Assembly: GCA_031266335.1 (NCBI GenBank)
Contig: JAISBF010000088.1
Span: 1-50,613 of the forward strand
Length of the DNA stretch: 50,613 bases
From: Verrucomicrobiales bacterium
GTDB lineage: Bacteria > Verrucomicrobiota > Verrucomicrobiia > Methylacidiphilales > JAAUTS01
Direction of reading: 5' to 3'
Below, piece after piece: positions 1 through 50,613 of the stretch. The notes beneath the pieces were generated by a model. It was not told where the DNA came from and searched no databases. It saw only the letters and a program-made list of their open reading frames with translations. A program made the translations under genes and the position numbers. Positions within the stretch are counted from its first letter, which is position 1; each line of letters begins with the position of its first letter.

Positions 1-55
1 CGTTGCGTTTTGGCGAAAATGGGCTGCTGATCGTGCCTGCCGGCGCTGAGCCACA

Positions 56-137
56 CTGGGAGCGCCGGCTTCCAGCCGGCAACGAAGCGGGCGGGACGCC
101 CGCGCTCCATAAGCCGGCAAGATGCCGGCGCTCCCAG
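56..137. repeat. Composite REP-like nested-hairpin element (CTGGGAGC...GCTCCCAG outer arms enclosing three GC-rich mini-hairpins)
   Basis: The outer arms CTGGGAGCGCCGGC / GCCGGCGCTCCCAG are perfectly complementary. Internal hairpins are GCCGGCttccaGCCGGC, GCGGGCGggaCGCCCGC (followed by GCTCCATA) and GCCGGCaagatGCCGGC. It is related to the elements at 12162, 16187 and 49813. Confidence 0.6.
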
Positions 138-146
138 TGAAGCGAT

Positions 147-251
147 GATTTTGGACGAGTCCGTAATGATTTTGGACGAGTACAAAACGATTTTGGACAG
201 ACCGATTACGCCAACGAACAGGCCGGTAACGCCAACGGACAGGCCGGTTAC
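147..251 (+). repeat. Five tandem units with an exact 21-bp period (GATTTTGGACGAGTCCGTAAT type, drifting to GCCAACGRACAGGCCGGTWAC)
   Basis: Units read directly at 147-167, 168-188, 189-209, 210-230 and 231-251. The region is non-coding, downstream of the minus-strand gene ending at 439. Confidence 0.7.
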
Positions 252-317
252 GGCGATGAATGCCTCCGTCCCGTTGGGGTTAAACTCCCTGAGAGTGCCG
301 GAGTAGTCCAGCGTTAT

Positions 318-414
318 GGTTTGGAGGTTTGCAGTTGGAAATTGGCAGTTAATTGGCGTTTGGGATTTGGCGTTTGAAATTTTGTACTCGGCATTTGGAA
401 TTTTGTACTCGGTT
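318..414 (+). repeat. Degenerate TTGG-rich repeats ending in two 21-bp units (TTTGRAATTTTGTACTCGGYW)
   Basis: Units lie at 373-393 and 394-414. The core ATTTTGTACTCG is the reverse complement of CGAGTACAAAAC in unit 168-188, so this block is inverted relative to the 147-251 array. Confidence 0.55.
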
Positions 415-438
415 TTTGTCAAGCGCGCTTGGTTACAA

Positions 439-1887
439 TCAAACCTGCTTCAGCCGGATACGATGCAGCGGGATAATCCCGTCGGCCTGTACCCACAGGG
501 TGAGCTGGCGCTGGCTGGCGCTGGCGGTGCCGGCGACTTGGAAGCCGCTGCCGGTCGGCGGGACGCTGACGGTGGCGCCTTGTTCGACGCTGAGTGTCAG
601 CGGGCCGGTCAGGCGGTCATACGCGGGTTGCACTTCCACCTGCCACGCGCCGTCGTCGGGCACGGTCAGCGTCAGCGGCACCCGCTCGCGGTCGGCGCGG
701 ATGAGCAGGCCGTAACAGGTGCGCCGGTATGGGTCCTCGCGCAATTCGACCAAATGCACCTCGCGGCCCGTCGCGCGCAACGGCGCTTCCAGCGCGGCGA
801 GGGGGAACTCCACGCCCTCGTCCAGCGCGCGCCACGGCAGCGCGGCGGCGCGGCGCGGGTGATTGTCAGCGCCGCGCGGCAAGGGCGGGCGCGTGGCGGC
901 GGGCGTCAGTTGGTACCAGAACACCACGAAGGAGACGGCGTTGGTTTTGTGCGCGTGCCACCATTTCTCGATGGTGACTTTGAGGCTTTTTTTGAAGCGC
1001 ACCGGGTCGGCGAGGTGGAAGCGGTAGAGGCTCATGTAGCTGGTGCCGTCCGGCCGTTTCTCCACCAGCGGCGCGCCGTAGCAGGGGTGGCAGAACTCGT
1101 GGTTGTAGCCCCAGGCGTTGTTGAAGTAATCCTCCGAGCCGGTGCCGGTGATGGTCGGCAGCGGGTCGCCGTCGATGAACAGCATGTCGTCGCCCTCGCC
1201 CCACCAACTGTCGGCGCGCGCCTGGATGTAATAAAAGCAGCCGGCGTAATGCCCGCTGCCGGTGGTGTCCAGCAGCACCAGGTTGTCGCGCCCGTCGAGG
1301 TTGTGGTAGTCGCGCTCGTTGCCCGGCACCTGCCCGCGCGCCGCCGGCTCGTGCCCGAACGCGGCGTGGAACAGCGCGGCGTTGGCCGGTTGCGGGCCGA
1401 GTTCGTAGTCGATGTGGTAGAAGAACAGCCGCACGGTGCGCAGTCCGTTGTTGTACACCTCGACGCGCGCCGCCTGGTGAAACGGCATCGGCCAATAGCA
1501 GTTGAACGCGCGCTCGTTGCCGCCCAGCGCCACCGGCAGCGAGTTGACGGCGTATTTGCGCGGGTAATAGAACGTCTCCGGCGACAGCGCGTGGCCGAGG
1601 CCGAAGAAGTCGCCGATGGGCACCTCCACGCTGGGCGTGGTCGCGCCGTCCCAATACATCCGCAGCACCAGGTCGCGCGCCACGGTGTCGTGGCCGGATT
1701 GGTCGAACTCGCGCAAGGTCGCCCAGAGGTGGGTGATTTTGCCCGGCCCGGCGGTGTCGAGCAGCACGGCGGTCTGGCCCGGTTCAATGTAGAAGAGGCA
1801 ATCGTCGTTGCCGCCGGCACGGTCGTAGCTGGAGGCGCGGCGGGTGACGGCGTCGCTGACCAGCGCGTAGTTTTCGAGTGGATTCAT
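439..1887 (-). CDS. DUF2961 / glycoside hydrolase family 172-like protein
   Basis: 482-aa ORF. It has the family hallmarks RASSYDRAGGNDD near the N-terminus and TGTGSEDYFNNAWG. High-GC codon usage. The 1127-aa plus-strand ORF is its antisense shadow. Confidence 0.85.
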   Translation of the reverse strand: MNPLENYALVSDAVTRRASSYDRAGGNDDCLFYIEPGQTAVLLDTAGPGKITHLWATLREFDQSGHDTVARDLVLRMYWDGATTPSVEVPIGDFFGLGHALSPETFYYPRKYAVNSLPVALGGNERAFNCYWPMPFHQAARVEVYNNGLRTVRLFFYHIDYELGPQPANAALFHAAFGHEPAARGQVPGNERDYHNLDGRDNLVLLDTTGSGHYAGCFYYIQARADSWWGEGDDMLFIDGDPLPTITGTGSEDYFNNAWGYNHEFCHPCYGAPLVEKRPDGTSYMSLYRFHLADPVRFKKSLKVTIEKWWHAHKTNAVSFVVFWYQLTPAATRPPLPRGADNHPRRAAALPWRALDEGVEFPLAALEAPLRATGREVHLVELREDPYRRTCYGLLIRADRERVPLTLTVPDDGAWQVEVQPAYDRLTGPLTLSVEQGATVSVPPTGSGFQVAGTASASQRQLTLWVQADGIIPLHRIRLKQV

Positions 1888-1911
1888 AAGAGTAGAGGTA
1901 ACCAGTTGCGG

Positions 1912-3984
1912 TTAGAACCAGCGGTCCTGGGTGTGCAACGGCCAATCGTCGGTGCGGAACGGCGCGGCGGGCAGGCCGGATTTATTATAGAGATTGCAGC
2001 CCTCCGGGTTGTTGGCCCAGGCGTAGCGGACGGCGACGGGGGCGGGCACCGCGGGGCTGGAGACGAGGATGGTGTCGCCGTCGATGACCGCCTCGGCGGC
2101 GCGCCATTGCTGGTCGGCGCCGCTGATGATGAACTGGCGCAACGCGCCGTCTTTGGCGACGAGGCCACCGGTCGGGTTGGCGAAACGGAGGCGGAGGCGG
2201 CCGGCTTCGACGGTGGCGGATTGATAGACCGGGCCGGCGCTGCCGCCGGGCTGGGGCAGGCCGTAGCTGTGTTCGAGGGCGAGGAGCGCCAGCCGGCGGC
2301 CGACGTCGCGTTTGTTGCGGGGATGAATGTCGTTGGCCTCGCCGATATCGATGGTGACGGCGAGGTACGCGCCGGGGATTTGGCGCGCGGCGGCCTGCTG
2401 GCTGTCGCGCAATTCGGCCCAACTGTCGTTGAGGCCCGCGGGCGAGACGGTCGGCTGGCCGTAGCCGGGGAGTTGGACGATATAGAAGGGCAGCTCGTCC
2501 TGCCGCCAGGCGTGGCGCCAGGATTGGACGAGGGCGGCGAGGAAGCTGCGGTAGGCCCAGGGGGCGCGGGCGCTGCTTTCGCCCTGGTACCAGAGGACGC
2601 CCTTGACGGGGTACGGGGTGAAGGGGTTGACCATGCCGTTGTAGAGGACGGTGGGGGTTTGCTCGAAGCGGACTTCCGGGGGCTTGGGCATTTCGTCGCG
2701 GGCGGCCACGGTCAGCGGCGGGAAGGCGGCCTCGACTTTGACCAGCCATTCGCTGGAGACCTCGGCGAGGCCGGGGATGAGGGAGGGGCCGCGCGGGAGT
2801 TCCTGGTTTTTGCCCTCGTGGCAGACGATGCGCAGGGCGAAGACATTGTCAGCGTCGGGGCGGATGGCGCCGGGCTGGGCGGGGTCGCGGGGGAGTCGGA
2901 CGCCGATGCCGTTGCTGTGCCAGAAGTACGGGGGCAGGTTGCCGCCGGTGCCGATGGGGCTGCCGTTGAGGTAGATAGTGATGTCGTTGCGCAGCCGGCC
3001 GAAGTTAAGGTCGCGCAGCGCGGCGGCACGGTCAGCGGGGATGAAGACGGTCTTGCGGAACCAGACGACGCCACCGTCAGCGGGCAGCTTGGCGTTCCGC
3101 CACCAGTCACGGTCAGTGGTGACGACGGGGGTCCAGTCGGCGGTAGGCAGGTCCGGGGCGGCCCAGGCGGGATTGGGGGTCGGCGCGCCGGGGTCGGTGT
3201 GGTGGTACTTTTGCTGCCAGGCCAGATAGTCGCCGGGGAAGCGGGCGGCGTCGGCGTCGAGGTTGATGTAGTTGTTGAGGGTGGTGGCGACGAAGTCCTT
3301 GATTTCGGGGATGGTGTCCAGCGCGTCGCGGGAGGTCCAGGCTTTGACGTCCGTGCCGCCCTGGGCGGAGTGGATGATGCCGATGGGGACGCCGGTGGCG
3401 TCCTGGACGGCCTTGGCGAAGTAGTAGCCGACGGCGCTGTGGCGGTTCGCGGATTGGGGGCTGGCGACTTCCCATTTGGCGCTGACGGTGGGGACGGGGG
3501 TGGCGGCGTTCTTGAAGGGGACGCCGAAGTAGCGCAAGTGGGGGCGGTCGATGGCGGCGATTTCGTCAGCGTCAGCGAGGCGGAAGAACATGTTGGATTG
3601 ACCGGCGCAGAACCAGACATCGCCGACATCGACGTTGTTCACGACGAGCGGCGGGCCGTCCTTGCCGCTGACGGTGAGGGTGAGATTCTCCGCCGCTGAC
3701 AAGTCGTGGAAGCGGGCGGTCCAGGCGCCATCGGCAGCGGCGGTGGCGGTGGTGGTTAACGCGCCGAGCTTGAGGGTGACGAGTTCGCCGGGGCTGGCGG
3801 TGCCGCGAATGGGGGTGGTGTTGCCGCGCTGGAGCACCATGTTGTCGGTGATGAGGAAGTCGAGCGTGACCGCGTCAGCGCCGGCGGGCGGCAGCGATAG
3901 AATGCTGGCCGCCAAAGCGCAACGGGCAAACCAGCGGCGGAGTTGGCGTTGGATACTTTTACGGTGGTCGGGGTGGTCGTGCAT
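1912..3984 (-). CDS. Sialate O-acetylesterase-like (SASA/DUF303, SGNH-type) carbohydrate esterase, secreted
   Basis: 690-aa ORF with an N-terminal signal-like segment, a GQSNM catalytic-serine motif (VWFCAGQSNMFF), WYQGESS and DIHPRNKRDVGRRLA. It is a paralog of 4116-6140. Confidence 0.85.
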   Translation of the reverse strand: MHDHPDHRKSIQRQLRRWFARCALAASILSLPPAGADAVTLDFLITDNMVLQRGNTTPIRGTASPGELVTLKLGALTTTATAAADGAWTARFHDLSAAENLTLTVSGKDGPPLVVNNVDVGDVWFCAGQSNMFFRLADADEIAAIDRPHLRYFGVPFKNAATPVPTVSAKWEVASPQSANRHSAVGYYFAKAVQDATGVPIGIIHSAQGGTDVKAWTSRDALDTIPEIKDFVATTLNNYINLDADAARFPGDYLAWQQKYHHTDPGAPTPNPAWAAPDLPTADWTPVVTTDRDWWRNAKLPADGGVVWFRKTVFIPADRAAALRDLNFGRLRNDITIYLNGSPIGTGGNLPPYFWHSNGIGVRLPRDPAQPGAIRPDADNVFALRIVCHEGKNQELPRGPSLIPGLAEVSSEWLVKVEAAFPPLTVAARDEMPKPPEVRFEQTPTVLYNGMVNPFTPYPVKGVLWYQGESSARAPWAYRSFLAALVQSWRHAWRQDELPFYIVQLPGYGQPTVSPAGLNDSWAELRDSQQAAARQIPGAYLAVTIDIGEANDIHPRNKRDVGRRLALLALEHSYGLPQPGGSAGPVYQSATVEAGRLRLRFANPTGGLVAKDGALRQFIISGADQQWRAAEAVIDGDTILVSSPAVPAPVAVRYAWANNPEGCNLYNKSGLPAAPFRTDDWPLHTQDRWF

Positions 3985-4115
3985 AATTTTTTCCTATATG
4001 GTATTTCGCTTTGACACAGCGCCAGCGAATTCCCCTCTACGAGAGGGGAATTTGCTAACGCTGGACTCATCTCAATTAACATAGGGTTCATGTCAAACAC
4101 CATAATATCGGGCGC

Positions 4116-6140
4116 TTAAAACCAGCGGTTTTTAGTGCCCAGCGGCCAGTCGTCGGTGCGGAACGGCGAGGCGGGCAGGCCGGTCCGGTTATACAAATTG
4201 CAGCCCTCCGGATTGCCGGCCCAGGCGTAGCGGACGGCGACGGGGGCGCTGACGTTGGGGCTGGAGACGACCACGCTGTCGCCGTCAATCACTGCCTCGG
4301 CCTCGTGCCATTTCTGGTCCGCGCCGGCGATGACGAAGCGCCGTAGCGCGCCGTCCTTGGCGACCAGGCCACCGTCAGCGTGGGTGAATTGCACGCGGAT
4401 TTTGCCGCCCGCAATGTCAGCGGACTGGAACACCGGGCCGGAGTATTCGCCGGGCTGGCCGTAAGCGTGCGCCAGCGCCTGCAACGCGAGGCGGTAGCCG
4501 ACGTCGCGCTTGTTGCGCGGGTGGATGTCGTTGGCGTCGCCGATGTCGATGGTCACGGCGACCTTCACGTTCGGGTCGTGCTGGGCGACGTAATTCTGGC
4601 CTTCGCGCACTCCGGGCCAGCGGAGGTCGCCGCCGCTGGCGTCGGTCGGCGGCTTGGAAAAATTGGCGAGTTGCACGACGTAGAACGGCATGGCGTCCTG
4701 CCGCCACGCGGCGCGCCACGAGTCGATCATGGCCTGCAACAGGACGTGGTAATTCTCGGCGTAACCGGCGCTGCTTTCGCCCTGGTACCATAACACCCCT
4801 TTGACGGCAAAGCGCGTGAGCGGCGCGACCATGCCGTTGTAAATGGCGCCCGGCGTTCCCTCGCCGCGCATCGACGGCGGCTGGGGCTGCGCCGCCCGCG
4901 CGGCCGCTGACAGTGGCGCGAATTTATGCTCGACCTTCGCCCGCCACTCGTCGCTGACCGCGTCGGCGGGCAGGCGGAAGCCCATGCGGGCGGCGGGCGG
5001 CAAGCCGGGGTTCTTGCCGTTTTGGCAGATGATGCGGAGGGCATAGACATTGTCAGCGTCGGGCTTGACGAACTCGCCGCGCGGCACGCCGGGGCGCGCG
5101 TAGTCGTTCCAAAAATACGGCGGCGTGGTGCCGGTGACGGCCAGCGGCTTGCCGTTGATATAAACGTCAGCCTGGTCGCGCACCGCGCCGGGTTCGAAAT
5201 AATTCACGGCGTTGGCGGCCGGCGCGGGCAGGTGGATTTTTTTGCGCAGCCACAGCACGCCGCCATCGGCCAGGCCGAGTTGTTTGGCCCAGTCACCGTC
5301 AGCGGCGACTTTTTGCCAGTCGCGGTCGTCGAACTCCGGCGCCGCCCAGCCCGCCGCGAAGCCGGTATTGCCGGGATCGAGTCGGTTGTTGGCCCTTTGC
5401 CACGCGGCGAGCGCGACGGGGAATTGCCCGGCGTCAGCGGCGAGGTTGGCGTAATCGCGCGCGCGCTGCTCGATTTGCGCCTTGATGTCCGACGGCACCG
5501 GCAGCGCCGTCAGCGCGGCGAGCGGCACCCACGGCTTGATGTCCGTCCCGCTCCAGTCGCTCTTGAGCAGGCCGATCGGCACGCCGGCGGCGGCCTGCAC
5601 GAACTTGGCGAAATAATAGCCGACCGCGGTGCATTCGCCCGCGCTTTGCGGGGTAATGACCTGCCAACGCACGCCGGCGGCCAGCGCCGCTGCCGGTGTC
5701 GCCGCCGGCGTGTACGGCACTTGCAGAAAGCGGAGGTGCGGACGGTCGGCGGCGGCGATTTCCTCGCGGTCGGCGAGCCGGAACGCCATGTTCGACTGGC
5801 CGGAGCAGACGTACACATCGCCGACATCCACGTCGCTCACCGTCAGCGGCGCGGCGGTTTGCGAGCCGTTCACCGTCAGCGTCAGGCTCTCGGCCGCCGT
5901 CAGGTTGTTGAACACCGCCGTCCAGTTGCCGTCACGGTCAGCGGTGGCGCGCGCCGTCGCGGCGCCCAGCGTCAGCGTGATGGTTTCGCCGGGACTGGCG
6001 GTGCCGAACACCGGCGTGGCCGCGCCGCGTTGCAATACGGCGTGGTCGGTGAACAGCGGATCCAGTTGCACGGCGGCGCTGACGGTGAGGGGGGCCAGCG
6101 CCAGCAGCAGCGTCAGCGACAGGGAAGGTGTGAATCTCAT
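4116..6140 (-). CDS. Sialate O-acetylesterase-like (SASA/DUF303) carbohydrate esterase, secreted; tandem paralog
   Basis: 674-aa ORF with signal peptide MRFTPSLSLTLLLALAPLTVSAA, CSGQSNM, WYQGESS and DIHPRNKRDVGYRLA. It is collinear with 1912-3984 over its full length. Confidence 0.85.
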   Translation of the reverse strand: MRFTPSLSLTLLLALAPLTVSAAVQLDPLFTDHAVLQRGAATPVFGTASPGETITLTLGAATARATADRDGNWTAVFNNLTAAESLTLTVNGSQTAAPLTVSDVDVGDVYVCSGQSNMAFRLADREEIAAADRPHLRFLQVPYTPAATPAAALAAGVRWQVITPQSAGECTAVGYYFAKFVQAAAGVPIGLLKSDWSGTDIKPWVPLAALTALPVPSDIKAQIEQRARDYANLAADAGQFPVALAAWQRANNRLDPGNTGFAAGWAAPEFDDRDWQKVAADGDWAKQLGLADGGVLWLRKKIHLPAPAANAVNYFEPGAVRDQADVYINGKPLAVTGTTPPYFWNDYARPGVPRGEFVKPDADNVYALRIICQNGKNPGLPPAARMGFRLPADAVSDEWRAKVEHKFAPLSAAARAAQPQPPSMRGEGTPGAIYNGMVAPLTRFAVKGVLWYQGESSAGYAENYHVLLQAMIDSWRAAWRQDAMPFYVVQLANFSKPPTDASGGDLRWPGVREGQNYVAQHDPNVKVAVTIDIGDANDIHPRNKRDVGYRLALQALAHAYGQPGEYSGPVFQSADIAGGKIRVQFTHADGGLVAKDGALRRFVIAGADQKWHEAEAVIDGDSVVVSSPNVSAPVAVRYAWAGNPEGCNLYNRTGLPASPFRTDDWPLGTKNRWF

Positions 6141-6198
6141 AAAATAAAGAGTTTACAAGCAAAGAAGTCCTTTGCTACATTTTTTTCAAATATTCTAT
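6141..6198. promoter_or_regulatory. AT-rich divergent intergenic (putative promoter) region
   Basis: A short, strongly AT-rich spacer lies between divergently oriented genes (4116-6140 minus, 6199-8292 plus) in an otherwise GC-rich locus. No specific -35/-10 assignment was made. Confidence 0.3.
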
Positions 6199-8292
6199 AT
6201 GAAAAAAATAACCAGGAACGAAAAGTACTTTGATATGGACGGTCAACGGCAGCGGCGCGAGCAGTGGTTCGCGGCGGCGCGCCAGCACATCGACCGGATG
6301 CTCAACCCCGACGGCACGCCCGTCATCCCGCAATTTGACTCGCCGCACCGCGAGACGCTGTGGCTGGCCGCCGCGCTCTACACCGGCGGGCCGGAACACG
6401 TTGACATCATCAACCGCGCCCTCGCCCGCTGGCACGACCTGCCGCCCGTGCCCAACGATGAGAAGGCGCCCGGCCATCGGGAGACGCACGGCACCGAGTT
6501 CGGCATTTTCCAGTCCAACACCATCACGCATTTGTACCACCGTTTCGCCGACAAGATGACGGCGGCGGCCAAGGCGGTCGCGCAGGTGCATTTGCAGAAC
6601 GCGACCCGCACGTTCGACGGCTCCGGCCAGCCTGACACCAAATTCCACGGCGCGAACGACAACATGCCGGCGATGGCGACGCAGGGGCTGATTTTCGGCG
6701 GCGAGTGCCTCGGCAACGCCGACGCGGTCAAACAGGGCCGCTTGTATTTGAACCAAATCCGGCTGCTGTTGTCACGGTCAGCGTGGATGTCGGAGTTCAA
6801 CTCGTCCACCTACACGGCGGTCACGCTGTCGCACATCGCGCAAATCGCGACGTTCGCCCGCGACGCGGAAATTCGCGCGCTGGCGCTGGACATCGAGCAC
6901 CGGCTGTGGGCCGAGGTGCTGCTGCATTTCCATCCGCCGACCTTCCGCCAGGCCGGGCCGCACTCGCGCGCCAACGCGGCGAATTTCTCCGGGCACAGCC
7001 ATTGTTTGCAACTGGTGCTGTGGGCGGCGCTCGGCCCCATCATCAGCGGGCGCGATCCCATCCGCAGCATGTATCAGCCGGACGGGCGCGAGATTATTCA
7101 CTTCGAGGGCTGCCCGTGGCAGAGCATCGCGGAGTGGACGCATTTCCTCGACACGGATTTTCACCTGCCCGTCGCACTCGCCGAGCTGGCCACCAAGCGC
7201 GATTATCCCACCCATACGCGCGGTCGCAGCGAGAGCATGGGCGCCTACGGCCTGTCGTCCAACGTGTATCACACCGAGACTTACATGGAGGAGGATTTTT
7301 CCCTCGGCTCGGTCAACATTCCGATGGGCGGCGGCGACCAGACCACCTCGCTGTTCGCCACTTACAAACTCAAGCCGCTGACGGTGGATTTCCGCGACGC
7401 GGCGACGGTGTTTTGCAAATATAATATCACCGGCGACACGCACGGCCAGCTGGATCGCTCCGCTGACGGTCAGTACCAGGGCGAGCGGGCCATCAACAAC
7501 AAGGGCTGGTTCTTCACCCTGCAACAGGACAACGTCGGGCTGCTGCTGGTCACGCCGAACTTGTCCGCCGCGCCGCTGGAGACCGGGGCGCTGCGGCTGG
7601 ACGTGGTGTTCCCCGCGCACTACGGCAACATCCGCCGCACCCTCATCGGCAGCGGCCCCGCGCGCGACGGCGCGGTCGGCGAGAGCGCTGACGTTGTGCC
7701 GGTTTCCATCGAGGCCGGCGAGGTGTTCATCAACATCATCCCGCTCATCCCCACCAGCCTGCCGCGGCAGGCCGCGCTGCGCTTCGAGTCGCAGCACGGG
7801 CGCTACGAGGTGCTGCAACTCGTCAATTACGAGGGGCCGCGCCGCGTCTTCTCCCGCGCCCAGCTTGAACTGGCGCTGAACGGCGTGATATTCACCATCG
7901 ACGCGAAAAAGCATCACGCCTCGCTGGAGGAATTCCACCGCGCCAAGTCCAAGGCGCTGATCACCGACTATTATTTCCAAAACAACCGCTTCTTCGAGTT
8001 CCAGCGGGACGGCGTGTGGTTCCAGGCCACTTACGCGCCCGATTGCGGCGGCGTGCAGACCGAGGCGGTGGGCGGCCGCACCGTCGCGCGCCCGGTGTTC
8101 GAGAGCAGCGAACTGGACGTGACCAAACTGCCGTTCGTCAGCGGCCCGGTCGCGCCGAACTTCCCGTTCTTCCCGTGGAAGGACAACATGGAAGTGAAAT
8201 GGTATCCCGAAAACAGCTGGCTCATCGGCTCGCGCGGGCTGCCGGAGGAAACCCCCTACACGCGCCTGGTCGAGCGCATCAAGGTAAAATAA
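6199..8292 (+). CDS. Conserved protein of unknown function (X1), no obvious signal peptide; paralog of 41042-43096
   Basis: Long ORF collinear with 41042-43096 (shared GQRQRREQWF, IPQFDSPHRE, HGANDNMP, YKLKPLTV, FPAHYGNIRR). The start is ambiguous: ATG at 6199 or 6235. The paralog alignment favours 6235. Confidence 0.75.
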   Translation: MKKITRNEKYFDMDGQRQRREQWFAAARQHIDRMLNPDGTPVIPQFDSPHRETLWLAAALYTGGPEHVDIINRALARWHDLPPVPNDEKAPGHRETHGTEFGIFQSNTITHLYHRFADKMTAAAKAVAQVHLQNATRTFDGSGQPDTKFHGANDNMPAMATQGLIFGGECLGNADAVKQGRLYLNQIRLLLSRSAWMSEFNSSTYTAVTLSHIAQIATFARDAEIRALALDIEHRLWAEVLLHFHPPTFRQAGPHSRANAANFSGHSHCLQLVLWAALGPIISGRDPIRSMYQPDGREIIHFEGCPWQSIAEWTHFLDTDFHLPVALAELATKRDYPTHTRGRSESMGAYGLSSNVYHTETYMEEDFSLGSVNIPMGGGDQTTSLFATYKLKPLTVDFRDAATVFCKYNITGDTHGQLDRSADGQYQGERAINNKGWFFTLQQDNVGLLLVTPNLSAAPLETGALRLDVVFPAHYGNIRRTLIGSGPARDGAVGESADVVPVSIEAGEVFINIIPLIPTSLPRQAALRFESQHGRYEVLQLVNYEGPRRVFSRAQLELALNGVIFTIDAKKHHASLEEFHRAKSKALITDYYFQNNRFFEFQRDGVWFQATYAPDCGGVQTEAVGGRTVARPVFESSELDVTKLPFVSGPVAPNFPFFPWKDNMEVKWYPENSWLIGSRGLPEETPYTRLVERIKVK

Positions 8293-8309
8293 CCGACCGG
8301 AGACTGACA

Positions 8310-11300
8310 ATGAAATATATCCAAACACTGATGTTGGCCGCCGCGCTGTCGCTGGCGGCGGGTTGCTACGAGGCCGATTCCAATGACGGCACCACCTACC
8401 GCCTGCGCGTGTACGGGCCGCTGACGGTGACGCGGGACGCGAATGTCATTCGCATCACCGCCGCCGACAGCGGCAAGGCGCGCATCGTGTGGTCGAAAAT
8501 CCTGTCCGATTTCACCACGCTGCCCACCGTCAGCGAGCGCGACGTGGTGTCCGGCCAGGCCACGCTGAAGGCGCTGATGTTCGAGGGCGGGCGGGCGCTG
8601 CTGCCGGTGCTCAAGGACGGCGCGCGGACGGTGGAGGTGTACACGTTCGCCTCGCCGGCGGAGCTGGATGAATTTTTGCGGTCAGCGTCAGCGCAACTCG
8701 CGGGCGCGCTGTATCGCGGTCAGCGGGCGCACCCGTATTTCCTCGATTTGTGGGACCGCCACGGCATGAGCTTCTGGTATTCGCTGACCAACAAAAAACA
8801 GCCGGGGCTGACCGACGAGGACGATTTCGCGTTTTTCCGCAAGCACGAGCTTGGCATCAACATGGTGCATAATTTCGGCCCCATCATCGAGCGCGCTGAC
8901 CGTGACGGCCTCGGTTACAAGTTTAACAAATGGATGGATGTCTCGGCGTTCGTGTACGACAAGTATCCGCAGGACACCCACGGCGGCGACCCCGACATGA
9001 CACTGTGGAACGATTATTACGGCGATGTGCCGTTCGCCGCCAACCGGCTGGAGCAGGGGCAGTTGGCGGAGTTGCAGGCGTTTCTGAAGCAATACACCGA
9101 CGATGAATACATGCTGTCAGTCACCGACCCGCACGGCGAGACCGGGCCGGGCGCGCACGATTTAATCGGCATGCGCGGGCGGGACGAGCCTTCGCGGCAG
9201 GACCTCATTCATTATTTGCGCGACTTGCGCAACCTCACCCTCAGCGGCCTCGGCGAGCGTTGGTACGGCGACGCCGGTTATTTCAAATCGTGGGACGACG
9301 TGCGCTTCCCGCGCGAGCGGAATTTTTACGGCTGGCAGGACGGCGCGAGCCAGGATTTGTCCGGCACGTGGAAACTGCGCATCATGAAACGCGCTGACGG
9401 TGAGCAGGCGAAACTGTTCGACCCCGCGGTCAGCGACGCGAATTGGTTCCCACTGACCGTGCCCGGCACGCAGCCGTTCGCCAACCGGCTCGACCGCTCG
9501 GTCACCGACGGCGGCTGGTTGCGCTTCACCTTCAAGGCCGACGCGAATTTACTAGAAAAAGCCGCCGCCGGGCAGCCGGTCTATCTGACGCTGTGCCCGT
9601 TCAACTCGGCGCAATACGCCAACCCGGTCGGCATCTGGTTGAACGGCAAAAAACTCGCCGACCTGACCTTCGGCAACGGCGAGGAATGGGGGCAGTGGGA
9701 CGTGGCGAAAATTCTCACCGCCGGCGACAACACGCTGACGGTGTTCGCGCCGCTGGGCGTGATCAAGGGCCCGCGTTTTCTGACCACCAAGCTCGGCGAG
9801 CCGTTCCCGACCAGCGACCCGCTGGTCAACGCGCAGTTGTTCGACTTGCGCGAATGGATGACCGATTGCGTGGCGCGGTCGAACGCGCGCGCGATTGATT
9901 ACATTCGCGGCGCTGACGCTGACCGGCCGGTGAAGATGATGGCGTTCTACAGCATGATCGACGTGATGATGCCGCTGCTGGAGGAGCGCGGCGGCTACCC
10001 GCACTGCACCGGCGAGGGCGACTACTTCCGCCCGTGGTTCAAGCGCTACGGCTACCTGCGCGGCATCGAGGCGTCGGCGGAGCCGAGCCAGCCGGCGCCG
10101 GACATGTGGAACCTGAAGCGCAAGATGTTCACCTTCCAGATGGAAGGCGGCAACTCGATGGATTATTTCATCCACCTGCACAGCATCACGGCCAATCCGG
10201 AGATGAAGGAGTGGTATGAGCAGAACGTGCGTTACTATCAACTGATGGGCAAGTTCGATTTGAGAAAACCGGACGTGGCGCTGGCCCGCTCCTGGCGCGT
10301 GGATCGCGTGACGATTGCGTGGCCGACGGTGCCCGCGGACACCGGCTACCAGAGCGACCTCGGGCGCGGCGACATTTACCAGGCGCACTACAGTTATGTG
10401 TACACCTCGGAGCGCGAACTCGCCGACGGTCTGCTGAAAGATTACAAGGTTATCATTGACGGCAATTTTCACACGCTCGAGGCCGCTGACGTTGACCGCC
10501 TGGAACAATGGGTCGCTGACGGTGGCACGCTGGTGCTGAACCAGCGTTCGGGCCGCAACGACTTCCTGCGGGCGAACACCTGGCCGATTGAACAACTCAC
10601 CGGCTGCGTCGCGACTATCAGGCCGATGGGCGGCAAGGTGACGTTCGAGGCGAATCCCGAAATCCTGCAAGCCTACGCCGGCCAAACCTTCGCTGACACT
10701 GGCAACGTGACCGACTGGCAGCAGCACACGTATTACCACGACAGCATCTCGCTGGCGCCGAAGGACGGCGTCACCGTCAGCGTCATCGCGCGCTACGCGG
10801 ACGGCGCGCCGGCCATCGTCAGCCGGGCGCTGGGCAAGGGCCGCGTCGTCGTGCTCGGCAGCGCGTTCTACCGCGACAGCAGCGACATCAAGGGCTACTA
10901 CATCGGCAGCGACGCGCAGGCGGTGTTTTACAAGAATTTGCTGACCGACCTCGGCGTCGCGCCGAACATCGAGTGCGCCGACAAATGGCTGTGGGGCGAG
11001 CGCTACGTCAGCAACAACGGCTCCACCGAGATGTTAGTGCTCGGCAACAGCAACTTCGACCAGCCGCTGGTCAACGGCAGCGCCACCTGGGTGCTGGATT
11101 TCGCGCCCAAGCGCGTGTTCGACCCGGTGACCGGCGCGACGCTGCCGGTGAAGATTGACGGCAACAAGGTCACCATCAGCGGCCTCAACCTCGGCGTGTA
11201 CGAGATGAAATATTACGCCGTGGAGAAAACCGACTGGAGCGCGGCGGACACGGTCGGCCACTGGCTGTTCCGCCAGGGCCAGATGTGGCGCGAGGTGAAG

Positions 11301-12146
11301 ACCGGCCTCCAGGCGAAATACGCCGACTACTGGCCGGTGCAGCCGTTCGGCAAGTGGCAGGCCAAGCAATTCGGCAACGAGGCCGACGCGCGCGCCGCGC
11401 TGGCCGTGGATTATCCCGCCAACAGCGGCTGGCTTACCGCGTTCAAGGCCGACTGGGCGTCGCTGAACCTGCCGCTCAAGCCGTTGCAGTGGGGCGTGTA
11501 TCGCAAGGAAGTGGACATCGAGGCGGCCTGGTTCGACAACCTGCGCGGCGCCGAATTTTTGTGGAACGCCGTCGGCCCGCGCGGCATCGTCGAGTTGCAG
11601 GTCAACGGTCAGGTCATCGTCAGCGGCACCGCCATTGCCAACGACCAATTGCTCGGCGCGTTGCGGCCCGGCAAAAATCTCATCGCGATTCTGGTGCGCG
11701 CCGGGCAGGACGGCAACGCGGGGCTGATCGCGGACTTCGTGTTCGCGCCGGTGCCCGGCAAAAACGCGGAGTCGCTGACGGTGAACGACGATTGGACGGT
11801 GTATCCCGACGAAATCACGCCGCAGACGGTGAGCCTGCCGGCGAAAGGCGTGTGGCTGCTGGCGCGCAAGAGCATCACCATCCCCGATAAATACCAGGAT
11901 TGCGACGTGTGGCTCGAGGCGCCCGGCGCGCTGGTGGTCGCCGCCAACGGCCGCTCGCGCTACAACAGCAACATGTACGGCTCGCGCTATCGCCGCAACA
12001 CGCTGCTCATCAACATCACGCCGGATCTCAAGTTCGGCGCGGCCAACGATGTGTGGCTCGGCGGCAACAACTGGAACGACGGCATCCGCCCCGGCGAGAT
12101 GGATTTGCAGGGCGTGAAACTGTGGTTCGTGCCGCGCGGGAAATAA
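8310..12146 (+). CDS. Giant lipoprotein, family A (A1); putative GH42-like/beta-galactosidase-like glycosidase with amidotransferase-like and galactose-binding-like modules
   Basis: The in-frame ATG at 8310 gives MKYIQTLMLAAALSLAAGC (lipobox LAAGC). The 1278-aa product is collinear with 16248-20096. Segments such as WVADGGTLVLNQRSGRN and GKGRVVVLGSAFY resemble the GH42 trimerisation/GATase-like domain. The family assignment is tentative. Confidence 0.8.
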   Translation: MKYIQTLMLAAALSLAAGCYEADSNDGTTYRLRVYGPLTVTRDANVIRITAADSGKARIVWSKILSDFTTLPTVSERDVVSGQATLKALMFEGGRALLPVLKDGARTVEVYTFASPAELDEFLRSASAQLAGALYRGQRAHPYFLDLWDRHGMSFWYSLTNKKQPGLTDEDDFAFFRKHELGINMVHNFGPIIERADRDGLGYKFNKWMDVSAFVYDKYPQDTHGGDPDMTLWNDYYGDVPFAANRLEQGQLAELQAFLKQYTDDEYMLSVTDPHGETGPGAHDLIGMRGRDEPSRQDLIHYLRDLRNLTLSGLGERWYGDAGYFKSWDDVRFPRERNFYGWQDGASQDLSGTWKLRIMKRADGEQAKLFDPAVSDANWFPLTVPGTQPFANRLDRSVTDGGWLRFTFKADANLLEKAAAGQPVYLTLCPFNSAQYANPVGIWLNGKKLADLTFGNGEEWGQWDVAKILTAGDNTLTVFAPLGVIKGPRFLTTKLGEPFPTSDPLVNAQLFDLREWMTDCVARSNARAIDYIRGADADRPVKMMAFYSMIDVMMPLLEERGGYPHCTGEGDYFRPWFKRYGYLRGIEASAEPSQPAPDMWNLKRKMFTFQMEGGNSMDYFIHLHSITANPEMKEWYEQNVRYYQLMGKFDLRKPDVALARSWRVDRVTIAWPTVPADTGYQSDLGRGDIYQAHYSYVYTSERELADGLLKDYKVIIDGNFHTLEAADVDRLEQWVADGGTLVLNQRSGRNDFLRANTWPIEQLTGCVATIRPMGGKVTFEANPEILQAYAGQTFADTGNVTDWQQHTYYHDSISLAPKDGVTVSVIARYADGAPAIVSRALGKGRVVVLGSAFYRDSSDIKGYYIGSDAQAVFYKNLLTDLGVAPNIECADKWLWGERYVSNNGSTEMLVLGNSNFDQPLVNGSATWVLDFAPKRVFDPVTGATLPVKIDGNKVTISGLNLGVYEMKYYAVEKTDWSAADTVGHWLFRQGQMWREVKTGLQAKYADYWPVQPFGKWQAKQFGNEADARAALAVDYPANSGWLTAFKADWASLNLPLKPLQWGVYRKEVDIEAAWFDNLRGAEFLWNAVGPRGIVELQVNGQVIVSGTAIANDQLLGALRPGKNLIAILVRAGQDGNAGLIADFVFAPVPGKNAESLTVNDDWTVYPDEITPQTVSLPAKGVWLLARKSITIPDKYQDCDVWLEAPGALVVAANGRSRYNSNMYGSRYRRNTLLINITPDLKFGAANDVWLGGNNWNDGIRPGEMDLQGVKLWFVPRGK

Positions 12147-12161
12147 TCGCTTATGAACAAT

Positions 12162-12222
12162 TATGGAGCGCGGGCATCCCTGCCCGCTTTGGCCTTGCGG
12201 GCAAGGATGCCCGCGTTCCATA
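12162..12222. repeat. REP-like element: TATGGAGC ... GTTCCATA outer stem with two GCGGGCAnnnnTGCCCGC hairpins
   Basis: TATGGAGCGCGGGCATCCCTGCCCGCTTTGGCCTTGCGGGCAAGGATGCCCGCGTTCCATA was read directly. It sits in the 6-60 bp spacer between A1 and B1 and contains the candidate start ATG at 12207. Confidence 0.75.
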
Positions 12223-15200
12223 GGGCGCTGTTGGCGGCCTTGCTGGCGCTGGGCGTGGGCGCGTGCGGGCCGTGCGGCGACCAGTCGCCCGTCGCTGACG
12301 GTGCCGGCGCGAAACAGGCCGCTGACGGCGCCGCGCCGGTGAACGATGAGGCGCTGACGCTCAGCGGCACGTTCGCGCCAAAAAAATTGCGCGCCTACGG
12401 CACGGTCAGCGGCACCAGTTGGCGGGCCGCTGACGGTGGTTCGTTGCTACAAATCAATTGTGAGGACGAGGAAAAGGCGAAGCTCGCGCAGGCGAAATAT
12501 TTGTCCGACCTCGACACGCTGCCGCCGGGCACCAAGCCCGGCCAGTTCACCGTCAGCGGGCAGGCCGTCCATTTCCGCGACGCGGGCGAGCAGGGCGTCG
12601 TGGCGGCGTTGCGGCGCGGCAACACGGTGTTGCTCGCGGCATCACCGTCAGCGGCGGCGCTGGAAAAACTGCTGGGCGCAGCGCTGACCGTCAGCGGCTG
12701 GTCATCGTCAGCGGAGGCAAAGGTGCCAATGTGGCTTGACCGCTTTGACAAATACGGTTTCCATTTTTATTACGCGCCCGGATTGCTGAAGCCGGGGCCG
12801 GGCAAGCCGCCGATTATTTCCTACGACCCGGCGGAGGATTTCGCGTTCGCGGCGCAACACGGCGCGGGGCTGACCATCTGGACCGGCGCGCAGTACGGCG
12901 AGACCGCCGAGTGGCTGAACAACGACGGGCGCTGGGACTGGGCGCTACGCGTGGCGCAGCAGCACGGCATCCCGGTCGGGCTGAATTTGGAGTTGAACTC
13001 GAAAATCCATTACTGGATTTACAACCGCGACCCGCTGACGCTGATGCAGTTCGCGCCGGATTTCCTGGGCACTTACTACGGCTCGATGAACTTCGGCATC
13101 GGCGCGCTGGTGTCGTGGTGCTCGGAGTTGGGGCAGGACACGCTGCTGTCGCAGGTGCAGCAGATGGTGCGGAAATATAACGCCGCGGAGAACATCAGCG
13201 CGTGGCTGGAGCCGCACGAGGAGATGGGCCACGGGCCGGCGGACATGCTGGTCGAATACGGGCCGCTGGCGGACGCGAATTATCGCGCCTATTTGCGGGA
13301 AAAGTACGGCTCACCGTCAGCGCTGGCGCAACGCTGGGGCCGCGCCGACCTCCGCGCGTGGGACGACGTGCGCGTGCCGGAAATCGCGGAGTTTTTCGGC
13401 TGGGGGCCGGACGCGCTGGATTTGCGCGGCGAGTGGCGGGTGAGTTACGACGACGCTGACCATGAGGCGGCGCTAACGGCGGACTTCAACGACAGCGCGT
13501 GGCCGGTGATTGTCGCGCCCGGGCACGGCCTGAACCGGCTGATGGGCACGATTGCGAAGAAGCCGGTGTTGTGGCGGCGGCATTTCGACGCTGACGGTGG
13601 CTGGCTGGCGGCGCGGCCCAAGGTGTTCCTCTACGTGTGGGACATGAACGACAACCGCGGCGCGCGGCGGGATAATGACCAGTCGCAGCGGGTGACGGTC
13701 ACCTTGAATGGCAAGACACTGGAGGAAAAAGTGCCGCTGTACGATCAGGACCATCGCGCGGCATTCGACGTGACCGACTTGATAAAACCCGCTGACAATG
13801 TGCTGGTAGTGCGCTTGTCGCGCGGGATGATCAATTATCGGGTCTATTTGTCCGGCGAGGAGCCGCAGGCATATCCCGGCCTGGGCGCGGGTCGGAACGC
13901 GCAGTGGGCGGATTATTACGACTGGATGTTTTACATTCGTGAAAAAGCGCTGGTGCGCGGGATGCAGATGATCCGGCAGGCGGACCCGCACCGCGGGATT
14001 ATTTTGATGTCGCCGGATTATTACGTGGACGTGATTCACCAGGCGGCGCGCGCGTACGGCGGCGATTTTCACAACACCGGCTACATGGCGGCGTGGTGGT
14101 GCGACCGGCTGCCCGCCTACATGCGCGCGGCGGGACTGCCGATGAGCACCGAGCCGGGCAACGGCCCGCCGAACCCGCAGCAGTTCGGCATGTTTTACGG
14201 GCACTGGATCACCGAGGGCGTGAACGCGGTGGACTTGTTCATGAACATGGGCGAAATCTACTGGAATCCCGACAACCGGCAACACTTCGAGGAATACGCC
14301 AAAGTCTATACCAGCATCGGGCGTTATCACCAGACGAGTGCCAGGGTCGCGGCGCTGTACTCGGGGCGGGTCGAGCGGCTGCTTGGCTTCCCGTGGCTGG
14401 GCGACGGTCGCGCGGCGGTGAACGCTGACGGTGAGCCGTATTTCCGCGGCAACGCCTACGTCTCGCCGTTCAACGCGCGCCGCGTGTTCAGCCTGCTTGA
14501 TGCCGCGCCGCCCGGTCCGGCCTACGAAAGCGACGCGGTGACCGAGCTGTCGTTCCAGCACGACCAAATTGACCCGGCGCAATATCGCGTCATCGTGGAC
14601 ACCAGCACGTCGTTCATGGATGAGGCCACCGTCAGCGGCATCGAGCGCTATGTCCGCGCCGGCGGCATTTTCGTCACCTACGGCGACAGCGGGCGGCATT
14701 CGCTGACCGAGCCGGACACTTGGCCGCTGGCCGCGGTCAGCGGTTTCCGCGCCCAGCCGGGCCGGTACTTTTATTCGGACGCGGTCAGCGTCGGGCCGGA
14801 GCGCGCGTTTTTGTCCGCCGACTTCACTTTCGGCGAAAAGGAAATCCACGGCACACACTATCAGCGGGTCGCCGATGACGCGCAAATCCTCGCCACCTGG
14901 AAAAAAGACGGCAGCGTGGCGCTGGGCCTGCGGCAAATCGGCCGGGGCTACGTGGTGACCGTCGGCCCGAGCTTTGGGTACAGCAACGAGCCGCGCGGCA
15001 ACAGTTTTTTCGGCCAGATTTTCCAGTGGCAGAACATTGAGAAAATCCCCGCGCGTTTCGAGGCTGACAGTGACCCGAAGGCAGTGGTCTGGCGGCACTT
15101 CGTCAGCAACAGCGGCCTGTACGACGTGTGGGCGGTGTATAACAACAGCAAGACCGACGAATTGCGCGGTAGCGTGGTGCTGGACGCGCCGCTGCGCCCG

Positions 15201-16175
15201 GCGTGGTTCATCGACGTGAAGACCGGCGAGCGCCACGCGCTGAACGACGGCCGGCTGCCGGTGCAGTTGCCGCCGCCGACCACGGTCAACGTGTATCTCA
15301 CCCCGCGCACGGTCAGCGGGTCGGCGGACGAATGGTTCGCGTTGCAACGCGGCTGGTGGAGCGGCGCTGACGGCGACCTCGGCCAGCCGTTCCCGCCGAA
15401 GGAGCAAAAATGGATTGTGGACATCACCGACGATTGGGCGTTCAAGCCGCTGGCGCTGGCACAAGCCGACGAGCCGTTGGCTGAAGTATCGTCCGCTGCC
15501 GATGACAACGGCTGGGAGCGCCGCCCGCTCGGCATCTTCACGCATCCCGACCATCCCGGCGCGCAACGTGCCGTGTTCCGCCGCGAAATCCAGATTCCCG
15601 CCAACTGGGACAACGGCACGGTCGGCCTGCGCCTGCCGGAATTTTACGGCCACGCGCGCATTTACCTCGACGGCCAGCCGGTGCCCGACCGTTGCGCCAG
15701 CATTGCAGTCAGGGCCGGCGAAAAACATTTGCTGGCCGTGGACATCCGCAGCGAGCAAGGCCGCGTGCTGCTCGGCGCCAGCGGCGCGGCGTGGCTGTCG
15801 TATCATCCCGCGCCGGCGGCGCGACAGGATTTGGCGGGTGACTGGCAGCCGACTGGCGACTACATCAACTTCCGCGCGCCGGTGCAGTTACCCGGCCGGA
15901 CCGAGCCGAAATCGCTCGGCCTGCGGCGGGTGGTGAAGGTGGACGAGGCGGCGCGGGGCCGCACGATCGTGCTGCACGCCGTCAACATCGTCGGCGTGGT
16001 TATCAACGGTCACTATTTGCGCCCGCACACCAAGGAGGCCGCCCCGCTGCCGCTGAACATCACGCCGTGGGTGCAAGTCGGCGCTGACAATGAAATCGTT
16101 TTGCTCACCGGCGGCGGCCCCGACAACATCAGCGAGGCGGCCTTGGAATTTCACGAACCGGGCACGTACCCGTGA
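12207..16175 (+). CDS. Giant lipoprotein, family B (B1); GH42-like TIM-barrel glycosidase candidate
   Basis: The ORF runs 12153-16175. The ATG at 12207 gives MPAFHRALLAALLALGVGAC, a lipoprotein-type signal. The segment WLEPHEEMGHG...YRAYLREKYGSPSALAQRWGRADLRAWDDVRVP resembles the GH42 motif region. It is a paralog of 34633-38673. Confidence 0.8.
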   Translation: MPAFHRALLAALLALGVGACGPCGDQSPVADGAGAKQAADGAAPVNDEALTLSGTFAPKKLRAYGTVSGTSWRAADGGSLLQINCEDEEKAKLAQAKYLSDLDTLPPGTKPGQFTVSGQAVHFRDAGEQGVVAALRRGNTVLLAASPSAAALEKLLGAALTVSGWSSSAEAKVPMWLDRFDKYGFHFYYAPGLLKPGPGKPPIISYDPAEDFAFAAQHGAGLTIWTGAQYGETAEWLNNDGRWDWALRVAQQHGIPVGLNLELNSKIHYWIYNRDPLTLMQFAPDFLGTYYGSMNFGIGALVSWCSELGQDTLLSQVQQMVRKYNAAENISAWLEPHEEMGHGPADMLVEYGPLADANYRAYLREKYGSPSALAQRWGRADLRAWDDVRVPEIAEFFGWGPDALDLRGEWRVSYDDADHEAALTADFNDSAWPVIVAPGHGLNRLMGTIAKKPVLWRRHFDADGGWLAARPKVFLYVWDMNDNRGARRDNDQSQRVTVTLNGKTLEEKVPLYDQDHRAAFDVTDLIKPADNVLVVRLSRGMINYRVYLSGEEPQAYPGLGAGRNAQWADYYDWMFYIREKALVRGMQMIRQADPHRGIILMSPDYYVDVIHQAARAYGGDFHNTGYMAAWWCDRLPAYMRAAGLPMSTEPGNGPPNPQQFGMFYGHWITEGVNAVDLFMNMGEIYWNPDNRQHFEEYAKVYTSIGRYHQTSARVAALYSGRVERLLGFPWLGDGRAAVNADGEPYFRGNAYVSPFNARRVFSLLDAAPPGPAYESDAVTELSFQHDQIDPAQYRVIVDTSTSFMDEATVSGIERYVRAGGIFVTYGDSGRHSLTEPDTWPLAAVSGFRAQPGRYFYSDAVSVGPERAFLSADFTFGEKEIHGTHYQRVADDAQILATWKKDGSVALGLRQIGRGYVVTVGPSFGYSNEPRGNSFFGQIFQWQNIEKIPARFEADSDPKAVVWRHFVSNSGLYDVWAVYNNSKTDELRGSVVLDAPLRPAWFIDVKTGERHALNDGRLPVQLPPPTTVNVYLTPRTVSGSADEWFALQRGWWSGADGDLGQPFPPKEQKWIVDITDDWAFKPLALAQADEPLAEVSSAADDNGWERRPLGIFTHPDHPGAQRAVFRREIQIPANWDNGTVGLRLPEFYGHARIYLDGQPVPDRCASIAVRAGEKHLLAVDIRSEQGRVLLGASGAAWLSYHPAPAARQDLAGDWQPTGDYINFRAPVQLPGRTEPKSLGLRRVVKVDEAARGRTIVLHAVNIVGVVINGHYLRPHTKEAAPLPLNITPWVQVGADNEIVLLTGGGPDNISEAALEFHEPGTYP

Positions 16176-16186
16176 TGATACAATAC

Positions 16187-16233
16187 GGAGCGCGGGCGGT
16201 TGGCTTGCGATGACTGGCCAGGCCGGTGCTCCC
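16187..16233. repeat. Degenerate REP-like element (GGAGCGCGGGC ... GCCGGTGCTCC)
   Basis: It has imperfect outer complementarity to the REP family and lies in the B1-A2 spacer, the same relative position as the 12162 copy. Confidence 0.4.
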
Positions 16234-16247
16234 GACAAACTGATTTT

Positions 16248-19200
16248 ATGAAATGGAAAAACATAATATGGGTGGCGCTGGTAGTGGCCGGCGTCGGTTG
16301 GTTGGCTGGCTGTGACAAAGAGTCAGAGACGAAGAATTATAACCTGCGCGTGTACGGGCCGCTGACGGTGACGCGGAACGACCATGGCGCGCGCATCGCC
16401 GCCGCTGACGCTGACAAGGCGCGCATCGTGTGGTCGAAAATCTTCGCCGATTTCACCACACTGCCGACCGTCAGCGAGCGCGAGGTGCGGGCGGGGCGGA
16501 CGGCGTTGAAGGCGCTGGTGTTCGAGTCGGGCCGCGCACTGCTGCCGGTGTTGCAGGATGGAGCGAGCATCGTGACGGTGTACTCGTTTGACACGCCGGC
16601 GGCGCTGGACGAGTTTCTCCAGTCATCGTCAGCGCAGTTGGCGGGCGCGAAATATCATGACCGGCGGGAACATCCGTATTTCCTCGATTTGTGGGACCGG
16701 CATGCGATGAGTTTCTGGTATTCGCCCAACCGCACGGGCGGCCACGCCAAGCCGGGCATGACCGACGACGGCGATTTTGATTTTTTCCGCCAGCACCAGC
16801 TCGGTGTCAACGCGGCGGGCGTCAACGGCCCCATCGCCGAGCGCGCGCGCCGCTACGACCTCGGCTACAAGTTCAACCGGTGGATGGACGTGTCGTCGTA
16901 TGTGTATGACAAATATCCGCAGGACACGCACGTCGGCGACCCGGACTCGACGCATTGGAACGATTACTACGGCGATGTGCCGTTCGCGGAGAACCGGCTC
17001 GAGCGCGGGCAGGGCGCGGATTTGCAGGAGTTTTTGCGGCAGTACGCTGACGATGACCACCTGATGTCGGTCACCGACCCGCACGGCGAGACCGGGCCGG
17101 GCGCGGCGGATTACATGGGCTGGCGCGCGCGCGACGAAAGCTCGCGGCGGTCGTTTATCGCGTATTTGCGTGACACGCGGCAGCTCACCGTCAGCGCGCT
17201 GGGCGAGCGGTGGTACGGCGACGCGCAGCGGTTCAAGTCGTGGGACGACGTGCAATTCCCGCGCGAGCGCGATTTCTACGGCTGGCAGGACGGCGCGAGC
17301 CAGGATTTGTCGGGCGAATGGAAACTGCGCGTCATGAAACGCGCTGACGGTGAGCAGGCGAAATTGTTCGACCCGGCGGTCAGCGACGCGAACTGGTTCC
17401 CGTTCGCCATGCCGGGGACGGAGGCGTTCGCGTTCCGCTTTTGGCGCGAGACGACCGACGGCGCGTGGCTGCGGTTCACGTTCAAGGCGGACGCGAATTT
17501 GCTGCGGAAGGCCGCTGACGGTCAGCCGGTCTATCTGACCGTGTGCCCGTTTAACTACGCATTGTACGCCAACCCGACCAGCGTGTGGTTCAACGGCCAA
17601 AAGCTCGGCGACTTGACGCTGGGTTACGGCGAGGAATGGGGACAATTTGACGTGACGAAAATCCTGACCGCCGGCGACAACACGCTGACGGTGTTCGCGC
17701 CGAACGGCCACATCAAGGGGCCGCGCTTTTTGACGACGAAGCGCGCCGAGGAATTTCCGACCCCTGACAAGCAACTGAATGCGCGGCTCTACGACCTGCG
17801 CGAATGGGTCGCCGACAACACGGCGCGCAGCAACGCGCGCGCCATCGAAATCATCCGCGGCGCCGACGCCGACCGGCCGGTGAAGATGATGGCGTTCTAC
17901 TCGATGATCGACGTGATGATGCCGTGGCTGGAGCAACTCGGCGGCTACCCGCACTGCACCGGCGAGGGCGCGTATTTCCGCCCGTGGTTCAAGCGCTTCG
18001 GCTATCTGCGCGGCATCCAGAGTTCCGCCGAGCCGTCCGGGCCGGCGGGGGACCTGCGCGGGTTGCGGCGCATTTATTTCACGCTGCAAATGGAGGGCGG
18101 CAACGCGCTGGATTATTTCATCCACCTGCACAGCGTCACCGCCGATCCCGAAATGAAGGCGTGGTTCGAGCGCAACGCCGGTTACCTGCAACTGATGGGC
18201 CGCTTCGACCTCAAAAAGCCGGAGGTGGCCATCGCGCGGTCGTGGCGCATCGAGCGCGTGTTCATCCCGTGGCCGACCATGCCCGCTGACAGTGGCTATC
18301 AGAACGACCTCGGGCGCGGCGACATGTACCAGGCGCATTACAGTTATGTGTACACGTCTGAGCGCGAGCTGGCCGACGGCCTGTTGAAAAATTATCGGGT
18401 CATAATTGACGACAATTTCCACACGCTCAATCCCGCTGACGTTGACAACTTGGAAAAATGGGTCGCCGACGGCGGTACGCTGGTGCTGAACCAGCGCAGC
18501 GGGCGCAACACGTACGAGGAGGCGAACTCGTGGCCGATTGAAAAACTCACCGGCTGCGTCGCGACCGTCCGGCCGATGGGCGGCAAGGTGACGTTCGAGG
18601 CGAATCCCGAAATCCTGAAAGCCTACGCCGGCAAGACGTTTGCCGACACCGGCAATGTGACCGACTGGCAGCAGCACACGTATTATCACGACAGCATTTC
18701 ATTGGCGGCGAAGGACGGAGTCACCGTCAGCGTCATCGCGCGTTACGAAGACGGCGCGCCGGCCATCGTCACGCGGCAACTCGGCAAGGGCCGCGTCATC
18801 GTGCTCGGCAGCGCGTTCTACCGCGACAGTTCGGATGTTGACGGTTATTATGTTGGTAGTCACGCGCAGGCGCAATTTTACCAGCACCTGCTCGGCGAAC
18901 TCGGCGTGCAGCCGGTCATCGTCAGCGAGCAGGATAGTCTGTGGAGCGAGCGCTTTGTCAGCAACAACGGCAGCACTGAGCTGCTGGTGCTGGGCAACGC
19001 GCACGGCACCGAACCGTTGAAAAGCGGTAGCGCCGTGTGGGAACTGGACTTCGCGCCGCGCCGCGTGTTCGACCCGGTGACCGGCGCGACGCTGCCGGTG
19101 AAAATCGAGGGCCGCAAGGTCACCGTCAGCGTCCAGGATTTGTTGCCCTACGATCTGCGCTATTTCGCGGTGGAACGCACCGACGGCACGGCGGTGGACG

Positions 19201-20096
19201 CGCTTGACCACTGGCTGTTCCGCCAGAGCCAGATGTGGCGCGCGGTGCCGCCGGGCATACAGTTGCAATACGAGGATTACTGGCCGGCGCAAATGTTCGG
19301 TCAATGGCTGATCAAGCAATTCGGCACCGAGGCCGAGGCGCGCGCGGCGCTGGCGCCGGATTATCCCACCGCCAGCGGCTGGACCAGCGGCTTGAACGCG
19401 GACTGGGCGTCGCTCGGCCTGCCGACCGGCAAAAATTTGTGGGCGGTGCATCGCAAGGAGCTCACCATCAGCGACGGCTGGTTTGACGACCTGCGCGGCG
19501 TTGAACTGATCTGGACTTGGGGTCGCCGCAACGTTATGGAGCTGTGGGTCAACGGCAGCGTCATTGTCAGCGGCGCGAACACGGATCACGAAAAATTATT
19601 CGCCGTGCTCAAGCCGGGCAACAATATCGTCACGCTGCTGGTGCGCGCCGAGGACGACGGCAACGGCGGGCGCATCAATGAATTTATGTTCGCGCGGGTG
19701 CCCGGCAAGCACGGCGAGGCGCTGACGGTGAACGACAACTGGACGGTGTATCCCGACGAAACCACGCCGCAGCCGGTGAGTTTTCCGGCCAAGGGCGAGT
19801 GGATGCTCGCGCGCAAGAAAATCACCGTGCCTGAGAAATATCGTGACTGCGAGGTGTGGCTGGAGGCGCGCGGCGCGACGATTGGCGCGGTCAACGGGCG
19901 CTCGCGCTACAACAGCAACAACTACGGCGCGCGCAACCGCCGCGCGGCACTGCTCATCAACGTCACGCCCGACATCAAGTTCGGCGCTGACAATGACGTG
20001 TGGCTCGGCGCCGGCAACTGGAACGACGGCATCCGCCCCGGCCCGATGGACTTGCAGGATGTGAAACTGTGGTTCATCCCGCGCGGGAAAAAATAA
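16248..20096 (+). CDS. Giant lipoprotein, family A (A2); paralog of A1
   Basis: The ATG at 16248 gives MKWKNIIWVALVVAGVGWLAGC (lipobox LAGC). The 1282-aa product shows high collinear identity to A1 along its whole length. Confidence 0.8.
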   Translation: MKWKNIIWVALVVAGVGWLAGCDKESETKNYNLRVYGPLTVTRNDHGARIAAADADKARIVWSKIFADFTTLPTVSEREVRAGRTALKALVFESGRALLPVLQDGASIVTVYSFDTPAALDEFLQSSSAQLAGAKYHDRREHPYFLDLWDRHAMSFWYSPNRTGGHAKPGMTDDGDFDFFRQHQLGVNAAGVNGPIAERARRYDLGYKFNRWMDVSSYVYDKYPQDTHVGDPDSTHWNDYYGDVPFAENRLERGQGADLQEFLRQYADDDHLMSVTDPHGETGPGAADYMGWRARDESSRRSFIAYLRDTRQLTVSALGERWYGDAQRFKSWDDVQFPRERDFYGWQDGASQDLSGEWKLRVMKRADGEQAKLFDPAVSDANWFPFAMPGTEAFAFRFWRETTDGAWLRFTFKADANLLRKAADGQPVYLTVCPFNYALYANPTSVWFNGQKLGDLTLGYGEEWGQFDVTKILTAGDNTLTVFAPNGHIKGPRFLTTKRAEEFPTPDKQLNARLYDLREWVADNTARSNARAIEIIRGADADRPVKMMAFYSMIDVMMPWLEQLGGYPHCTGEGAYFRPWFKRFGYLRGIQSSAEPSGPAGDLRGLRRIYFTLQMEGGNALDYFIHLHSVTADPEMKAWFERNAGYLQLMGRFDLKKPEVAIARSWRIERVFIPWPTMPADSGYQNDLGRGDMYQAHYSYVYTSERELADGLLKNYRVIIDDNFHTLNPADVDNLEKWVADGGTLVLNQRSGRNTYEEANSWPIEKLTGCVATVRPMGGKVTFEANPEILKAYAGKTFADTGNVTDWQQHTYYHDSISLAAKDGVTVSVIARYEDGAPAIVTRQLGKGRVIVLGSAFYRDSSDVDGYYVGSHAQAQFYQHLLGELGVQPVIVSEQDSLWSERFVSNNGSTELLVLGNAHGTEPLKSGSAVWELDFAPRRVFDPVTGATLPVKIEGRKVTVSVQDLLPYDLRYFAVERTDGTAVDALDHWLFRQSQMWRAVPPGIQLQYEDYWPAQMFGQWLIKQFGTEAEARAALAPDYPTASGWTSGLNADWASLGLPTGKNLWAVHRKELTISDGWFDDLRGVELIWTWGRRNVMELWVNGSVIVSGANTDHEKLFAVLKPGNNIVTLLVRAEDDGNGGRINEFMFARVPGKHGEALTVNDNWTVYPDETTPQPVSFPAKGEWMLARKKITVPEKYRDCEVWLEARGATIGAVNGRSRYNSNNYGARNRRAALLINVTPDIKFGADNDVWLGAGNWNDGIRPGPMDLQDVKLWFIPRGKK

Positions 20097-20135
20097 ACAA
20101 CTGACCTTGTAAAATTACGGCGTCAAGCTCCGGAC

Positions 20136-20342
20136 TTGACTCTGGCGGAACTCAAACGCCAGTTGATTAGACTGGAACGCTTGCCGCCATCGGTTAGGCA
20201 TTACGGTGGTTTGGCTATACACGAAGACGCTCTGTGTCCGGGAGACGTCATCATGGACAATCTTTCTGCGCATCACGGTACGCAAGTCGGCAAACGGATT
20301 CATGCTGCCACCTGGTTCCATTCCCGCGTTTACCATCCGTAA
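20136..20342 (+). pseudogene. IS630-family DDE transposase remnant (C-terminal fragment, frameshifted and truncated)
   Basis: PGDVIMDNLSAHHGTQV matches the IS630/Tc1 motif D-N-x-x-x-H around the catalytic region. The expected LxFLPxYSP continues in another frame (LVPFPRLPS), then homology stops. There is no N-terminal part. Confidence 0.6.
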
Positions 20343-20426
20343 TCCAAAAAAATTTTAAAAAGATGTTGCAATTTTCTCGTCATCCAACTAATATCCACAT
20401 TGGAAATTCAACCAAAGGAAAATGAT

Positions 20427-20675
20427 ATGAGTAAAATTATAGTAAACGCAGTCAGAGCCGGGTGCCTTCTTTTAATGACCTTAGCGGTAGTACATGCTTC
20501 TTGTTATGTAGCAGTAAACTGCAGTACAGGAGGAACGAATTGTTTTTCATCGCCCACAGCTGGCACTGCTCCAATTGAGGCAAATGGCCATAATCAAGGC
20601 AGTGAGTCCTGTGGAACAACGGAAGCAGGATCCCCTTGCGGAAGCCTCGCTGTAATTGGTACATGTAAATTGTAA
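20427..20675 (+). CDS. Small secreted Cys/Gly/Ser/Thr-rich peptide (82 aa)
   Basis: AAGGA lies 7 nt upstream of the ATG at 20427. The signal-like N-terminus is MSKIIVNAVRAGCLLLMTLAVVHA and the mature part has six Cys. A perfect 13-bp stem terminator lies 20 nt downstream. Low GC. Confidence 0.55.
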   Translation: MSKIIVNAVRAGCLLLMTLAVVHASCYVAVNCSTGGTNCFSSPTAGTAPIEANGHNQGSESCGTTEAGSPCGSLAVIGTCKL

Positions 20676-20694
20676 TTTTATCCAAAATATGAAT

Positions 20695-20727
20695 AAACAG
20701 AAGCATGGGCATCTCATGCTTCTGTTT
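20695..20727 (+). terminator. Rho-independent-type hairpin
   Basis: AAACAGAAGCATG-ggcatct-CATGCTTCTGTTT forms a perfect 13-bp stem with a 7-nt loop, followed by GTTT. Confidence 0.6.
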
Positions 20728-20988
20728 GTTTCATAAATATGCCCCCTCATTATAGTATGGAGGCGGAACATTTCTACTGCTGTATAGAGCAAGACTACTT
20801 ATTCTGCCCAATTCCACCCAAGGTGATAACTGATATAATAGAGTAGAGTTGTTGGCTGACAATTAAATCGGTTGTTAGGTTGCCATCCCCACAGTGACGA
20901 GAAAGTGATTAGTTTTACCAATTGTGGAATTAGAACTATAAGTATTACCGAATAATTAATGCAATAAAATAACCAAACAAGATTAATT

Positions 20989-21948
20989 ATGAAATGTAGA
21001 ATCATTGAATTAATAATAGCAATGGGATTGTTATCATCAAACATACTTTTGGCACAAAGACATAATTCTTTGACATCAGAATTAGATACTTTGAAAAAAA
21101 ATGCCCAAGCTTTACAAAGTTATTATTATAATGCGAAAGTGCATAAAATCGTAATTCCGGGACTTGAGAGCGAAATAAACGAAAATAATCCATTATGCAA
21201 ACAAACAATTGATATTACCGTTGGTGTTTTTAATAATAAACACTTGGTTGAAGTGAAGTGTCATGATGGTAATCGTAAATTATTTGATTCAATAATAAGC
21301 TGTTATGATGGGGAATTATGGTCTTGGCTTGACGGCCGCTTGCATGTTATGTTTTTTTCAAAAAAAAGACACAGACGACTTTATTCGCTGGCCGGAACCC
21401 ATCCGTTAGGTTTAATTTATGGTTTTATTAATTTTAAAAATGATGGTGGTAATATGGTCTGTACTTATCCACTGGATATAATGAATGATGTCGGATGGGA
21501 ACAATTGTCCAGGGAAGCAGCATTAATTGCACTTGATGGCAAACAATTTACTTTTTCTGTCACGGGCACCGATGATTATACCCAAAAACAATATTTTGAC
21601 GAAATAACGGTAGATAAGGAAACTTACCTTCCCATTATGTTAAAACGCTATAATTTTGAATCAAATATCAAGGGCGCATTGACATACCAACATGAGATAA
21701 AAGAGATTGGCAGACTCAAATTAGGTTCTCAGACTGTTTATTACCCAAAAACACTGGAAATTGCCCGTTATCATCCGCCCGCTGTTGCGGGACAGGAACG
21801 AGGTAATCTTTATTACACCATTTCAACCGTTGTTACCGACATCAAAAATATTAATAAAGACGACGACATGGACTTTTCCATAGACCCAACTTTGGCCAAG
21901 GCGATTGTGGATGTGGATAGGGATGTGTGGATCGATATACCAAAATAA
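20989..21948 (+). CDS. Hypothetical secreted/anchored protein (low-GC island)
   Basis: 319-aa ORF with hydrophobic N-terminus MKCRIIELIIAMGLLSSNILLA and AT-rich codon usage unlike the flanking genome. No family was recognised. Confidence 0.65.
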   Translation: MKCRIIELIIAMGLLSSNILLAQRHNSLTSELDTLKKNAQALQSYYYNAKVHKIVIPGLESEINENNPLCKQTIDITVGVFNNKHLVEVKCHDGNRKLFDSIISCYDGELWSWLDGRLHVMFFSKKRHRRLYSLAGTHPLGLIYGFINFKNDGGNMVCTYPLDIMNDVGWEQLSREAALIALDGKQFTFSVTGTDDYTQKQYFDEITVDKETYLPIMLKRYNFESNIKGALTYQHEIKEIGRLKLGSQTVYYPKTLEIARYHPPAVAGQERGNLYYTISTVVTDIKNINKDDDMDFSIDPTLAKAIVDVDRDVWIDIPK

Positions 21949-21952
21949 GATT

Positions 21953-22966
21953 ATGCGACTTTTATTTACCATATTAAGTCTCGTCATTTGTTTTTGTATT
22001 GCTGCCTGTAAGGAAAAGCGCCAAATTCATTCGATTAACATTAAGGCTGGAGGTCAATACCATTCGGCTGCCGGTGACATATTTCAGTTTGGAGAGATTA
22101 ATCGAATATTAATTTTAAAGAATAATGAAGATAATGAGATTACTTTCAATAAAATTGAAACGACCTGTGGTTGTAGTAATCTAGCATTGGAAAATGAGAC
22201 AATTTTACCGAATGCAACGACCGCGTTACACCTCACCTTAAAGGCGCAAAATAGGAAAGGTCCTTTTTACGTAATTGCCACATTGTTTTATAAAATAAAA
22301 AATGAAACGGAAGTTAAAAATTTTAGAATCCGTTTTGATGCAAATGCCGTTACGCCAGCGGATGTCGAACCAGATCGTATAGATCTTCCAGATTTGGATA
22401 TTGCTGGTATTCCCCAGGTTATTAAGGTGGATGTTCGGCGTAATAAGACGCCCATTCAATGGGATGATATTTTAATTTCAACAAAAAAGCTCCCCGCAGT
22501 CATCAGTAGGATAGATAATGATCATTACGAGATAAATATAAAGGTTGATCCCGGTAAGGTAAATATAGTTGGCTCTGTCAGCGATGAATTGGAAATTTTA
22601 TTAACCAGAGCGGATGAGGTAAAACCAATTGTTATTACGGTTCCAATACAAGGGAAAATTATATCTAAGCACTCAGTTAAGCCCGCAAGTATTTTTATGG
22701 GATCGGTAAAGGTTGGCGATATTAAAAAAGGGAGTGTAAATATTAAATTGGCTAATCAAACAAAACTTGTGAAAGCAGAAATTGAAGATATGGACAAGGC
22801 CAGTGTTGCCGTGAAAGGTGGATCTAATAATGAATATATCATTGAGTATGCATGTGTTATACCTGAATCTAAGACTGGGTATTTAAGGGGAAATTTGCAA
22901 CTTATGTTAAATGATAATGAAAAACAGTATTACTTGGTTATTCCAATAGTTGGTTACTTACAATAA
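21953..22966 (+). CDS. DUF1573-like lipoprotein (low-GC island)
   Basis: The ATG at 21953 gives MRLLFTILSLVICFCIAAC (lipobox). TTCGCSNL...LPNATTALHLTL matches the CGC-containing DUF1573 Ig-like repeat, and a second similar repeat follows. Confidence 0.7.
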   Translation: MRLLFTILSLVICFCIAACKEKRQIHSINIKAGGQYHSAAGDIFQFGEINRILILKNNEDNEITFNKIETTCGCSNLALENETILPNATTALHLTLKAQNRKGPFYVIATLFYKIKNETEVKNFRIRFDANAVTPADVEPDRIDLPDLDIAGIPQVIKVDVRRNKTPIQWDDILISTKKLPAVISRIDNDHYEINIKVDPGKVNIVGSVSDELEILLTRADEVKPIVITVPIQGKIISKHSVKPASIFMGSVKVGDIKKGSVNIKLANQTKLVKAEIEDMDKASVAVKGGSNNEYIIEYACVIPESKTGYLRGNLQLMLNDNEKQYYLVIPIVGYLQ

Positions 22967-22989
22967 TAATAATAAAAGGTAAAAAAGGT

Positions 22990-23088
22990 CTCATAAAAGA
23001 AATTAGTCTTTATTTTTGACAGATGGGCAGAATTGAAAGCAGCGAACGAAAAGAATTTGTCAAAAAATGCAGACTAACCCCTTTCTCA
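22990..23088 (+). repeat. Palindromic ~100-bp repeat, copy 1
   Basis: ...TAGTCTTTATTTTTGACAGATGGGCAGAATTGAAAGCAGCGAACGAAAAGAATTTGTCAAAAAATGCAGACTAACCCCTTT. The arms are inverted repeats around a conserved ~36-nt centre. Confidence 0.8.
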
Positions 23089-23215
23089 CTTTCTACAGTT
23101 GAAAAATAATCGGCAAGTAATCGTTAATCACGGGGCCTGAGATTAACGCCCCGCCGCCGGCTGGCAAGGCTTATTTGCATTGTCAGCGGCCGTGCCGCAC
23201 GCATAGGATTGGCCC

Positions 23216-24106
23216 ATGCCGCTGACGGTCACCTCCGAACTCAACCGGCGCGTCCGCGCTCTGGCGGAGCCGGATAATTATTGGCGGGGCCGGACGCCTG
23301 CCGAGCCGTTGCGTCCCGTGAACATCCTCGTGTTCCGCCGTCGCAGCGTGGCGGAGTTGCGCGCCGGCGCTGATTTTCCGCACCAACACCACCGCCACGT
23401 GCTCATCACCGCCCTGCGCGGCGCGGGCCGGGTCGGGGTGGATACGCGCGTCTGGCCGGTGCGCGAAGGGCAGAGTTTGCTGGTGCTGCCGTTCCAAACG
23501 CACTGGCACGAGCTTCCGGCGGCGGAAAAAATCCTGTGGCTGTTCGTCACCTTCGAGCACGGGCGGGACGCGCGGCTGGAGCGATTGCGCGACCGCGGGC
23601 AGGTCAGTCTCACCGTCAGCGAGCGGGATTTGCCGCGCGATTTTATCCGCGCGTGGTCAGCGTCAGCGGAGACACTCGGATTGCGCCTGTCGCTGTGGTT
23701 GCACGCGCTCACGCAAAAAATCAACCGCGCCGCGCTGCCCAACCTCGCTGTCAGTCACGCCAAAAAACCGGAGTTGGTAGCGGAAATCAACCGGCTGTTT
23801 TTTGCCGACCGCGAAAAAACGCTGCGGCTGGCGCATCTCGCCAAGCGACTGCGTGTCTCGGTCAGCCTGTTGCGCGCCGAATTTCACCGCGCGACCGGAA
23901 AATCAGTCGGCAAATATGTGCGCGAGTTGAAATTGCAATACGGCTGCGAATTGCTCCACGACATGGCGTGGCCAGTGGGCGAAGTCGCCACCCGCTGCGG
24001 CTACGACTCGGTGTTTTCCTTCAGCCGCGCGTTTCACCGGCGTTATCAGATGTCGCCGAGCCGTTACCGGCAAATGGTCGGCGCGCGCGCAACCGCGGGC
24101 CGCTGA
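23216..24106 (+). CDS. AraC-family transcriptional regulator (cupin sensor + HTH)
   Basis: The C-terminal AraC HTH signature is LAKRLRVSVSLLRAEFHRATGKSVGKYVRELKLQYGCELL...GYDSVFSFSRAFHRRYQMSPSRYR. Confidence 0.9.
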   Translation: MPLTVTSELNRRVRALAEPDNYWRGRTPAEPLRPVNILVFRRRSVAELRAGADFPHQHHRHVLITALRGAGRVGVDTRVWPVREGQSLLVLPFQTHWHELPAAEKILWLFVTFEHGRDARLERLRDRGQVSLTVSERDLPRDFIRAWSASAETLGLRLSLWLHALTQKINRAALPNLAVSHAKKPELVAEINRLFFADREKTLRLAHLAKRLRVSVSLLRAEFHRATGKSVGKYVRELKLQYGCELLHDMAWPVGEVATRCGYDSVFSFSRAFHRRYQMSPSRYRQMVGARATAGR

Positions 24107-24141
24107 CCGTGATAATAGCTCGCGCCCAGCCGCCAAGTTTT

Positions 24142-24924
24142 TTAAAAGCGCTGCCAGTCCGGTTTGTTCTCATGCACCCAGCGGTAATATTCACGCCGCC
24201 GCAAGTCACCGGCGGCGGCTTGGTCGAGGAACAGCACCGCGCGCGGATGCAGTTGCAGCGCGGACGCCGGCACTGACGCGGTGACGGGGCCTTCGACGGC
24301 GGCGGCAACGGCGCGGGCCTTCGCCGGGCCAAACGCGAACAGCAGCACCGTGCGCGCGTCCATGATGGTGCCGACGCCCATGGTGATGACGTGGCGCGGC
24401 TGCTCGCCGGGGTCGGTGAAATGGCGCGCGTTGTCGCGCAGCGTCTCCATCGTCAGCGTCTTGACGCGGGTGCGCGAGGCCAGCGAAGAACTCGGCTCGT
24501 TGAAACCGATGTGACCGTCAGCGCCAATGCCTAACACTTGCAAATCAATGCCCCCGGCGGCGGCGATTTGTTCCTCGTACCGGCGGCACGCGGCGGGCAC
24601 GTCGGCGGCAAGGCCGTCGGGCAGATGGGCGCGCGCGGCGCTGAGGTTGACCTGGTGGAAAAAATTTTCGCGCATATAAAAATGATAGGAAGCCGGGTGC
24701 GCCGGCGCGAGGCCGAGATACTCGTCCAGATTGAACGTGGTCACGCGGCTGAAATCCAAGCCCTCCTCGCGGTGCCGGCGGATGAGTTCGCGGTAGAGCG
24801 TCAGCGGCGTGCTGCCGGTGGCAAGCCCCAACACGGCGGCGGGCTTGCGCCGGATGAGCGCGTCAATCACTGCGGCACCGGCCAGACTGGCGGCGTCAGC
24901 GTCGGGTTGAATGATGATTTCCAT
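24142..24924 (-). CDS. nagB: Glucosamine-6-phosphate deaminase
   Basis: 260 aa with LGLATGSTPLTLY, FNLDEYLGL and GIGADGHIGFNEPSSSL, which are canonical NagB motifs. Confidence 0.92.
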   Translation of the reverse strand: MEIIIQPDADAASLAGAAVIDALIRRKPAAVLGLATGSTPLTLYRELIRRHREEGLDFSRVTTFNLDEYLGLAPAHPASYHFYMRENFFHQVNLSAARAHLPDGLAADVPAACRRYEEQIAAAGGIDLQVLGIGADGHIGFNEPSSSLASRTRVKTLTMETLRDNARHFTDPGEQPRHVITMGVGTIMDARTVLLFAFGPAKARAVAAAVEGPVTASVPASALQLHPRAVLFLDQAAAGDLRRREYYRWVHENKPDWQRF

Positions 24925-24926
24925 AA

Positions 24927-25799
24927 TCAGCGTCCGAGTTGGCGGTTTAATTTTTCAACGACCTCGCGTTTGAAACGTTCAATCGCGCTGACGGTAAAAT
25001 CCGCGACATCCAGCGTCGAATTCACCATCAGCGGCGTCAAATTCATGGCGAATGCCGCCGCCTCGCAACGGTCGGTGGCGCGGCTGTCGAGAAACGTCGC
25101 GTTGGCGCGGCGGCGGCCGCTGACGGCAAGGTCGTAGCGTTTGCCGGCGGCGATTTGCGAAGTGAAGACACCGCTCAGCGCGTCGGCCAGCGCCCCGCTG
25201 CCGGTGAGGTCGTGCACAATTTTTTCGTCATCGGGCAACCAATCCAGCCCGCGCCACACTTCGCAGCCGTACACCGTCTCCGGCTGACCGTCAGCGGGCA
25301 GCGCGCGCAAGGCCGCCAGCAGCGCGACCAGCACGGCGAGATGCGTTTCGTGTTTGTCAGCGGGGTTGTGCGTGTACACCACGCGCGGGCGGGTCGCCGT
25401 CAAAATTTCGCGCAAATCGGCGGCCAACTCGCCGTTGACCCCGCCGCTGATGGTGACGCTGGGAAAATCCAGTTGTGCCATCAACGCGAACTCACCGAGA
25501 CTGGCCGCGCGGTTTTGTTCCTCGCGCCGCGTCGCCCGCAATTTCCCGCCGCTGACGGTGGCGAATTTTCCACCGCGCGGGCTGCCCGCGCCATCGGTGC
25601 AAACCACGCCGGCAAACCAGCGGTCATCGCGTTGAAAACATTCCGCGATGCCGTGCAGCGCCATGAACTCCAAATCGTCTTGATGCGCGCCGACGCCGAG
25701 ATGCGTGACGCGCGCGCACGCCTCGGCGAGCGGCTTGCCGTCAGGCACGAACACGCTGGCGGCGGGGCGGCTGAGTTTCACGACAACCTCCGGCGGCAA
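24927..25799 (-). CDS. PIG-L/LmbE-family N-acetylglucosaminyl deacetylase
   Basis: VGAHQDDLEF (AHPDDxE-type zinc motif) and HNPADKHETH. It lies 3 nt from nagB. Confidence 0.85.
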   Translation of the reverse strand: MPPEVVVKLSRPAASVFVPDGKPLAEACARVTHLGVGAHQDDLEFMALHGIAECFQRDDRWFAGVVCTDGAGSPRGGKFATVSGGKLRATRREEQNRAASLGEFALMAQLDFPSVTISGGVNGELAADLREILTATRPRVVYTHNPADKHETHLAVLVALLAALRALPADGQPETVYGCEVWRGLDWLPDDEKIVHDLTGSGALADALSGVFTSQIAAGKRYDLAVSGRRRANATFLDSRATDRCEAAAFAMNLTPLMVNSTLDVADFTVSAIERFKREVVEKLNRQLGR

Positions 25800-27541
25800 T
25801 CCCGCGCCGCCGCCGTCAATACCTCGCGGATGCGGAAATACTCTGACGGCTTGTTACGTCGGCGCCACACGGCGGCGAGGCGGCGCTCCAGTTCCAGTAA
25901 TCGCGCGGTCATGCGAGTCACTGTCAACGGCTTGATTTTCGTCCGTCCGGCGCGGGCGAGTCGGAAAATAAAATATTCCTCCATGACTTGCAGCCCTAGC
26001 AAACCGGTCTCGATTTCCGCCACCGTCAGCGGGTCGGTGGGACGGGATTTTTTCAACACCGTCAGCGCCCGCCGCGACAACCGCCGGATTCTTGTCAACG
26101 CGGTGGCGTGCTCCCGCGCGGGATGAATGAACCCGGCCTGACCGTGTTGCACGGGCAGACCGTCAGCGTCGAACCAGCCTTCGTCAAAGTCCCGCGAGCG
26201 CGGCTGGAACAAGTGGCACAACGCCACCCAGCCGGCGCGCCGTGCGCTGACGGTGTCGCTTAACAAGCCTAGCAATTTCCCACCCAGGTCGCCGAGCACG
26301 AGCCGCGAGGCGGCGGCGTTGAAGCGGCTCATCGTCAGCGTCGCCGACCGCGCGTGCCACGCGGCGGACGCGCCGAGCACGAGGCCGGGCACGGATGGGC
26401 CTAGCGTGTTGATATGCCCAAAGTCACCCCAATCCGTGTTGAGCAGACCGCGCGCGCCGAGCCGCTGACCGTGACGGGCGAAGCGTGTGATGTTGCGGTG
26501 CGCGGCGGGATAATCCGGCAGCCAGTTGTTCCACCCGCGCACGCCGGTGCAAAGGTAAAACGGCCGGCCCGACTTGGCGAACAGCGGCGCGCGGCGCAAA
26601 TGCGGGCGCGGGCCGTAATCCCATTCCAGCATCACAGCGTCAGCGGGCAATTCGCTCATCAACAGCGGGTCAATCACATCGCCCCAGAACAACGGCGTCG
26701 CGCCGCAGTCGCTGACGATGGCCATGATTTTTTTCAGAAAGTCCAAATACAACCGCCTCACACCGATCCGCTCCGCCAGCGCACGGTTGCGGCCTTTGCC
26801 GAGGTCGAAGGTTTCGTCGGCGCAGATGTTGAAAAATATTGAGCGGAACAGCGGACGCACCTCGCGGATGATTTCTTCTACCAATTTGATAGAGCGCGGG
26901 TTTTGGCAATCCAGCGTGTAATGCTGCATCCGGTCGTGAAAGTTGAATGGGTCGCCGCTGACGTTCACCTCCAGTTCGTTCAACTCAGGAAACTCGCGGA
27001 CCATCCACGTGTAAAAATGTCCGAACGTGCTGAACGACGGCACCAAGTCAATGTGCCGCGCGGCGCAGTAATCATCCAGCGCGCGGATTTCAGCCGCCGT
27101 CAGCGGGTCGGCGTCACGCCAGACGGCGGGATATTTTTTGAACGCGTAAGTGTGCTCGATGTACAATTCGAGGTGGTTGAGCTTATATTGCGCGCAAGTG
27201 TCGGCGAGCGCGAGCAGCGTCTTGAGCGTCGGCACCTTGCCGCGCGACACGTCGTGATAAAAACCACGCACCGGAAAATCCGGCCAGTCGCTGACCGTGA
27301 GGCGCGGGCGGGCGGCGGGAAACTGCCGGTCAATTTGCCGCAACGTCTGCCGCGCGTAGCACACCCCGGCCTCGTCATTGGCAAAGATTTGCGTGTTAGC
27401 GCCGCTGATGGTAAGCCGGTACGCGCCGGCCTCGCGCCGCGCGACGAGCTTGTCGCCAACGTTGACCGTGACGCGGCGCGAGTCGCAAAAACCGCGCTGA
27501 CGGTGAACCCTTTTCGGCGGCGGCAACAGGTCAAGTTTCAT
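25778..27541 (-). CDS. GH20-like beta-N-acetylhexosaminidase
   Basis: RGFYHDVSRGKVPTLKTLLALADTCAQYKLNHLELYIEH and ICADETFDLG match GH20 catalytic-domain patterns. It overlaps the downstream deacetylase gene by 22 nt. Confidence 0.8.
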   Translation of the reverse strand: MKLDLLPPPKRVHRQRGFCDSRRVTVNVGDKLVARREAGAYRLTISGANTQIFANDEAGVCYARQTLRQIDRQFPAARPRLTVSDWPDFPVRGFYHDVSRGKVPTLKTLLALADTCAQYKLNHLELYIEHTYAFKKYPAVWRDADPLTAAEIRALDDYCAARHIDLVPSFSTFGHFYTWMVREFPELNELEVNVSGDPFNFHDRMQHYTLDCQNPRSIKLVEEIIREVRPLFRSIFFNICADETFDLGKGRNRALAERIGVRRLYLDFLKKIMAIVSDCGATPLFWGDVIDPLLMSELPADAVMLEWDYGPRPHLRRAPLFAKSGRPFYLCTGVRGWNNWLPDYPAAHRNITRFARHGQRLGARGLLNTDWGDFGHINTLGPSVPGLVLGASAAWHARSATLTMSRFNAAASRLVLGDLGGKLLGLLSDTVSARRAGWVALCHLFQPRSRDFDEGWFDADGLPVQHGQAGFIHPAREHATALTRIRRLSRRALTVLKKSRPTDPLTVAEIETGLLGLQVMEEYFIFRLARAGRTKIKPLTVTRMTARLLELERRLAAVWRRRNKPSEYFRIREVLTAAARDCRRRLS

Positions 27542-27586
27542 AAAATGGATTTATTCCCCGCTGATAATTAGTCAAAATCACCAAAT

Positions 27587-28789
27587 TCATCCGCTGGCCG
27601 TGAGGCCGAGTTGATTCCATAACGGGCACAAATCCACCACGCGGCCACCATCAGCGGCCTCGTCAATGGCGAACGCGACGGCGCACGCGCGCAGCGCCTC
27701 ATCAATGCCGGCCAGCGGCGGCAGGCCGCGCGTGAGCGTCAGCGCCAGACCGCGCGCCAACTCGTCATCGCCGCCGCCGTGACCGCCAGCGGCCTCGCCG
27801 GCGTAGTCAATTTCCTCGACGTGCCGCGTGTGGGCAATGCGCGCCAGTTCGACGCGACCGGTGGCGAGATTGGCGCGTAGCGTGCCTTCCGTACCGCACC
27901 AATAAAAGCGCCGTTCGGGCAAGCCGGTGTTGCAGTTGGTGTGAAAAGTCGCCCGCGCGCCACCGTCGTATTCGAGAATGGCGACTTGGTTGTCAAAAAT
28001 ATCCGCGCCGCCGGTGAACGGGTTGACTTGCCGCGGACCGCGCCAGGTTTGGTATGCCGCGCGTCCATTGTCGTCCGGCCCGATGCGCGCGATGTGCCGC
28101 TCGTTGGCGGGGACAAAAAAATCGCGCCCGCCGAAACTGGCCACTCGCCGCGGCAACTTGCCGGTGAACCAGTTGGCGAGGTCGAGGTCGTGGCAGCATT
28201 TTTCCAAAATGTGCGAGCCGGCCAGCGCGCGCTGACGCCGCCAGTTGCCGAAAATATAACCGCCATGGTTGAAATTAAGCGTTTCATTGAACTCGAACGA
28301 CACGAGGTCACCGACAGCGCCGGCGTCGAGCAGTTCCTTGATTTTGCGATAAATGGGCGTGTAACGCAGCACCAAACCGAAGGCGAAAATTCTGCCGCTG
28401 GCGGTGACCGCGTCGCGCACGCGCAGACCATCGGGTAAATTGGTGGCGAGCGGTTTTTCGCAGAAAACATGTAAGCCGGCGCGCAAGGCACTAACAGCTT
28501 GGTCGGCATGGTGACAGTTGGGAGTGCCGATGAACACCCAGTCGAGACCGGGCGTGGCGATGAGTTCACGGTCGCTGCCGCTGACAGTGACCGCCGCGCC
28601 GAATTGTTCCCGCGCGAGGCTGACCGCGCCGGGGTCGGGATCATACACAGCGACAACTTTGATTTGGCCGCGACTTTCCCGCAACAAATTTTTGACAACC
28701 GTCCGCAACCGGTCGCCGACGCCAATTAAACCGATGCTCACAGGTGGGCACATGGAAATGTTATAATTCACCATCAGCGCGTCGTCCAT
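27587..28789 (-). CDS. Gfo/Idh/MocA-family NAD(P)-dependent oxidoreductase
   Basis: The N-terminal Rossmann segment is IGLIGVGDRLRTVV...VVAVYDP, with EKP (FCEKPLA) and a dimerisation domain. An alternative start is at 28753. Confidence 0.85.
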   Translation of the reverse strand: MDDALMVNYNISMCPPVSIGLIGVGDRLRTVVKNLLRESRGQIKVVAVYDPDPGAVSLAREQFGAAVTVSGSDRELIATPGLDWVFIGTPNCHHADQAVSALRAGLHVFCEKPLATNLPDGLRVRDAVTASGRIFAFGLVLRYTPIYRKIKELLDAGAVGDLVSFEFNETLNFNHGGYIFGNWRRQRALAGSHILEKCCHDLDLANWFTGKLPRRVASFGGRDFFVPANERHIARIGPDDNGRAAYQTWRGPRQVNPFTGGADIFDNQVAILEYDGGARATFHTNCNTGLPERRFYWCGTEGTLRANLATGRVELARIAHTRHVEEIDYAGEAAGGHGGGDDELARGLALTLTRGLPPLAGIDEALRACAVAFAIDEAADGGRVVDLCPLWNQLGLTASG

Positions 28790-28845
28790 GTCCGATGTGA
28801 TAAAAATTTTAACCGAAATGATATTTGCTGCTTTGCAGATTGCAC

Positions 28846-28940
28846 GTAAAAAGGTTAGTCTTCATTTCTTGACAGATGAGCAGAATTGAATGAAGCGAAT
28901 GAAAAGAATTTTTCAAGAAGTGAGGATTGCCTATTTTTAC
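28846..28940 (+). repeat. Palindromic ~100-bp repeat, copy 2
   Basis: GTAAAAAGGTTAGTCTTCATTTCTTGACAGATGAGCAGAATTGAATGAAGCGAATGAAAAGAATTTTTCAAGAAGTGAGGATTGCCTATTTTTAC. Confidence 0.8.
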
Positions 28941-29079
28941 TTTTACTCGCGGGGAATAAAATTTTTGGGCAGTCGCTGAAGCGCGAGACACGGGCAAGAT
29001 TTTCCGTGCCACATTCCGCGTTCACCATCAGCAGTAAAGTTTTCTTGATAGTGTTCTCAAATTTGAGAGTATATAAAAT

Positions 29080-29808
29080 ATGAAGTCAACTGTGGCGGAA
29101 ATCAGGCGGCGGTTTGACGGCGAGGTTGAGCGGTTTGCCAATCTGGAGACCGGGCAGGTGGCCACGGTTGACGCGCGACTGTCCTTGGAGTTGATTACGG
29201 AAGCGGCGGCGCGCTTGGTGCCGGACGCCGGGAATTTGCTGGATGTCGGTTGCGGCGCCGGCAACTATACGCTGATGATGTTGCGAAGATTGCCCGCGTT
29301 AAATTGCGCGTTGCTGGATTTGAGCGAGCCGATGTTGGCGCGGGCGGCGGCGCGGGTTTTTCAGCAAACGAAAAAGACAGCGGAGATGTTTCAGGGGGAC
29401 GTGCGGGAAGTGGCGTTACGGGAAAATCATTACGACATTATTTTGGCGGGTGCGGTGTTGCATCATTTGCGGGACGACGCGGATTGGGAAGGAGTGTTTG
29501 GCAAACTTTACCGCCTGCTCCGGCCTGGCGGCTGCCTGATGATTGCGGACTTGGTGGCGCAGGACCACGCCGCGCTGACCGAGGTCAGCTGGCGGCGATA
29601 CGCCAGTTATCTTGAGGGTCTCGGCGGGTCGGAATATTGCCGAAAAGTACTTGATTATATCGCCAGAGAAGATTCGCCGAGATCGGTCACGTATCAACTG
29701 GAGTTGATGAAAAAGGTTGGGTTCGGGAGCGTGGAGATTTTGCACAAGAACTTGTGCTTCGCGGCGTTCGGCGGGGTGAAGTCGCGGCGGACGGAAGGCG
29801 GGCGCTGA
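29080..29808 (+). CDS. Class I SAM-dependent methyltransferase
   Basis: Motif I LLDVGCGAGNYTL, post-I LLDLSEPML, and motif IV-like LRPGGCLMIADL. Confidence 0.85.
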   Translation: MKSTVAEIRRRFDGEVERFANLETGQVATVDARLSLELITEAAARLVPDAGNLLDVGCGAGNYTLMMLRRLPALNCALLDLSEPMLARAAARVFQQTKKTAEMFQGDVREVALRENHYDIILAGAVLHHLRDDADWEGVFGKLYRLLRPGGCLMIADLVAQDHAALTEVSWRRYASYLEGLGGSEYCRKVLDYIAREDSPRSVTYQLELMKKVGFGSVEILHKNLCFAAFGGVKSRRTEGGR

Positions 29809-29850
29809 CAGTCATGGGCTGTTCCGACGTGGTAAAAGGGGTAGCGGCTT

Positions 29851-29945
29851 GGAAAGGGGGCAGTCGTCATTTCTTGACAGATGGGCAGAATTGAAAGAAG
29901 CGAATAAAAAGGATTTGTCAAAAAATGAAGACTGACCCCTTTTCC
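29851..29945 (+). repeat. Palindromic ~100-bp repeat, copy 3 (best-preserved arms)
   Basis: GGAAAGGGGGCAGTCGTCATTTCTTGACA-[36 nt]-TGTCAAAAAATGAAGACTGACCCCTTTTCC. The ~30-bp arms are complementary with few mismatches. Confidence 0.85.
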
Positions 29946-29972
29946 CCCTTTTTTGGAGGATAGTCTTTAATT

Positions 29973-30227
29973 ATGACAATAATAGCTTATATGTTAGGAT
30001 TATTTCTTGGTTTAGGATTAACCACAGAAATAAATAGGACTTTGTTCGGTATGGGCACGGATGGATCTATGTTTATGTGTCATGTACTGGGTTGTTTCGT
30101 TTCCTGTTGTTTATTTCTTTTTTGCTATAAAAAGATTATAAATATTAATTATAAATATTTAATTTCTCTCGGTTTTGGCTTTTTTGCTCTTATGGAATTG
30201 GTTAGGTTTTTTGACGGCAACCACTAA
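29973..30227 (+). CDS. Small hydrophobic (2-3 TM) protein, low GC
   Basis: GGAGGA lies 12 nt upstream of the ATG. 84 aa with hydrophobic segments. AT-rich codons unlike the host genome. Confidence 0.45.
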   Translation: MTIIAYMLGLFLGLGLTTEINRTLFGMGTDGSMFMCHVLGCFVSCCLFLFCYKKIININYKYLISLGFGFFALMELVRFFDGNH

Positions 30228-30242
30228 AAGTAAAATGGGGCA

Positions 30243-30340
30243 GTAAAAGAGGGCAGTCTTCATTTCTTGACAGATGAGCAGAATTGAATGAAGCGAATAA
30301 AAAGAATTTATCAAAAAACGAAGATTGACCCCTTTCTCCC
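30243..30340 (+). repeat. Palindromic ~100-bp repeat, copy 4
   Basis: GTAAAAGAGGGCAGTCTTCATTTCTTGACAGATGAGCAGAATTGAATGAAGCGAATAAAAAGAATTTATCAAAAAACGAAGATTGACCCCTTTCTCC. Confidence 0.8.
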
Positions 30341-30382
30341 CTTTCTATCGGCGTCAGCGGCTTGGTGAATCGTCCCTACGCC

Positions 30383-31711
30383 CTATTGTCCCAAGGTGCC
30401 AGTCTTTTCAACCGGAGCGGGTTGGCCTTTGCTGAGGGCTGACAGCCAGGCGGCGGTCCGCTGATAGTAGGGGGAGTGCGAATTGTTGAAAGGCCGATGA
30501 TCAGCGTCCGGCATCACCACCAGTTCCTTGGCGCCCCTGAGCTGGTTGAAGGCGCTGAAGACCCCGGACGGCGGAGAGGTGGAGTCGAGCAAGCCCATGC
30601 CGACCAGCGTTGGGCAACGGACGCGGGCGGCGAAGTTGACGCCGTCAAAATAGCGCGCGGTTTCCAGAACTTTGGCCGGATCCTTGCCTTCGGCGTGCCT
30701 GGCCCAGCCGGGCCAGCCGGGGTTTCTGCCCGCCAGGGCGCCGGTATGGTCGCAACCGGCGGGGACCAGGATGAGGACGGCGGTGATTTTGGGGTGCAGC
30801 GCCGCCGTCGCCAGGGCTTGCCAACCCCCTTGGCTGGCGCCGGTGACGACCAGCGTGCGGCCATCCCAGTCGGGGCGGTTGGAGAGGTATTCCGCGGCGC
30901 GGTAACAGGCGAGGAACATGCGCAGGAAGTAACTCTGTTCACGGTCATCGTTGCCGATGGAGGTGTAGGCCTTAAGCTCGTTTTGCCCCAGCGCGTCATA
31001 AAATTCCTGCGCGTTGTCAATCGGCAGGTCGTGGGCGTTGATATTCAGTACCAGCCAGCCATCGTGGGCGGGGTTAGTGGCGAATTCTTTTTTTAAGGCA
31101 TAAACGCCGGCCCATTGGACGACGAGCATGGCGGGCAGTTTGTCTCCGGTGGCCGGGCGGGCGAGCTGGCCGTAAATGTGAGTGCCGCGGATGTTATCCA
31201 GCGTAATCTTCCAGTAATCAACCCCCGCTTTTCCGCTCTCTTTCCTTTCCAACACCGGATGCTCCGGCATGGCGTTCAACTCGGCGATTTTGGATGCCCA
31301 AAAGGCGTCGAAGTCATTCGGGGCGGGCGAGGAGGGCATCAACTGATCGGGAGTGAAAGCCGCTCCGGCAAGAGTTTGGAGCGTTTTTTTACCGTCCATG
31401 GGGGCGCTGATTTCGGCCAGCACGGTGCCGGGTTCGTTGAGGGTTGCTGCAATGGTCGCCGGTCCGGCCTCGAAGTTTAGAGTGCCTTGGCCGATGACTT
31501 GCGCATTACCCTTTTTTAGCACATAGGTGCCGCTCTGAACGGTATGCTGCGGATCGTCCGTGACCGCTACATGCCAGACAATTTTCTGGCCCGGAGCGGC
31601 AATGCCGCTTGGATTCTCGGCGCTGACCGTGAGTGCTGGATCAGCGATGGCCAGAAGAGGGGCACAAAAAAGCGCCAAGAGAATACCTTTAAGAAAGGAC
31701 GGCAAGCTCAT
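30383..31711 (-). CDS. Secreted acetyl-xylan-esterase/cephalosporin-C-deacetylase-like (CE7-type) alpha/beta hydrolase
   Basis: GASQGG nucleophile elbow (GxSQG as in CE7/AXE1). The signal peptide MSLPSFLKGILLALFCAPLLAIA follows from the ATG at 31711; the ORF extends to a GTG at 31729. Confidence 0.8.
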   Translation of the reverse strand: MSLPSFLKGILLALFCAPLLAIADPALTVSAENPSGIAAPGQKIVWHVAVTDDPQHTVQSGTYVLKKGNAQVIGQGTLNFEAGPATIAATLNEPGTVLAEISAPMDGKKTLQTLAGAAFTPDQLMPSSPAPNDFDAFWASKIAELNAMPEHPVLERKESGKAGVDYWKITLDNIRGTHIYGQLARPATGDKLPAMLVVQWAGVYALKKEFATNPAHDGWLVLNINAHDLPIDNAQEFYDALGQNELKAYTSIGNDDREQSYFLRMFLACYRAAEYLSNRPDWDGRTLVVTGASQGGWQALATAALHPKITAVLILVPAGCDHTGALAGRNPGWPGWARHAEGKDPAKVLETARYFDGVNFAARVRCPTLVGMGLLDSTSPPSGVFSAFNQLRGAKELVVMPDADHRPFNNSHSPYYQRTAAWLSALSKGQPAPVEKTGTLGQ

Positions 31712-31763
31712 GATTCCAGAGTTAACCACGGTTTGAACGGAAATATCAAGCTGCTAATGAATA

Positions 31764-31859
31764 GGAAAAAAAGGGTCAGTCTTCATTTCTTGACAGATGG
31801 GCAGAATTAAAAGAGGCGAACGAAAAAAATTTGTCAAAAATGAAAATTGCCCCCTTTTT
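31764..31859 (+). repeat. Palindromic ~100-bp repeat, copy 5
   Basis: GGAAAAAAAGGGTCAGTCTTCATTTCTTGACAGATGGGCAGAATTAAAAGAGGCGAACGAAAAAAATTTGTCAAAAATGAAAATTGCCCCCTTTTT. Confidence 0.8.
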
Positions 31860-31915
31860 GTCGGACATATCCCCTTTGCTTTTGTTCGCGAGATGGCTAT
31901 AGCATACAAAACATT

Positions 31916-32953
31916 ATGAAATTCCCGTCTCATGATAAATCCGTGTCATCCGGCATATCCCGCCGCAAGGCCATTCAAATGTTCGGACTCGGTATGATCG
32001 CCTCCACCGCTTTTGGCGGTCGTCTGAATGCAGCCGGGAGCGCGTCCACCACGAAGCGTCCGCCCGCAAGAGAGGGCAATGCGGAGACTTGGCGTTTCAT
32101 GATCGGGAACATCGAAGCCATTTCCGTTTGCGACGGTTTTGGCACCTTCAGCCCCGCCCATACGGTCTGGCCGAAGGACGCCACCGAAAGCGGCATTGCC
32201 AGGCAACTCGAGGCCGCCTTCCTTCCCGCTGGCAAGGCAATTATGTCTTACAATGTGCTGGTATTGCGTACCGGGAAAGAAGTCATCCTCGTTGATACCG
32301 GATGCGGCGCGGTCGCCGATACCGACAGCGGCCGGCTCATCGCCAACCTCGCGACCGTAAACCTCCGTCCGCAGGACATCACGGCTGTGGTCATCACCCA
32401 TGGACACAGCGATCACATCGGCGGGTTGCTGGACGCCGCCGGAGCACCGACATTCACGAACGCCCGGCTCTTCATTCGGAAGAAGGAACTGGACTACTGG
32501 TTCTCCGAAAACCCGGACACCTCCACGATGATAGTAGATGAAACCGCGCAGAAATGGACGGTCGGGAGCGCGCGAAAATACCTCGGGCCGCTCAAAGATG
32601 CCTTCCTGCTGGTCGAGCCTGGACAGCGGATCCTCGACTGCATTGAAATTGTGGATACCGCCGGGCACACACCCGGTCATGCCTCGCTCCTTATCCGATC
32701 GGGAGAGGAAACGCTCTTTCACATGGCGGACGTTACTCATCACAGCATCCTCTCGTTCGCCAACCCGGAATGGAGACTCAGCTTCGACTCGATTCCGGAA
32801 CTGGCGGCAACCACCCGTCGAAAGATTCTCACCTGGCTTTCCAGTGAGCGTACCCGCGCCCTCAGCTATCATGCGCCTTTCCCCGGAGTCGCCCACATTG
32901 CTGCCGATGGGAGAGGCTTTCGCTGGGTGCCGGAGCATTGGTCGATCGTGTAG
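31916..32953 (+). CDS. MBL-fold metallo-hydrolase with Tat-type signal
   Basis: ITHGHSDHIGG (HxHxDH). The N-terminal SRRKAIQMFGLGMIASTAFG is twin-arginine-like. The ATG at 31916 is in frame with the track ORF 31847. Confidence 0.85.
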   Translation: MKFPSHDKSVSSGISRRKAIQMFGLGMIASTAFGGRLNAAGSASTTKRPPAREGNAETWRFMIGNIEAISVCDGFGTFSPAHTVWPKDATESGIARQLEAAFLPAGKAIMSYNVLVLRTGKEVILVDTGCGAVADTDSGRLIANLATVNLRPQDITAVVITHGHSDHIGGLLDAAGAPTFTNARLFIRKKELDYWFSENPDTSTMIVDETAQKWTVGSARKYLGPLKDAFLLVEPGQRILDCIEIVDTAGHTPGHASLLIRSGEETLFHMADVTHHSILSFANPEWRLSFDSIPELAATTRRKILTWLSSERTRALSYHAPFPGVAHIAADGRGFRWVPEHWSIV

Positions 32954-32966
32954 TAAAGATTCACCA

Positions 32967-33068
32967 AAAGGGGTAAAAAGGTATTAGTCTTCATTTTTTG
33001 ACAGATGAACAGAACTGAAAGAAGTAAATGAAAGGAATCAGTCAAAAATGAAGACTGACTCCTTTCCC
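32967..33068 (+). repeat. Palindromic ~100-bp repeat, copy 6
   Basis: AAAAGGGGTAAAAAGGTATTAGTCTTCATTTTTTGACAGATGAACAGAACTGAAAGAAGTAAATGAAAGGAATCAGTCAAAAATGAAGACTGACTCCTTTCCC. Confidence 0.8.
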
Positions 33069-33077
33069 AAAATAATC

Positions 33078-33107
33078 TGTCAAGAAATGAAGGCTGCCTC
33101 TTTTTAC
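33078..33107 (-). repeat. Isolated inverted arm of the palindromic repeat
   Basis: TGTCAAGAAATGAAGGCTGCCTCTTTTTAC is the reverse complement of the left-arm consensus GTAAAAGAGGGCAGTCTTCATTTCTTGACA. Confidence 0.7.
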
Positions 33108-33113
33108 ATTAAT

Positions 33114-33401
33114 ATGTTCAAAAAACATGGCCCACAAAAAGTTCAACACATCATTGATAATTATATAGTACAAACTCGTGACCGATATACAGTTGAATAC
33201 CTAAAGGATAACAAAAAAGTAACAATTGGAGTTGATTTTGGATTTATTATATATGTTTTCCAAGGTTCAATGCGTGGATGGTTAAATCTAAAAGAATATG
33301 CAATGGGACAAGACGAACAAATTATTGTGTTAGGGAGAATTGTGGCAGGCTTGAATGCGATGGGATGCGAAGTTGAAGTATGCTCTGGGAACGCACCTTA
33401 A
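33114..33401 (+). CDS. Small hypothetical protein (95 aa), low GC
   Basis: The ORF begins after the repeat arm (MFKKHGPQKV...) and has AT-rich codon usage. It is bracketed by inverted repeat arms at 33078-33107 and 33421-33448. Confidence 0.4.
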   Translation: MFKKHGPQKVQHIIDNYIVQTRDRYTVEYLKDNKKVTIGVDFGFIIYVFQGSMRGWLNLKEYAMGQDEQIIVLGRIVAGLNAMGCEVEVCSGNAP

Positions 33402-33420
33402 ATTTGTACAGCAACCAACT

Positions 33421-33490
33421 GTAAAAGAGGTCTCTTCATTTCTTGACATCATGCTTATTCAAATTATGAGCTAAAAAGCGAATAGAATGG
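33421..33490 (+). repeat. Palindromic repeat, copy 7 (left arm intact, remainder degenerate)
   Basis: GTAAAAGAGGTCTCTTCATTTCTTGACA is followed by diverged sequence that retains AAAAGCGAATA from the central region. Confidence 0.6.
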
Positions 33491-33598
33491 CTGCTCTGTA
33501 TCACCGTCAGCGGCAACAAACATCCGCAACTATGTTGGATTGCTGCAATTATCAATATTCAATAATCAATAAAAAATTTCGCCACCGTCAGCGATTAT

Positions 33599-33775
33599 TC
33601 AACCCACCATATGCGCAGCCAGGCGCCGCACGAACGGGCTGTTTTTCAAACGCCGCGCGAGATAGGCGTGAAATTCATCGAAACTCATGTTGGAAGTTTC
33701 GGCATAAATTTTCGCTTGAAGGTCACGCTTCATGGCCAAGCAATCAAAGTTTTTTTCTTTTTTAATCGCTTTCAT
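33599..33775 (-). CDS. Small 58-aa protein translationally coupled to the PIN gene (possible antitoxin/partner)
   Basis: Hand-translated as MKAIKKEKNFDCLAMKRDLQAKIYAETSNMSFDEFHAYLARRLKNSPFVRRLAAHMVG. It is not in the supplied track (<60 aa). Its ATG overlaps the PIN stop by 14 nt. Confidence 0.45.
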   Translation of the reverse strand: MKAIKKEKNFDCLAMKRDLQAKIYAETSNMSFDEFHAYLARRLKNSPFVRRLAAHMVG

Positions 33776-34226
33776 ATTTCACCAGTTCTTTCGGATTTCT
33801 GATTTCCAACATAGCATAGCCCATTTTCAAATTCACGCCATTATAGCCTTTGATGCGGTCTAAATTGACTATGTGCTTGAAATTCCAACTCGCCAACACA
33901 TCTGCCTTGTACAAAGTGGCAAGGGCGATGTGATAGCAATCTTCCAAACTGGTTTTGCCCACGACTTTTTCGGCAATATATGCGTTGGCAAGTCTGCGGG
34001 CTTCCGGCGTTAGCGTCACATATTCAAAACAATCATCGGCATAATTTTGCAATAAATTTTTCACTTGTGCCGGCGCGTCCTGTAATTCGTTATCTAAAAT
34101 ATCCGAGATCACAAAAACGATTTCTTTATTTTCAAGCCGCTGAAATAATTTTTGCGTGGCTTCTGCAAACTCGTCATCGAAAAAACCGCCCACCACCGAA
34201 GTGTCAATGTAAATGCGTTGTTTCAT
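33762..34226 (-). CDS. PIN-domain (VapC-like) ribonuclease toxin
   Basis: MKQRIYIDTSVVGG (first acidic residue), then DCYHIALATLYKADVLASWNFKH, which is typical of a PIN C-terminus. The ATG at 34226 lies inside the longer track ORF. Confidence 0.75.
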   Translation of the reverse strand: MKQRIYIDTSVVGGFFDDEFAEATQKLFQRLENKEIVFVISDILDNELQDAPAQVKNLLQNYADDCFEYVTLTPEARRLANAYIAEKVVGKTSLEDCYHIALATLYKADVLASWNFKHIVNLDRIKGYNGVNLKMGYAMLEIRNPKELVKYESD

Positions 34227-34632
34227 AAAATATTCAGCGGATAAAATTGGTGCGTTACGCGACTGGTTCGCCCACAGGTAACGGGACGGTATCCTTGGTG
34301 GCGGAAGTAAGCGGCATCCCTCTGACCGTGTCATCGAGCGAGAAAGTCAACGATTTGAGGGATATTTCCATAGTGAATCACCGTTAATTTAGCCTGCTTC
34401 TCGAACTGATAAAAGAAAAAATTAGCCAGCCTGTTATCCTCACGCAAAGCCCAATGTAGAGCGATGGGTCAATATCAGCAAGCCGATTTCCCTGCGCCGC
34501 GCCCGCTCCTGCAAGGTCGAATTCTCAGTTATACGCCAAAATTCCATGCTGCTGATTTCGCGTGCCAAGGGGTCAAAAATTGTGATTGGCAGTGAGGCGA
34601 TGATTTGCTTTATATTGCTGCAAATATTAAAT

Positions 34633-37600
34633 ATGACTTCCTTGCGGCGAAAATCTTGCGGCGCGAATATTGTTTTCGCTATCAGTTTAATCGTGCCAAT
34701 CATCGGCTGGTTGGCGGTTAGCGATGTGAACGGGGCGCTGACGGTGGCGACGAACAAGCTGACCGCAACTGGCGCATGGCCGGCGCTGGCGTTGCGCGGT
34801 TACGGCACGGTCAGCGCCGAGTCGTGGGCGGACCGGGCCGGCGGCACGCTGCTGGTGATGACTTGCGAGGGTGACGAGCAGGCGAAGCTGACGCAGGCGA
34901 AATATCTTGCCGATTTACAAACATTGCCGCCGCTGCCGGTGAAGGTCACGGTCAGCGTCACGCCCGGAGCCGTCAACCGCAGCGCCCCGGCAGCGCCGAT
35001 GTTGCGCGGCGCGAAGAAGCCGGCGGCGCCCGCCGCCGGGACGGTCGTCAGCGCGAATAAACCCTTGCCAGTCACCGCGTGGCAGACCGCTGACGGCGGC
35101 GTCATTGCCGCGTTGCGCGACGGTCGGCGCGTCCTGGTCGGCGCCGCCGCGTCACCGTCAGCGCTGGCCGCGTTGCTGGAATCGTCGCTCAGCGGCGCGT
35201 GGGCGGGCGTGGAGAGCGAGGCGACCGTCAGCGTGCCGATGTGGCTTGACCGCTGGGACCGGCACAGTTTCCGTTTTTACTACGGCGCTTTCATGCGGCC
35301 GAAAGGCGAGGATCAGCGCGCCGTGAAATTTTACGACCCGACGCAGGATTACGAGTTCGCGCGGAAAAACGGCGCGGGCCTGATTCTGTGGACGACGCCG
35401 ACGCAACCGGACACCGCCGAGAACATCATGAAGGACAACGAGTGGCTGTTCGCGTTCCAGACCGGGCGCCAATACGGGCTGTCGCTGGGCCTCAACACCA
35501 ACCTCGGCGACTCGCCGTACTGGCTGTTCAACCGGCGCCCCGACTGGCGCTTGCAGTATCAGCCGCAGTTTTTGGGCACTTATTACGGCTCGATGAATTT
35601 CGGCATCGGCGAATTGCTCTCGTGGTGCTCGGTGCCGGGCCGCGACGCGGCGCTGGCGGAGATGCAGCAGACGGTGAAAAAATACGGCGACGTGGAAAAT
35701 ATTCTCACTTGGCTGGAGCCGCATGGCGAGTTGGGGCACGGCGCCGCCGACTGGCTGGTGGAGTACGGGCCGGTCGCTGACGATGACTTCCGCGGTTACT
35801 TGCAAAAACAATACGGCGGCAAGTTGGCGAAATTGAACGCCGCGTGGGACGCGAACTTCCGCGACTGGCAGGAGGTGCGGGTGCCGGAAGTGGCGTCGTT
35901 TCTCGGCTGGGGGCCGGCCGCGTTTGATTTGACCGGCGAGTGGAAATTTTCGTACGACGATTACGGCTCGCCGCAACTCGCTGACGTTGACGACTCCGCG
36001 TGGCCCACCGTCAGCGCCCCCGGTCACGCGCTGCTGCGCTACCTGCCGCGCAAGCCGGCGACCTTCCGGCGGCATTTCACGCTCGACGCGTCATGGTCAG
36101 CGGGCCAAAAAGTGTGGCTGTATTTGTGGGACTTGAACGACACGCGCCCGGGCAAGACCGACCCGAACGCCCTCGTGCATGTGTGGCTCAACGGCCAGCC
36201 CGTGCCGGAGCAGCCGCCGGTGCTCAGCGCCGACCACTGGAACGCGCTGGAGGTGAGCGGCCTGCTGCGCGCCGGCGCAAACACGCTGACGGTGAGCCTG
36301 CCGAAGGGCATGTTCAACTACCGCGCCTATTTGTCGCCGCACGAGCCGCGCGTGTATCCCGATCTGGCGCCGGGTGAGAACGCGCGCTGGGCGGACTTCG
36401 CGCTGTGGAACTTCGGCATCCGCGCCAACGCGGTGAAGCGCGGGCTACAAATGATTCGTCAGGCCGACCCGAACCGCGGCATTTTCCTCATGTCGCCGGA
36501 CTCGTTCGTGGACGGCCTGCTGCCGCTGGCGCGCGAATATATGGGCGACTTTCACAACACCGGCTACATGGCCGGCTGGTGGTGCGACTCGCTGCCGGCG
36601 GAGATGCGCGGCGCGCGGCTGCCCATCTCGGTCGAGCCGGGCGGGCCGGCAAAAACGGCGGACGAGTTGAAAAAATTTTTCGGCAACTGGCTGACCGAGG
36701 GTGTCAACGGCATCGATTATTTCATGCACCTCGGCGAGGTGCTGTGGAATCCGCCGATCAAGCAAATGTTCGAGGATCACATCCGGGTCTATGGCAGCGC
36801 GGGACGTTATCATATCCCGTACGCGGAAGTGGCGGCGCTATATTCGGGCCGGGTGCGGATGCTGGCGGATTTTCCGTGGCGCGCCGGCTGGCTGGCGTCG
36901 CGGCCGGCCAACGAGTGGCTGGTCGGCGGCTTCCCCTATGTGTCCCCGTTTAACGCGCGCAAGCACATCAGTCCGGTGGAATATCTGCCGCCGCTGGAGT
37001 TTCCCTACGAGAGCGACGTGGTCACCGAGTCGTCGTTCACCACCAGCGACGACCCCGCGCGCTTCCGCGTGATTATCGACGCCGGCTCGTCCACGCTCGA
37101 CGCCGCCACCGTCAGCGGCATCGAAAAATATGTGCGCGCCGGCGGCGTGTTCGTGGTGTACGGCCAGACCGGACGCAACACGCCGGCGCGCAAGGACGCC
37201 TGGCTGCTGGATGAACTGACCGGCTATCGCGTGATTGGCAACACCGGCGACCAGCGGCACAACGGCACGCTGACGGTGGCGGCGGGGCAGGAGATTTTTT
37301 CACCCGACTTGAAAAAATATCTCGGCGACAATTTTGGCGGCCTGCGGTTGGAAAAAACGGCGCCGGACGCGACCGACTTACTGAAGTGGCAGGACGGCTC
37401 CGTCGCCGTCGGCGTCCGCCCGCTGGGCAAGGGCTGGTTCGTGTACATGGGGGCGTGGATCGGCAAGGGGATGCCGCGCCTGTTCGAGGCGGTGCTCCAG
37501 TGGCGCGGCGTCAAGCCGGTGCCCGCGCGCCTGCTCGCTGACCGTCACAAGGTCATCTGGCGGCACTTCGTCAGCAACAACGGCCTCTACGACGTGTGGA

Positions 37601-38673
37601 TGTTGTTCAACCAGGACCGCGAGGCCGGTCTCAGCGCCGAGTTTGAGCTGATGTCATCGTCAGCGGCGTGGGCGTGGGATTTGCAGAACGACCAACGGCA
37701 GCCAGTGTCAGCGGGCAAATTCAAGGTCGAACTCGGCCCGCTCGACACTAACATCTGGCTGACGCCACGCGCGCTGTCGGCGGCGGCGGCGGACTGGCTC
37801 GGCCTGCAACGCGACTGGTGGCGCGCGGTCACCGCCGACCTTGGCGCGCCGCTGACGCTGGCGCCGGCGAAGCTCGCGCATGAAATCTCCGACGGCTGGC
37901 GCATGAAAATCCTGGACGACGGCGCGGTCAACGTCAGCGCCGCCGTGCAGCCGGGTTACGACGACAGCGCGTGGGAACAACGGCGGCTCGGCATCTACAC
38001 ATTGCCCGACCATCCCGGCGCGAAACGCGCGCTGTTCCGCCGCGAGTTCACCGTGCCGGAGCACTGGCGCGACGGCAGCGTCAAGTTGTGGCTCGCCAGC
38101 CGGCTCGGCAACACGTTCCTCGGCCAGACGAAGGTTTATTTCGACGGGACGCTGCTGGTGGAGAACAGCAACTCCGTGATGGGCGACACTTGCGGCGGCG
38201 CGTTGCGGGCCGGCACCAAACACACGCTGGCAGTGGAGTTCGCGGGCGACGACGCGGTGCTCGGCTCGCGCGGCGAGACGTGGCTGGCGTGGCACCCGGC
38301 ACCGTCAGCGCGGCAGGATTTGCGCGGCGCCTGGGAAATCGCCAAGGACGGTTTGCATTGGGAAACCGCGACTTTGCCCGGCCCGTTCATCGGCGCCGCG
38401 GCGCGCCAGACGGTGAAAATCGACGCCGCGCAACGGGGCAAAAATATCGTCGTCCACGCTGACGGTGACGGCAACGCGTTGCGCGCCATCATCATCAACG
38501 GTCACGCGGTGCCGCGCGCGCACGGCCGCTACGGCACCGAGAGCAATATCAACATCACGCCGTATGTCAAATTCGGCGCTGACAATGAAATCATCCTCAC
38601 TTGCAACGAGGGCGACCGCTGGAACGTCAGCGAAGTGTCGCTGGAGTATCACGAACCGGAGAGTTATCCATGA
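34633..38673 (+). CDS. Giant secreted protein, family B (B2); paralog of B1
   Basis: It is collinear with 12207-16175 (LRGYGTVSAESW, WLEPHGELGHG, YRGYLQKQYGGKLAKLNAAWDANFRDWQEVRVP, C-terminal LEYHEPESYP). The start is uncertain: ATG at 34633 gives a signal-anchor, and the track start is 34546. Confidence 0.8.
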   Translation: MTSLRRKSCGANIVFAISLIVPIIGWLAVSDVNGALTVATNKLTATGAWPALALRGYGTVSAESWADRAGGTLLVMTCEGDEQAKLTQAKYLADLQTLPPLPVKVTVSVTPGAVNRSAPAAPMLRGAKKPAAPAAGTVVSANKPLPVTAWQTADGGVIAALRDGRRVLVGAAASPSALAALLESSLSGAWAGVESEATVSVPMWLDRWDRHSFRFYYGAFMRPKGEDQRAVKFYDPTQDYEFARKNGAGLILWTTPTQPDTAENIMKDNEWLFAFQTGRQYGLSLGLNTNLGDSPYWLFNRRPDWRLQYQPQFLGTYYGSMNFGIGELLSWCSVPGRDAALAEMQQTVKKYGDVENILTWLEPHGELGHGAADWLVEYGPVADDDFRGYLQKQYGGKLAKLNAAWDANFRDWQEVRVPEVASFLGWGPAAFDLTGEWKFSYDDYGSPQLADVDDSAWPTVSAPGHALLRYLPRKPATFRRHFTLDASWSAGQKVWLYLWDLNDTRPGKTDPNALVHVWLNGQPVPEQPPVLSADHWNALEVSGLLRAGANTLTVSLPKGMFNYRAYLSPHEPRVYPDLAPGENARWADFALWNFGIRANAVKRGLQMIRQADPNRGIFLMSPDSFVDGLLPLAREYMGDFHNTGYMAGWWCDSLPAEMRGARLPISVEPGGPAKTADELKKFFGNWLTEGVNGIDYFMHLGEVLWNPPIKQMFEDHIRVYGSAGRYHIPYAEVAALYSGRVRMLADFPWRAGWLASRPANEWLVGGFPYVSPFNARKHISPVEYLPPLEFPYESDVVTESSFTTSDDPARFRVIIDAGSSTLDAATVSGIEKYVRAGGVFVVYGQTGRNTPARKDAWLLDELTGYRVIGNTGDQRHNGTLTVAAGQEIFSPDLKKYLGDNFGGLRLEKTAPDATDLLKWQDGSVAVGVRPLGKGWFVYMGAWIGKGMPRLFEAVLQWRGVKPVPARLLADRHKVIWRHFVSNNGLYDVWMLFNQDREAGLSAEFELMSSSAAWAWDLQNDQRQPVSAGKFKVELGPLDTNIWLTPRALSAAAADWLGLQRDWWRAVTADLGAPLTLAPAKLAHEISDGWRMKILDDGAVNVSAAVQPGYDDSAWEQRRLGIYTLPDHPGAKRALFRREFTVPEHWRDGSVKLWLASRLGNTFLGQTKVYFDGTLLVENSNSVMGDTCGGALRAGTKHTLAVEFAGDDAVLGSRGETWLAWHPAPSARQDLRGAWEIAKDGLHWETATLPGPFIGAAARQTVKIDAAQRGKNIVVHADGDGNALRAIIINGHAVPRAHGRYGTESNINITPYVKFGADNEIILTCNEGDRWNVSEVSLEYHEPESYP

Positions 38674-38727
38674 AGTACTTGATTTATATTGAGGCAGGGC
38701 TTGAAAAAAATAAAACCAGGGAAGGAA

Positions 38728-40023
38728 ATGAAAATGTGTAAAGAAATTGTGAAATTGGGGAGTTTGGTCTTAATCTGTTGGGGCATTATGGAAACCGGAG
38801 CATTGCCTTCATCGGCAGCGGAAGTGGAGCCGCCGAAACCAACCGTGGAAAAATTCACGCCGTTCATCTGGCCCTCGGCGCCGCCGGCGGATTGCCCGTT
38901 CCCGCTGTCCATGGAATTCACCAAGGTGCGTTTCCTCGGCGTCAAGAGCGGCTTCAGGTACGGCGACACGTTCTACCCGTCGTGGGCTGACGATGACAAA
39001 ATGTACTCGCCGTTCACCGACGGCAGAACCTGGCGGCGCGACGGCGGCTGGGACGACAGCAACAGCATGACCGGCGGCAACGCCGTCACCGGCCAGGCGG
39101 TCATCGAGGGCGACGACCCGCTGACGCTGACCGTCTATAGCATCGGCCTCACGCGCGGGCCGGCGACGCCGTATCAAGGCCGCTACCCGTGCGGCTCGTT
39201 GGTGTATAACGGCGTGTGGTATTACGGCACCTACACGCTTGGGCCAAGCGCGCGAGTGGTGCACGAGGGAGTCAGTTACAATTGGCCGTGGCTCGGCCCC
39301 TTCGTCGGGTTCCGCGTCTCGCGCGACAAGGGCGCGACGTGGGAGGACGGGCCGCACACGCCGGAGAAAAATATTTTCGGCGAAACCGGACTGAAGGGCG
39401 AGCCGGTGAAAATCGGCTCCCCGCACTTCGTGGATTTCGGCAAGAACCTTGAGCACTCGCCGGACGGCAAGGCGTACATGGTCGCGCACGGCTCCGAGCA
39501 GCGGCTGCGTTATTTCAGCCCGAGCTGGATTACCGGCGACCGCGTGTATCTGCTGCGCGTGTCACCGTCAGCGGAGAACATGAACGACCCGTCGAAGTGG
39601 GAGTTTTACGCCGGCAAGGACGCGCGCGGCCAGGCGCGGTGGACGAGCGATTTTGCGCAAATCCAGCCGCTGCTGGCGTGGGACAACAACATGGGCTGCG
39701 TGACGGTCACTTACAACGCGCCGTTGCGGAAGTATTTCATGTGCGTCACCGACGGCGGCAACACGTGCGAGAAAATGAACACGTATATCCTGGAGTCCGA
39801 TTCCCTGACCGGCGACTGGCGCCTGGTGAGTTATATGAAGGATTTCGGCGAGCAGGCGTATTTCGTCAACATCCCGTCGCGGTTCATCGCCGCTGACGGT
39901 CAGACCATGTGGCTGCTCTACTCCGGCAACTTCGCGCCGAACTGGAACGGCCAGCAAATCAAGGCCAACCCGCCCGGCAGTCATTACGGGCTGGTGCTGC
40001 AAAAAATCCGGTTGGAAAGATAA
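38728..40023 (+). CDS. Secreted hypothetical protein, possibly a beta-propeller-type glycosidase
   Basis: GGAAGGA precedes the ATG at 38728/38734, and the N-terminus is a signal peptide. Family not recognised with confidence. It is embedded in the CAZyme operon. Confidence 0.7.
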   Translation: MKMCKEIVKLGSLVLICWGIMETGALPSSAAEVEPPKPTVEKFTPFIWPSAPPADCPFPLSMEFTKVRFLGVKSGFRYGDTFYPSWADDDKMYSPFTDGRTWRRDGGWDDSNSMTGGNAVTGQAVIEGDDPLTLTVYSIGLTRGPATPYQGRYPCGSLVYNGVWYYGTYTLGPSARVVHEGVSYNWPWLGPFVGFRVSRDKGATWEDGPHTPEKNIFGETGLKGEPVKIGSPHFVDFGKNLEHSPDGKAYMVAHGSEQRLRYFSPSWITGDRVYLLRVSPSAENMNDPSKWEFYAGKDARGQARWTSDFAQIQPLLAWDNNMGCVTVTYNAPLRKYFMCVTDGGNTCEKMNTYILESDSLTGDWRLVSYMKDFGEQAYFVNIPSRFIAADGQTMWLLYSGNFAPNWNGQQIKANPPGSHYGLVLQKIRLER

Positions 40024-40027
40024 CGCC

Positions 40028-41029
40028 GTGGCCGTGCGCAAAAACTTGTTATCGGCGCTGACGCTGACCGTCGCCGTGACGGTCGGCGGGCAGCCGGAGA
40101 AAATTATTTTCGACACCGACATCACCAGCGACTGTGACGACACGGGCGCGCTGGCCGTGTTGCACACGCTCGCTGACCGTGGCGAGGCGGAAATTCTCGC
40201 GGTGACGGTCAGCGCCCGCGACCGCGCCGCCGCCGCCGCCGCCGCGGTCAGCGTCATCAACACTTATTACGGCCGCCCGGAGATTCCCATCGGCACCTGT
40301 CGCGGCGCGGAGGGCCGGGCGGTGACCGGCAGCGTGTACACGGCGAAACTGCGCGACGAATTTCCGCACGGCGCGAAACCCGACGACGAAATGCCGCCCG
40401 CCGTCGGCGTGTTGCGCCGGACGCTGGCGGCGGCGCCGGACGCGAGCGTGAGCATCGTCGCGGTCGGGTTCCTCGGCAATTTGCGCGACCTGCTGCAATC
40501 GCCGCCGGACGCTGACAGTGACCTGGACGGCGCAGAGTTGGCGCGAAAAAAAGTCCGCCAACTCGTGGTGATGGGCGGCGCGTTCCCGCGCAGCGACCGG
40601 CAGCGCGGCGAGTTTAATTTCGCGTGCGCGCCGGCGGCGGCGAAGTTTGTCGCGGAGCACTGGCCGACGCCGGTGTTGTTCAGCGGTTTTGAAATCGGCG
40701 CGAACATCAGCACCGGCAAATCGCTGACCTTGACGCCGGAAAAAAATCCCGTCCGCCGCGCCTACGAACTGTTCGGCAACAACGCCGCTGCCAATGGCCG
40801 GCCAAGCTGGGACTTGACGGCGGCGCTGGCGGCGGCGCGCGCCCCGGCAACCTACTGGACGGTCAGCGACCGCGGCACGGTCACCGTCAGCGCGGCGACC
40901 GGCGCGAACGAGTGGTCGCCGTCAGCGTCCGGCCGGCATTTTTATTTGATTGAAAAAACCCCGCCGGCCGAACTCGCCAAATTGCTGGACGAGTTGCTGG
41001 CGCGCCCGCCGAAAAAATCATCCTTATAA
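40028..41029 (+). CDS. Inosine-uridine-preferring nucleoside hydrolase-family protein (secreted)
   Basis: IIFDTDITSDCDDTGALAVL matches the IU-nucleoside-hydrolase DxDxxxDD aspartate cluster. GTG start with an N-terminal hydrophobic segment. Confidence 0.75.
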   Translation: MAVRKNLLSALTLTVAVTVGGQPEKIIFDTDITSDCDDTGALAVLHTLADRGEAEILAVTVSARDRAAAAAAAVSVINTYYGRPEIPIGTCRGAEGRAVTGSVYTAKLRDEFPHGAKPDDEMPPAVGVLRRTLAAAPDASVSIVAVGFLGNLRDLLQSPPDADSDLDGAELARKKVRQLVVMGGAFPRSDRQRGEFNFACAPAAAKFVAEHWPTPVLFSGFEIGANISTGKSLTLTPEKNPVRRAYELFGNNAAANGRPSWDLTAALAAARAPATYWTVSDRGTVTVSAATGANEWSPSASGRHFYLIEKTPPAELAKLLDELLARPPKKSSL

Positions 41030-41041
41030 ATCATCATCCTT

Positions 41042-43096
41042 ATGCTCAATACCCCCGACCTGACCGGTCAGCGGCAGCGGCGCGAGCAATGGTTCGCCGC
41101 CGTGCGCGGCCTGGCGCCCAAAATCTTCAACGCCGACGGCTCGCCGAAAATCCCGCAGTTTGACTCGCCGCACCGCGAGGCGCTGTGGCTGCTGCCGTCG
41201 CTGTACACCGGCACAGAGCGCGACATCGCGCTGGCCAACCGCGTCATCGCCCGCTGGCATGACGCGCCCGAGACGCCCGGCGGCCCCGGCAGCCGCGAGA
41301 CCCACGGCTCGCACTTCGGCATTTTCCAGTCGAACTCCATCATTCATCTGTACCACCGTTTTCGCGACCGGCTCACCCCGGACGCGGAGGCGGTGATGCG
41401 CGTCCACGCGGCGCACGGCACGCATACTTATTTCGGTGACGGTCAGCCTGACACCAAATACCACGGCGCGAACGACAACATGCCGACGATGGCGATGACC
41501 GGCCTGGTGTTCGGCGGCGAGTTGCTCGGCGACGAGCGCGCGGTGCGGCACGGCCGCTGGCAACTGCACCAGTTGCGGCTGCTGCTGTCGCGGGCGGCGT
41601 GGGTGTCGGAATACAACTCATGCACCTACACGCCCATCACCCTCAGCGGCGTCGCGTCGCTGGCGACCTACGCGCGCGACCCGGAAATCCGCGCGCTGGC
41701 GCTGGAGTGCGAGCACCGGCTGTGGGCCGAGGTGCTGCTGCATTACCATCCCGGCACGTTCCGGCAGGCGGGGCCGCAGTCGCGGGCGTATGAGATTGAC
41801 GACGCCGGGCATACGCACGGCACGCAGTTTTTGCTGTGGCTGGTGTTCGGCGAGCAGGTCGGGCGCAATCCGCTGCAAAGTCATTTCGCGCCGGACGGCA
41901 TCGAGGTGCTGCATTTCGCGGGCAATGATGTTCCGTCGGTGTGCGGCTGGGTGGAACTCGCTGACACTGACTTCCACGTGCCGGCCCAGCTCGCGTCACT
42001 GGCAGCGGGCCGCGCTTATCCGGCGCGGCTGCGCGGGCGCGTCGAGTCGATGGCGTCGTTCGACGTGCCGTCCAGCAGCGGGCGCACGACGACGTACATG
42101 GAGGAGGAATTTTCGCTCGGCACCGTCAGCGCGCCGTTTTTCACCGGTTACCAGACGCACAGTTTGTACGGCACTTACAAGCTCAAGCCGCTGACGGTGA
42201 CACATCACGACAGCGCGTCGTTCTACGTCAAGTACCGCGTGGACCGCGACGCTTACGGTGTCAAGCAGCCGTTCGGCGGCATGGTGCACGGCGAGCGATT
42301 CATCGGCAACCGCGGCTGGCAGCGGACGTTGCAACGCGACCACACCGCCCTGCTGACGGTGACGCCCGACCCCGGCCTCGCGCCGCTGACGACGGCGACG
42401 CTGCGGCTGGACCTGATTTTCCCCGCGCACTACGGCAACATCCGGCGCCACATCATCGGCGGCGGCGCGGCGCGCGCCGGCGCTGACGGTGAGAGCGCGG
42501 AGGTCGCGCCGGTGAGCATCGAGGCGGGCGAGGTGTTTATCCACGTGTTCCCGCTGCTGCCGACCAACCTGCCGCGCCGCGCCGCGTTGCGCTGGCGGCG
42601 GGATAATCTTTACGAGGTGTTGGAATTGATTAACTACGAGGGGCCGGCGCGCGAGTTCGCCAGGGACGAGTTATTGCGCGCGCTCAACGGCTTCGTGCTG
42701 ACCGTCAGCGCCAGGAAAAATTTCCCGTCGCTGGAGGAATTTCACCGTCAACACGCGGCGGCGCAAGTGACGGATTATTTGCTGGGCGACCTGCGGTTCA
42801 TTCACTGGCAGCGGGGGGAGTTGCGCTTCGATTTGGTCTATGCGCCCAAACACGGCAGCGCGCAAACCGAGGCGGTGAACGGCCGGCAGGAGCCGCTGCC
42901 GGTGCTGGAGTCGAACCAGCTTGACGCGGCGCGACTGCCGTTTTTGTCCGGCGACGTGCCGCCCGCGCCGGCGCTGTTCCCGTGGGGCGACAGCCTGGAA
43001 GTCTGCTGGTATCCCGACCAGCCGTGGCTCATCGGCGCGCGCGGCGGGCCGGATGAATCGCCGTATGCGCGCCGCGTGGAAAAATCGCGCCGCTGA
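41042..43096 (+). CDS. Conserved protein of unknown function (X2); paralog of 6199-8292
   Basis: 684-aa ORF collinear with X1. No signal peptide. Confidence 0.75.
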   Translation: MLNTPDLTGQRQRREQWFAAVRGLAPKIFNADGSPKIPQFDSPHREALWLLPSLYTGTERDIALANRVIARWHDAPETPGGPGSRETHGSHFGIFQSNSIIHLYHRFRDRLTPDAEAVMRVHAAHGTHTYFGDGQPDTKYHGANDNMPTMAMTGLVFGGELLGDERAVRHGRWQLHQLRLLLSRAAWVSEYNSCTYTPITLSGVASLATYARDPEIRALALECEHRLWAEVLLHYHPGTFRQAGPQSRAYEIDDAGHTHGTQFLLWLVFGEQVGRNPLQSHFAPDGIEVLHFAGNDVPSVCGWVELADTDFHVPAQLASLAAGRAYPARLRGRVESMASFDVPSSSGRTTTYMEEEFSLGTVSAPFFTGYQTHSLYGTYKLKPLTVTHHDSASFYVKYRVDRDAYGVKQPFGGMVHGERFIGNRGWQRTLQRDHTALLTVTPDPGLAPLTTATLRLDLIFPAHYGNIRRHIIGGGAARAGADGESAEVAPVSIEAGEVFIHVFPLLPTNLPRRAALRWRRDNLYEVLELINYEGPAREFARDELLRALNGFVLTVSARKNFPSLEEFHRQHAAAQVTDYLLGDLRFIHWQRGELRFDLVYAPKHGSAQTEAVNGRQEPLPVLESNQLDAARLPFLSGDVPPAPALFPWGDSLEVCWYPDQPWLIGARGGPDESPYARRVEKSRR

Positions 43097-43102
43097 CAGT
43101 GT

Positions 43103-43182
43103 TTTTTTACAGGGAGACCACGGAGTTCATGGAGAGCTAAGAAAAAAACACTCCATGTTCTCCATGAACTCACTGTAAAAAT
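43103..43182. terminator. Long bidirectional hairpin between convergent genes
   Basis: GAGTTCATGGAGA (43123-43135) pairs perfectly with TCTCCATGAACTC (43159-43171). The outer TTTTTACAG/CTGTAAAAA extension has T/A runs on both sides. Confidence 0.5.
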
Positions 43183-43191
43183 CTGTTTTTT

Positions 43192-43905
43192 TCATTGGCG
43201 AGTGACGCTGCCGGCCTTGTTAGGGTGGAAGCTGTTGATGTCAGCCTCCGGGTTGAAGACTTGCTCCACGGCCAGGGATTCCACATGGCCGTCAACGAAC
43301 AGATAATTCGACGTTTTGCCGTGCCGCTGATGGTCAATGGCGTTTTGGGCGGATGACAGGCCGTGCCATTGGTGACACATGAAGTGGTCGCCGTTGAGGA
43401 CCGGCTTGCATTCGGCTAACAACACAGTGGCGGCGGGGCGGGGCAGATTGTAAATGGTGTTCCATTGGGCGGGCGCGTCGTCGTAATCGTCGTAGTTCGG
43501 GTCAAGTTCGAAATAGACGTTGAGGGCGTAGCTCCAGATGTTCGGGTCGGTGCTGGCATCGTCGGGGTCGCGAAACTCGGTGTTGAAGATTTGCAGCGCT
43601 TGCTGGTTGCTGTAGTCGCCGTCGTGACCGAGGTAGGGCAGCAGGGCGATGCTCCAGGCCGGCTGACGGCGACGGAAGGCGCTGTGGCTGCTGCGCGGAA
43701 AATCACCGTCGTGGTCCTGCGCGTAGAGTTGCGTGGCGGCGCCGAGTTGCCGCAGGCGCGAGACGCTGACGATGTTCCGGCCCTTGGCCAGCGCGCTGTT
43801 GGCGGCCGGCACAATCAGCGCGGCGAGGACGCCGAGGATGGCGACGGTCACGAGCAGTTCGACCAGGGTGAAGGCGCGACGGGAATGGGGCAGGGAGCGT
43901 GGCAT
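43192..43905 (-). CDS. DUF1559 / prepilin-type N-terminal methylation-site protein with C-terminal H-X9-DG motif
   Basis: The ATG at 43905 gives MPRSLPHSRRAFTLVELLVTVAILGVLAALIVPA. The C-terminal motif is HGKTSNYLFVDGHVESL. Confidence 0.85.
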   Translation of the reverse strand: MPRSLPHSRRAFTLVELLVTVAILGVLAALIVPAANSALAKGRNIVSVSRLRQLGAATQLYAQDHDGDFPRSSHSAFRRRQPAWSIALLPYLGHDGDYSNQQALQIFNTEFRDPDDASTDPNIWSYALNVYFELDPNYDDYDDAPAQWNTIYNLPRPAATVLLAECKPVLNGDHFMCHQWHGLSSAQNAIDHQRHGKTSNYLFVDGHVESLAVEQVFNPEADINSFHPNKAGSVTRQ

Positions 43906-43910
43906 GGCGG

Positions 43911-44654
43911 TCAGGCGGTGGCGCGGGGTTGCAGGTAACGGACGCTGACGGTCAGCGCCAACAGTCCGCCGGCCAGCAGGAGCCAGGCGGACGGTTCGGG
44001 GATTACCTCCCATTGGTAGGTGAGGGTCAGCAGATTATAAATGCTGTCGCGTTGGGCGCTGAGGGCGGACGCGGAGTAATCGACCGCGCCGATGCCCTCG
44101 GTAAACAGCGCGTCGGCCACGAAGATGTCAAAGGTCGCGCTGTACAGTCCGGGCGCACTGTCAGCCGGCAGGGTGAAATAAGGGTGCCACATCCCGCCGT
44201 TCCATAACACCTGGTCGCCGATGTCGGAGAAAACTTCGGCGAAACGGTTGTAGGCGGAATTGTAGTTCCAGGCTTGCAATAAATCCGCACTGGCAGCGGT
44301 CAGCTTGATGCCGAGGGAACGATTCGATGGCAAATAATCACCCGTGGCGGCAAAGCCGAACTGGCAGTTGATTAACGCGCCGCTGCCGCTGTCCGGGTCA
44401 ACCATGCCGTACCAAGCATCGCCGGGGCTGACGTTGGCCGGTATGTTGGAGTTTATCGCGTGCCAGTAATCCAGCGAACCCAGCACCGGCGCGGTGCCGG
44501 AATTGAACATCAATGTCAGCGTGTCGCCGCTGACCGTCACCGCGGACATAATCATGCCGCCCTGGTCGTCGGGGCTGGGCAGGGCGATGGCGTGGACTTG
44601 GCTGACCGTGAGGCCGGCGAGCAGCGGGAGCAGGGGCAGGAATAATTTGCGCAT
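43911..44654 (-). CDS. PEP-CTERM sorting-domain secreted protein
   Basis: Signal peptide MRKLFLPLLPLLAGLTVSQVHA. The C-terminal IPEPSAWLLLAGGLLALTV + basic tail is a PEP-CTERM anchor. Confidence 0.8.
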   Translation of the reverse strand: MRKLFLPLLPLLAGLTVSQVHAIALPSPDDQGGMIMSAVTVSGDTLTLMFNSGTAPVLGSLDYWHAINSNIPANVSPGDAWYGMVDPDSGSGALINCQFGFAATGDYLPSNRSLGIKLTAASADLLQAWNYNSAYNRFAEVFSDIGDQVLWNGGMWHPYFTLPADSAPGLYSATFDIFVADALFTEGIGAVDYSASALSAQRDSIYNLLTLTYQWEVIPEPSAWLLLAGGLLALTVSVRYLQPRATA

Positions 44655-44767
44655 ATCGGCGACGAGCGTAGGCGCGGCCCGGCGGGCGGACAATGTGGCA
44701 AATTGCCGCAGCCGGCCCCGGTGTTTGCGGTTTCTTTGCCGGGCCGCTTTGGGTAAGCTGGCGCCGC

Positions 44768-46054
44768 ATGATGGCCGCTGACATTGACAATACGAAGGAC
44801 CAGCAACCGCGACTGGGCTTGCTGTGGCTAACGCGGTTGCGCTGGGTGGCGCTGGCGGGGCAACTGCTGGTCTGCGCGCTGGCGTGGCGAGTGTTGCACA
44901 TCGCCCTGCCGTTGGCGGTGCTGACGGCGGGCGTGGGCTGGATGCTGGCCAGTAATCTGGCGCTGGAGTGGTGCCGCCGCCGACGGGTACGCCTGCCGGA
45001 GGCGCGGGTGTGCGCGGCGCTGATTTTTCTGGATACGCTGATCATGACCGCGATGTTTTACTGGGCGGGCGGGGCGCGCAATCCGTTCACGGCGCTGTAT
45101 CTGATGCACATCACCCTGGCGGCGATTTTGCTGCCGCCGTGGCAAGCCTGGCTGGCCCTGGCCTGGTGCGGGCTTTGCTACGGGCTGTTGTTTTTGTCGC
45201 CGCACGCGCTGCAAAGTTCGGCGGGCGGGACGTGCTGTGTCAGCTTTGATTTTCATTTGCAGGGGATGTGGCTGGGGCTGTTGCTGACCGGCGGCTTTAT
45301 CGCGCTGTTTGTCAGCCGGCTGAGCGCGGACTCGGCCCGGCGCGAACGGGAACTGGCGCAGGCGCGGCAGTTGTCGGAACGGAGCAAACACTTCGCCTCG
45401 CTGGCGACACTGGCGGCGGGGGTGGCGCATGAATTGGCGACGCCGCTGGGCACCATCGCGGTGGTCAGTTCCGATTTCGAGCGGCAGATTTGCCGGGTGT
45501 GCCAGGATGGCGACTATCGGGCGGACGCGCGCCTGATTCGCGCGGAGGTGGAGCGCTGCCGGGAGATTTTGGAAAAACTGCGCGACCGGACGACCCAGGG
45601 CGTGGGCGAGCCGTTCGTGCCGGTGCCGCTGGCGGAGTTGCCGGCGCTGCTGGCGCCGTATTTGCAGGCGGCGCATTTGGCGCGCGTGGATTGCCGGGTG
45701 GAGGCCGGGCTGGGTGCGCTGCTGGCGCCGCGGACCGCGTTGTTGCAATCGCTGGCGGTGCTGGTGAAAAACGCCTGCGAGGCGGACCCCGGCGGCGGCC
45801 CGGTGCGCTTGCGGGTGACCGCGGCAGCGGGCGGGCGGCTGCGTTTCACGGTGAGCGACCGGGGCGTCGGCATGGACGCGGAAACGGTGGAACGCGCCTG
45901 CGAGCCGTTTTTCACCACCAAGCCGGCGGGGCAGGGGATGGGCCTGGGCTTGTTCCTGGTGCGGACTCTGGTGGCACGGGTGCATGGCGACCTGAGTATC
46001 GACTCGGCACCGGGGCGAGGCACGACGGTTAACCTGGAGATGCCGCTGACATGA
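44768..46054 (+). CDS. regB: Membrane sensor histidine kinase, RegB/PrrB-like
   Basis: Multi-TM N-terminus, H-box HELATPLGTI, and G-boxes GQGMGLGLFLV and GRGTTV. It overlaps the regA-like gene by 4 nt (ATGA). The family-level call is tentative. Confidence 0.8.
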   Translation: MMAADIDNTKDQQPRLGLLWLTRLRWVALAGQLLVCALAWRVLHIALPLAVLTAGVGWMLASNLALEWCRRRRVRLPEARVCAALIFLDTLIMTAMFYWAGGARNPFTALYLMHITLAAILLPPWQAWLALAWCGLCYGLLFLSPHALQSSAGGTCCVSFDFHLQGMWLGLLLTGGFIALFVSRLSADSARRERELAQARQLSERSKHFASLATLAAGVAHELATPLGTIAVVSSDFERQICRVCQDGDYRADARLIRAEVERCREILEKLRDRTTQGVGEPFVPVPLAELPALLAPYLQAAHLARVDCRVEAGLGALLAPRTALLQSLAVLVKNACEADPGGGPVRLRVTAAAGGRLRFTVSDRGVGMDAETVERACEPFFTTKPAGQGMGLGLFLVRTLVARVHGDLSIDSAPGRGTTVNLEMPLT

Positions 46055-46578
46055 ACACGGCGGCGCAGCGGTTATTGCTGGCGGATGACGACGCCGTCTT
46101 CCGCGAGCGGCTGGCCGTGGCGCTGGGCCGGCGCGGTTACGAGGTGCGGACGGCGGCCGACGGCGCGGCGGCGCTGCGGGTGGCGGCGGAGTTCGCGCCG
46201 CGGTTCGCGGTGGTGGACTTGAAGATGGCGAACGAGAACGGCCTGACGTTGATTCGCGAGTTGAAGGAACGGCACGCGGCGCTGCGGATCATCATGCTGA
46301 CCGGTTACGGCAGCATCGCCACGGCGCTGGAGGCGGTGCGGCTGGGCGCGGCGGATTATTTGACCAAGCCGGCGGACGTGGGGCAAATCGAGGACGCGTT
46401 GCGCGGGCGTCACGCCGGGGCCGGCTTGCGCGTGCCGAGTCTCGACCGCGTAGAGTGGGAGCATTTGCAGCGGGTGCTGGCGGATTGCGGAAATAATATC
46501 AGCCGCGCGGCGCGGGTGCTGGGCATCGACCGCCGTTCCTTGCAGCGCAAACTGGCGAAATATCCGCCGCGGCGATAG
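46051..46578 (+). CDS. regA: Response regulator, RegA/PrrA/ActR family (REC + Fis-type HTH)
   Basis: LLLADDD...VVDLKM (phospho-acceptor Asp) and LTKP. The C-terminal VEWEHLQRVLADCGNNISRAARVLGIDRRSLQRKLAK is characteristic of RegA/ActR. Confidence 0.88.
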   Translation: MNTAAQRLLLADDDAVFRERLAVALGRRGYEVRTAADGAAALRVAAEFAPRFAVVDLKMANENGLTLIRELKERHAALRIIMLTGYGSIATALEAVRLGAADYLTKPADVGQIEDALRGRHAGAGLRVPSLDRVEWEHLQRVLADCGNNISRAARVLGIDRRSLQRKLAKYPPRR

Positions 46579-46748
46579 AGAAAAACGCGCCTCATCAGCG
46601 TCAGGCGATGTTTTAACCACGGATTAAAAAAATAAAAAAAAACCTTGCGCAAGCCCGCCCGATTCCATATCGTCCCATCGTCAAATCGTCCAACCGAGTT
46701 GTCAAAACCCGCTGAAGATGAAAAAGATCAGTCATAAACCAAGTGAAT

Positions 46749-46780
46749 CGCGCTCACGCGCTCACGCGCTCACGCGCTCA
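46749..46780 (+). repeat. Octanucleotide microsatellite (CGCGCTCA)x4
   Basis: Four perfect tandem copies read directly. Intergenic. Confidence 0.85.
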
Positions 46781-46896
46781 TTATGACTACTGCCCCGACT
46801 GCTTAATTTGCCAGCCAGTTTTTACCCACTTCATTCCCCATCTGGCAGACAACCAGCCGCCAGCGTCAGCGACGCGGGATGGAGACTTTCTCACGA

Positions 46897-47148
46897 GAAA
46901 AGACCGCCTTTACACATGTAAAAACCGTTTTATCACCTGTAAACCCCATTTTGACACGTGCAAAAATCGTTTTGTCACGTGTAAAGACCGTTTTGTCATG
47001 TGCAAAAATGATTTTGTCATGTGTAAAAATCATTCTGACACGTGCAAAAACGGGTTTGACACGTGTAAAACTCATTTTGTCACGCGTAAAAATCGTCCGG
47101 TCACGTGTCAAAAGCACCTTGTCACCGATCAAAATCCCCACGTTTTCA
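46897..47148 (+). repeat. Array of about 11-12 tandem units with an exact 21-bp period, consensus GYAAAAAYCGTTTTGTCACGT
   Basis: Units lie at 46918, 46939, 46960, 46981, 47002, 47023, 47044, 47065, 47086 and 47107 (each exactly 21 nt), plus degenerate end units. The array is AT-rich and ends 45 nt upstream of the ATG at 47194. Confidence 0.85.
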
Positions 47149-47193
47149 GTCTTAACATCCTGAATATCAACAACTAACCAAGGAAAATCACAT

Positions 47194-47856
47194 ATGTCCC
47201 ACCGAAACATCCCCGCCGAACCCCACGCCCTGTTGGGCTACAGCCGGCTCATCGAAACCACCGCCCAGGCCAACCAGAAAACTGACCAATGGGATCTCGA
47301 CGCCCGGCGCATCCTCGCCCTCAAAGCCGTCAACGACCACTTGGAACTCGCCCTGCAAGCCAACGACGCCAAGGAAACCAGAAACCACTTCACCGTCGTC
47401 GCCAAGGACGAGGCCGTCAGCGCCTTGTTGGTCATCCTGCGCGGTTTCATCAACTACCTCATCGGCAAGACCGACAAAATCACCGACGAAATCCTGCAAC
47501 AACTCGGCATCCCTCCGCGCCATCACGTCAAGCACGAGCCGCTGCCCCCGCCGACCGACGCCCCAGTCGTCGTCATCCACACCGGCCACAACCACGACGC
47601 CGACTTCTACTTCTTCAACAACCAGGCCGGCCACCCCACTAAGTACTTGGCCGCCGCGAACTGCCACGCCGTATTGCTTAAATACCGGTTACAAGGCACC
47701 GACGACTGGCAACAACAGACCATCACCAGAAAACATCTAACCAAACACTTCGGCCTCGAAGCGCAAGGCAAAGCCCTGGAAGCCGTCGCCGCCTGGCTCA
47801 GCCCCACCCTCCAACCCGGCCCCTGGAGCGACCCCGAAACCGCCATCGTCACCTGA
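47194..47856 (+). CDS. Hypothetical protein (220 aa)
   Basis: AAGGA RBS 9 nt upstream. Consistent C-ending codon usage shared with the downstream autotransporter. No family recognised. Confidence 0.6.
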   Translation: MSHRNIPAEPHALLGYSRLIETTAQANQKTDQWDLDARRILALKAVNDHLELALQANDAKETRNHFTVVAKDEAVSALLVILRGFINYLIGKTDKITDEILQQLGIPPRHHVKHEPLPPPTDAPVVVIHTGHNHDADFYFFNNQAGHPTKYLAAANCHAVLLKYRLQGTDDWQQQTITRKHLTKHFGLEAQGKALEAVAAWLSPTLQPGPWSDPETAIVT

Positions 47857-47892
47857 ACCCCATTCAAACCAACCACCAACCCACCATCTACT

Positions 47893-50613
47893 ATGAAAAA
47901 AACAACCCTGCTATTAACCCTCCTCAGCGCCTCCGCGTTGAATGTCTTCGCAGACCCCAAAGTCGTCACCAGCGGCACCGAGGCCGAAGCGGACAAAACC
48001 TATACGGGCGACTCCACCTACGCCGCCCTGCAAGTCAGCGGCAGCGAGACTTGGTACAGCGGCACCCGCCTCACCCTCAGCGGCATCACCGTTAGCAACA
48101 CTGGTCGCTATGGCGCCTACGTTTATAACCAGGGCCGATTGGACTTGCACGACATCACCAGCGTCGGCGGAGCGGCGCAAAATGGTTACGCCGCGTATGC
48201 AACCGGTTCCTCCATCATGACCATCACCGGCGGCACCTTCACCTCTGACTGGCTTAGCTATGGCGTCTATTACACCGGCTCCTCAATTGGCCGAGTGGCA
48301 AACGTCCACATCAATACCACGGACCTTGCTAGCTACGGGCTCGTCGCCGCCTTGCACAGTCAGGTGGACGGTCAAAACCTCACTATCGAGACCTTCGGCA
48401 CTTCCGGTTACGGCGTCTTCTACGCCGTCGCCACCGGTGCCATCAGCGGCTTGACCGTGGTCACGCATAACATGAGTGGGTTTGGCATCGCCGTGGAAGG
48501 CAACGGCACTTTGTTGGAAGTGGAGAATTTCACCGTGCTGACCGAGGGCAATAGAGCGAAAGGCGCCGGGGTCGGTTCGTCAACTGGCGCGACATTCGGC
48601 ATCGGTGACGGCACCCTAATCCTGCGTAGCGGCACCATCGTCACTACCGGTTCCAATAGCGCCGGGGCAATGACTGCGGGCGAGGGCAGCAACGCGCTGT
48701 TCATGCGCGACATGACCATCGAAACCCACGGACAGGATGCGGCGGGAATTGTTACTAGCCAAGGCCCCAACGGCCACGACAAAACCAACACCATCGTCAT
48801 GGACGGCGGCTCTGTCTATGCGGAAAACGGCCCGGCAGTAAGGATTGGTATCATGGGCACGACCACCAATACCGACCCCGATGTCGTGGCCAGTCAGGGC
48901 GGCACCTATAATATTACCCTCACCGGCAGCGCGCAACTCAGCGGCACCTCCGCCTTTGAGATTGTCAACCGAATCACCGGCACCCTCGCCGACGGCGAGC
49001 CGTACACCGTGGACACTATGACCATCGCCAACGTCACCGTGGAAGATGGCGTCACCCTCACCGGCGACACCAACATCAAAGGCAGCAGCACCGCCACCCT
49101 CAACCTCGACGACAGCACTCTCACCGGCAACATCAATGCCATCGAGGACACCAACCTCACCCTCAGCGGCAGCCACGGCGCGACCATCACCGGCACCGTC
49201 AGCGGTAACGACAATGCCATCATCGACCTAACCGTCAGCGGCACCGGCAGCACCATCCTCGGCGACATCACCCAGAGCGGCAGCAGCGCCGTCACCGTCA
49301 TCATTGACAACAGCGCCACCGGCCAAGGCGGCTACCACGGCGGCAACCTCATCACCGGCGAAGACAGCGCGTGGACTTTCGACAAAAACAGCCACGGCAA
49401 CTACGGCAAAAACGACGGAGTATGGAACATCGGCGACTACGAAGTCATCTTCGATAACATGACCCACACCGGCACCCTCAACCTCAACGTCAACACCGAC
49501 ACCGGCGCCGGCGGCTCCATCCACGTAACCGGCACCGCTGACGGCGAAGGCACCGTCCACATCGACACCACCGGCGACGGCAAACTCAACCCCAACGACG
49601 TACTCCCCGGCATTGTCAGCGGTGAAGGCACCGAACACTGGCAATGGGATCCCATCGACTGGGGCATCGACACCATCATCAAAGACGGCGACCACTTCGT
49701 AAAATCCGGCGTCAGCCCGGCGGGCGCGGTCTTGAACAGCAGCGTGGCGATCCAACAAGCCATGTGGTTCGCGCAGCAAAACAGTTTGCTCAAGCGCATG
49801 GGCGAGTTGCGCTATGGAGCGCGGGCGTCTCGCCCGCTGGCGGACAAGGATGTCCGCGTTCCATATAACCTCATCGAAAACCTCTGGCTCAGAAGCTACG
49901 GCCAACAGCTAAACATCGGCAGCCAAGTAGCGGGCCGCGCCTACGAACAACTCATCTACGGCGTCGATCTCGGCACGGATCACAAGTTCACCATCAGCGC
50001 TGACAGTGACCTATACTTGGGCGTGTACGCCGGCTACGGCCGCAGTGACATAGACTACCGCACCCCCGGCACTGACGGTGAGATCAACAGTTACTACGGC
50101 GGCCTCTACGCCACCTGGCTCCACAGCAGCGGCTTCTATATCGACGCCACCTTCAAGGCTGCCAGTGTCAACAACGACCTGAAAGCTCCGTATGGCAACG
50201 CCCAACTCAAAGCCAGCTACAGCGACGTGAACATCGGCGGCAGCCTCGAACTCGGCAAGAAGTTCACCTTCACCGATGACTGGTTCATAGAACCTCAATT
50301 CCAAGTCAACTACCTGCACATCCTCGCCGAAGATTACACCGCCGGCCCGATGACCATCAGCACCCAAGACCTCGACGCCCTGCAACTCCGCATCGGCTCT
50401 TTGTTTGGCCGCACCCTCAAGCTCGCCAACGGCGGCGCGTTACAACCCTACGTGAAGATCAGCGGCGTCGAAACCATCAGCAGCGGCGGCACCATCAGAA
50501 ACGGCTACCAACACACCCGCGCCAACACCGACGGTGCCCGCGCCGAACTCGGCGCCGGCCTCATCTGGCAACTCGACACCAACAACCAACTCCACCTCGA
50601 CTACGAAGCCTCC
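47893..50613 (+). CDS. Autotransporter (signal peptide, beta-helical passenger, beta-barrel translocator); 3'-partial, runs off the window
   Basis: It is not in the ORF track because there is no stop in the window. Hand translation shows it open for 907 codons from the ATG at 47893. The N-terminus is MKKTTLLLTLLSASALNVFA and the passenger has Gly/Thr-rich repeats. The junction is LLKRMGELR...NLWLRSYGQQ, followed by barrel strands (YLGVYAGYGRSD, YYGGLYATW, FIEPQFQVNY). Confidence 0.85.
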   Translation, partial: MKKTTLLLTLLSASALNVFADPKVVTSGTEAEADKTYTGDSTYAALQVSGSETWYSGTRLTLSGITVSNTGRYGAYVYNQGRLDLHDITSVGGAAQNGYAAYATGSSIMTITGGTFTSDWLSYGVYYTGSSIGRVANVHINTTDLASYGLVAALHSQVDGQNLTIETFGTSGYGVFYAVATGAISGLTVVTHNMSGFGIAVEGNGTLLEVENFTVLTEGNRAKGAGVGSSTGATFGIGDGTLILRSGTIVTTGSNSAGAMTAGEGSNALFMRDMTIETHGQDAAGIVTSQGPNGHDKTNTIVMDGGSVYAENGPAVRIGIMGTTTNTDPDVVASQGGTYNITLTGSAQLSGTSAFEIVNRITGTLADGEPYTVDTMTIANVTVEDGVTLTGDTNIKGSSTATLNLDDSTLTGNINAIEDTNLTLSGSHGATITGTVSGNDNAIIDLTVSGTGSTILGDITQSGSSAVTVIIDNSATGQGGYHGGNLITGEDSAWTFDKNSHGNYGKNDGVWNIGDYEVIFDNMTHTGTLNLNVNTDTGAGGSIHVTGTADGEGTVHIDTTGDGKLNPNDVLPGIVSGEGTEHWQWDPIDWGIDTIIKDGDHFVKSGVSPAGAVLNSSVAIQQAMWFAQQNSLLKRMGELRYGARASRPLADKDVRVPYNLIENLWLRSYGQQLNIGSQVAGRAYEQLIYGVDLGTDHKFTISADSDLYLGVYAGYGRSDIDYRTPGTDGEINSYYGGLYATWLHSSGFYIDATFKAASVNNDLKAPYGNAQLKASYSDVNIGGSLELGKKFTFTDDWFIEPQFQVNYLHILAEDYTAGPMTISTQDLDALQLRIGSLFGRTLKLANGGALQPYVKISGVETISSGGTIRNGYQHTRANTDGARAELGAGLIWQLDTNNQLHLDYEAS
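49813..49865. repeat. REP-like element embedded in frame inside the autotransporter gene
   Basis: TATGGAGCGCGGGCGTCTCGCCCGCTGGCGGACAAGGATGTCCGCGTTCCATA has the same architecture as 12162-12222. It is translated as YGARASRPLADKDVRVPY. Confidence 0.75.

Follow-up and report, generated by a model that had tools for sequence, protein, structure and literature searches.

A hyper-abundant, clade-restricted DNA word in a Verrucomicrobiales contig as a possible lineage-specific DNA tag

We describe a DNA word with the core CGCTGAC (reverse complement GTCAGCG) and the extended form CGCTGACSGTG, which outnumbers all other words of 7 to 12 nt in the window, that is, of the whole stretch of DNA analysed here, an entire metagenomic contig of 50.6 kb (positions 1..50613) from an uncultured Verrucomicrobiales bacterium. 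The word acts at the DNA level, its sites are maintained yet turning over, and it comes in dialects and is confined to a single clade. Its dense packing in the native genes and the two-letter variant carried by relatives give it the look of the DNA uptake tags found in Neisseria and Haemophilus. We thus read it tentatively, with a probability of roughly 0.45, as a lineage-specific DNA tag, the closest known analogue of which would be the DNA uptake sequence (DUS in Neisseriaceae, USS in Pasteurellaceae), and, with the same weight, as a DNA-uptake or self-recognition sequence that may be spread by molecular drive; that uptake is the process reading the word is what we infer. To our knowledge, no DNA uptake tags are known in the phylum Verrucomicrobiota, and no report of a CGCTGAC-type word was found in the literature search.

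Abundance, shape and distribution of the word

By exact count, the window contains 193 cores (93 plus, 100 minus), corresponding to 3.8 per kb or about one per 260 bp, and 69 copies of CGCTGACSGTG (33 plus, 36 minus). The core counts of a first-pass annotation of this DNA were near exact, with 34 given for the 31 present in 1-6200, 18 for 18 in 8310-12146, 25 for 23 in 12153-16175 and about 30 for 29 in 23216-28789, and its 11-mer positions were right within a few bases (564 rather than 557, 6077 rather than 6068, 5294 rather than 5285). Its GC content of about 65% throughout has to be corrected to 60.8% for the whole window, with 63-69% in the native genes only. The refined motif is g-n-C-G-C-T-G-A-C-G-g-T-G-A, which is non-palindromic, has about 12-14 informative positions and looks like a half-repeat (GCTGAC-GGTGAC). 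The balance between strands that had been claimed before holds over the window and in each 5-kb bin, so that Chi/KOPS-type polarity, already dismissed then, is rejected here as well; relative to the genes, 102 cores are sense and 81 antisense. Most of the single-mismatch variants of the word are enriched 1.5-2.9 fold, as is expected if words are decaying or nascent; variants of the 11-mer at positions 5-10 are enriched while those at positions 0-4 are not (5 observed vs about 8.5 expected). It is also noted that the spacing of neighbouring cores is non-random: distances of 10-25 bp number 4 where 13 are expected, and those of 25-50 bp number 29 where 18 are expected.

A canonical 11-mer, CGCTGACGGTG, is located at 564..574 (plus) within a DUF2961/GH172 gene, and at 661..677 (minus) CACCGTCAGCG is followed by the overlapping dimer GTCAGCGTCAGCG, with the cores at 665 and 671, i.e., at a 6-bp offset. 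Eight overlapping dimers are present in the window (665/671, 3565/3571, 8681/8687, 9911/9917, 16403/16409, 23656/23662, 39119/39125 and 40056/40062), all six listed earlier among them. A palindromic head-to-head pair CGCTGAC-n-GTCAGCG is at 43943..43957, with a second such pair at 12682-12696, and an inverted pair GTCAGCG-n6-CGCTGAC, able to fold into a hairpin, is at 44515..44534 inside the minus-strand ORF 43911-44693. About 95% of the words in the window are within ORFs, the intergenic DNA being word-poor. An isolated perfect 11-mer (CACCGTCAGCG on the plus strand) is present at 33502..33512 (minus) in AT-rich (38% GC) intergenic DNA, and the same spacer contains a second one at 33583-33593, located in the terminator-like hairpin TCGCTGACGGTGGCGA with a T-run at 33579..33594 (minus), the only intergenic hairpin of this type holding a single word. 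Among the 17 terminator-like hairpins in the scan of 28000-47900, two have a word, one intergenic and one within an ORF, and no association of the word with terminators or inverted pairs was seen. A reading of the word as a REP/MITE was rejected.

The contig has the word in about 27 genes belonging to at least 15 families, and three more loci, all from relatives, have it too, one being a housekeeping locus with the sister word, so that the earlier claim of a genome-wide word is demonstrated that far only. Most genes of the word-dense blocks have 2.4-10 words per kb. A low-GC (35-42%) island at 20097..23004 has one core word only and is swapped for a different segment of about 1.5 kb in strain L001, and a mosaic word-poor region at 28930..34545 contains AT-rich spacers, palindromic elements, a PIN-domain gene and genes of 58-61% GC with 0-1.4 words per kb.

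A word at the level of DNA

In 24 high-GC genes (42.7 kb), 182 cores are observed, compared with 35.3 ± 4.8 after synonymous-codon shuffling (300 runs, maximum 48) and 12.5 after codon permutation, and for the 11-mer the corresponding numbers are 66, 6.8 and 0.3, leaving after synonymous shuffling an excess of 5-fold for the core and 10-fold for the 11-mer. The hyper-abundance claimed before is therefore beyond chance, and the refutation by a codon-preserving shuffle that had been named with that claim fails. The codon choice depends on the context: the rare Ala codon GCT makes up 2.6% of the Ala codons generally and 60.6% in C-GCN-GAC, but only 11.8% where the preceding base is not C, and a Ser codon that follows GTC and precedes G is AGC in 56 of 58 cases. 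Within the genes the core occupies sense frame 2 (x-Ala-Asp) 60 times, antisense frame 0 (Val-Ser-x) 57 times, sense frame 1 (x-Leu-Thr) 42 times, antisense frame 2 18 times and antisense frame 1 6 times. No core is in the frame giving an in-frame TGA, consistent with the five of six frames reported in the first-pass annotation; this frame instead provides the stop codon of three genes, with the word at 24101..24107 (plus; TGA 24104-24106) ending the AraC-family gene 23216-24106, that at 29803-29809 (TGA at 29806) ending gene 29080-29808 and that at 43091-43097 (TGA at 43094) ending gene 41042-43096. Moreover, for 23 words in four genes, the orthologues without the word keep the tripeptide via other codons in 6 (e.g. 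Ser TCC to AGC) and differ at poorly conserved residues in 17. The shuffles, the context-bound codon choice and the orthologue comparison bear out the earlier claim of a DNA word rather than a protein motif.

It could be argued that protein sequence, codon-pair usage or paralogous repeats give rise to the word as a by-product in secreted, beta-rich glycoside hydrolases. The amino-acid context indeed carries part of the excess, the expectation from synonymous shuffling (35) being three times that from codon permutation (12), and the word density peaks in large secreted enzymes and is low in two-component regulator genes. However, the excess survives synonymous shuffling, both strands and five frames are used, the rare-codon switch hinges on the base preceding the codon, AT-rich intergenic DNA holds perfect copies and unrelated housekeeping genes of locus L002 carry the sister word, by which we regard this explanation as refuted, with next to no probability left to it. 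A 5mC-deamination sink was also rejected, with CGCCGAC not depleted (61 vs 36-43 expected) and the whole C-GCY-GAC context enriched about 5-fold.

Conservation, turnover and dialects

The glycoside-hydrolase-like paralog A1 (8310..12146, plus) has 18 core words, 17 of which were scored in the codon alignment, and paralog A2 (16200..20096, plus) has 19. With 77% nucleotide identity between the two, 10 words are at common alignment columns (10/17 in A1, 10/19 in A2), and the unshared A2 words mostly reflect synonymous GCT/GCC choice or replacements at variable residues; the example AADSGK versus AADADK given earlier was reproduced. In strain L001, with about 95% (95.7%) identity to the window, the 67 aligned genic word sites have 5 differences, compared with 21 ± 5 for frame-matched random 7-mers of the same genes, with none of 2000 resamplings as low, i.e., the word sites changed 4 times less than the controls. 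The two strains have 65 words in common; another 5 are found in the window alone and 9 in L001 alone, for the most part through single-base changes.

A cis-acting chromosomal binding site can be considered, where the word would be bound by a putative abundant DNA-binding protein of the clade, acting in nucleoid organisation, condensin loading or replication or repair scaffolding, and ordinary selection acting on the resident chromosome would maintain it. In length and asymmetry the motif resembles a protein-binding site, as it does in its half-repeat and the eight 6-bp-offset dimers; the deficit and excess in neighbour spacing would also fit, and the conservation and dialects would fit co-evolution with the protein. 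By contrast, we know of no nucleoid-associated or chromosome-organising protein for which a GC-rich 12-mer serves as the site at a within-gene density of about 4 per kb, the spacing may just mirror the periodicity of beta-strands in the Leu-Thr-Val and Val-Ser-Gly contexts, and words are freely gained and lost between the 95%-identical strains, from which position seems not to matter. We thus consider this explanation distinctly unlikely.

In relatives a sister word, CGCTAAC, is found 25 times vs 1.0 expected in L002, 10 vs 0.4 in L130 and 9 vs 0.7 in L129. The refined motif of L002 is G-n-CGCTAAC-g-g-C-G-A, a two-letter variant of the window's word, the two dialects being two transitions apart (G/A and T/C). 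The window shows no enrichment of CGCTAAC, nor do L002 and L130 of CGCTGAC, and four other, more distant Verrucomicrobiota loci carry neither word. The sister dialect adds a DUS-like trait to those noted before.

The dialects bear also on a HIP1-like origin, an alternative already named in the first-pass annotation, in which the excess is made or kept by sequence-specific DNA modification or repair independent of DNA uptake, for example by an orphan or type IIG/III-like methyltransferase with biased short-patch repair or nicking that turns near-matches into the word. The density of about one per 260 bp and the presence in coding DNA recall cyanobacterial HIP1, the word sites are conserved beyond background, the contrast between variants at positions 0-4 and 5-10 would be in line with an active conversion acting on a strict core, and the dialects differ by transitions. 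Nevertheless, this origin fits less well and is unlikely, since the word is non-palindromic, with information over about 12-14 positions, exceeding typical methyltransferase targets; the simple deamination sink is excluded, Vsr-type repair runs from T to C, opposite to the word-making direction, and the window contains no DNA methyltransferase or Vsr gene.

The uptake reading and comparison with known systems

If the word is an uptake sequence, fragments with the word would be preferred by a DNA-binding part of the competence machinery or of a type IV pilus, and homologous recombination of the preferentially imported conspecific DNA would constitute a molecular drive, which would fix word-creating or word-improving mutations where protein function allows and would also restore decayed words. 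This would explain how native genes come to be saturated with the word in either orientation and in all frames without internal stop, as well as the use of an avoided codon to complete the word, the slower divergence at word sites, the scarcity in recently acquired DNA and, with receptor and word co-evolving in sister lineages, the two-letter dialect shift. Counted for uptake are the word-poor low-GC islands and mosaic 29-34 kb region, and a word density at or above that of the uptake sequences known so far (H. influenzae with 1,471 USS, N. meningitidis with 1,892 DUS; PMC2817400). On the other side, the core density is several-fold above any known uptake sequence, the words are mostly in ORFs with the terminator and inverted-pair association not seen, the most frequent frame relies on a codon that is otherwise strongly avoided, and the conservation, dialects and foreign-DNA depletion fit any sequence-specific process favouring the word. 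No natural transformation in Verrucomicrobiota is documented in the searched literature. The likeness to DUS and USS proposed in the first-pass annotation stands for length, density and the frames used, and for the lack of the word in low-GC islands, and falls for the terminator or inverted-pair link and for codon preference.

The scarcity of words in the islands and the mosaic region, together with the clade specificity and dialects, would also be expected of an intracellular self/non-self tag that attenuates a nuclease or defence system on resident DNA, Chi-like without polarity, where selection would favour high density on native DNA. However, known Chi-type recognition is orientation-dependent and one-strand skewed while the ratio here is 93:100, and the ascertained viral contigs have no special enrichment (2.5-fold for the family vs 2.4-fold in other loci selected through the same pattern), which makes such a tag very improbable.

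With the uptake sequence as the preferred reading, the word can be compared with known systems. Chi and KOPS/AIMS are likewise over-represented oligomers, read by DNA-processing machines, but they are strongly one-strand skewed per replichore and far sparser. HIP1 (GCGATCGC), the highly iterated palindrome of cyanobacteria, is of 8 nt, overlaps methyltransferase sites and occurs roughly once per few hundred bp in and out of genes; like the window's word it is hyper-abundant, conserved beyond background and lineage-specific, whereas the latter is asymmetric, about 12-14 nt long and with no methylation link detected.

The Pasteurellaceae USS has a 9-nt core, AAGTGCGGT or ACAAGCGGT, and the Neisseriaceae DUS (AT-GCCGTCTGAA, 10-12 nt long) is recognised by the minor pilin ComP. 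Like the window's word, USS are mostly coding (65% in H. influenzae), use protein-tolerated frames and prefer poorly conserved residues, with raised frequency of the encoded tripeptides (PMC2817400); they also have two family-level variants and enriched single-mismatch variants. They differ in their AT-rich flanking segments, the flank here being G-g-T-G-A, and in their frames, which for both USS and DUS track preferred codons (PMC2817400) while the frame most used here imposes the rare GCT. DUS differ in sequence and phylum, in a core density about 4-fold lower, in an ORF share of 34.5% in N. meningitidis (PMC2817400) vs about 95% here, and in their association with terminators and inverted repeats, about half of all DUS/USS and more than 90% of the inverted-repeat ones being in predicted terminators (bioRxiv 10.1101/2025.10.24.684340). 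On the other hand, DUS are, like the window's word, non-palindromic, of about 12 nt, present at about one per kb or more in both orientations and scarce in foreign DNA, and their dialects are lineage-specific, related taxa differing in one or two bases of the word (PMC3630211), as the window's word differs from the CGCTAAC of the L002 type.

Excess of the word over codon-preserving expectations

By exact counting, the core is present on the plus strand of the window 93 times as CGCTGAC and 100 times as GTCAGCG, i.e. 193 copies in 50.6 kb, and the extended form CGCTGACSGTG (S = G or C) is present 69 times (33 and 36 by orientation), with the most frequent 7-, 8-, 9-, 10-, 11- and 12-mer of the window all being the word. 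The regional counts and the overlapping dimers reported in the first-pass annotation were right within about 10% and a few bases. For the null models, genes were called by GC3 and shuffles were run on the 24 high-GC genes, one null being a synonymous shuffle that preserves each protein and its codon usage and the other a codon permutation. In these genes the core was observed 182 times versus 35.3 ± 4.8 under the synonymous shuffle and 12.5 under the codon permutation, and the 11-mer 66 times versus 6.8 and 0.3, respectively. Since the observed numbers are far above both shuffles, the excess is genuine, and neither protein sequence nor codon usage accounts for it; the hyper-abundance claimed earlier thus persists, at 5- to 10-fold, after synonymous shuffling.

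The genic words are distributed over the reading frames as x-Ala-Asp (60), opposite-strand Val-Ser-x (57) and x-Leu-Thr (42), followed by two classes with 18 and 6. The earlier suggestion that five of the six frame/orientation classes are used and the in-frame-TGA frame is avoided is borne out, with 0 internal stops among the genic words. The sixth (TGA) frame is used as the stop codon of three genes (24104, 29806 and 43094), i.e. the word occurs in this frame where it is harmless, as gene ends. Frame use does not track preferred codons, the commonest frame requiring the rare GCT. GCT makes up 2.6% of the Ala codons in general, 60.6% of those with a preceding C and a following GAC, and only 11.8% when the base before the codon is not C, showing that codons are chosen to suit the word. 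Because the choice of GCT depends on the preceding base, and does so on both strands, translational codon-pair effects are ruled out. An artefact of protein motifs or codon usage is rejected by both shuffles, by this codon-context test, by intergenic copies and by the occurrence of the word in unrelated genes.

With all copies aligned and the weight matrix refined, the motif becomes g-n-C-G-C-T-G-A-C-G-g-T-G-A, asymmetric over about 12-14 positions, with no conservation beyond it. The 11-mer is strict at positions 1-5 (CGCTG), where variants with a single mismatch are at or under the null (5 versus about 8.5); at positions 6-11 such variants are enriched 4- to 18-fold. The one-off variants of the 7-mer are mostly enriched 1.5- to 2.9-fold, and CGCCGAC itself is above expectation (61 versus 36-43), which rejects a 5mC-deamination sink turning CGCCGAC into CGCTGAC. 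Note also that the right half GGTGAC resembles the core GCTGAC, and that eight overlapping dimers with an exact 6-bp offset are present in the window. Neighbour spacings of 10-25 bp are avoided (4 versus 13 expected) and those of 25-50 bp are favoured (29 versus 18 expected, P = 0.005), a pattern that may reflect beta-strand spacing in the encoded proteins.

Gene content and placement of the word

The window, 50,613 bases long, makes up a whole metagenomic contig of a Verrucomicrobiales bacterium. Its native genes have a GC content of 60-69% and a GC3 of 72-90%, and three low-GC stretches are present. Glycan-degrading enzymes (GH20, GH172/DUF2961 and SASA esterases) are encoded, together with four GH2/GH42-like paralogs of 1,278-1,376 residues (8310-20096 and 34546-38673), three of them in tandem, a NagB/PIG-L/AraC cluster, a PilS-like kinase, a response regulator, an H-X9-DG prepilin-type protein and an autotransporter. 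Two of the paralogs, A1 (8310-12146) and A2 (16200-20096), both on the plus strand, are 71% identical in protein and 77% in DNA. Neither Rfam nor tRNA scans gave any hit in the window. The sole GTDB genome match is the MAG Gx485_bin111, contig JAISDC010000066.1 (locus L001), with DNA about 95.7% identical across 16 kb; the best foreign GH20 homologue, from a 'Verrucomicrobiales bacterium', is 63% identical, and for the left-end gene a close orthologue was not found elsewhere.

Of the 193 cores, 183 (about 95%) lie inside called genes. The words are spread across about 27 genes of many families, and Tandem Repeats Finder detected no arrays at the words in the window, by which an artefact of paralogs or tandem repeats is rejected. 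A REP or MITE origin is likewise rejected, such elements being intergenic hairpin units of at least 20 nt and the words being 7-14 nt and about 95% intragenic. An association with terminators was not found: of 17 terminator-like hairpins detected in a scan of 28000-47900, just two include a word, the first in intergenic DNA and the second within an ORF, and the close inverted word pairs, four in number, are all intragenic. The balance of the two orientations, 93:100, holds in every 5-kb bin of this one 50-kb contig, in line with the earlier argument against polarity of the Chi/KOPS type, and such a polar motif, which would require a strong strand skew, is rejected.

Most genes of the word-dense blocks hold 2.4-10 words per kb; in the genes at 29-33 kb, in the two-component genes and in the low-GC islands the density is 0-1.5 per kb. 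Two islands with a GC content of 35-48% are nearly word-free. In L001 another segment, of about 1.5 kb, takes the place of the one at 20097-23004, and the one at 32954-34545 carries a PIN-domain gene and small ORFs that look like a toxin-antitoxin pair. Words are scarce both in the low-GC islands and in the mosaic region at 29-34 kb; for the islands, base composition confounds the result. Two perfect 11-mers, at 33502 and 33583, are present in 38%-GC intergenic DNA.

Other repeats were also seen in the window. A palindromic element of about 95 bp with 21-bp terminal inverted repeats (AAAAGGGGTCAGTCTTCATTT ... AAATGAAGACTGACCCCTTTT) is present at 23005-23087, 29853-29942 and 31769-31857, in AT-rich spacers bordering variable low-GC segments, with several copies in L001; it resembles a MITE or REP element, or a bidirectional terminator. 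At 46913-47113, directly upstream of gene 47194-47856 and the autotransporter gene, there are 9.6 copies of a 21-bp unit (TTTGTCACGTGTAAAAATCGT, CACGTG core), and three shorter 21-bp arrays of other units are located at the left contig end (145-252, 369-412); these are possibly regulator-binding arrays. A perfect (CGCGCTCA) x4 microsatellite lies at 46749-46780, in the same intergenic region as the 46913-47113 array.

Maintenance, turnover and dialects in relatives

Between the window and L001, 67 aligned genic cores show 5 differences, and frame-matched random 7-mers from the same genes show 21 ± 5, with 0 of 2000 resamplings as low as 5. Of the word sites, 65 are shared, 5 are window-only and 9 are L001-only, mostly through one-base changes. 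Between A1 and A2, 10 of 17 and 10 of 19 words are common, where naive independence predicts about 16%, and several of the unshared ones differ solely by GCT versus GCC. The origin of the word was examined in four genes (23 words) against orthologues without it: for 6 of the 23 words the same tripeptide is recoded in the word-less orthologues (e.g. Ser TCC to AGC in Val-Ser-Gly), and at 17 of the 23 the residues vary across homologues. Findlay and Redfield reported that uptake sequences in Haemophilus and Neisseria prefer poorly conserved residues (PMC2817400). When the window is aligned with L001, the divergence shows over-dispersion (variance/mean 4.7), which is compatible with recombination, though not specific to it.

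In comparing relatives, per-locus expected counts were taken from an order-2 Markov model; since these expectations are inflated by the word itself, the observed/expected ratios are conservative. In the same lineage (window, L001 and L004) CGCTGAC gives 193/25, 85/10 and 30/4, and the sister word CGCTAAC is not enriched; for this G-dialect, all of the sequence derives from a single 50-kb locus and the two copies syntenic with it. In L002 (GH20 63% identical, 54.5% GC) the values are 6/3.7 for CGCTGAC and 25/1.0 for CGCTAAC; in L130 (pilin-like protein 76% identical), 0/0.8 and 10/0.4; in L129 (pilin-like protein 80% identical, with different neighbours, FTR1 and MacB), 10/3.6 and 9/0.7; and in L204 (DUF2961 58% identical), 6/1.0 and 0/0.3. 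Neither word is present in L125-L128 and L205, which are other Verrucomicrobiota or Opitutaceae-like loci. The refined L002 motif, G-n-CGCTAAC-g-g-C-G-A, has the window architecture with two transitions, and the dialects split into CGCTGAC-G-g-T-G-A (window, L001, L004) and CGCTAAC-g-g-C-G-A (L002, L130, L129). L129 (Ga0466703_412531) holds both words at about 0.9 per kb each and may represent an intermediate or relaxed (CGCTRAC) specificity. L002 carries housekeeping genes (P-type ATPase, PrmC, RNase III, XerC-like), and the sister word is found in these unrelated genes. The comparison of loci thus shows that the trait belongs to a particular clade, that it reaches beyond this locus and its paralogs, and that its sequence has diverged from one sister lineage to another.

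One conserved cluster is shared in synteny by the window (43192-46578) and the A-dialect loci L129 (1-3272) and L130 (22-3318); it comprises genes for a PilS-like histidine kinase, a REC-Fis response regulator, a PEP-CTERM-like protein and an H-X9-DG prepilin-type protein. Type IV pilin-like genes are thereby documented for the clade, but nothing ties the cluster to DNA uptake. The sole competence-relevant gene in the window is the one H-X9-DG prepilin-type gene adjoining the PilS-like kinase, and it is no evidence of competence.

When two 11-mers within 30 bp were sought metagenome-wide, the matches listed were mostly GC-rich contigs with protein-coding tandem repeats. Among viral contigs, the same pattern gave a phage-like family in which one gene has a conserved double word at its 3' end (IMG/VR loci L136, L137, L138, L144, L156, L159, L165, L167, L168, L169, L174, L182, L185 and L201; 58-62% GC). 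The common gene ends in ...FTVSGSRTVSA*; two CGCTGACSGTG words lying 7 bp apart encode this ending, and the S base is identical in both copies of each contig. Because the overall word enrichment in this family, 2.5-fold, equals the 2.4-fold of other loci chosen by the same pattern, the family says nothing about the host.

To account for the comparative data, we prefer a model in which word-bearing conspecific DNA would be preferentially taken up and the imported DNA would then recombine, giving rise to a molecular drive. We assign it a probability of only about 0.45 because the process that reads the word is one that we infer entirely. The same data would be fitted by a HIP1-like conversion process linked to repair or methylation, which we consider unlikely; HIP1 is a palindrome overlapping a methyltransferase target, whereas the present word is asymmetric. 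To our knowledge, there is no agreed account of how hyper-abundant words such as HIP1 arise. The comparative data would also be fitted by a chromosomal binding site under ordinary selection, which seems to us less probable still, and by an intracellular self-tag, to which we give little credence.

Comparison with known systems

What is new here is a hyper-abundant DUS/USS-like genomic word in a new phylum, its distinctive traits being the roughly 95% coding placement, the very high density and the overriding of codon bias. Full-text searches of the literature gave no description of the word, its complement, the sister word, or uptake sequences or competence in Verrucomicrobia. Based on the preferred model of biased uptake, we tentatively suggest that this uncultured Verrucomicrobiales clade may practise sequence-specific natural transformation with its own uptake sequence, g-n-CGCT[G/A]AC-G-g-[T/C]-G-A, in at least two dialects. 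Uptake sequences have been found in two proteobacterial families only, Neisseriaceae and Pasteurellaceae (2025 survey, bioRxiv 10.1101/2025.10.24.684340); if the natural-transformation reading is true, this would be the first such system outside Proteobacteria and the densest known. It would be a third case, independent of the other two and from the PVC group; its dialects are clear and its signal is very strong, and it would show the repeated evolution of such genome-wide tags. It would also suggest that conspecific recombination is frequent in a lineage that is common in the environment but uncultured. Comparing the dialect with a candidate receptor or methyltransferase across MAGs offers a ready computational assay for the reading protein, and in practice the word provides a sharp marker with which to bin the clade's contigs and to spot foreign DNA in them. 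If the mechanism is not uptake, a new sequence-specific process, overriding codon bias at thousands of sites, would still be needed.

The word differs from Chi/KOPS motifs, which have a strong strand skew. It also departs from DUS/USS in two respects. Firstly, DUS/USS frames track preferred codons, whereas the commonest frame here needs the rare GCT. Secondly, DUS/USS are frequent in transcription terminators, many of them as inverted pairs, about half of all of them and more than 90% of the inverted-repeat ones being in predicted terminators (bioRxiv 10.1101/2025.10.24.684340), whereas here 183 of 193 cores are in called genes. In the following respects the word is like DUS/USS, which are non-palindromic, 9-12 nt long and present at about 1 per kb, well over what composition predicts (here 69 11-mers and 193 cores in 50.6 kb), occur about equally in both orientations (as in this one 50-kb contig), and have their coding copies in tolerated frames and at poorly conserved residues, with inflated tripeptides. 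Related lineages carry variant dialects, as in the present clade, dialects being a hallmark of DUS (PMC3630211). Taken together, six properties, namely the asymmetric motif of about 12-14 nt, the density of at least 1 per kb, the strand balance, the use of all tolerated frames, the maintenance with turnover, and the scarcity in foreign-looking DNA with dialects, match DNA uptake sequences better than they do any other class that is known.

Follow-up and report, generated by a model that had tools for sequence, protein, structure and literature searches.

A repeat-bounded, strain-variable cassette array of integron- or rAID-like architecture in two Verrucomicrobiales genomes

Is a run of dissimilar genes separated by one palindromic repeat an integron cassette array, a patch of locally amplified mobile elements, or an array of another kind? 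The question is raised by about 14 kb of a Verrucomicrobiales chromosome, which is a patchwork of foreign genes split by one palindromic repeat of about 95 bases and lies within a 50,613-nt stretch of DNA analysed as a whole (the window). An earlier reading made from the DNA alone (the sequence-only reading) had called it an integron-like array with non-canonical sites. We compared the window with one Verrucomicrobiales MAG, JAISDC010000066 (the MAG), giving two genomes overall, and found that the locus is a repeat-bounded, strain-variable cassette array with an architecture like that of integrons or rAID arrays. The layout, the turnover of units and the gene repertoire of the earlier description stand; membership of the integrons or CALINs does not, as boxes, extrahelical bases and spacers were all lacking; nor was a recombinase found near the array.

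Anatomy of the repeat

Six full copies of the repeat, each about 95 nt long (about 92-96), were found in the window as AT-rich palindromes, all on the + strand: R1 (22996-23088), R2 (28848-28940), whose right arm is the most degenerate among the copies, R3 (29853-29946), R4 (30245-30340), R5 (31769-31861) and R6 (32977-33068). An extra second right arm (33069-33106, + strand), overlooked in the earlier list of copies, abuts R6 on its 3′ side. Seven copies in the same orientation had been counted previously; the orientation is as described for the six full copies, and the one at 33421 is only a half site (R7′, 33421-33448, + strand), a single arm terminating at TTGACA. A 22-nt core pattern gave six matches in the window against none expected from 100 shuffles, and a profile search found no further copies in the other 40 kb of the window, in agreement with the first reading. 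Counting both genomes, 12 of 12 full copies are co-oriented, at least eight of them at positionally distinct sites; were orientation random, the probability of such agreement would be about 0.008.

The repeat consensus is TAAAAGGGGTCAGTCTTCATTTCTTGACA, a 36-nt centre GATGGGCAGAATTGAAAGAAGCGAATGAAAAGAATT, and TGTCAAAAAATGAAGACTGACCCCTTTCT; arms around a conserved centre of about this length had been noticed before. The arms are 27 nt long and align collinearly with no indels, 87% of cells are paired, and the sole recurrent irregularity is a C.A mismatch at columns 24/73. The resulting 27-bp stem has an A-run at one border and a T-run at the other (AAAAGGGG...CCCCTTTCT), and conservation is equally high in the centre and in the arms. 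The G + C content of the repeats is 0.32-0.44 compared with about 0.65 for the genome. The element is non-coding, with no conserved ORF within it. Hairpins were predicted for every copy. Compensated changes were not found in the stem and the proportion of paired cells was not above that of shuffles; folding of the two strands as ssDNA, a check proposed with the sequence-only reading, gave similar energies with no consistent difference in stability and no attC-type asymmetry. Thus nothing in the stem or in the strand comparison shows selection for the folded form.

Genes between the repeats

The left edge of the variable region is a window-specific, low-GC (0.37) segment (20097..22995, + strand) encoding a 319-aa signal-peptide protein and a 353-aa DUF1573 lipoprotein. 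No repeat was found at its left border, and its counterpart in the MAG is a PIN/PhdYeFM toxin-antitoxin pair. An IS630-like remnant had been suspected at 20136-20358, for which no support was found. Between R1 and R2 lies a GlcNAc utilisation module of 5.76 kb (23089..28847), with AraC on the + strand and NagB, a PIG-L deacetylase, GH20 and Gfo/Idh on the - strand; its GC is 0.63 and it is 95.5% identical to the MAG.

Five smaller units and the right end follow. The methyltransferase (SAM) cassette (28941..29852; ORF 29080-29808, + strand) is not present in the MAG array, and the next cassette (29947..30244; ORF 29973-30227, + strand) has a GC of 0.31 and carries a hydrophobic 84-aa ORF. An AXE1/CE7 esterase cassette (30341..31768; ORF 30383-31711, - strand) and an MBL-fold hydrolase cassette (31862..32976; ORF 31916-32953, + strand) are 92.6% and 90.7% identical to the MAG, respectively. 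The hydrolase has a twin-arginine leader (SRRKAI) and is closest by sequence to AidB-type lactonases, and its best homologue beyond its own species is just 45% identical. The fifth cassette (33107..33420, + strand; GC 0.35) holds a 117-aa ORF for which no family match was found; at this place the MAG instead encodes, on the opposite strand, a GNAT acetyltransferase. On its right the variable region ends (33449..34334, - strand) with a 58-aa ORF (33599-33775) and a PIN-type ORF (33762-34334), and homology to the MAG backbone restarts at 34298. The earlier gene list was thus borne out for the GlcNAc module and the five cassettes; for the PIN module placed after the array, both ORFs are present, and the PIN match is weak (E 1.8e-4, under the Pfam cut-off). 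Gene orientation in the array is mixed, and the GC of the units spans 0.29-0.60, with several units at 56-60%. The genes around the array show heavy exchange with Bacteroidota.

Composition and origin of the units

A 7-mer core that is hyper-abundant in this genome has a density of 3-4 per kb in the backbone and the GlcNAc module (4.0 per kb in the latter). The module therefore belongs to the native backbone, and its interval, given as 5.6 kb in the first reading, is no longer to be counted as a cassette. In the methyltransferase, esterase and MBL cassettes, by contrast, the core was found once in 3.4 kb versus about 11 expected (0.7 per kb in the esterase cassette and 0 in the MBL cassette); the low-GC units have none, and in most MAG-only units it is rare or missing. 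The small units, poor in the native motif, thus look foreign.

The methyltransferase ORF, here joined to an AT-rich leader and the repeat, is 86% nucleotide-identical to copies in two other Verrucomicrobiales contigs, with homology that spans the ATG to about 18 nt beyond the stop codon and enters the start of cbiX. The cassette derives from a chromosomal MTase-cbiX locus, from which it was cut at the start codon and, downstream of the stop, after about 18 nt. No cassette protein has a match at 90% identity in a set of about 15 billion proteins, which gives no sign of a circulating cassette pool. Across the two arrays the repertoire comprises three toxin-antitoxin pairs, GNAT, an orphan CdiI immunity gene, the MBL lactonase-like hydrolase, the methyltransferase and small unknown ORFs.

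Comparison with the sister MAG

The MAG carries an array at the same locus, with the same repeat and flanked by the same two giant glycosidase genes; in the GlcNAc module and these flanking genes, identity to the window is 95.5-96%. The gene content between the repeats is partly different, with some units missing, some extra and one at another position. The methyltransferase unit, the 84-aa unit (in its place), the 117-aa unit and the low-GC left segment are found only in the window, and CdiI_3, MNT/HepT and GNAT units together with PIN/Phd and PIN165 modules only in the MAG; the 84/93-aa unit does not have the same place in both arrays, and its identity is just 80%. Comparison of related genomes had been named beforehand as a test of the cassette reading, an identical and immobile gene order being what would count against it; two genomes about 95% identical instead differ in repeat-bounded blocks. 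A full, partial or remnant repeat was found at 16 of the 20 boundaries of compositionally distinct segments in both arrays, and none inside a multi-gene module.

The repeats themselves differ between the two genomes. R1 is orthologous to MAG copy Rb in its centre and right arm, with a diverged left arm (6 differences in 29 nt); the MAG equivalent of R4 is its last 11 nt only (GACCCCTTTCT); and an inverted right arm occupies the place homologous to R7′. R6 and its positional counterpart Rf differ at 23 of 94 positions (24%), beside a gene that is 91% identical. R5 is a hybrid of two MAG copies, Rd and Re, which in the MAG lie on either side of an additional MNT/HepT toxin-antitoxin cassette: its left arm shows no difference from Rd, and the sequence on its right is homologous to that beside Re. 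This makes R5 the exact product of recombination between Rd and Re, or else the substrate for insertion of one unit with one repeat. Partial copies terminate at varied alignment columns (about 30, 53, 57, 62 and 85), and the positions of putative crossovers vary between junctions. No strain polymorphism made of the repeat alone was found between window and MAG.

The shared cassettes have a dN/dS of 0.15-0.18. Their synonymous divergence (0.22 for the esterase and 0.16 for the MBL hydrolase) is higher than that of the pooled backbone (0.087), which speaks for the cassette reading, although it could also reflect amelioration of foreign DNA and not a separate history. The longest exact stretch common to two copies within one genome is 45 nt, well below the k of 119 suggested by the k119_ name of the MAG contig, which supports the assembly of that contig; window positions 23096-28886 were reproduced exactly by a second assembly.

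Distribution of the repeat and search for a recombinase

Genome collections were scanned with one 22-mer from the centre motif, which matches three of the seven MAG copies. With this 22-mer, no match was found on the other contigs of the MAG, all of which were scanned, nor in Bacteroidales genomes, and none but one chance match in the rest of 185,579 species genomes. The repeat is thus known from two genomes only, and the scatter throughout the genome that would mark an ordinary repeat family was not seen in the MAG, where only the array contig matched.

The large ORFs of the 50.6-kb window gave no integrase, recombinase or transposase domain, as the sequence-only reading had noted for integrases, and neither did the called genes in 21 kb of the MAG contig; the same search gave no intI with attI beside the array. 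In either genome, no recombinase was found within 15-20 kb of the array. A Y1 transposase (RAYT) domain was not found in the window.

Explanations of the array

Repeats at unit boundaries, content differing by strain, a hybrid repeat and foreign composition together suggest that the repeats act as joints for gene turnover. The shared direction of the full copies, their confinement to this locus (22-mer scan) and the trimmed methyltransferase cassette point the same way. We tentatively favour, as a real possibility short of a probable one, the explanation that 20097-34298 is a strain-variable insertion zone round the native GlcNAc operon, in which units are exchanged repeat by repeat. Foreign units, either single genes or toxin-antitoxin pairs, would lie on both sides of the operon, with one copy or remnant of a lineage-specific palindrome of about 95 bp at each unit boundary, and would be removed, added or exchanged by recombination between repeats. 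The array may have been assembled by a cassette-plus-site mechanism analogous to that of integrons or the rAID arrays of Bacteroidales: a unit with one repeat, either circular or linear, would recombine with a resident repeat, catalysed by a putative recombinase whose gene lies elsewhere in the genome. At a genomic GC of 65%, an AT-rich palindrome would melt or extrude more easily than any other place, as would suit a structured recombination site. The array is probably now also decaying through homologous recombination and deletion. Against this explanation, every strain difference can be derived by deletions alone from a richer common ancestor (the PIN190/Rg′ region needs just two), and a single fixed cleavage point fits the varied ends of partial copies and the varied crossovers less well than homologous or illegitimate recombination does. 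The lack of a recombinase in the DNA searched, the uncompensated stem changes, the mixed gene orientation and the occurrence in two genomes only also count against it.

A bolder form of the proposal, which we consider unlikely, is that the array belongs to an undescribed cassette-capture system of Verrucomicrobia with palindromes of about 95 bp, a 36-nt centre and an unlinked, perhaps non-IntI, recombinase. If cassette capture is true, host chromosomal genes could become cassettes with ORF-level precision, as the cut ends of the methyltransferase unit suggest.

It is doubtful, though worth serious weight, that the repeat is instead a Correia-like MITE with 27-bp terminal inverted repeats, amplified locally in an AT-rich horizontally acquired island, the content differences being secondary and due to homologous recombination between copies and independent gene transfer. 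Such an origin agrees with the build of the repeat (about 95 bp, 27-bp terminal inverted repeats, AT-rich, no coding capacity), and dead transposon copies typically show such uncompensated arm decay and such truncated or inverted fragments. Correia elements duplicate TA, and in most copies here TA was seen by eye at the left end, ahead of the A-run and GGGG; however, only 3-5 of the 12 have TA past the right end and the left TA could belong to the palindrome, leaving no consistent target-site duplication. Some bacterial MITEs bunch, for example SPRITE (PMC10969869), but neither the strict co-orientation of the full copies, nor their place at nearly every unit boundary and never within modules, nor a centre conserved as much as the arms is explained in this way. 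The lack of copies outside the locus in the MAG (22-mer scan), together with the lack of a consistent target duplication, makes an ordinary dispersed MITE or REP family unlikely. From the locally amplified MITE/REP alternative raised earlier, the MITE build remains, without the dispersed family or the REP/RAYT features.

It is also unlikely that there is no dedicated machinery and that the repeats are portable homology in a decaying relic, for instance of tandemly accreted integrative elements or of an imported island, reshaped by RecA recombination, transformation between sister strains and palindrome-stimulated deletions. Crossovers and truncations at varied positions, stretches of up to 44-45 identical nt between some copies, enough for homologous recombination, and the recombinase-free surroundings all agree with a relic, and differential loss accounts for all strain differences. 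A relic does not explain, however, why genes of GC 0.29-0.60 and diverse origin are each flanked by the same repeat, or why the cut in the methyltransferase fell on its start codon, with an AT-rich leader and the repeat attached; and the 24% difference of R6 and Rf beside genes 9% different suggests that whole repeats were swapped with neighbouring units.

It is improbable that the repeat serves mainly in expression, as a cis-acting element (bidirectional terminator or insulator, RNase III target, or small RNA) copied between units because of its use there. The repeat is always intergenic, its predicted hairpins have a 27-bp stem with A-run and T-run borders, and Correia elements affect transcripts in this way (PMC10969869); but the stem has no covariation, Rfam gave no family match except a spurious plant miRNA hairpin, and a terminator scan did not flag the repeat, whose loop of 36 nt and stem rich in AT are unusual in terminators. 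Moreover, the orientation of the repeat is fixed whatever the gene direction, and an expression element leaves the cassette turnover unexplained.

It is scarcely credible that the locus is a canonical integron array (CALIN) in which true attC sites are recombined by an IntI integrase from elsewhere, and this reading is already largely refuted. The attC sites are imperfect palindromes of about 57-141 bp with R″/R′ boxes, extrahelical bases and an unpaired spacer. In size and clustering the repeats agree, with six full copies of about 95 bp in 10.1 kb, and the single-gene units and toxin-antitoxin cassettes also fit. However, among RYYYAAC...GTTRRRY pairs at 20000-34600 on both strands none coincides with a repeat, as first stated, and pairs 50-150 nt apart occur only inside the 117-aa ORF; most copies are without GTT or AAC at the arm ends, and the collinear arms have neither bulged bases nor an unpaired central spacer.

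Comparison with known systems

REP sequences are 20-40 nt, GC-rich and dispersed in hundreds of copies that alternate in BIMEs, and REPINs are inverted doublets of about 100 nt forming a long hairpin (PMC2817692). The present repeat is likewise an extragenic palindrome, but it is AT-rich and confined to one locus, no RAYT gene was found in the window, and its arm alone is not a convincing hairpin; a REP/REPIN-RAYT origin is not supported. Correia elements are closer, being intergenic and about 100-150 bp long, with inverted repeats of about 26-27 bp at their ends and a non-coding, AT-rich body that has a conserved centre (PMC10969869). Size, inverted repeats, AT-rich body, conserved centre and location are shared with them; but Correia elements occur in at least 100 copies, dispersed in both orientations, whereas this repeat is found at one locus, co-oriented, always on unit boundaries, with no consistent duplication and no lone-repeat polymorphism.

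Integrons have been reported in Verrucomicrobia (PMC4889954). Like CALINs and sedentary integrons, the array has same-direction, lineage-homogeneous imperfect palindromes (about 60-140 bp) between mostly single-gene units of mixed composition, a repertoire of toxin-antitoxin, acetyltransferase and small unknown ORFs, and a content that varies by strain; an adjacent integrase may be missing in CALINs too. It differs in that the repeats have no R″/R′ boxes, AAC/GTT triplets, extrahelical bases or spacer but a continuous 27-bp stem, a conserved 36-nt centre and truncations at varied points, and in that no IntI was found and gene orientation is mixed. The array is not an integron in the strict sense, having different sites and no visible enzyme.

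The rAID-1 arrays of Bacteroidales (recombinase-associated acquired interbacterial defence) have a 5′ XerD-like recombinase, co-oriented genes and a GC of 41% or less (bioRxiv 10.1101/471110, PMC12247911). Compared by these features, the present array differs in having no recombinase, genes on both strands and units that reach 56-60% GC. What it shares with rAID-1 is an integron-like array without attC sites, short low-GC acquired genes, repetitive intergenic sequences, an orphan CdiI_3 immunity gene in the MAG array and a setting of exchange with Bacteroidota.

Repeat family in the window

Repeat searching revealed a single family, about 95 nt long, of which the window has six full copies (R1 to R6), all on the + strand and starting at 22996, 28848, 29853, 30245, 31769 and 32977. 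The sequence-only reading had listed seven co-oriented copies, none of them in the other 40 kb. The family and its common orientation were confirmed, and a profile search found no further copy in those 40 kb; but the seventh copy proved to be one arm alone of 26-28 nt, which terminates at TTGACA (half site R7′, 33421-33448). An additional right arm, missing from that list, lies directly after R6 (33069-33106). A 22-nt core pattern of the family gave six matches versus none expected from shuffled sequence. The consensus consists of a left arm, TAAAAGGGGTCAGTCTTCATTTCTTGACA, a 36-nt centre, GATGGGCAGAATTGAAAGAAGCGAATGAAAAGAATT, and a right arm, TGTCAAAAAATGAAGACTGACCCCTTTCT; both arms measure 27 nt and pair in 87% of cells. 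The G + C content of the repeats is 32-44%, versus about 65% for the genome. The gene content first assigned to the array was borne out by Pfam, and no recombinase or transposase domain was found in the large ORFs of the window.

The same locus in a sister strain

The centre motif was scanned against one genome per species (185,579 species). Besides one chance match, a 22-mer in an Arthrobacter genome, a single organism was found, the Verrucomicrobiales MAG Gx485_bin111 (contig JAISDC010000066). A 21 kb locus of this contig (L015) was set in window orientation and was 95.5-96% identical to the window in the left giant GH42-like gene, the GlcNAc module and 7.4 kb on the right, so the two are the same locus in sister strains. 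The MAG carries six full copies and one with a 16-nt internal deletion; in addition, a partial copy and a half site occur in inverted orientation, and a further copy is reduced to an 11-nt remnant. Scanning metagenomes with the arm pattern gave single-arm chance matches only, and neither a viral scan nor blastn against plasmids found the repeat; the evidence for a repeat-bounded array therefore comes from two genomes. Window 23096-28886 is reproduced without differences in a Logan assembly contig (L016), which ends inside the flank of R1 and inside R2, and the longest identical stretch between copies of one genome is 45 bases; chimeric assembly of the array is therefore unlikely.

Turnover of units at the repeats

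In the window, the GH1298 gene is followed by a low-GC segment of 2.9 kb, R1, the GlcNAc module (AraC, NagB, PIG-L, GH20 and Gfo/Idh, 23089-28847), R2, the methyltransferase, R3, an 84-aa ORF, R4, the esterase, R5, the MBL hydrolase, R6, a 117-aa ORF, the half site, a 58-aa ORF with PIN190, and the GH1375 gene. In the MAG, the order from GH1298 is a PIN/Phd pair, Ra, a 93-aa ORF, Rb, the GlcNAc module, Rc with the inverted partial copy, CdiI_3, the 11-nt remnant, the esterase, Rd, an MNT/HepT pair, Re, the MBL hydrolase, Rf, a GNAT gene, the half site, the 58-aa ORF, Rg′, then PIN165, a 260-aa ORF and a 79-aa ORF, and finally the GH1326 gene. A repeat or repeat remnant was found at 16 of the 20 borders between distinct segments, and none in the interior of multi-gene modules.

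R5 is a hybrid, with a left arm identical to that of Rd and a right flank homologous to that of Re. It is the expected product of direct-repeat recombination with loss of one unit; read in reverse, the same relationship is that expected from insertion of one unit plus one repeat. At L015 6808-6960, the full Rc is followed after 8 nt by the inverted partial copy (left arm and half centre). The partial copy directly adjoins the 3′ end of CdiI_3, a gene in reverse orientation, and the two head-to-head repeats could be the trace of an inverted unit that retained its own repeat. What the evidence supports best is recombination at a single chromosomal hot spot, marked by the repeats and involving them, through which foreign units are lost, gained or swapped.

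Native and foreign DNA

A hyper-abundant 11-mer, CGCTGACGGTG / CACCGTCAGCG, occurs 54 times in the 50.6-kb window (for example at 23170-23230 and 33505-33520) and is useful as a marker of native DNA. Both the flanks and the GlcNAc module contain 3-4 copies of its 7-mer core per kb. One copy of the core is present in the methyltransferase, esterase and MBL units combined, versus about 11 expected; the low-GC units have none, and most MAG-only units none or one. The GlcNAc module had been counted among the cassettes; given its native 7-mer density, it is instead native backbone, with a zone of foreign units to either side. Two other Verrucomicrobiales contigs (L017 and L019) are likewise rich in the 11-mer, which may serve as an uptake-signal, Chi-like or REP-like sequence.

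Synonymous divergence between the strains is 0.22 for the esterase unit and 0.16 for the MBL unit, both common to the two strains, and 0.087 for the backbone (seven genes pooled); dN/dS in the esterase/MBL analysis was 0.15-0.18. The raised divergence fits a separate history of these units, and could also reflect faster change of foreign DNA under the host mutation bias.

Individual units

The methyltransferase ORF (within 29079-29826) is 86% identical at the nucleotide level to copies in the same two contigs (L017, 2695-3425; L019, 3605-4343), both without the repeat, so that it is found in three genomic contexts on three Verrucomicrobiales contigs. Homology extends from exactly the ATG to about 18 nt beyond the stop, within the start of cbiX in L019. 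The MTase-cbiX pair is intact in L019, and in L017 cbiX is cut to a 29-aa stub. From these homology ends, the unit derives from a chromosomal MTase-cbiX locus and was joined to an AT-rich leader and a repeat. The remaining homologues, most of which belong to Bacteroidota, share about 70% identity.

The MBL-fold protein (31916-32953) carries a twin-arginine leader. Among NCBIfam families it best matches the AidB-type quorum-quenching N-acyl-homoserine lactonases (E 1.7e-36, under the family cut-off), and the Anti-Pycsar Apyc1 family is also listed in precomputed Pfam. The units comprise three toxin-antitoxin pairs, an orphan CdiI immunity gene, a GNAT, the methyltransferase, a predicted secreted AidB-like lactonase-type MBL hydrolase and small ORFs without known function. 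This repertoire fits a competition/defence island in a gut community that trades genes heavily with Bacteroidota.

Flanking features

Four paralogous giant GH42-like (Glyco_hydro_42M) genes of 1298-1376 aa flank the array, three in tandem on the left (8016-20096) and one on the right (34546-38673). A pair of paralogous esterases with SASA domains is encoded on the - strand (1912-3984 and 4116-6140). Beyond this species, the DUF4185 gene (38689-40023) has its closest relatives in Bacteroidota, with about 70% protein identity, and SusC/SusD genes were present in the one context examined (L020). This suggests acquisition from Bacteroidota even for the "backbone" glycan-degradation cluster. Because its next relatives lie in such loci, the gene was uninformative as an anchor for the locus in other species. 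At 46913-47113 a 21-bp unit, approximately CACGTGTAAAAATCGTTTTGT with an internal CACGTG palindrome, is repeated 9.6 times in tandem, just downstream of the genes for a histidine kinase (44693-46054) and a response regulator of the NtrC/Fis type (46051-46578). Near the window start there are further short 21-bp arrays (145-252 and 369-412); such arrays may be regulator-binding or iteron-like sites. A tRNA-linked island was rejected, the window having no tRNA gene. An IS630-like transposase remnant at 20136-20358, proposed from the peptide DNLSAHH...LPPGSIP, was dropped, having no Pfam match even at E <=10 and no tblastn match in plasmids.

Nature and origin of the repeats

We tentatively favour an array founded by a cassette-plus-site mechanism resembling that of integrons or of the rAID-1 arrays of Bacteroidales; its recombinase would be encoded elsewhere in the genome, and the array would by now be partly decayed. 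The rAID-1 arrays combine an XerD-like recombinase, low-GC immunity genes and repetitive intergenic motifs (10.1101/471110; PMC12247911). Several findings limit this reading. No recombinase was found in the 15-20 kb around the array in either genome; partial copies end at varied alignment columns (about 30, 53, 57, 62 and 85), and the divergence pattern places crossovers differently among positional repeat pairs. For the PIN190/Rg′ region, an ancestor with more units and two independent deletions suffice as an explanation, and all remaining strain differences are in principle likewise derivable by deletions. In a comparison with about 15 billion proteins, every cassette protein was unique at 90% identity.

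The behaviour of the repeats is unlike that of ordinary MITE or REP families with dispersed copies: every copy found lies at one locus, the full copies are co-oriented, target duplication is not consistent and no polymorphism involves the repeat alone. A Correia-like MITE amplified locally, with homologous recombination acting on its copies, is the strongest rival, though less likely than the favoured origin. Slightly less likely again is a relic island whose turnover proceeds by homology only, a reading with which the deletion route would agree and on which the array would have no founding site mechanism.

That the repeats are an expression element is improbable: the promoter/terminator scan called nothing at them. 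A small peptide in the centre (MGRIERSE) was dismissed since its frame is not kept between copies. A selected RNA or ssDNA structure was rejected; stem changes are uncompensated, with covariation not above shuffles, and both strands fold equally well. No Rfam family reached its gathering score. In E-value mode the plant precursor MIR6288 matched 29850-29945 and 32974-33068 on the - strand, at 36.6 bits against a gathering score of 74, a chance likeness of long AT-rich hairpins.

A true CALIN is the least credible reading. Canonical attC sites were rejected, R boxes being absent: no RYYYAAC...GTTRRRY pair coincides with any repeat, and the arms align without bulges or spacers. The integron-like interpretation is partly supported: it holds for the architecture and the turnover at repeats, but not for membership in integrons or a dedicated enzyme.

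Comparison with known systems

The first formation of integron cassettes is an old unsolved problem, and the methyltransferase unit offers a rare view of a chromosomal cassette source beside the finished product. Even if the mundane reading is true, the array is a clean case of an island, variable between strains and rich in competition/defence genes, that is organised by a repeat family; its host is an uncultured gut symbiont. The textbook example of a system that stores and reshuffles single-gene cassettes is the integron, and the rAID arrays of Bacteroidales show that integron-like architectures are possible with other recombinases. A third, sequence-unrelated type of site in another phylum would suggest that site-plus-cassette arrays are recurrent and were not invented once.

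What the first reader, a model, noticed from the sequence alone, without database searches (positions are those of the whole stretch)
46897..47148. Eleven to twelve direct repeats with an exact 21-bp (two helical turns) period upstream of the hypothetical-gene/autotransporter pair: an iteron-like protein-binding array
Ten consecutive units are each exactly 21 nt (46918 to 47127) and there are degenerate end units. The consensus is GYAAAAAYCGTTTTGTCACGT, and many units contain a CACGTG or ACGTG half-palindrome. Strict two-turn phasing puts every site on one face of the helix. That arrangement is seen in plasmid iterons, ParR/centromere arrays and cooperative regulator or nucleoid-protein arrays. 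The array ends 45 nt before the ATG at 47194 and lies directly downstream of the RegB/RegA-like system. The region is AT-rich and open in several frames only because the unit lacks stop codons.
Basis: partly seen in the sequence, partly recalled or inferred. Interest (0 to 1): 0.65.

Follow-up and report, generated by a model that had tools for sequence, protein, structure and literature searches.

The report
Tandem 21-nt palindrome array in leader
Eleven 21-base palindromic repeats sit between a promoter-like site and a small unknown gene that precedes a surface-protein gene. Arrays with the same period but other sequences precede relatives of that gene in termite-gut bacteria named from three phyla, so this looks like a conserved, undescribed control element and not a plasmid-style iteron.

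Summary
There are 11 in-register 21-nt units at 46897-47127 with degenerate ends. Lag-21 identity is 0.70, against at most 0.39 in shuffles.

The iteron reading is only partly supported. The RegB/RegA neighbours are incidental: a 95%-identical copy of the module sits in an unrelated genomic context. No Rep or Par gene, plasmid or phage relative was found.

Every relative of the downstream 220-aa gene with readable upstream DNA carries a 21-nt-period array there. The unit sequence differs from locus to locus. Counts are 9-14 units in 14 Verrucomicrobial arrays and 6.7 in a Prevotellaceae-like contig.

Each unit is a near-perfect 21-nt palindrome. The arms covary between arrays and the centre is the least conserved part, which fits tandem hairpins or dyad sites.

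In Verrucomicrobiales the array lies inside a multi-copy conserved leader that carries an 8-nt microsatellite. The reading frame set by that leader stays stop-free through all eight independent arrays (null 3e-5). It ends a few nucleotides before the gene's ATG. No frame shows protein-coding constraint.

Best reading (about 0.4): a transcribed hairpin-array gate inside an upstream reading frame whose entry the microsatellite switches. A DNA operator array remains a live rival (about 0.25).

The parts
46623..46673 (+). A-rich tract followed by the promoter-like TTGCGC (46645-46650), a 17-nt spacer and TATCGT (46668-46673)
   Evidence: Conserved in the leader copies of MAG JAISDC01. It falls below the threshold of the consensus scanner, so this is an inference. 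No promoter-like site was called between array and ATG here or in L001, L004, L008 or L009.
46718..46786 (+). Short upstream ORF: conserved ATG in GAAGATGA, reading through the microsatellite to TGA (22 codons)
   Evidence: The ATG and its context are conserved in 14 leader copies. In all of them this ORF stops just after the microsatellite, at the conserved TGA or TAA.
46749..46780 (+). Perfect microsatellite (CGCGCTCA)x4
   Evidence: Paralogues carry 3-11 copies and the 95%-identical module L012 carries 7. The other unit variants are also 7 or 8 nt long.
46783..46806 (+). 7-codon mini-ORF whose ATG overlaps the TGA of the short ORF (ATGA) and which ends at the conserved TAA
   Evidence: Read directly from the sequence. 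TATGAC and CT(T)AATT are conserved in the leader alignment.
46820..46838 (+). Invariant leader box TTTTACCCACTTCATTCCC
   Evidence: Unique in the window. Found at 11 loci in one Verrucomicrobiales MAG. It is invariant at all three codon positions, so it is conserved as nucleic acid.
46722..47177 (+). Long stop-free frame: microsatellite, leader, array, then TAA at 47175-47177, 16 nt before the gene's ATG
   Evidence: This is the same frame as the conserved F-x-x-F-I-P-H leader frame in all 14 leader copies. It is out of frame with the ATG at 46718 when there are 4 microsatellite units, and would be in frame with 5.
46897..47127 (.). Core array: 11 units of 21 nt. Rotated consensus GTGTAAAAATCGTTTTGTCAC is an 8-nt arm, a variable centre and the complementary arm.
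46876..46896 (.). Degenerate 5' unit, 10 of 21 matches
47128..47148 (.). Degenerate 3' unit, 9 of 21 matches
47149..47193 (+). C/A-rich tail predicted to be unpaired, containing AACTAAC (stop of the long frame) and AAGGAAAA at 47180-47187
   Evidence: Similar CA-rich tails with (A/C)(A/T)TAAC precede the ATG in most homologous loci.
47194..47856 (+). 220-aa protein of an uncharacterised family: N-terminal long helices plus a C-terminal FN3-like beta sandwich
   Evidence: Differences from L012 fall 8/3/29 on codon positions 1/2/3, so it is a real gene. Model pLDDT is 84.5. The best Foldseek matches are FN3 and cytokine-receptor domains. No Pfam, PHROG, NCBIfam or PADLOC match. The family has 1336 clusters at E<=1e-3.
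47893..50613 (+). Autotransporter gene, which runs off the window
   Evidence: PF03797 beta-domain, E 8e-42.

Best explanation
The array is a cis-acting element of the transcribed 5' leader of the operon (220-aa gene plus autotransporter).

Anatomy. It is a chain of about eleven 21-nt hairpin-forming palindromes: an 8-nt arm, a 3-5-nt variable centre and the complementary arm, with no linkers. It lies inside a long upstream reading frame that ends 16 nt before the gene's ATG. In this lineage the upstream (CGCGCTCA)n microsatellite decides whether ribosomes that start at the conserved ATG (46718) enter that frame. Two of the three frames stop at once, at a conserved TGA or TAA. The third runs through the array.

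Proposed working. When ribosomes traverse the array they melt it and arrive next to the gene's start, so the gene is expressed. When they stop after the microsatellite, the untranslated array folds, and the leader is terminated, cleaved or left untranslated, so the gene is off.

Shown:
- the repeat anatomy and the covariation of the arms;
- constraint on the nucleotide sequence;
- the kept-open frame;
- the leader and microsatellite architecture, and microsatellite length change between near-identical copies;
- the absence of protein-coding constraint.

Inferred: transcription through the array, translation of the frame, and how the folded array silences the gene.
For: Position:
- The only promoter-like sites lie upstream of the arrays. 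There is a conserved A-tract plus TTGCGC-17-TATCGT in the leader copies. L001 and L004 have 10/12 consensus matches and L008 and L009 have 9/12. None lies between array and ATG.

Hairpin or dyad units:
- Each unit has dyad centres 10.5 bp apart in 14 of 14 arrays.
- Consensus units are 21-nt palindromes whose centre is the least conserved part.
- Across 14 arrays, 97 of 126 symmetric positions are complementary. When the 3' arm is taken from another array the figure is 40.9 +/- 6.0, with a maximum of 66 in 20,000 permutations. Three to four pair types occur per position. Related arrays differ by compensatory double changes.

Constraint:
- The array differs from L012 at 4.8% of positions, against 13% at third codon positions of the adjacent gene.

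Kept-open frame:
- The leader frame is stop-free in 8 of 8 independent arrays. Per-array null probabilities are 0.17-0.55 and their product is 3e-5.
- The open frame ends between -4 and 24 nt from the ATG in 17 of 19 modules.
- Leader copies without an array keep the same frame open. Two of them carry one long hairpin instead.
- In L004 an ATG 9 nt after the -10 hexamer opens a frame of about 117 codons through the array that ends TAA-G-ATG.

Switch:
- Microsatellite units are always 7 or 8 nt. Conserved stops close two frames on each side.
- Two 95%-identical modules carry 4 and 7 copies, while the number of array units is unchanged.

Not a protein:
- Unit variation by codon position is 213/232/228, and the synonymous-to-nonsynonymous ratio is about 0.27 in every frame.
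- Differences from L012 in the long frame fall 11/7/8.

No sequence-specific partner next door:
- The array sequence does not track the neighbouring protein.
Against: - No RNA data exist for this organism. Promoters are only consensus matches, and the one in this window is below the scanner's threshold.
- All 15 assembled microsatellite states put the conserved ATG out of the long frame, where one third would be expected in frame.
- Some loci (L009, L008) have no ordinary start codon for the open frame.
- The sense-strand hairpins of this particular array are weak (z = -3.6). In 13 of 14 Verrucomicrobial arrays the antisense strand folds better, with A:C mismatches outnumbering G:T on the sense strand 88 to 31.
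- The model explains neither the count of about 11 units nor why arrays occur only in front of the small helical+FN3-type genes, across phyla.
Confidence: 0.4

Rival explanations
1. DNA operator array, closest to the first reader's idea. Each 21-bp palindrome is a site for a dimeric or filament-forming DNA-binding protein. The sites are spaced two helical turns apart, so all lie on one face. Cooperative occupancy downstream of the promoter silences or switches the operon. The binder could be the 220-aa product, reading shape rather than sequence, or an unlinked factor.
For: - The period is exactly 21 bp in every array.
- Conserved arms with a variable centre resemble dimer operators.
- The array is found with this gene family wherever upstream DNA could be read, including the Prevotellaceae-like contig L112.
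- No strand asymmetry holds across phyla.
- This window's array is predicted to be strongly curved, about 42 degrees per unit, and its RNA hairpins are weak.
- The unit count falls in a narrow range.
Against: - The neighbouring protein has no recognisable DNA-binding fold or family.
- Array sequence is uncoupled from that protein. Proteins that are 34% identical have units that are 16/21 identical. A 91%-identical N-terminal half and a roughly 93%-identical C-terminal half go with different arms.
- The RegA-like regulator is not syntenic.
- At least 7 different array sequences occur in one genome, with no matching family of regulators in view.
- Curvature is not shared by the other 12 arrays.
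- This reading does not explain the kept-open frame.
Confidence: 0.25
2. RNA platform for the neighbouring protein. The transcribed hairpin array is a multivalent binding site for the helical+FN3 protein, recognised by shape. This would give autoregulation or assembly of a ribonucleoprotein, as with TRAP on its 11 repeats or CsrA on CsrB.
For: - The array and the gene form a pair that is conserved across deep divergence.
- Arms covary while their sequence is free, which suits recognition of structure.
- There are about 11 repeated units.
- In L109 and L112 the sense RNA folds clearly better than the antisense.
Against: - FN3-like and helical-bundle folds are not known RNA binders, and no RNA-binding family matches.
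- Loops are the least conserved part, unlike CsrB or TRAP sites.
- In Verrucomicrobia the sense strand folds worse than the antisense.
- Arrays also precede proteins with no significant similarity to the family.
Confidence: 0.12
3. The array encodes a functional heptad-repeat polypeptide, either the 144-aa + frame or the 114-aa - frame that gene callers pick.
For: - 21 nt is 7 codons.
- Frames are open on both strands. JGI gene calls cover the arrays in L001, L002, L004, L005, L008 and L109.
- The open frames show recurring heptads of the form x-x-x-F-hydrophobic.
Against: - There is no third-position excess or synonymous excess in any frame on either strand.
- Differences from L012 fall 11/7/8 in the long frame, against 8/3/29 in the real gene.
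- Heptad sequences are unrelated between homologous arrays.
- Gene callers choose different strands at different loci.
- The window's + frame has no conserved start codon, and its - ORF overlaps the start of the 220-aa gene.
Confidence: 0.04
4. Neutral minisatellite that hitch-hikes in a recombination-prone leader and has no function.
For: Higher-order periods of 42, 63 and 84 show unequal crossing-over and concerted evolution.
Against: - The array is present upstream of family members from 34% to 100% identity, and in a Prevotellaceae-like contig as well as the Verrucomicrobial ones.
- The period is invariant and the unit count is narrow.
- Palindromy is kept through sequence turnover.
- Divergence is lower than at synonymous sites.
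- The unit number is unchanged where the neighbouring microsatellite changed.
Confidence: 0.04

Closest known systems
Plasmid iterons and phased tandem operators (for example ARG boxes at 21-bp centre-to-centre spacing; from general knowledge)
   Same: Repeats about 21 bp long, phased at two helical turns, lying next to the gene they are associated with. The units are palindromic like dimer operators.
   Different: The setting is chromosomal, with no Rep, Par or regulator gene. There are about 11 abutting units where known systems have 2-7. The sequence does not covary with the adjacent protein. The array lies downstream of the promoter-like site and inside a kept-open reading frame.
REP/BIME arrays of enterobacteria (from general knowledge)
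   Same: Tandem palindromic units in transcribed extragenic DNA that can form hairpins in mRNA.
   Different: REP sequences are one genome-wide family, usually sit 3' of genes, and have units of about 35-40 bp with linkers. Here each locus has its own 21-nt unit, the unit occurs nowhere else in the window, and the array is always 5' of one type of gene.
Phase-variable simple-sequence repeats in the leaders or promoters of adhesin and autotransporter genes (for example AGAT repeats before uspA2, 7-bp repeats before hmw1A/2A, TAAA before nadA; from general knowledge)
   Same: A repeat tract upstream of a surface-protein operon. The adjacent (CGCGCTCA)n behaves like such a tract, with 3-11 copies in paralogues and 4 against 7 copies in near-identical modules.
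   Different: The 21-nt array itself is imperfect, palindromic and stable in copy number. It is not the hypermutable part.
Upstream ORFs and leader peptides with translational coupling or polarity (for example tnaC-tnaA; from general knowledge)
   Same: An upstream frame ends next to the main start codon, so expression would depend on whether ribosomes cover the leader.
   Different: The frame is 95-190 codons long, has no conserved peptide, is filled with tandem hairpins, and entry into it is set by a frame-shifting microsatellite.
Multi-hairpin protein-binding RNAs (CsrB/RsmZ) and the 11 TRAP-binding repeats of the trp leader (from general knowledge)
   Same: About 11 to 20 regularly spaced repeats in one RNA. 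CsrB-type repeats have a comparable spacing of about 20 nt.
   Different: Those have a conserved single-stranded motif (GGA or GAG). Here the loops are the least conserved part and the stems are the conserved, covarying part.

Membership tests
Plasmid iterons (Rep-binding origin repeats) | Direct repeats of about 17-22 bp, phased near two helical turns | tested here: met
   Exact 21-nt period over 11 units with no indels.
Plasmid iterons (Rep-binding origin repeats) | Adjacent gene for a winged-helix Rep initiator on a plasmid or other replicon | tested here: not met
   The neighbouring protein is helical plus FN3-like with no family match. The window carries chromosomal carbohydrate-enzyme genes. 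tblastn found no plasmid hit.
Plasmid iterons (Rep-binding origin repeats) | Repeat sequence matched to its cognate protein, so the two covary | tested here: not met
   Proteins that are 34% identical have units that are 16/21 identical. A 91%-identical N-half goes with units that are 10/21 identical.
Plasmid iterons (Rep-binding origin repeats) | Neighbouring AT-rich unwinding element and DnaA boxes | not tested
   No dedicated search was made. The flanks consist of a conserved leader and a CA-rich tail.
ParR/parC-type centromere arrays | Repeat array directly upstream of a partition operon (NTPase plus adaptor) | tested here: not met
   The downstream genes are the 220-aa protein and an autotransporter. 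Other loci have PEP-CTERM, TPR or RiPP genes downstream.
Target array of the adjacent RegA/ActR-type response regulator | Conserved linkage of regulator and target site | tested here: not met
   L012 has 94-95% identity over array and gene but unrelated flanks. All other homologous loci have different upstream genes.
Phase-variable simple-sequence contingency repeat | Perfect short units whose copy number differs between close relatives | tested here: not met
   The array units are 62-95% like their consensus, and the unit number is the same in the window and in L012. The adjacent 8-nt tract does meet the feature.
REP/BIME elements | The same palindromic unit dispersed at many loci in the genome | tested here: not met
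   The unit pattern with up to 3 mismatches occurs only inside the array in this 50-kb window. An exact-match count found it in only 1 of the 108 loci then fetched. At least 7 different units occur in one MAG.
Upstream ORF with translational coupling | Stop-free frame that ends at or next to the main start codon | tested here: met
   The frame 46722-47177 ends 16 nt before the ATG. In 17 of 19 modules the frame ends within -4 to 24 nt. The null probability for 8 arrays is 3e-5.
Upstream ORF with translational coupling | In-frame start codon and evidence of translation | tested here: inconclusive
   The conserved ATG is out of frame in all 15 assembled states and would be in frame with one more microsatellite unit. 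L004 has an in-frame ATG. No ribosome or RNA data exist.
CsrB/TRAP-type repeat RNAs | Conserved single-stranded motif in each repeat | tested here: not met
   The centre of each unit is its least conserved part. Nothing in Rfam exceeds noise.
Protein-coding heptad repeat | Codon-position or synonymous bias in substitutions | tested here: not met

The most novel reading that the evidence does not exclude
The arrays and the helical+FN3 proteins form a dedicated two-part system of a kind not yet described. A self-complementary tandem-hairpin (or cruciform) array would be read by shape by the product of the gene it precedes, or would self-associate as RNA. This would give an all-or-none switch for operons that make surface or secreted products: autotransporters and PEP-CTERM proteins here, and a radical-SAM peptide cluster in a Prevotellaceae-like genome. 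The system would have spread across phyla within termite-gut communities.
Probability: 0.3. Interest if true: 0.85.

Novelty: new variant of a known kind. Interest (0 to 1): 0.66.

Why it matters
If the reading holds, a family of at least 1300 sequence clusters of unannotated proteins gains a recognisable genomic signature: a 21-nt palindromic array in the leader.

It would also define a new layout for gene switching. A frame-shifting microsatellite would decide whether ribosomes run through a long chain of hairpins to reach the real gene. That would be a new way to make surface-protein and peptide-product operons phase-variable in gut symbionts that cannot yet be cultured.

There is a practical point too. 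Gene callers currently annotate false 'hypothetical proteins' on either strand of these arrays, and assemblies break at them.

Even if the mechanism proposed here is wrong, the comparative pattern still needs an explanation: fixed period, narrow copy number, covarying arms, and sequence turnover that is uncoupled from the neighbouring protein.

Tried and rejected
- **RegA/RegB link.** Rejected by lack of synteny.
- **Plasmid, phage or defence context.** Nothing in the window's Pfam annotation, PHROGs, PADLOC, IMG/VR (102, 103), or PLSDB and phage tblastn.
- **Known RNA family.** Rfam gave only sub-threshold microRNA-like hairpin noise.
- **Intrinsic DNA curvature as the shared property.** The other 12 arrays are no more curved than column-permuted controls.
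- **The 220-aa protein as sequence-specific reader.** Rejected because array and protein are uncoupled.
- **Coding repeat.** Rejected.
- **G:U-versus-A:C mismatch test for the functional RNA strand.** It gave opposite answers in Verrucomicrobia and in the two low-GC contigs L109 and L112, so it is uninformative.
- **Other sites for the unit in the window.** None found.
- **Metagenome-wide scan for the leader box.** It returned only two chance hits.
- **A wide family alignment** was too diverse to back-translate for a locus search.
- **RNA-seq runs.** None are available. The Logan contigs break at the microsatellite, so length heterogeneity could not be read.
- **Homology of the 250-aa and L084-type proteins to the family.** Not significant.
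Full report
**1.

Read in register from 46897, the sequence gives eleven consecutive 21-nt units (46897-47127). They match the consensus GTAAAAATCGTTTTGTCACGT at 13-20 of 21 positions. One degenerate unit lies on each side, with 10 and 9 matches. Tandem Repeats Finder reports period 21 without indels, plus higher-order periods of 42 and 63. Identity at lag 21 is 0.70. It peaks only at lags 21, 42 and 63, and the best lag in 2000 shuffles reached 0.39.

Two + frames and one - frame are open across the array. The array is 41% G+C in a window that is mostly 62-69% G+C, apart from a low-G+C stretch around 20-34 kb.

**2. Surroundings.**

Upstream on the + strand lie a histidine kinase (44693-46054) and a response regulator with a Fis-type HTH (46051-46578). 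Downstream lie a 220-aa ORF (47194-47856) with no family match and an autotransporter that starts at 47893 and runs off the window. The rest of the window holds ordinary chromosomal genes for glycoside hydrolases, esterases and an AraC regulator. The sequence is found in termite-gut metagenomes. Relatives of the 220-aa protein carry names from Verrucomicrobiales MAGs.

**3. The array belongs to the downstream gene, not to the two-component system.**

I fetched the contigs that encode nine relatives of the 220-aa protein, at 34-73% identity. Every contig with readable upstream DNA carries a 21-nt-period array in front of the gene (L001, L002, L004, L005, L007, L008, L009), and each has a different unit sequence. 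Three contigs simply begin or break at the array. The genes upstream of these arrays are unrelated to each other: lipase, thioesterase, MutS and glycosyltransferase.

The closest relative of the whole module is L012, from the MAG 'Verrucomicrobiales bacterium Gx485_bin111'. It is 94-95% identical over array and gene, but its flanks are unrelated, with purM and other genes upstream. The RegB/RegA adjacency is therefore incidental.

**4. A multi-copy leader with a microsatellite.**

Logan contig depth over 46605-46850 is about 870-2000, and far higher over the microsatellite, against about 50 for the flanks. The leader box TTTTRCCCRYTTCATTCCC occurs at 11 loci in that one MAG. The copies share the following parts, in order:

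- an A-rich tract and TTGCGC-17-TATCGT;
- the box AACCCGCTGAAGATGA;
- a perfect (CGCGCTCA)n tract, with n from 3 to 11 (variants of 7 or 8 nt at other loci);
- TATGAC...CTAATT...TTTTACCCGTTTCATTCCCCAT;
- either a locus-specific 21-nt array or no array;
- a C/A-rich tail and the ATG.

Arrays are present where the first gene encodes a small protein without a signal peptide. That protein belongs to the 220-aa family, to a 250-aa family, or to a third type. Arrays are absent where the leader runs straight into an autotransporter. This is confirmed for L051 and inferred from the N-termini for L064 and L088.

**5. Anatomy of the units.**

In all 14 arrays analysed, each 21-nt unit has two dyad centres 10.5 bp apart. 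Given the periodicity, this is equivalent to saying that each unit is a palindrome. After rotation, the consensus units show 5-10 of 10 symmetric pairs, and most show 7-10. The 3-5 central positions are the least conserved and the arms are the most conserved. They are palindromic as an automatic consequence.

Across 14 arrays, 97 of 126 symmetric positions are Watson-Crick complementary. When the 3' arm is taken from another array the figure is 40.9 +/- 6.0, with a maximum of 66 in 20,000 permutations. Three or four different pair types occur at each position. Related arrays are 10-17/21 identical in consensus and differ by compensatory double changes. For example, the window's GTG...CAC becomes AGG...CCT in L007. 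Dyad symmetry is therefore maintained through sequence turnover.

Each of the 14 arrays has 9-14 units, and the gap to the ATG is 36-103 nt.

**6. The array is constrained as nucleic acid, not as protein.**

Against L012 the array differs at 4.8% of positions. Third codon positions of the adjacent gene differ at 13%. The gene's differences fall 8/3/29 on codon positions 1/2/3, as expected of a real gene. In the 144-aa frame the differences fall 11/7/8.

Over 12 independent arrays, unit-to-unit variation shows no codon periodicity in any frame on either strand (213/232/228 in the leader frame). The synonymous-to-nonsynonymous ratio is about 0.27 in every frame. The conserved leader likewise varies equally at all three codon positions (41/52/54), and its core box is invariant at all positions. 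The translated heptads are unrelated between homologous arrays.

**7. One frame is nevertheless kept open.**

In all 14 leader copies, the frame that reads the conserved box as F-x-x-F-I-P-H stays open from the microsatellite, through whatever follows, to a stop close to the ATG. In 17 of 19 modules that stop lies between -4 and 24 nt from the downstream ATG. In the window it lies 16 nt away (TAA at 47175-47177). In L064 and L088 it forms an ATGA overlap, and in L004 it reads TAA-G-ATG.

I tested this with a null that permutes the 21 columns of each array. The chance that the leader frame is stop-free is 0.17-0.55 per array. The product over the eight independent arrays is 3e-5. The other + frames are open in 6 of 16 cases.

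Upstream of the microsatellite only the frame of a conserved ATG (46718 in the window) is open. Downstream, two frames are closed at once by a conserved TGA and TAA, and only the third frame is the long one. The TGA overlaps the ATG of a conserved 7-codon mini-ORF. With four units the window's ATG frame stops at 46786. With five units it would read through the array.

In all 15 assemblies the ATG is out of the long frame. This is either a weakness of the model or a sign that OFF is the usual state. L004 lacks the microsatellite. There, an ATG 9 nt after a 10/12 promoter match opens the long frame directly.

**8. The neighbouring protein.**

The AlphaFold model has pLDDT 84.5 and shows three long N-terminal helices and a C-terminal beta sandwich. 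The best Foldseek matches are FN3 and cytokine-receptor domains in the PDB, and FN3 domains of phage tail proteins in BFVD. No match appears in Pfam, PHROGs, NCBIfam, PADLOC or PDB sequence searches.

The family is large. It has 1336 clusters at 50% identity with E<=1e-3. The members that carry names come from termite-gut MAGs of Verrucomicrobiales, Prevotellaceae, Tannerella and Tannerellaceae, and Treponema.

I looked up two distant members, and both carry arrays:

- L109/L110: at least 11 units of GTGACGAGCGCTTTGTCAGAG.
- L112, a Prevotellaceae-like contig: 6.7 units of a 42-nt higher-order repeat built on CTTCTT-N9-AAGAAG. It ends 47 nt before the gene and is followed by TIGR04149 peptide precursors and a TIGR04148 radical-SAM maturase.

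The pairing of array and gene is therefore old or mobile.

The array sequence does not track the protein. P0009 and P0010 are 34% identical, yet their units are 16/21 identical. P0003 is a chimera, 91% identical to the window's protein in the N-terminal half and about 93% identical to P0008 in the C-terminal half, yet its array arms differ from both. This argues against the protein being a sequence-specific reader of the array.

**9. Tests that did not discriminate.**

- RNA folding of the window's array gives z = -3.6 for the sense strand and -4.7 for the antisense.
- In 13 of 14 Verrucomicrobial arrays the antisense strand folds better. The sense strand has C>G in 14 of 14, and A:C mismatches outnumber G:T by 88 to 31.
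- In L109 and L112 the skew and the folding preference are reversed. The strand test is therefore uninformative.
The other 12 arrays show nothing unusual. Curvature is not the shared property.
- Leader copies without an array have a single long hairpin in two cases (z = -4.4 and -2.7) and nothing significant in the other two.

**10. Interpretation.**

The shared features are these:

- a position between the only promoter-like site and the gene;
- tandem 21-nt palindromes with covarying arms and free centres;
- a narrow range of unit numbers;
- nucleotide-level constraint without coding constraint;
- a reading frame kept open through the array to the gene's start.

I take these to mean a transcribed chain of hairpins that ribosomes can traverse. 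In this lineage, entry into that frame is set by a frame-shifting microsatellite. How the folded array silences the gene is inference. It could act by polarity or termination on an untranslated C-rich leader, by nuclease cleavage of the folded array, or by failing to deliver ribosomes to the start codon. I give this reading about 0.4.

A double-stranded-DNA operator array at two-turn spacing remains possible, at about 0.25. It would explain the strict pairing with the gene family better. However, it lacks a candidate reader and does not explain the open frame. An RNA platform for the neighbouring protein gets about 0.12. A coding repeat and a neutral minisatellite are each unlikely.

**11. Novelty.**

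The adjacent microsatellite is a familiar kind of phase-variation tract. Upstream ORFs and leader hairpins are also familiar. I know of no description of what is new here: a conserved chain of about eleven abutting 21-nt palindromes, sitting inside a kept-open frame, attached to one unannotated protein family whose named members come from three phyla. Two literature searches found nothing relevant.

Noticed in passing
window 46749-46780: Perfect (CGCGCTCA)x4 microsatellite inside a short ORF that starts at a conserved ATG (46718). Paralogues have 3-11 copies and the 95%-identical module L012 has 7. Other loci use 7- or 8-nt units (CGCAGCT, TTCGCTCC, GGCGCTCA, CTGCGCTC). Conserved stops close two of three frames on each side, which looks like a three-state translational phase switch.
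   Followed up: partly
window 46605-46875: The leader is a multi-copy element. Logan contig depth is 870-2000 against about 50 locally. At least 11 copies occur in one Verrucomicrobiales MAG, placed in front of autotransporters and small proteins.
   Followed up: yes
window 145-412 (reads on the - strand): A second stretch in 21-nt register, with lag-21 identity 0.52. It is made of three short sub-arrays with different units, one of which contains CAAAATCGTTTTG as in the main array. It follows a TTGACA at 415-420 and is followed by a GC-rich inverted repeat at about 60-145. The gene it would precede lies off the window.
   Followed up: partly
window 47194-47856 and homologues P0002-P0234: The 220-aa protein belongs to a large unannotated family, with 1336 clusters at 50% identity. 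The only named sources are termite-gut MAGs of Verrucomicrobiales, Prevotellaceae, Tannerella(ceae) and Treponema. The predicted fold is a helical N-domain plus an FN3-like C-domain.
   Followed up: partly
L112 2313-5666: In a Prevotellaceae-like contig the array and the family gene sit at the head of a radical-SAM peptide cluster: two TIGR04149 precursors with GG leaders and a TIGR04148 maturase. A TPR/LuxR-type regulator lies upstream.
   Followed up: partly
L012 versus window 46600-47860; P0003 (L007): The modules are mosaic. L012 shares leader, array and gene at 94-95% identity but has unrelated flanks on both sides. P0003 joins an N-half like the window's protein to a C-half like P0008. 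This points to frequent recombination among paralogous modules.
   Followed up: partly
L001 3589-3942(-), L002 3559-3915(-), L004 3578-3868(+), L005 1660-2055(-), L008 568-858(-), L109 3-248(+): Public gene calls annotate 'hypothetical proteins' of 81-131 aa over the arrays, on different strands at different loci. By the substitution tests these are probably false genes. Several contigs also end inside the arrays.
   Followed up: yes
window 20001-24000: Low-GC island, 0.40-0.48 against about 0.64 elsewhere. It contains a DUF1573 protein and an unassigned 319-aa ORF, and may be acquired DNA.
   Followed up: no
L006 3684-3817: A 45-bp unit repeated three times at 98% identity, downstream of a homologous module. 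Its nature is unknown.
   Followed up: no
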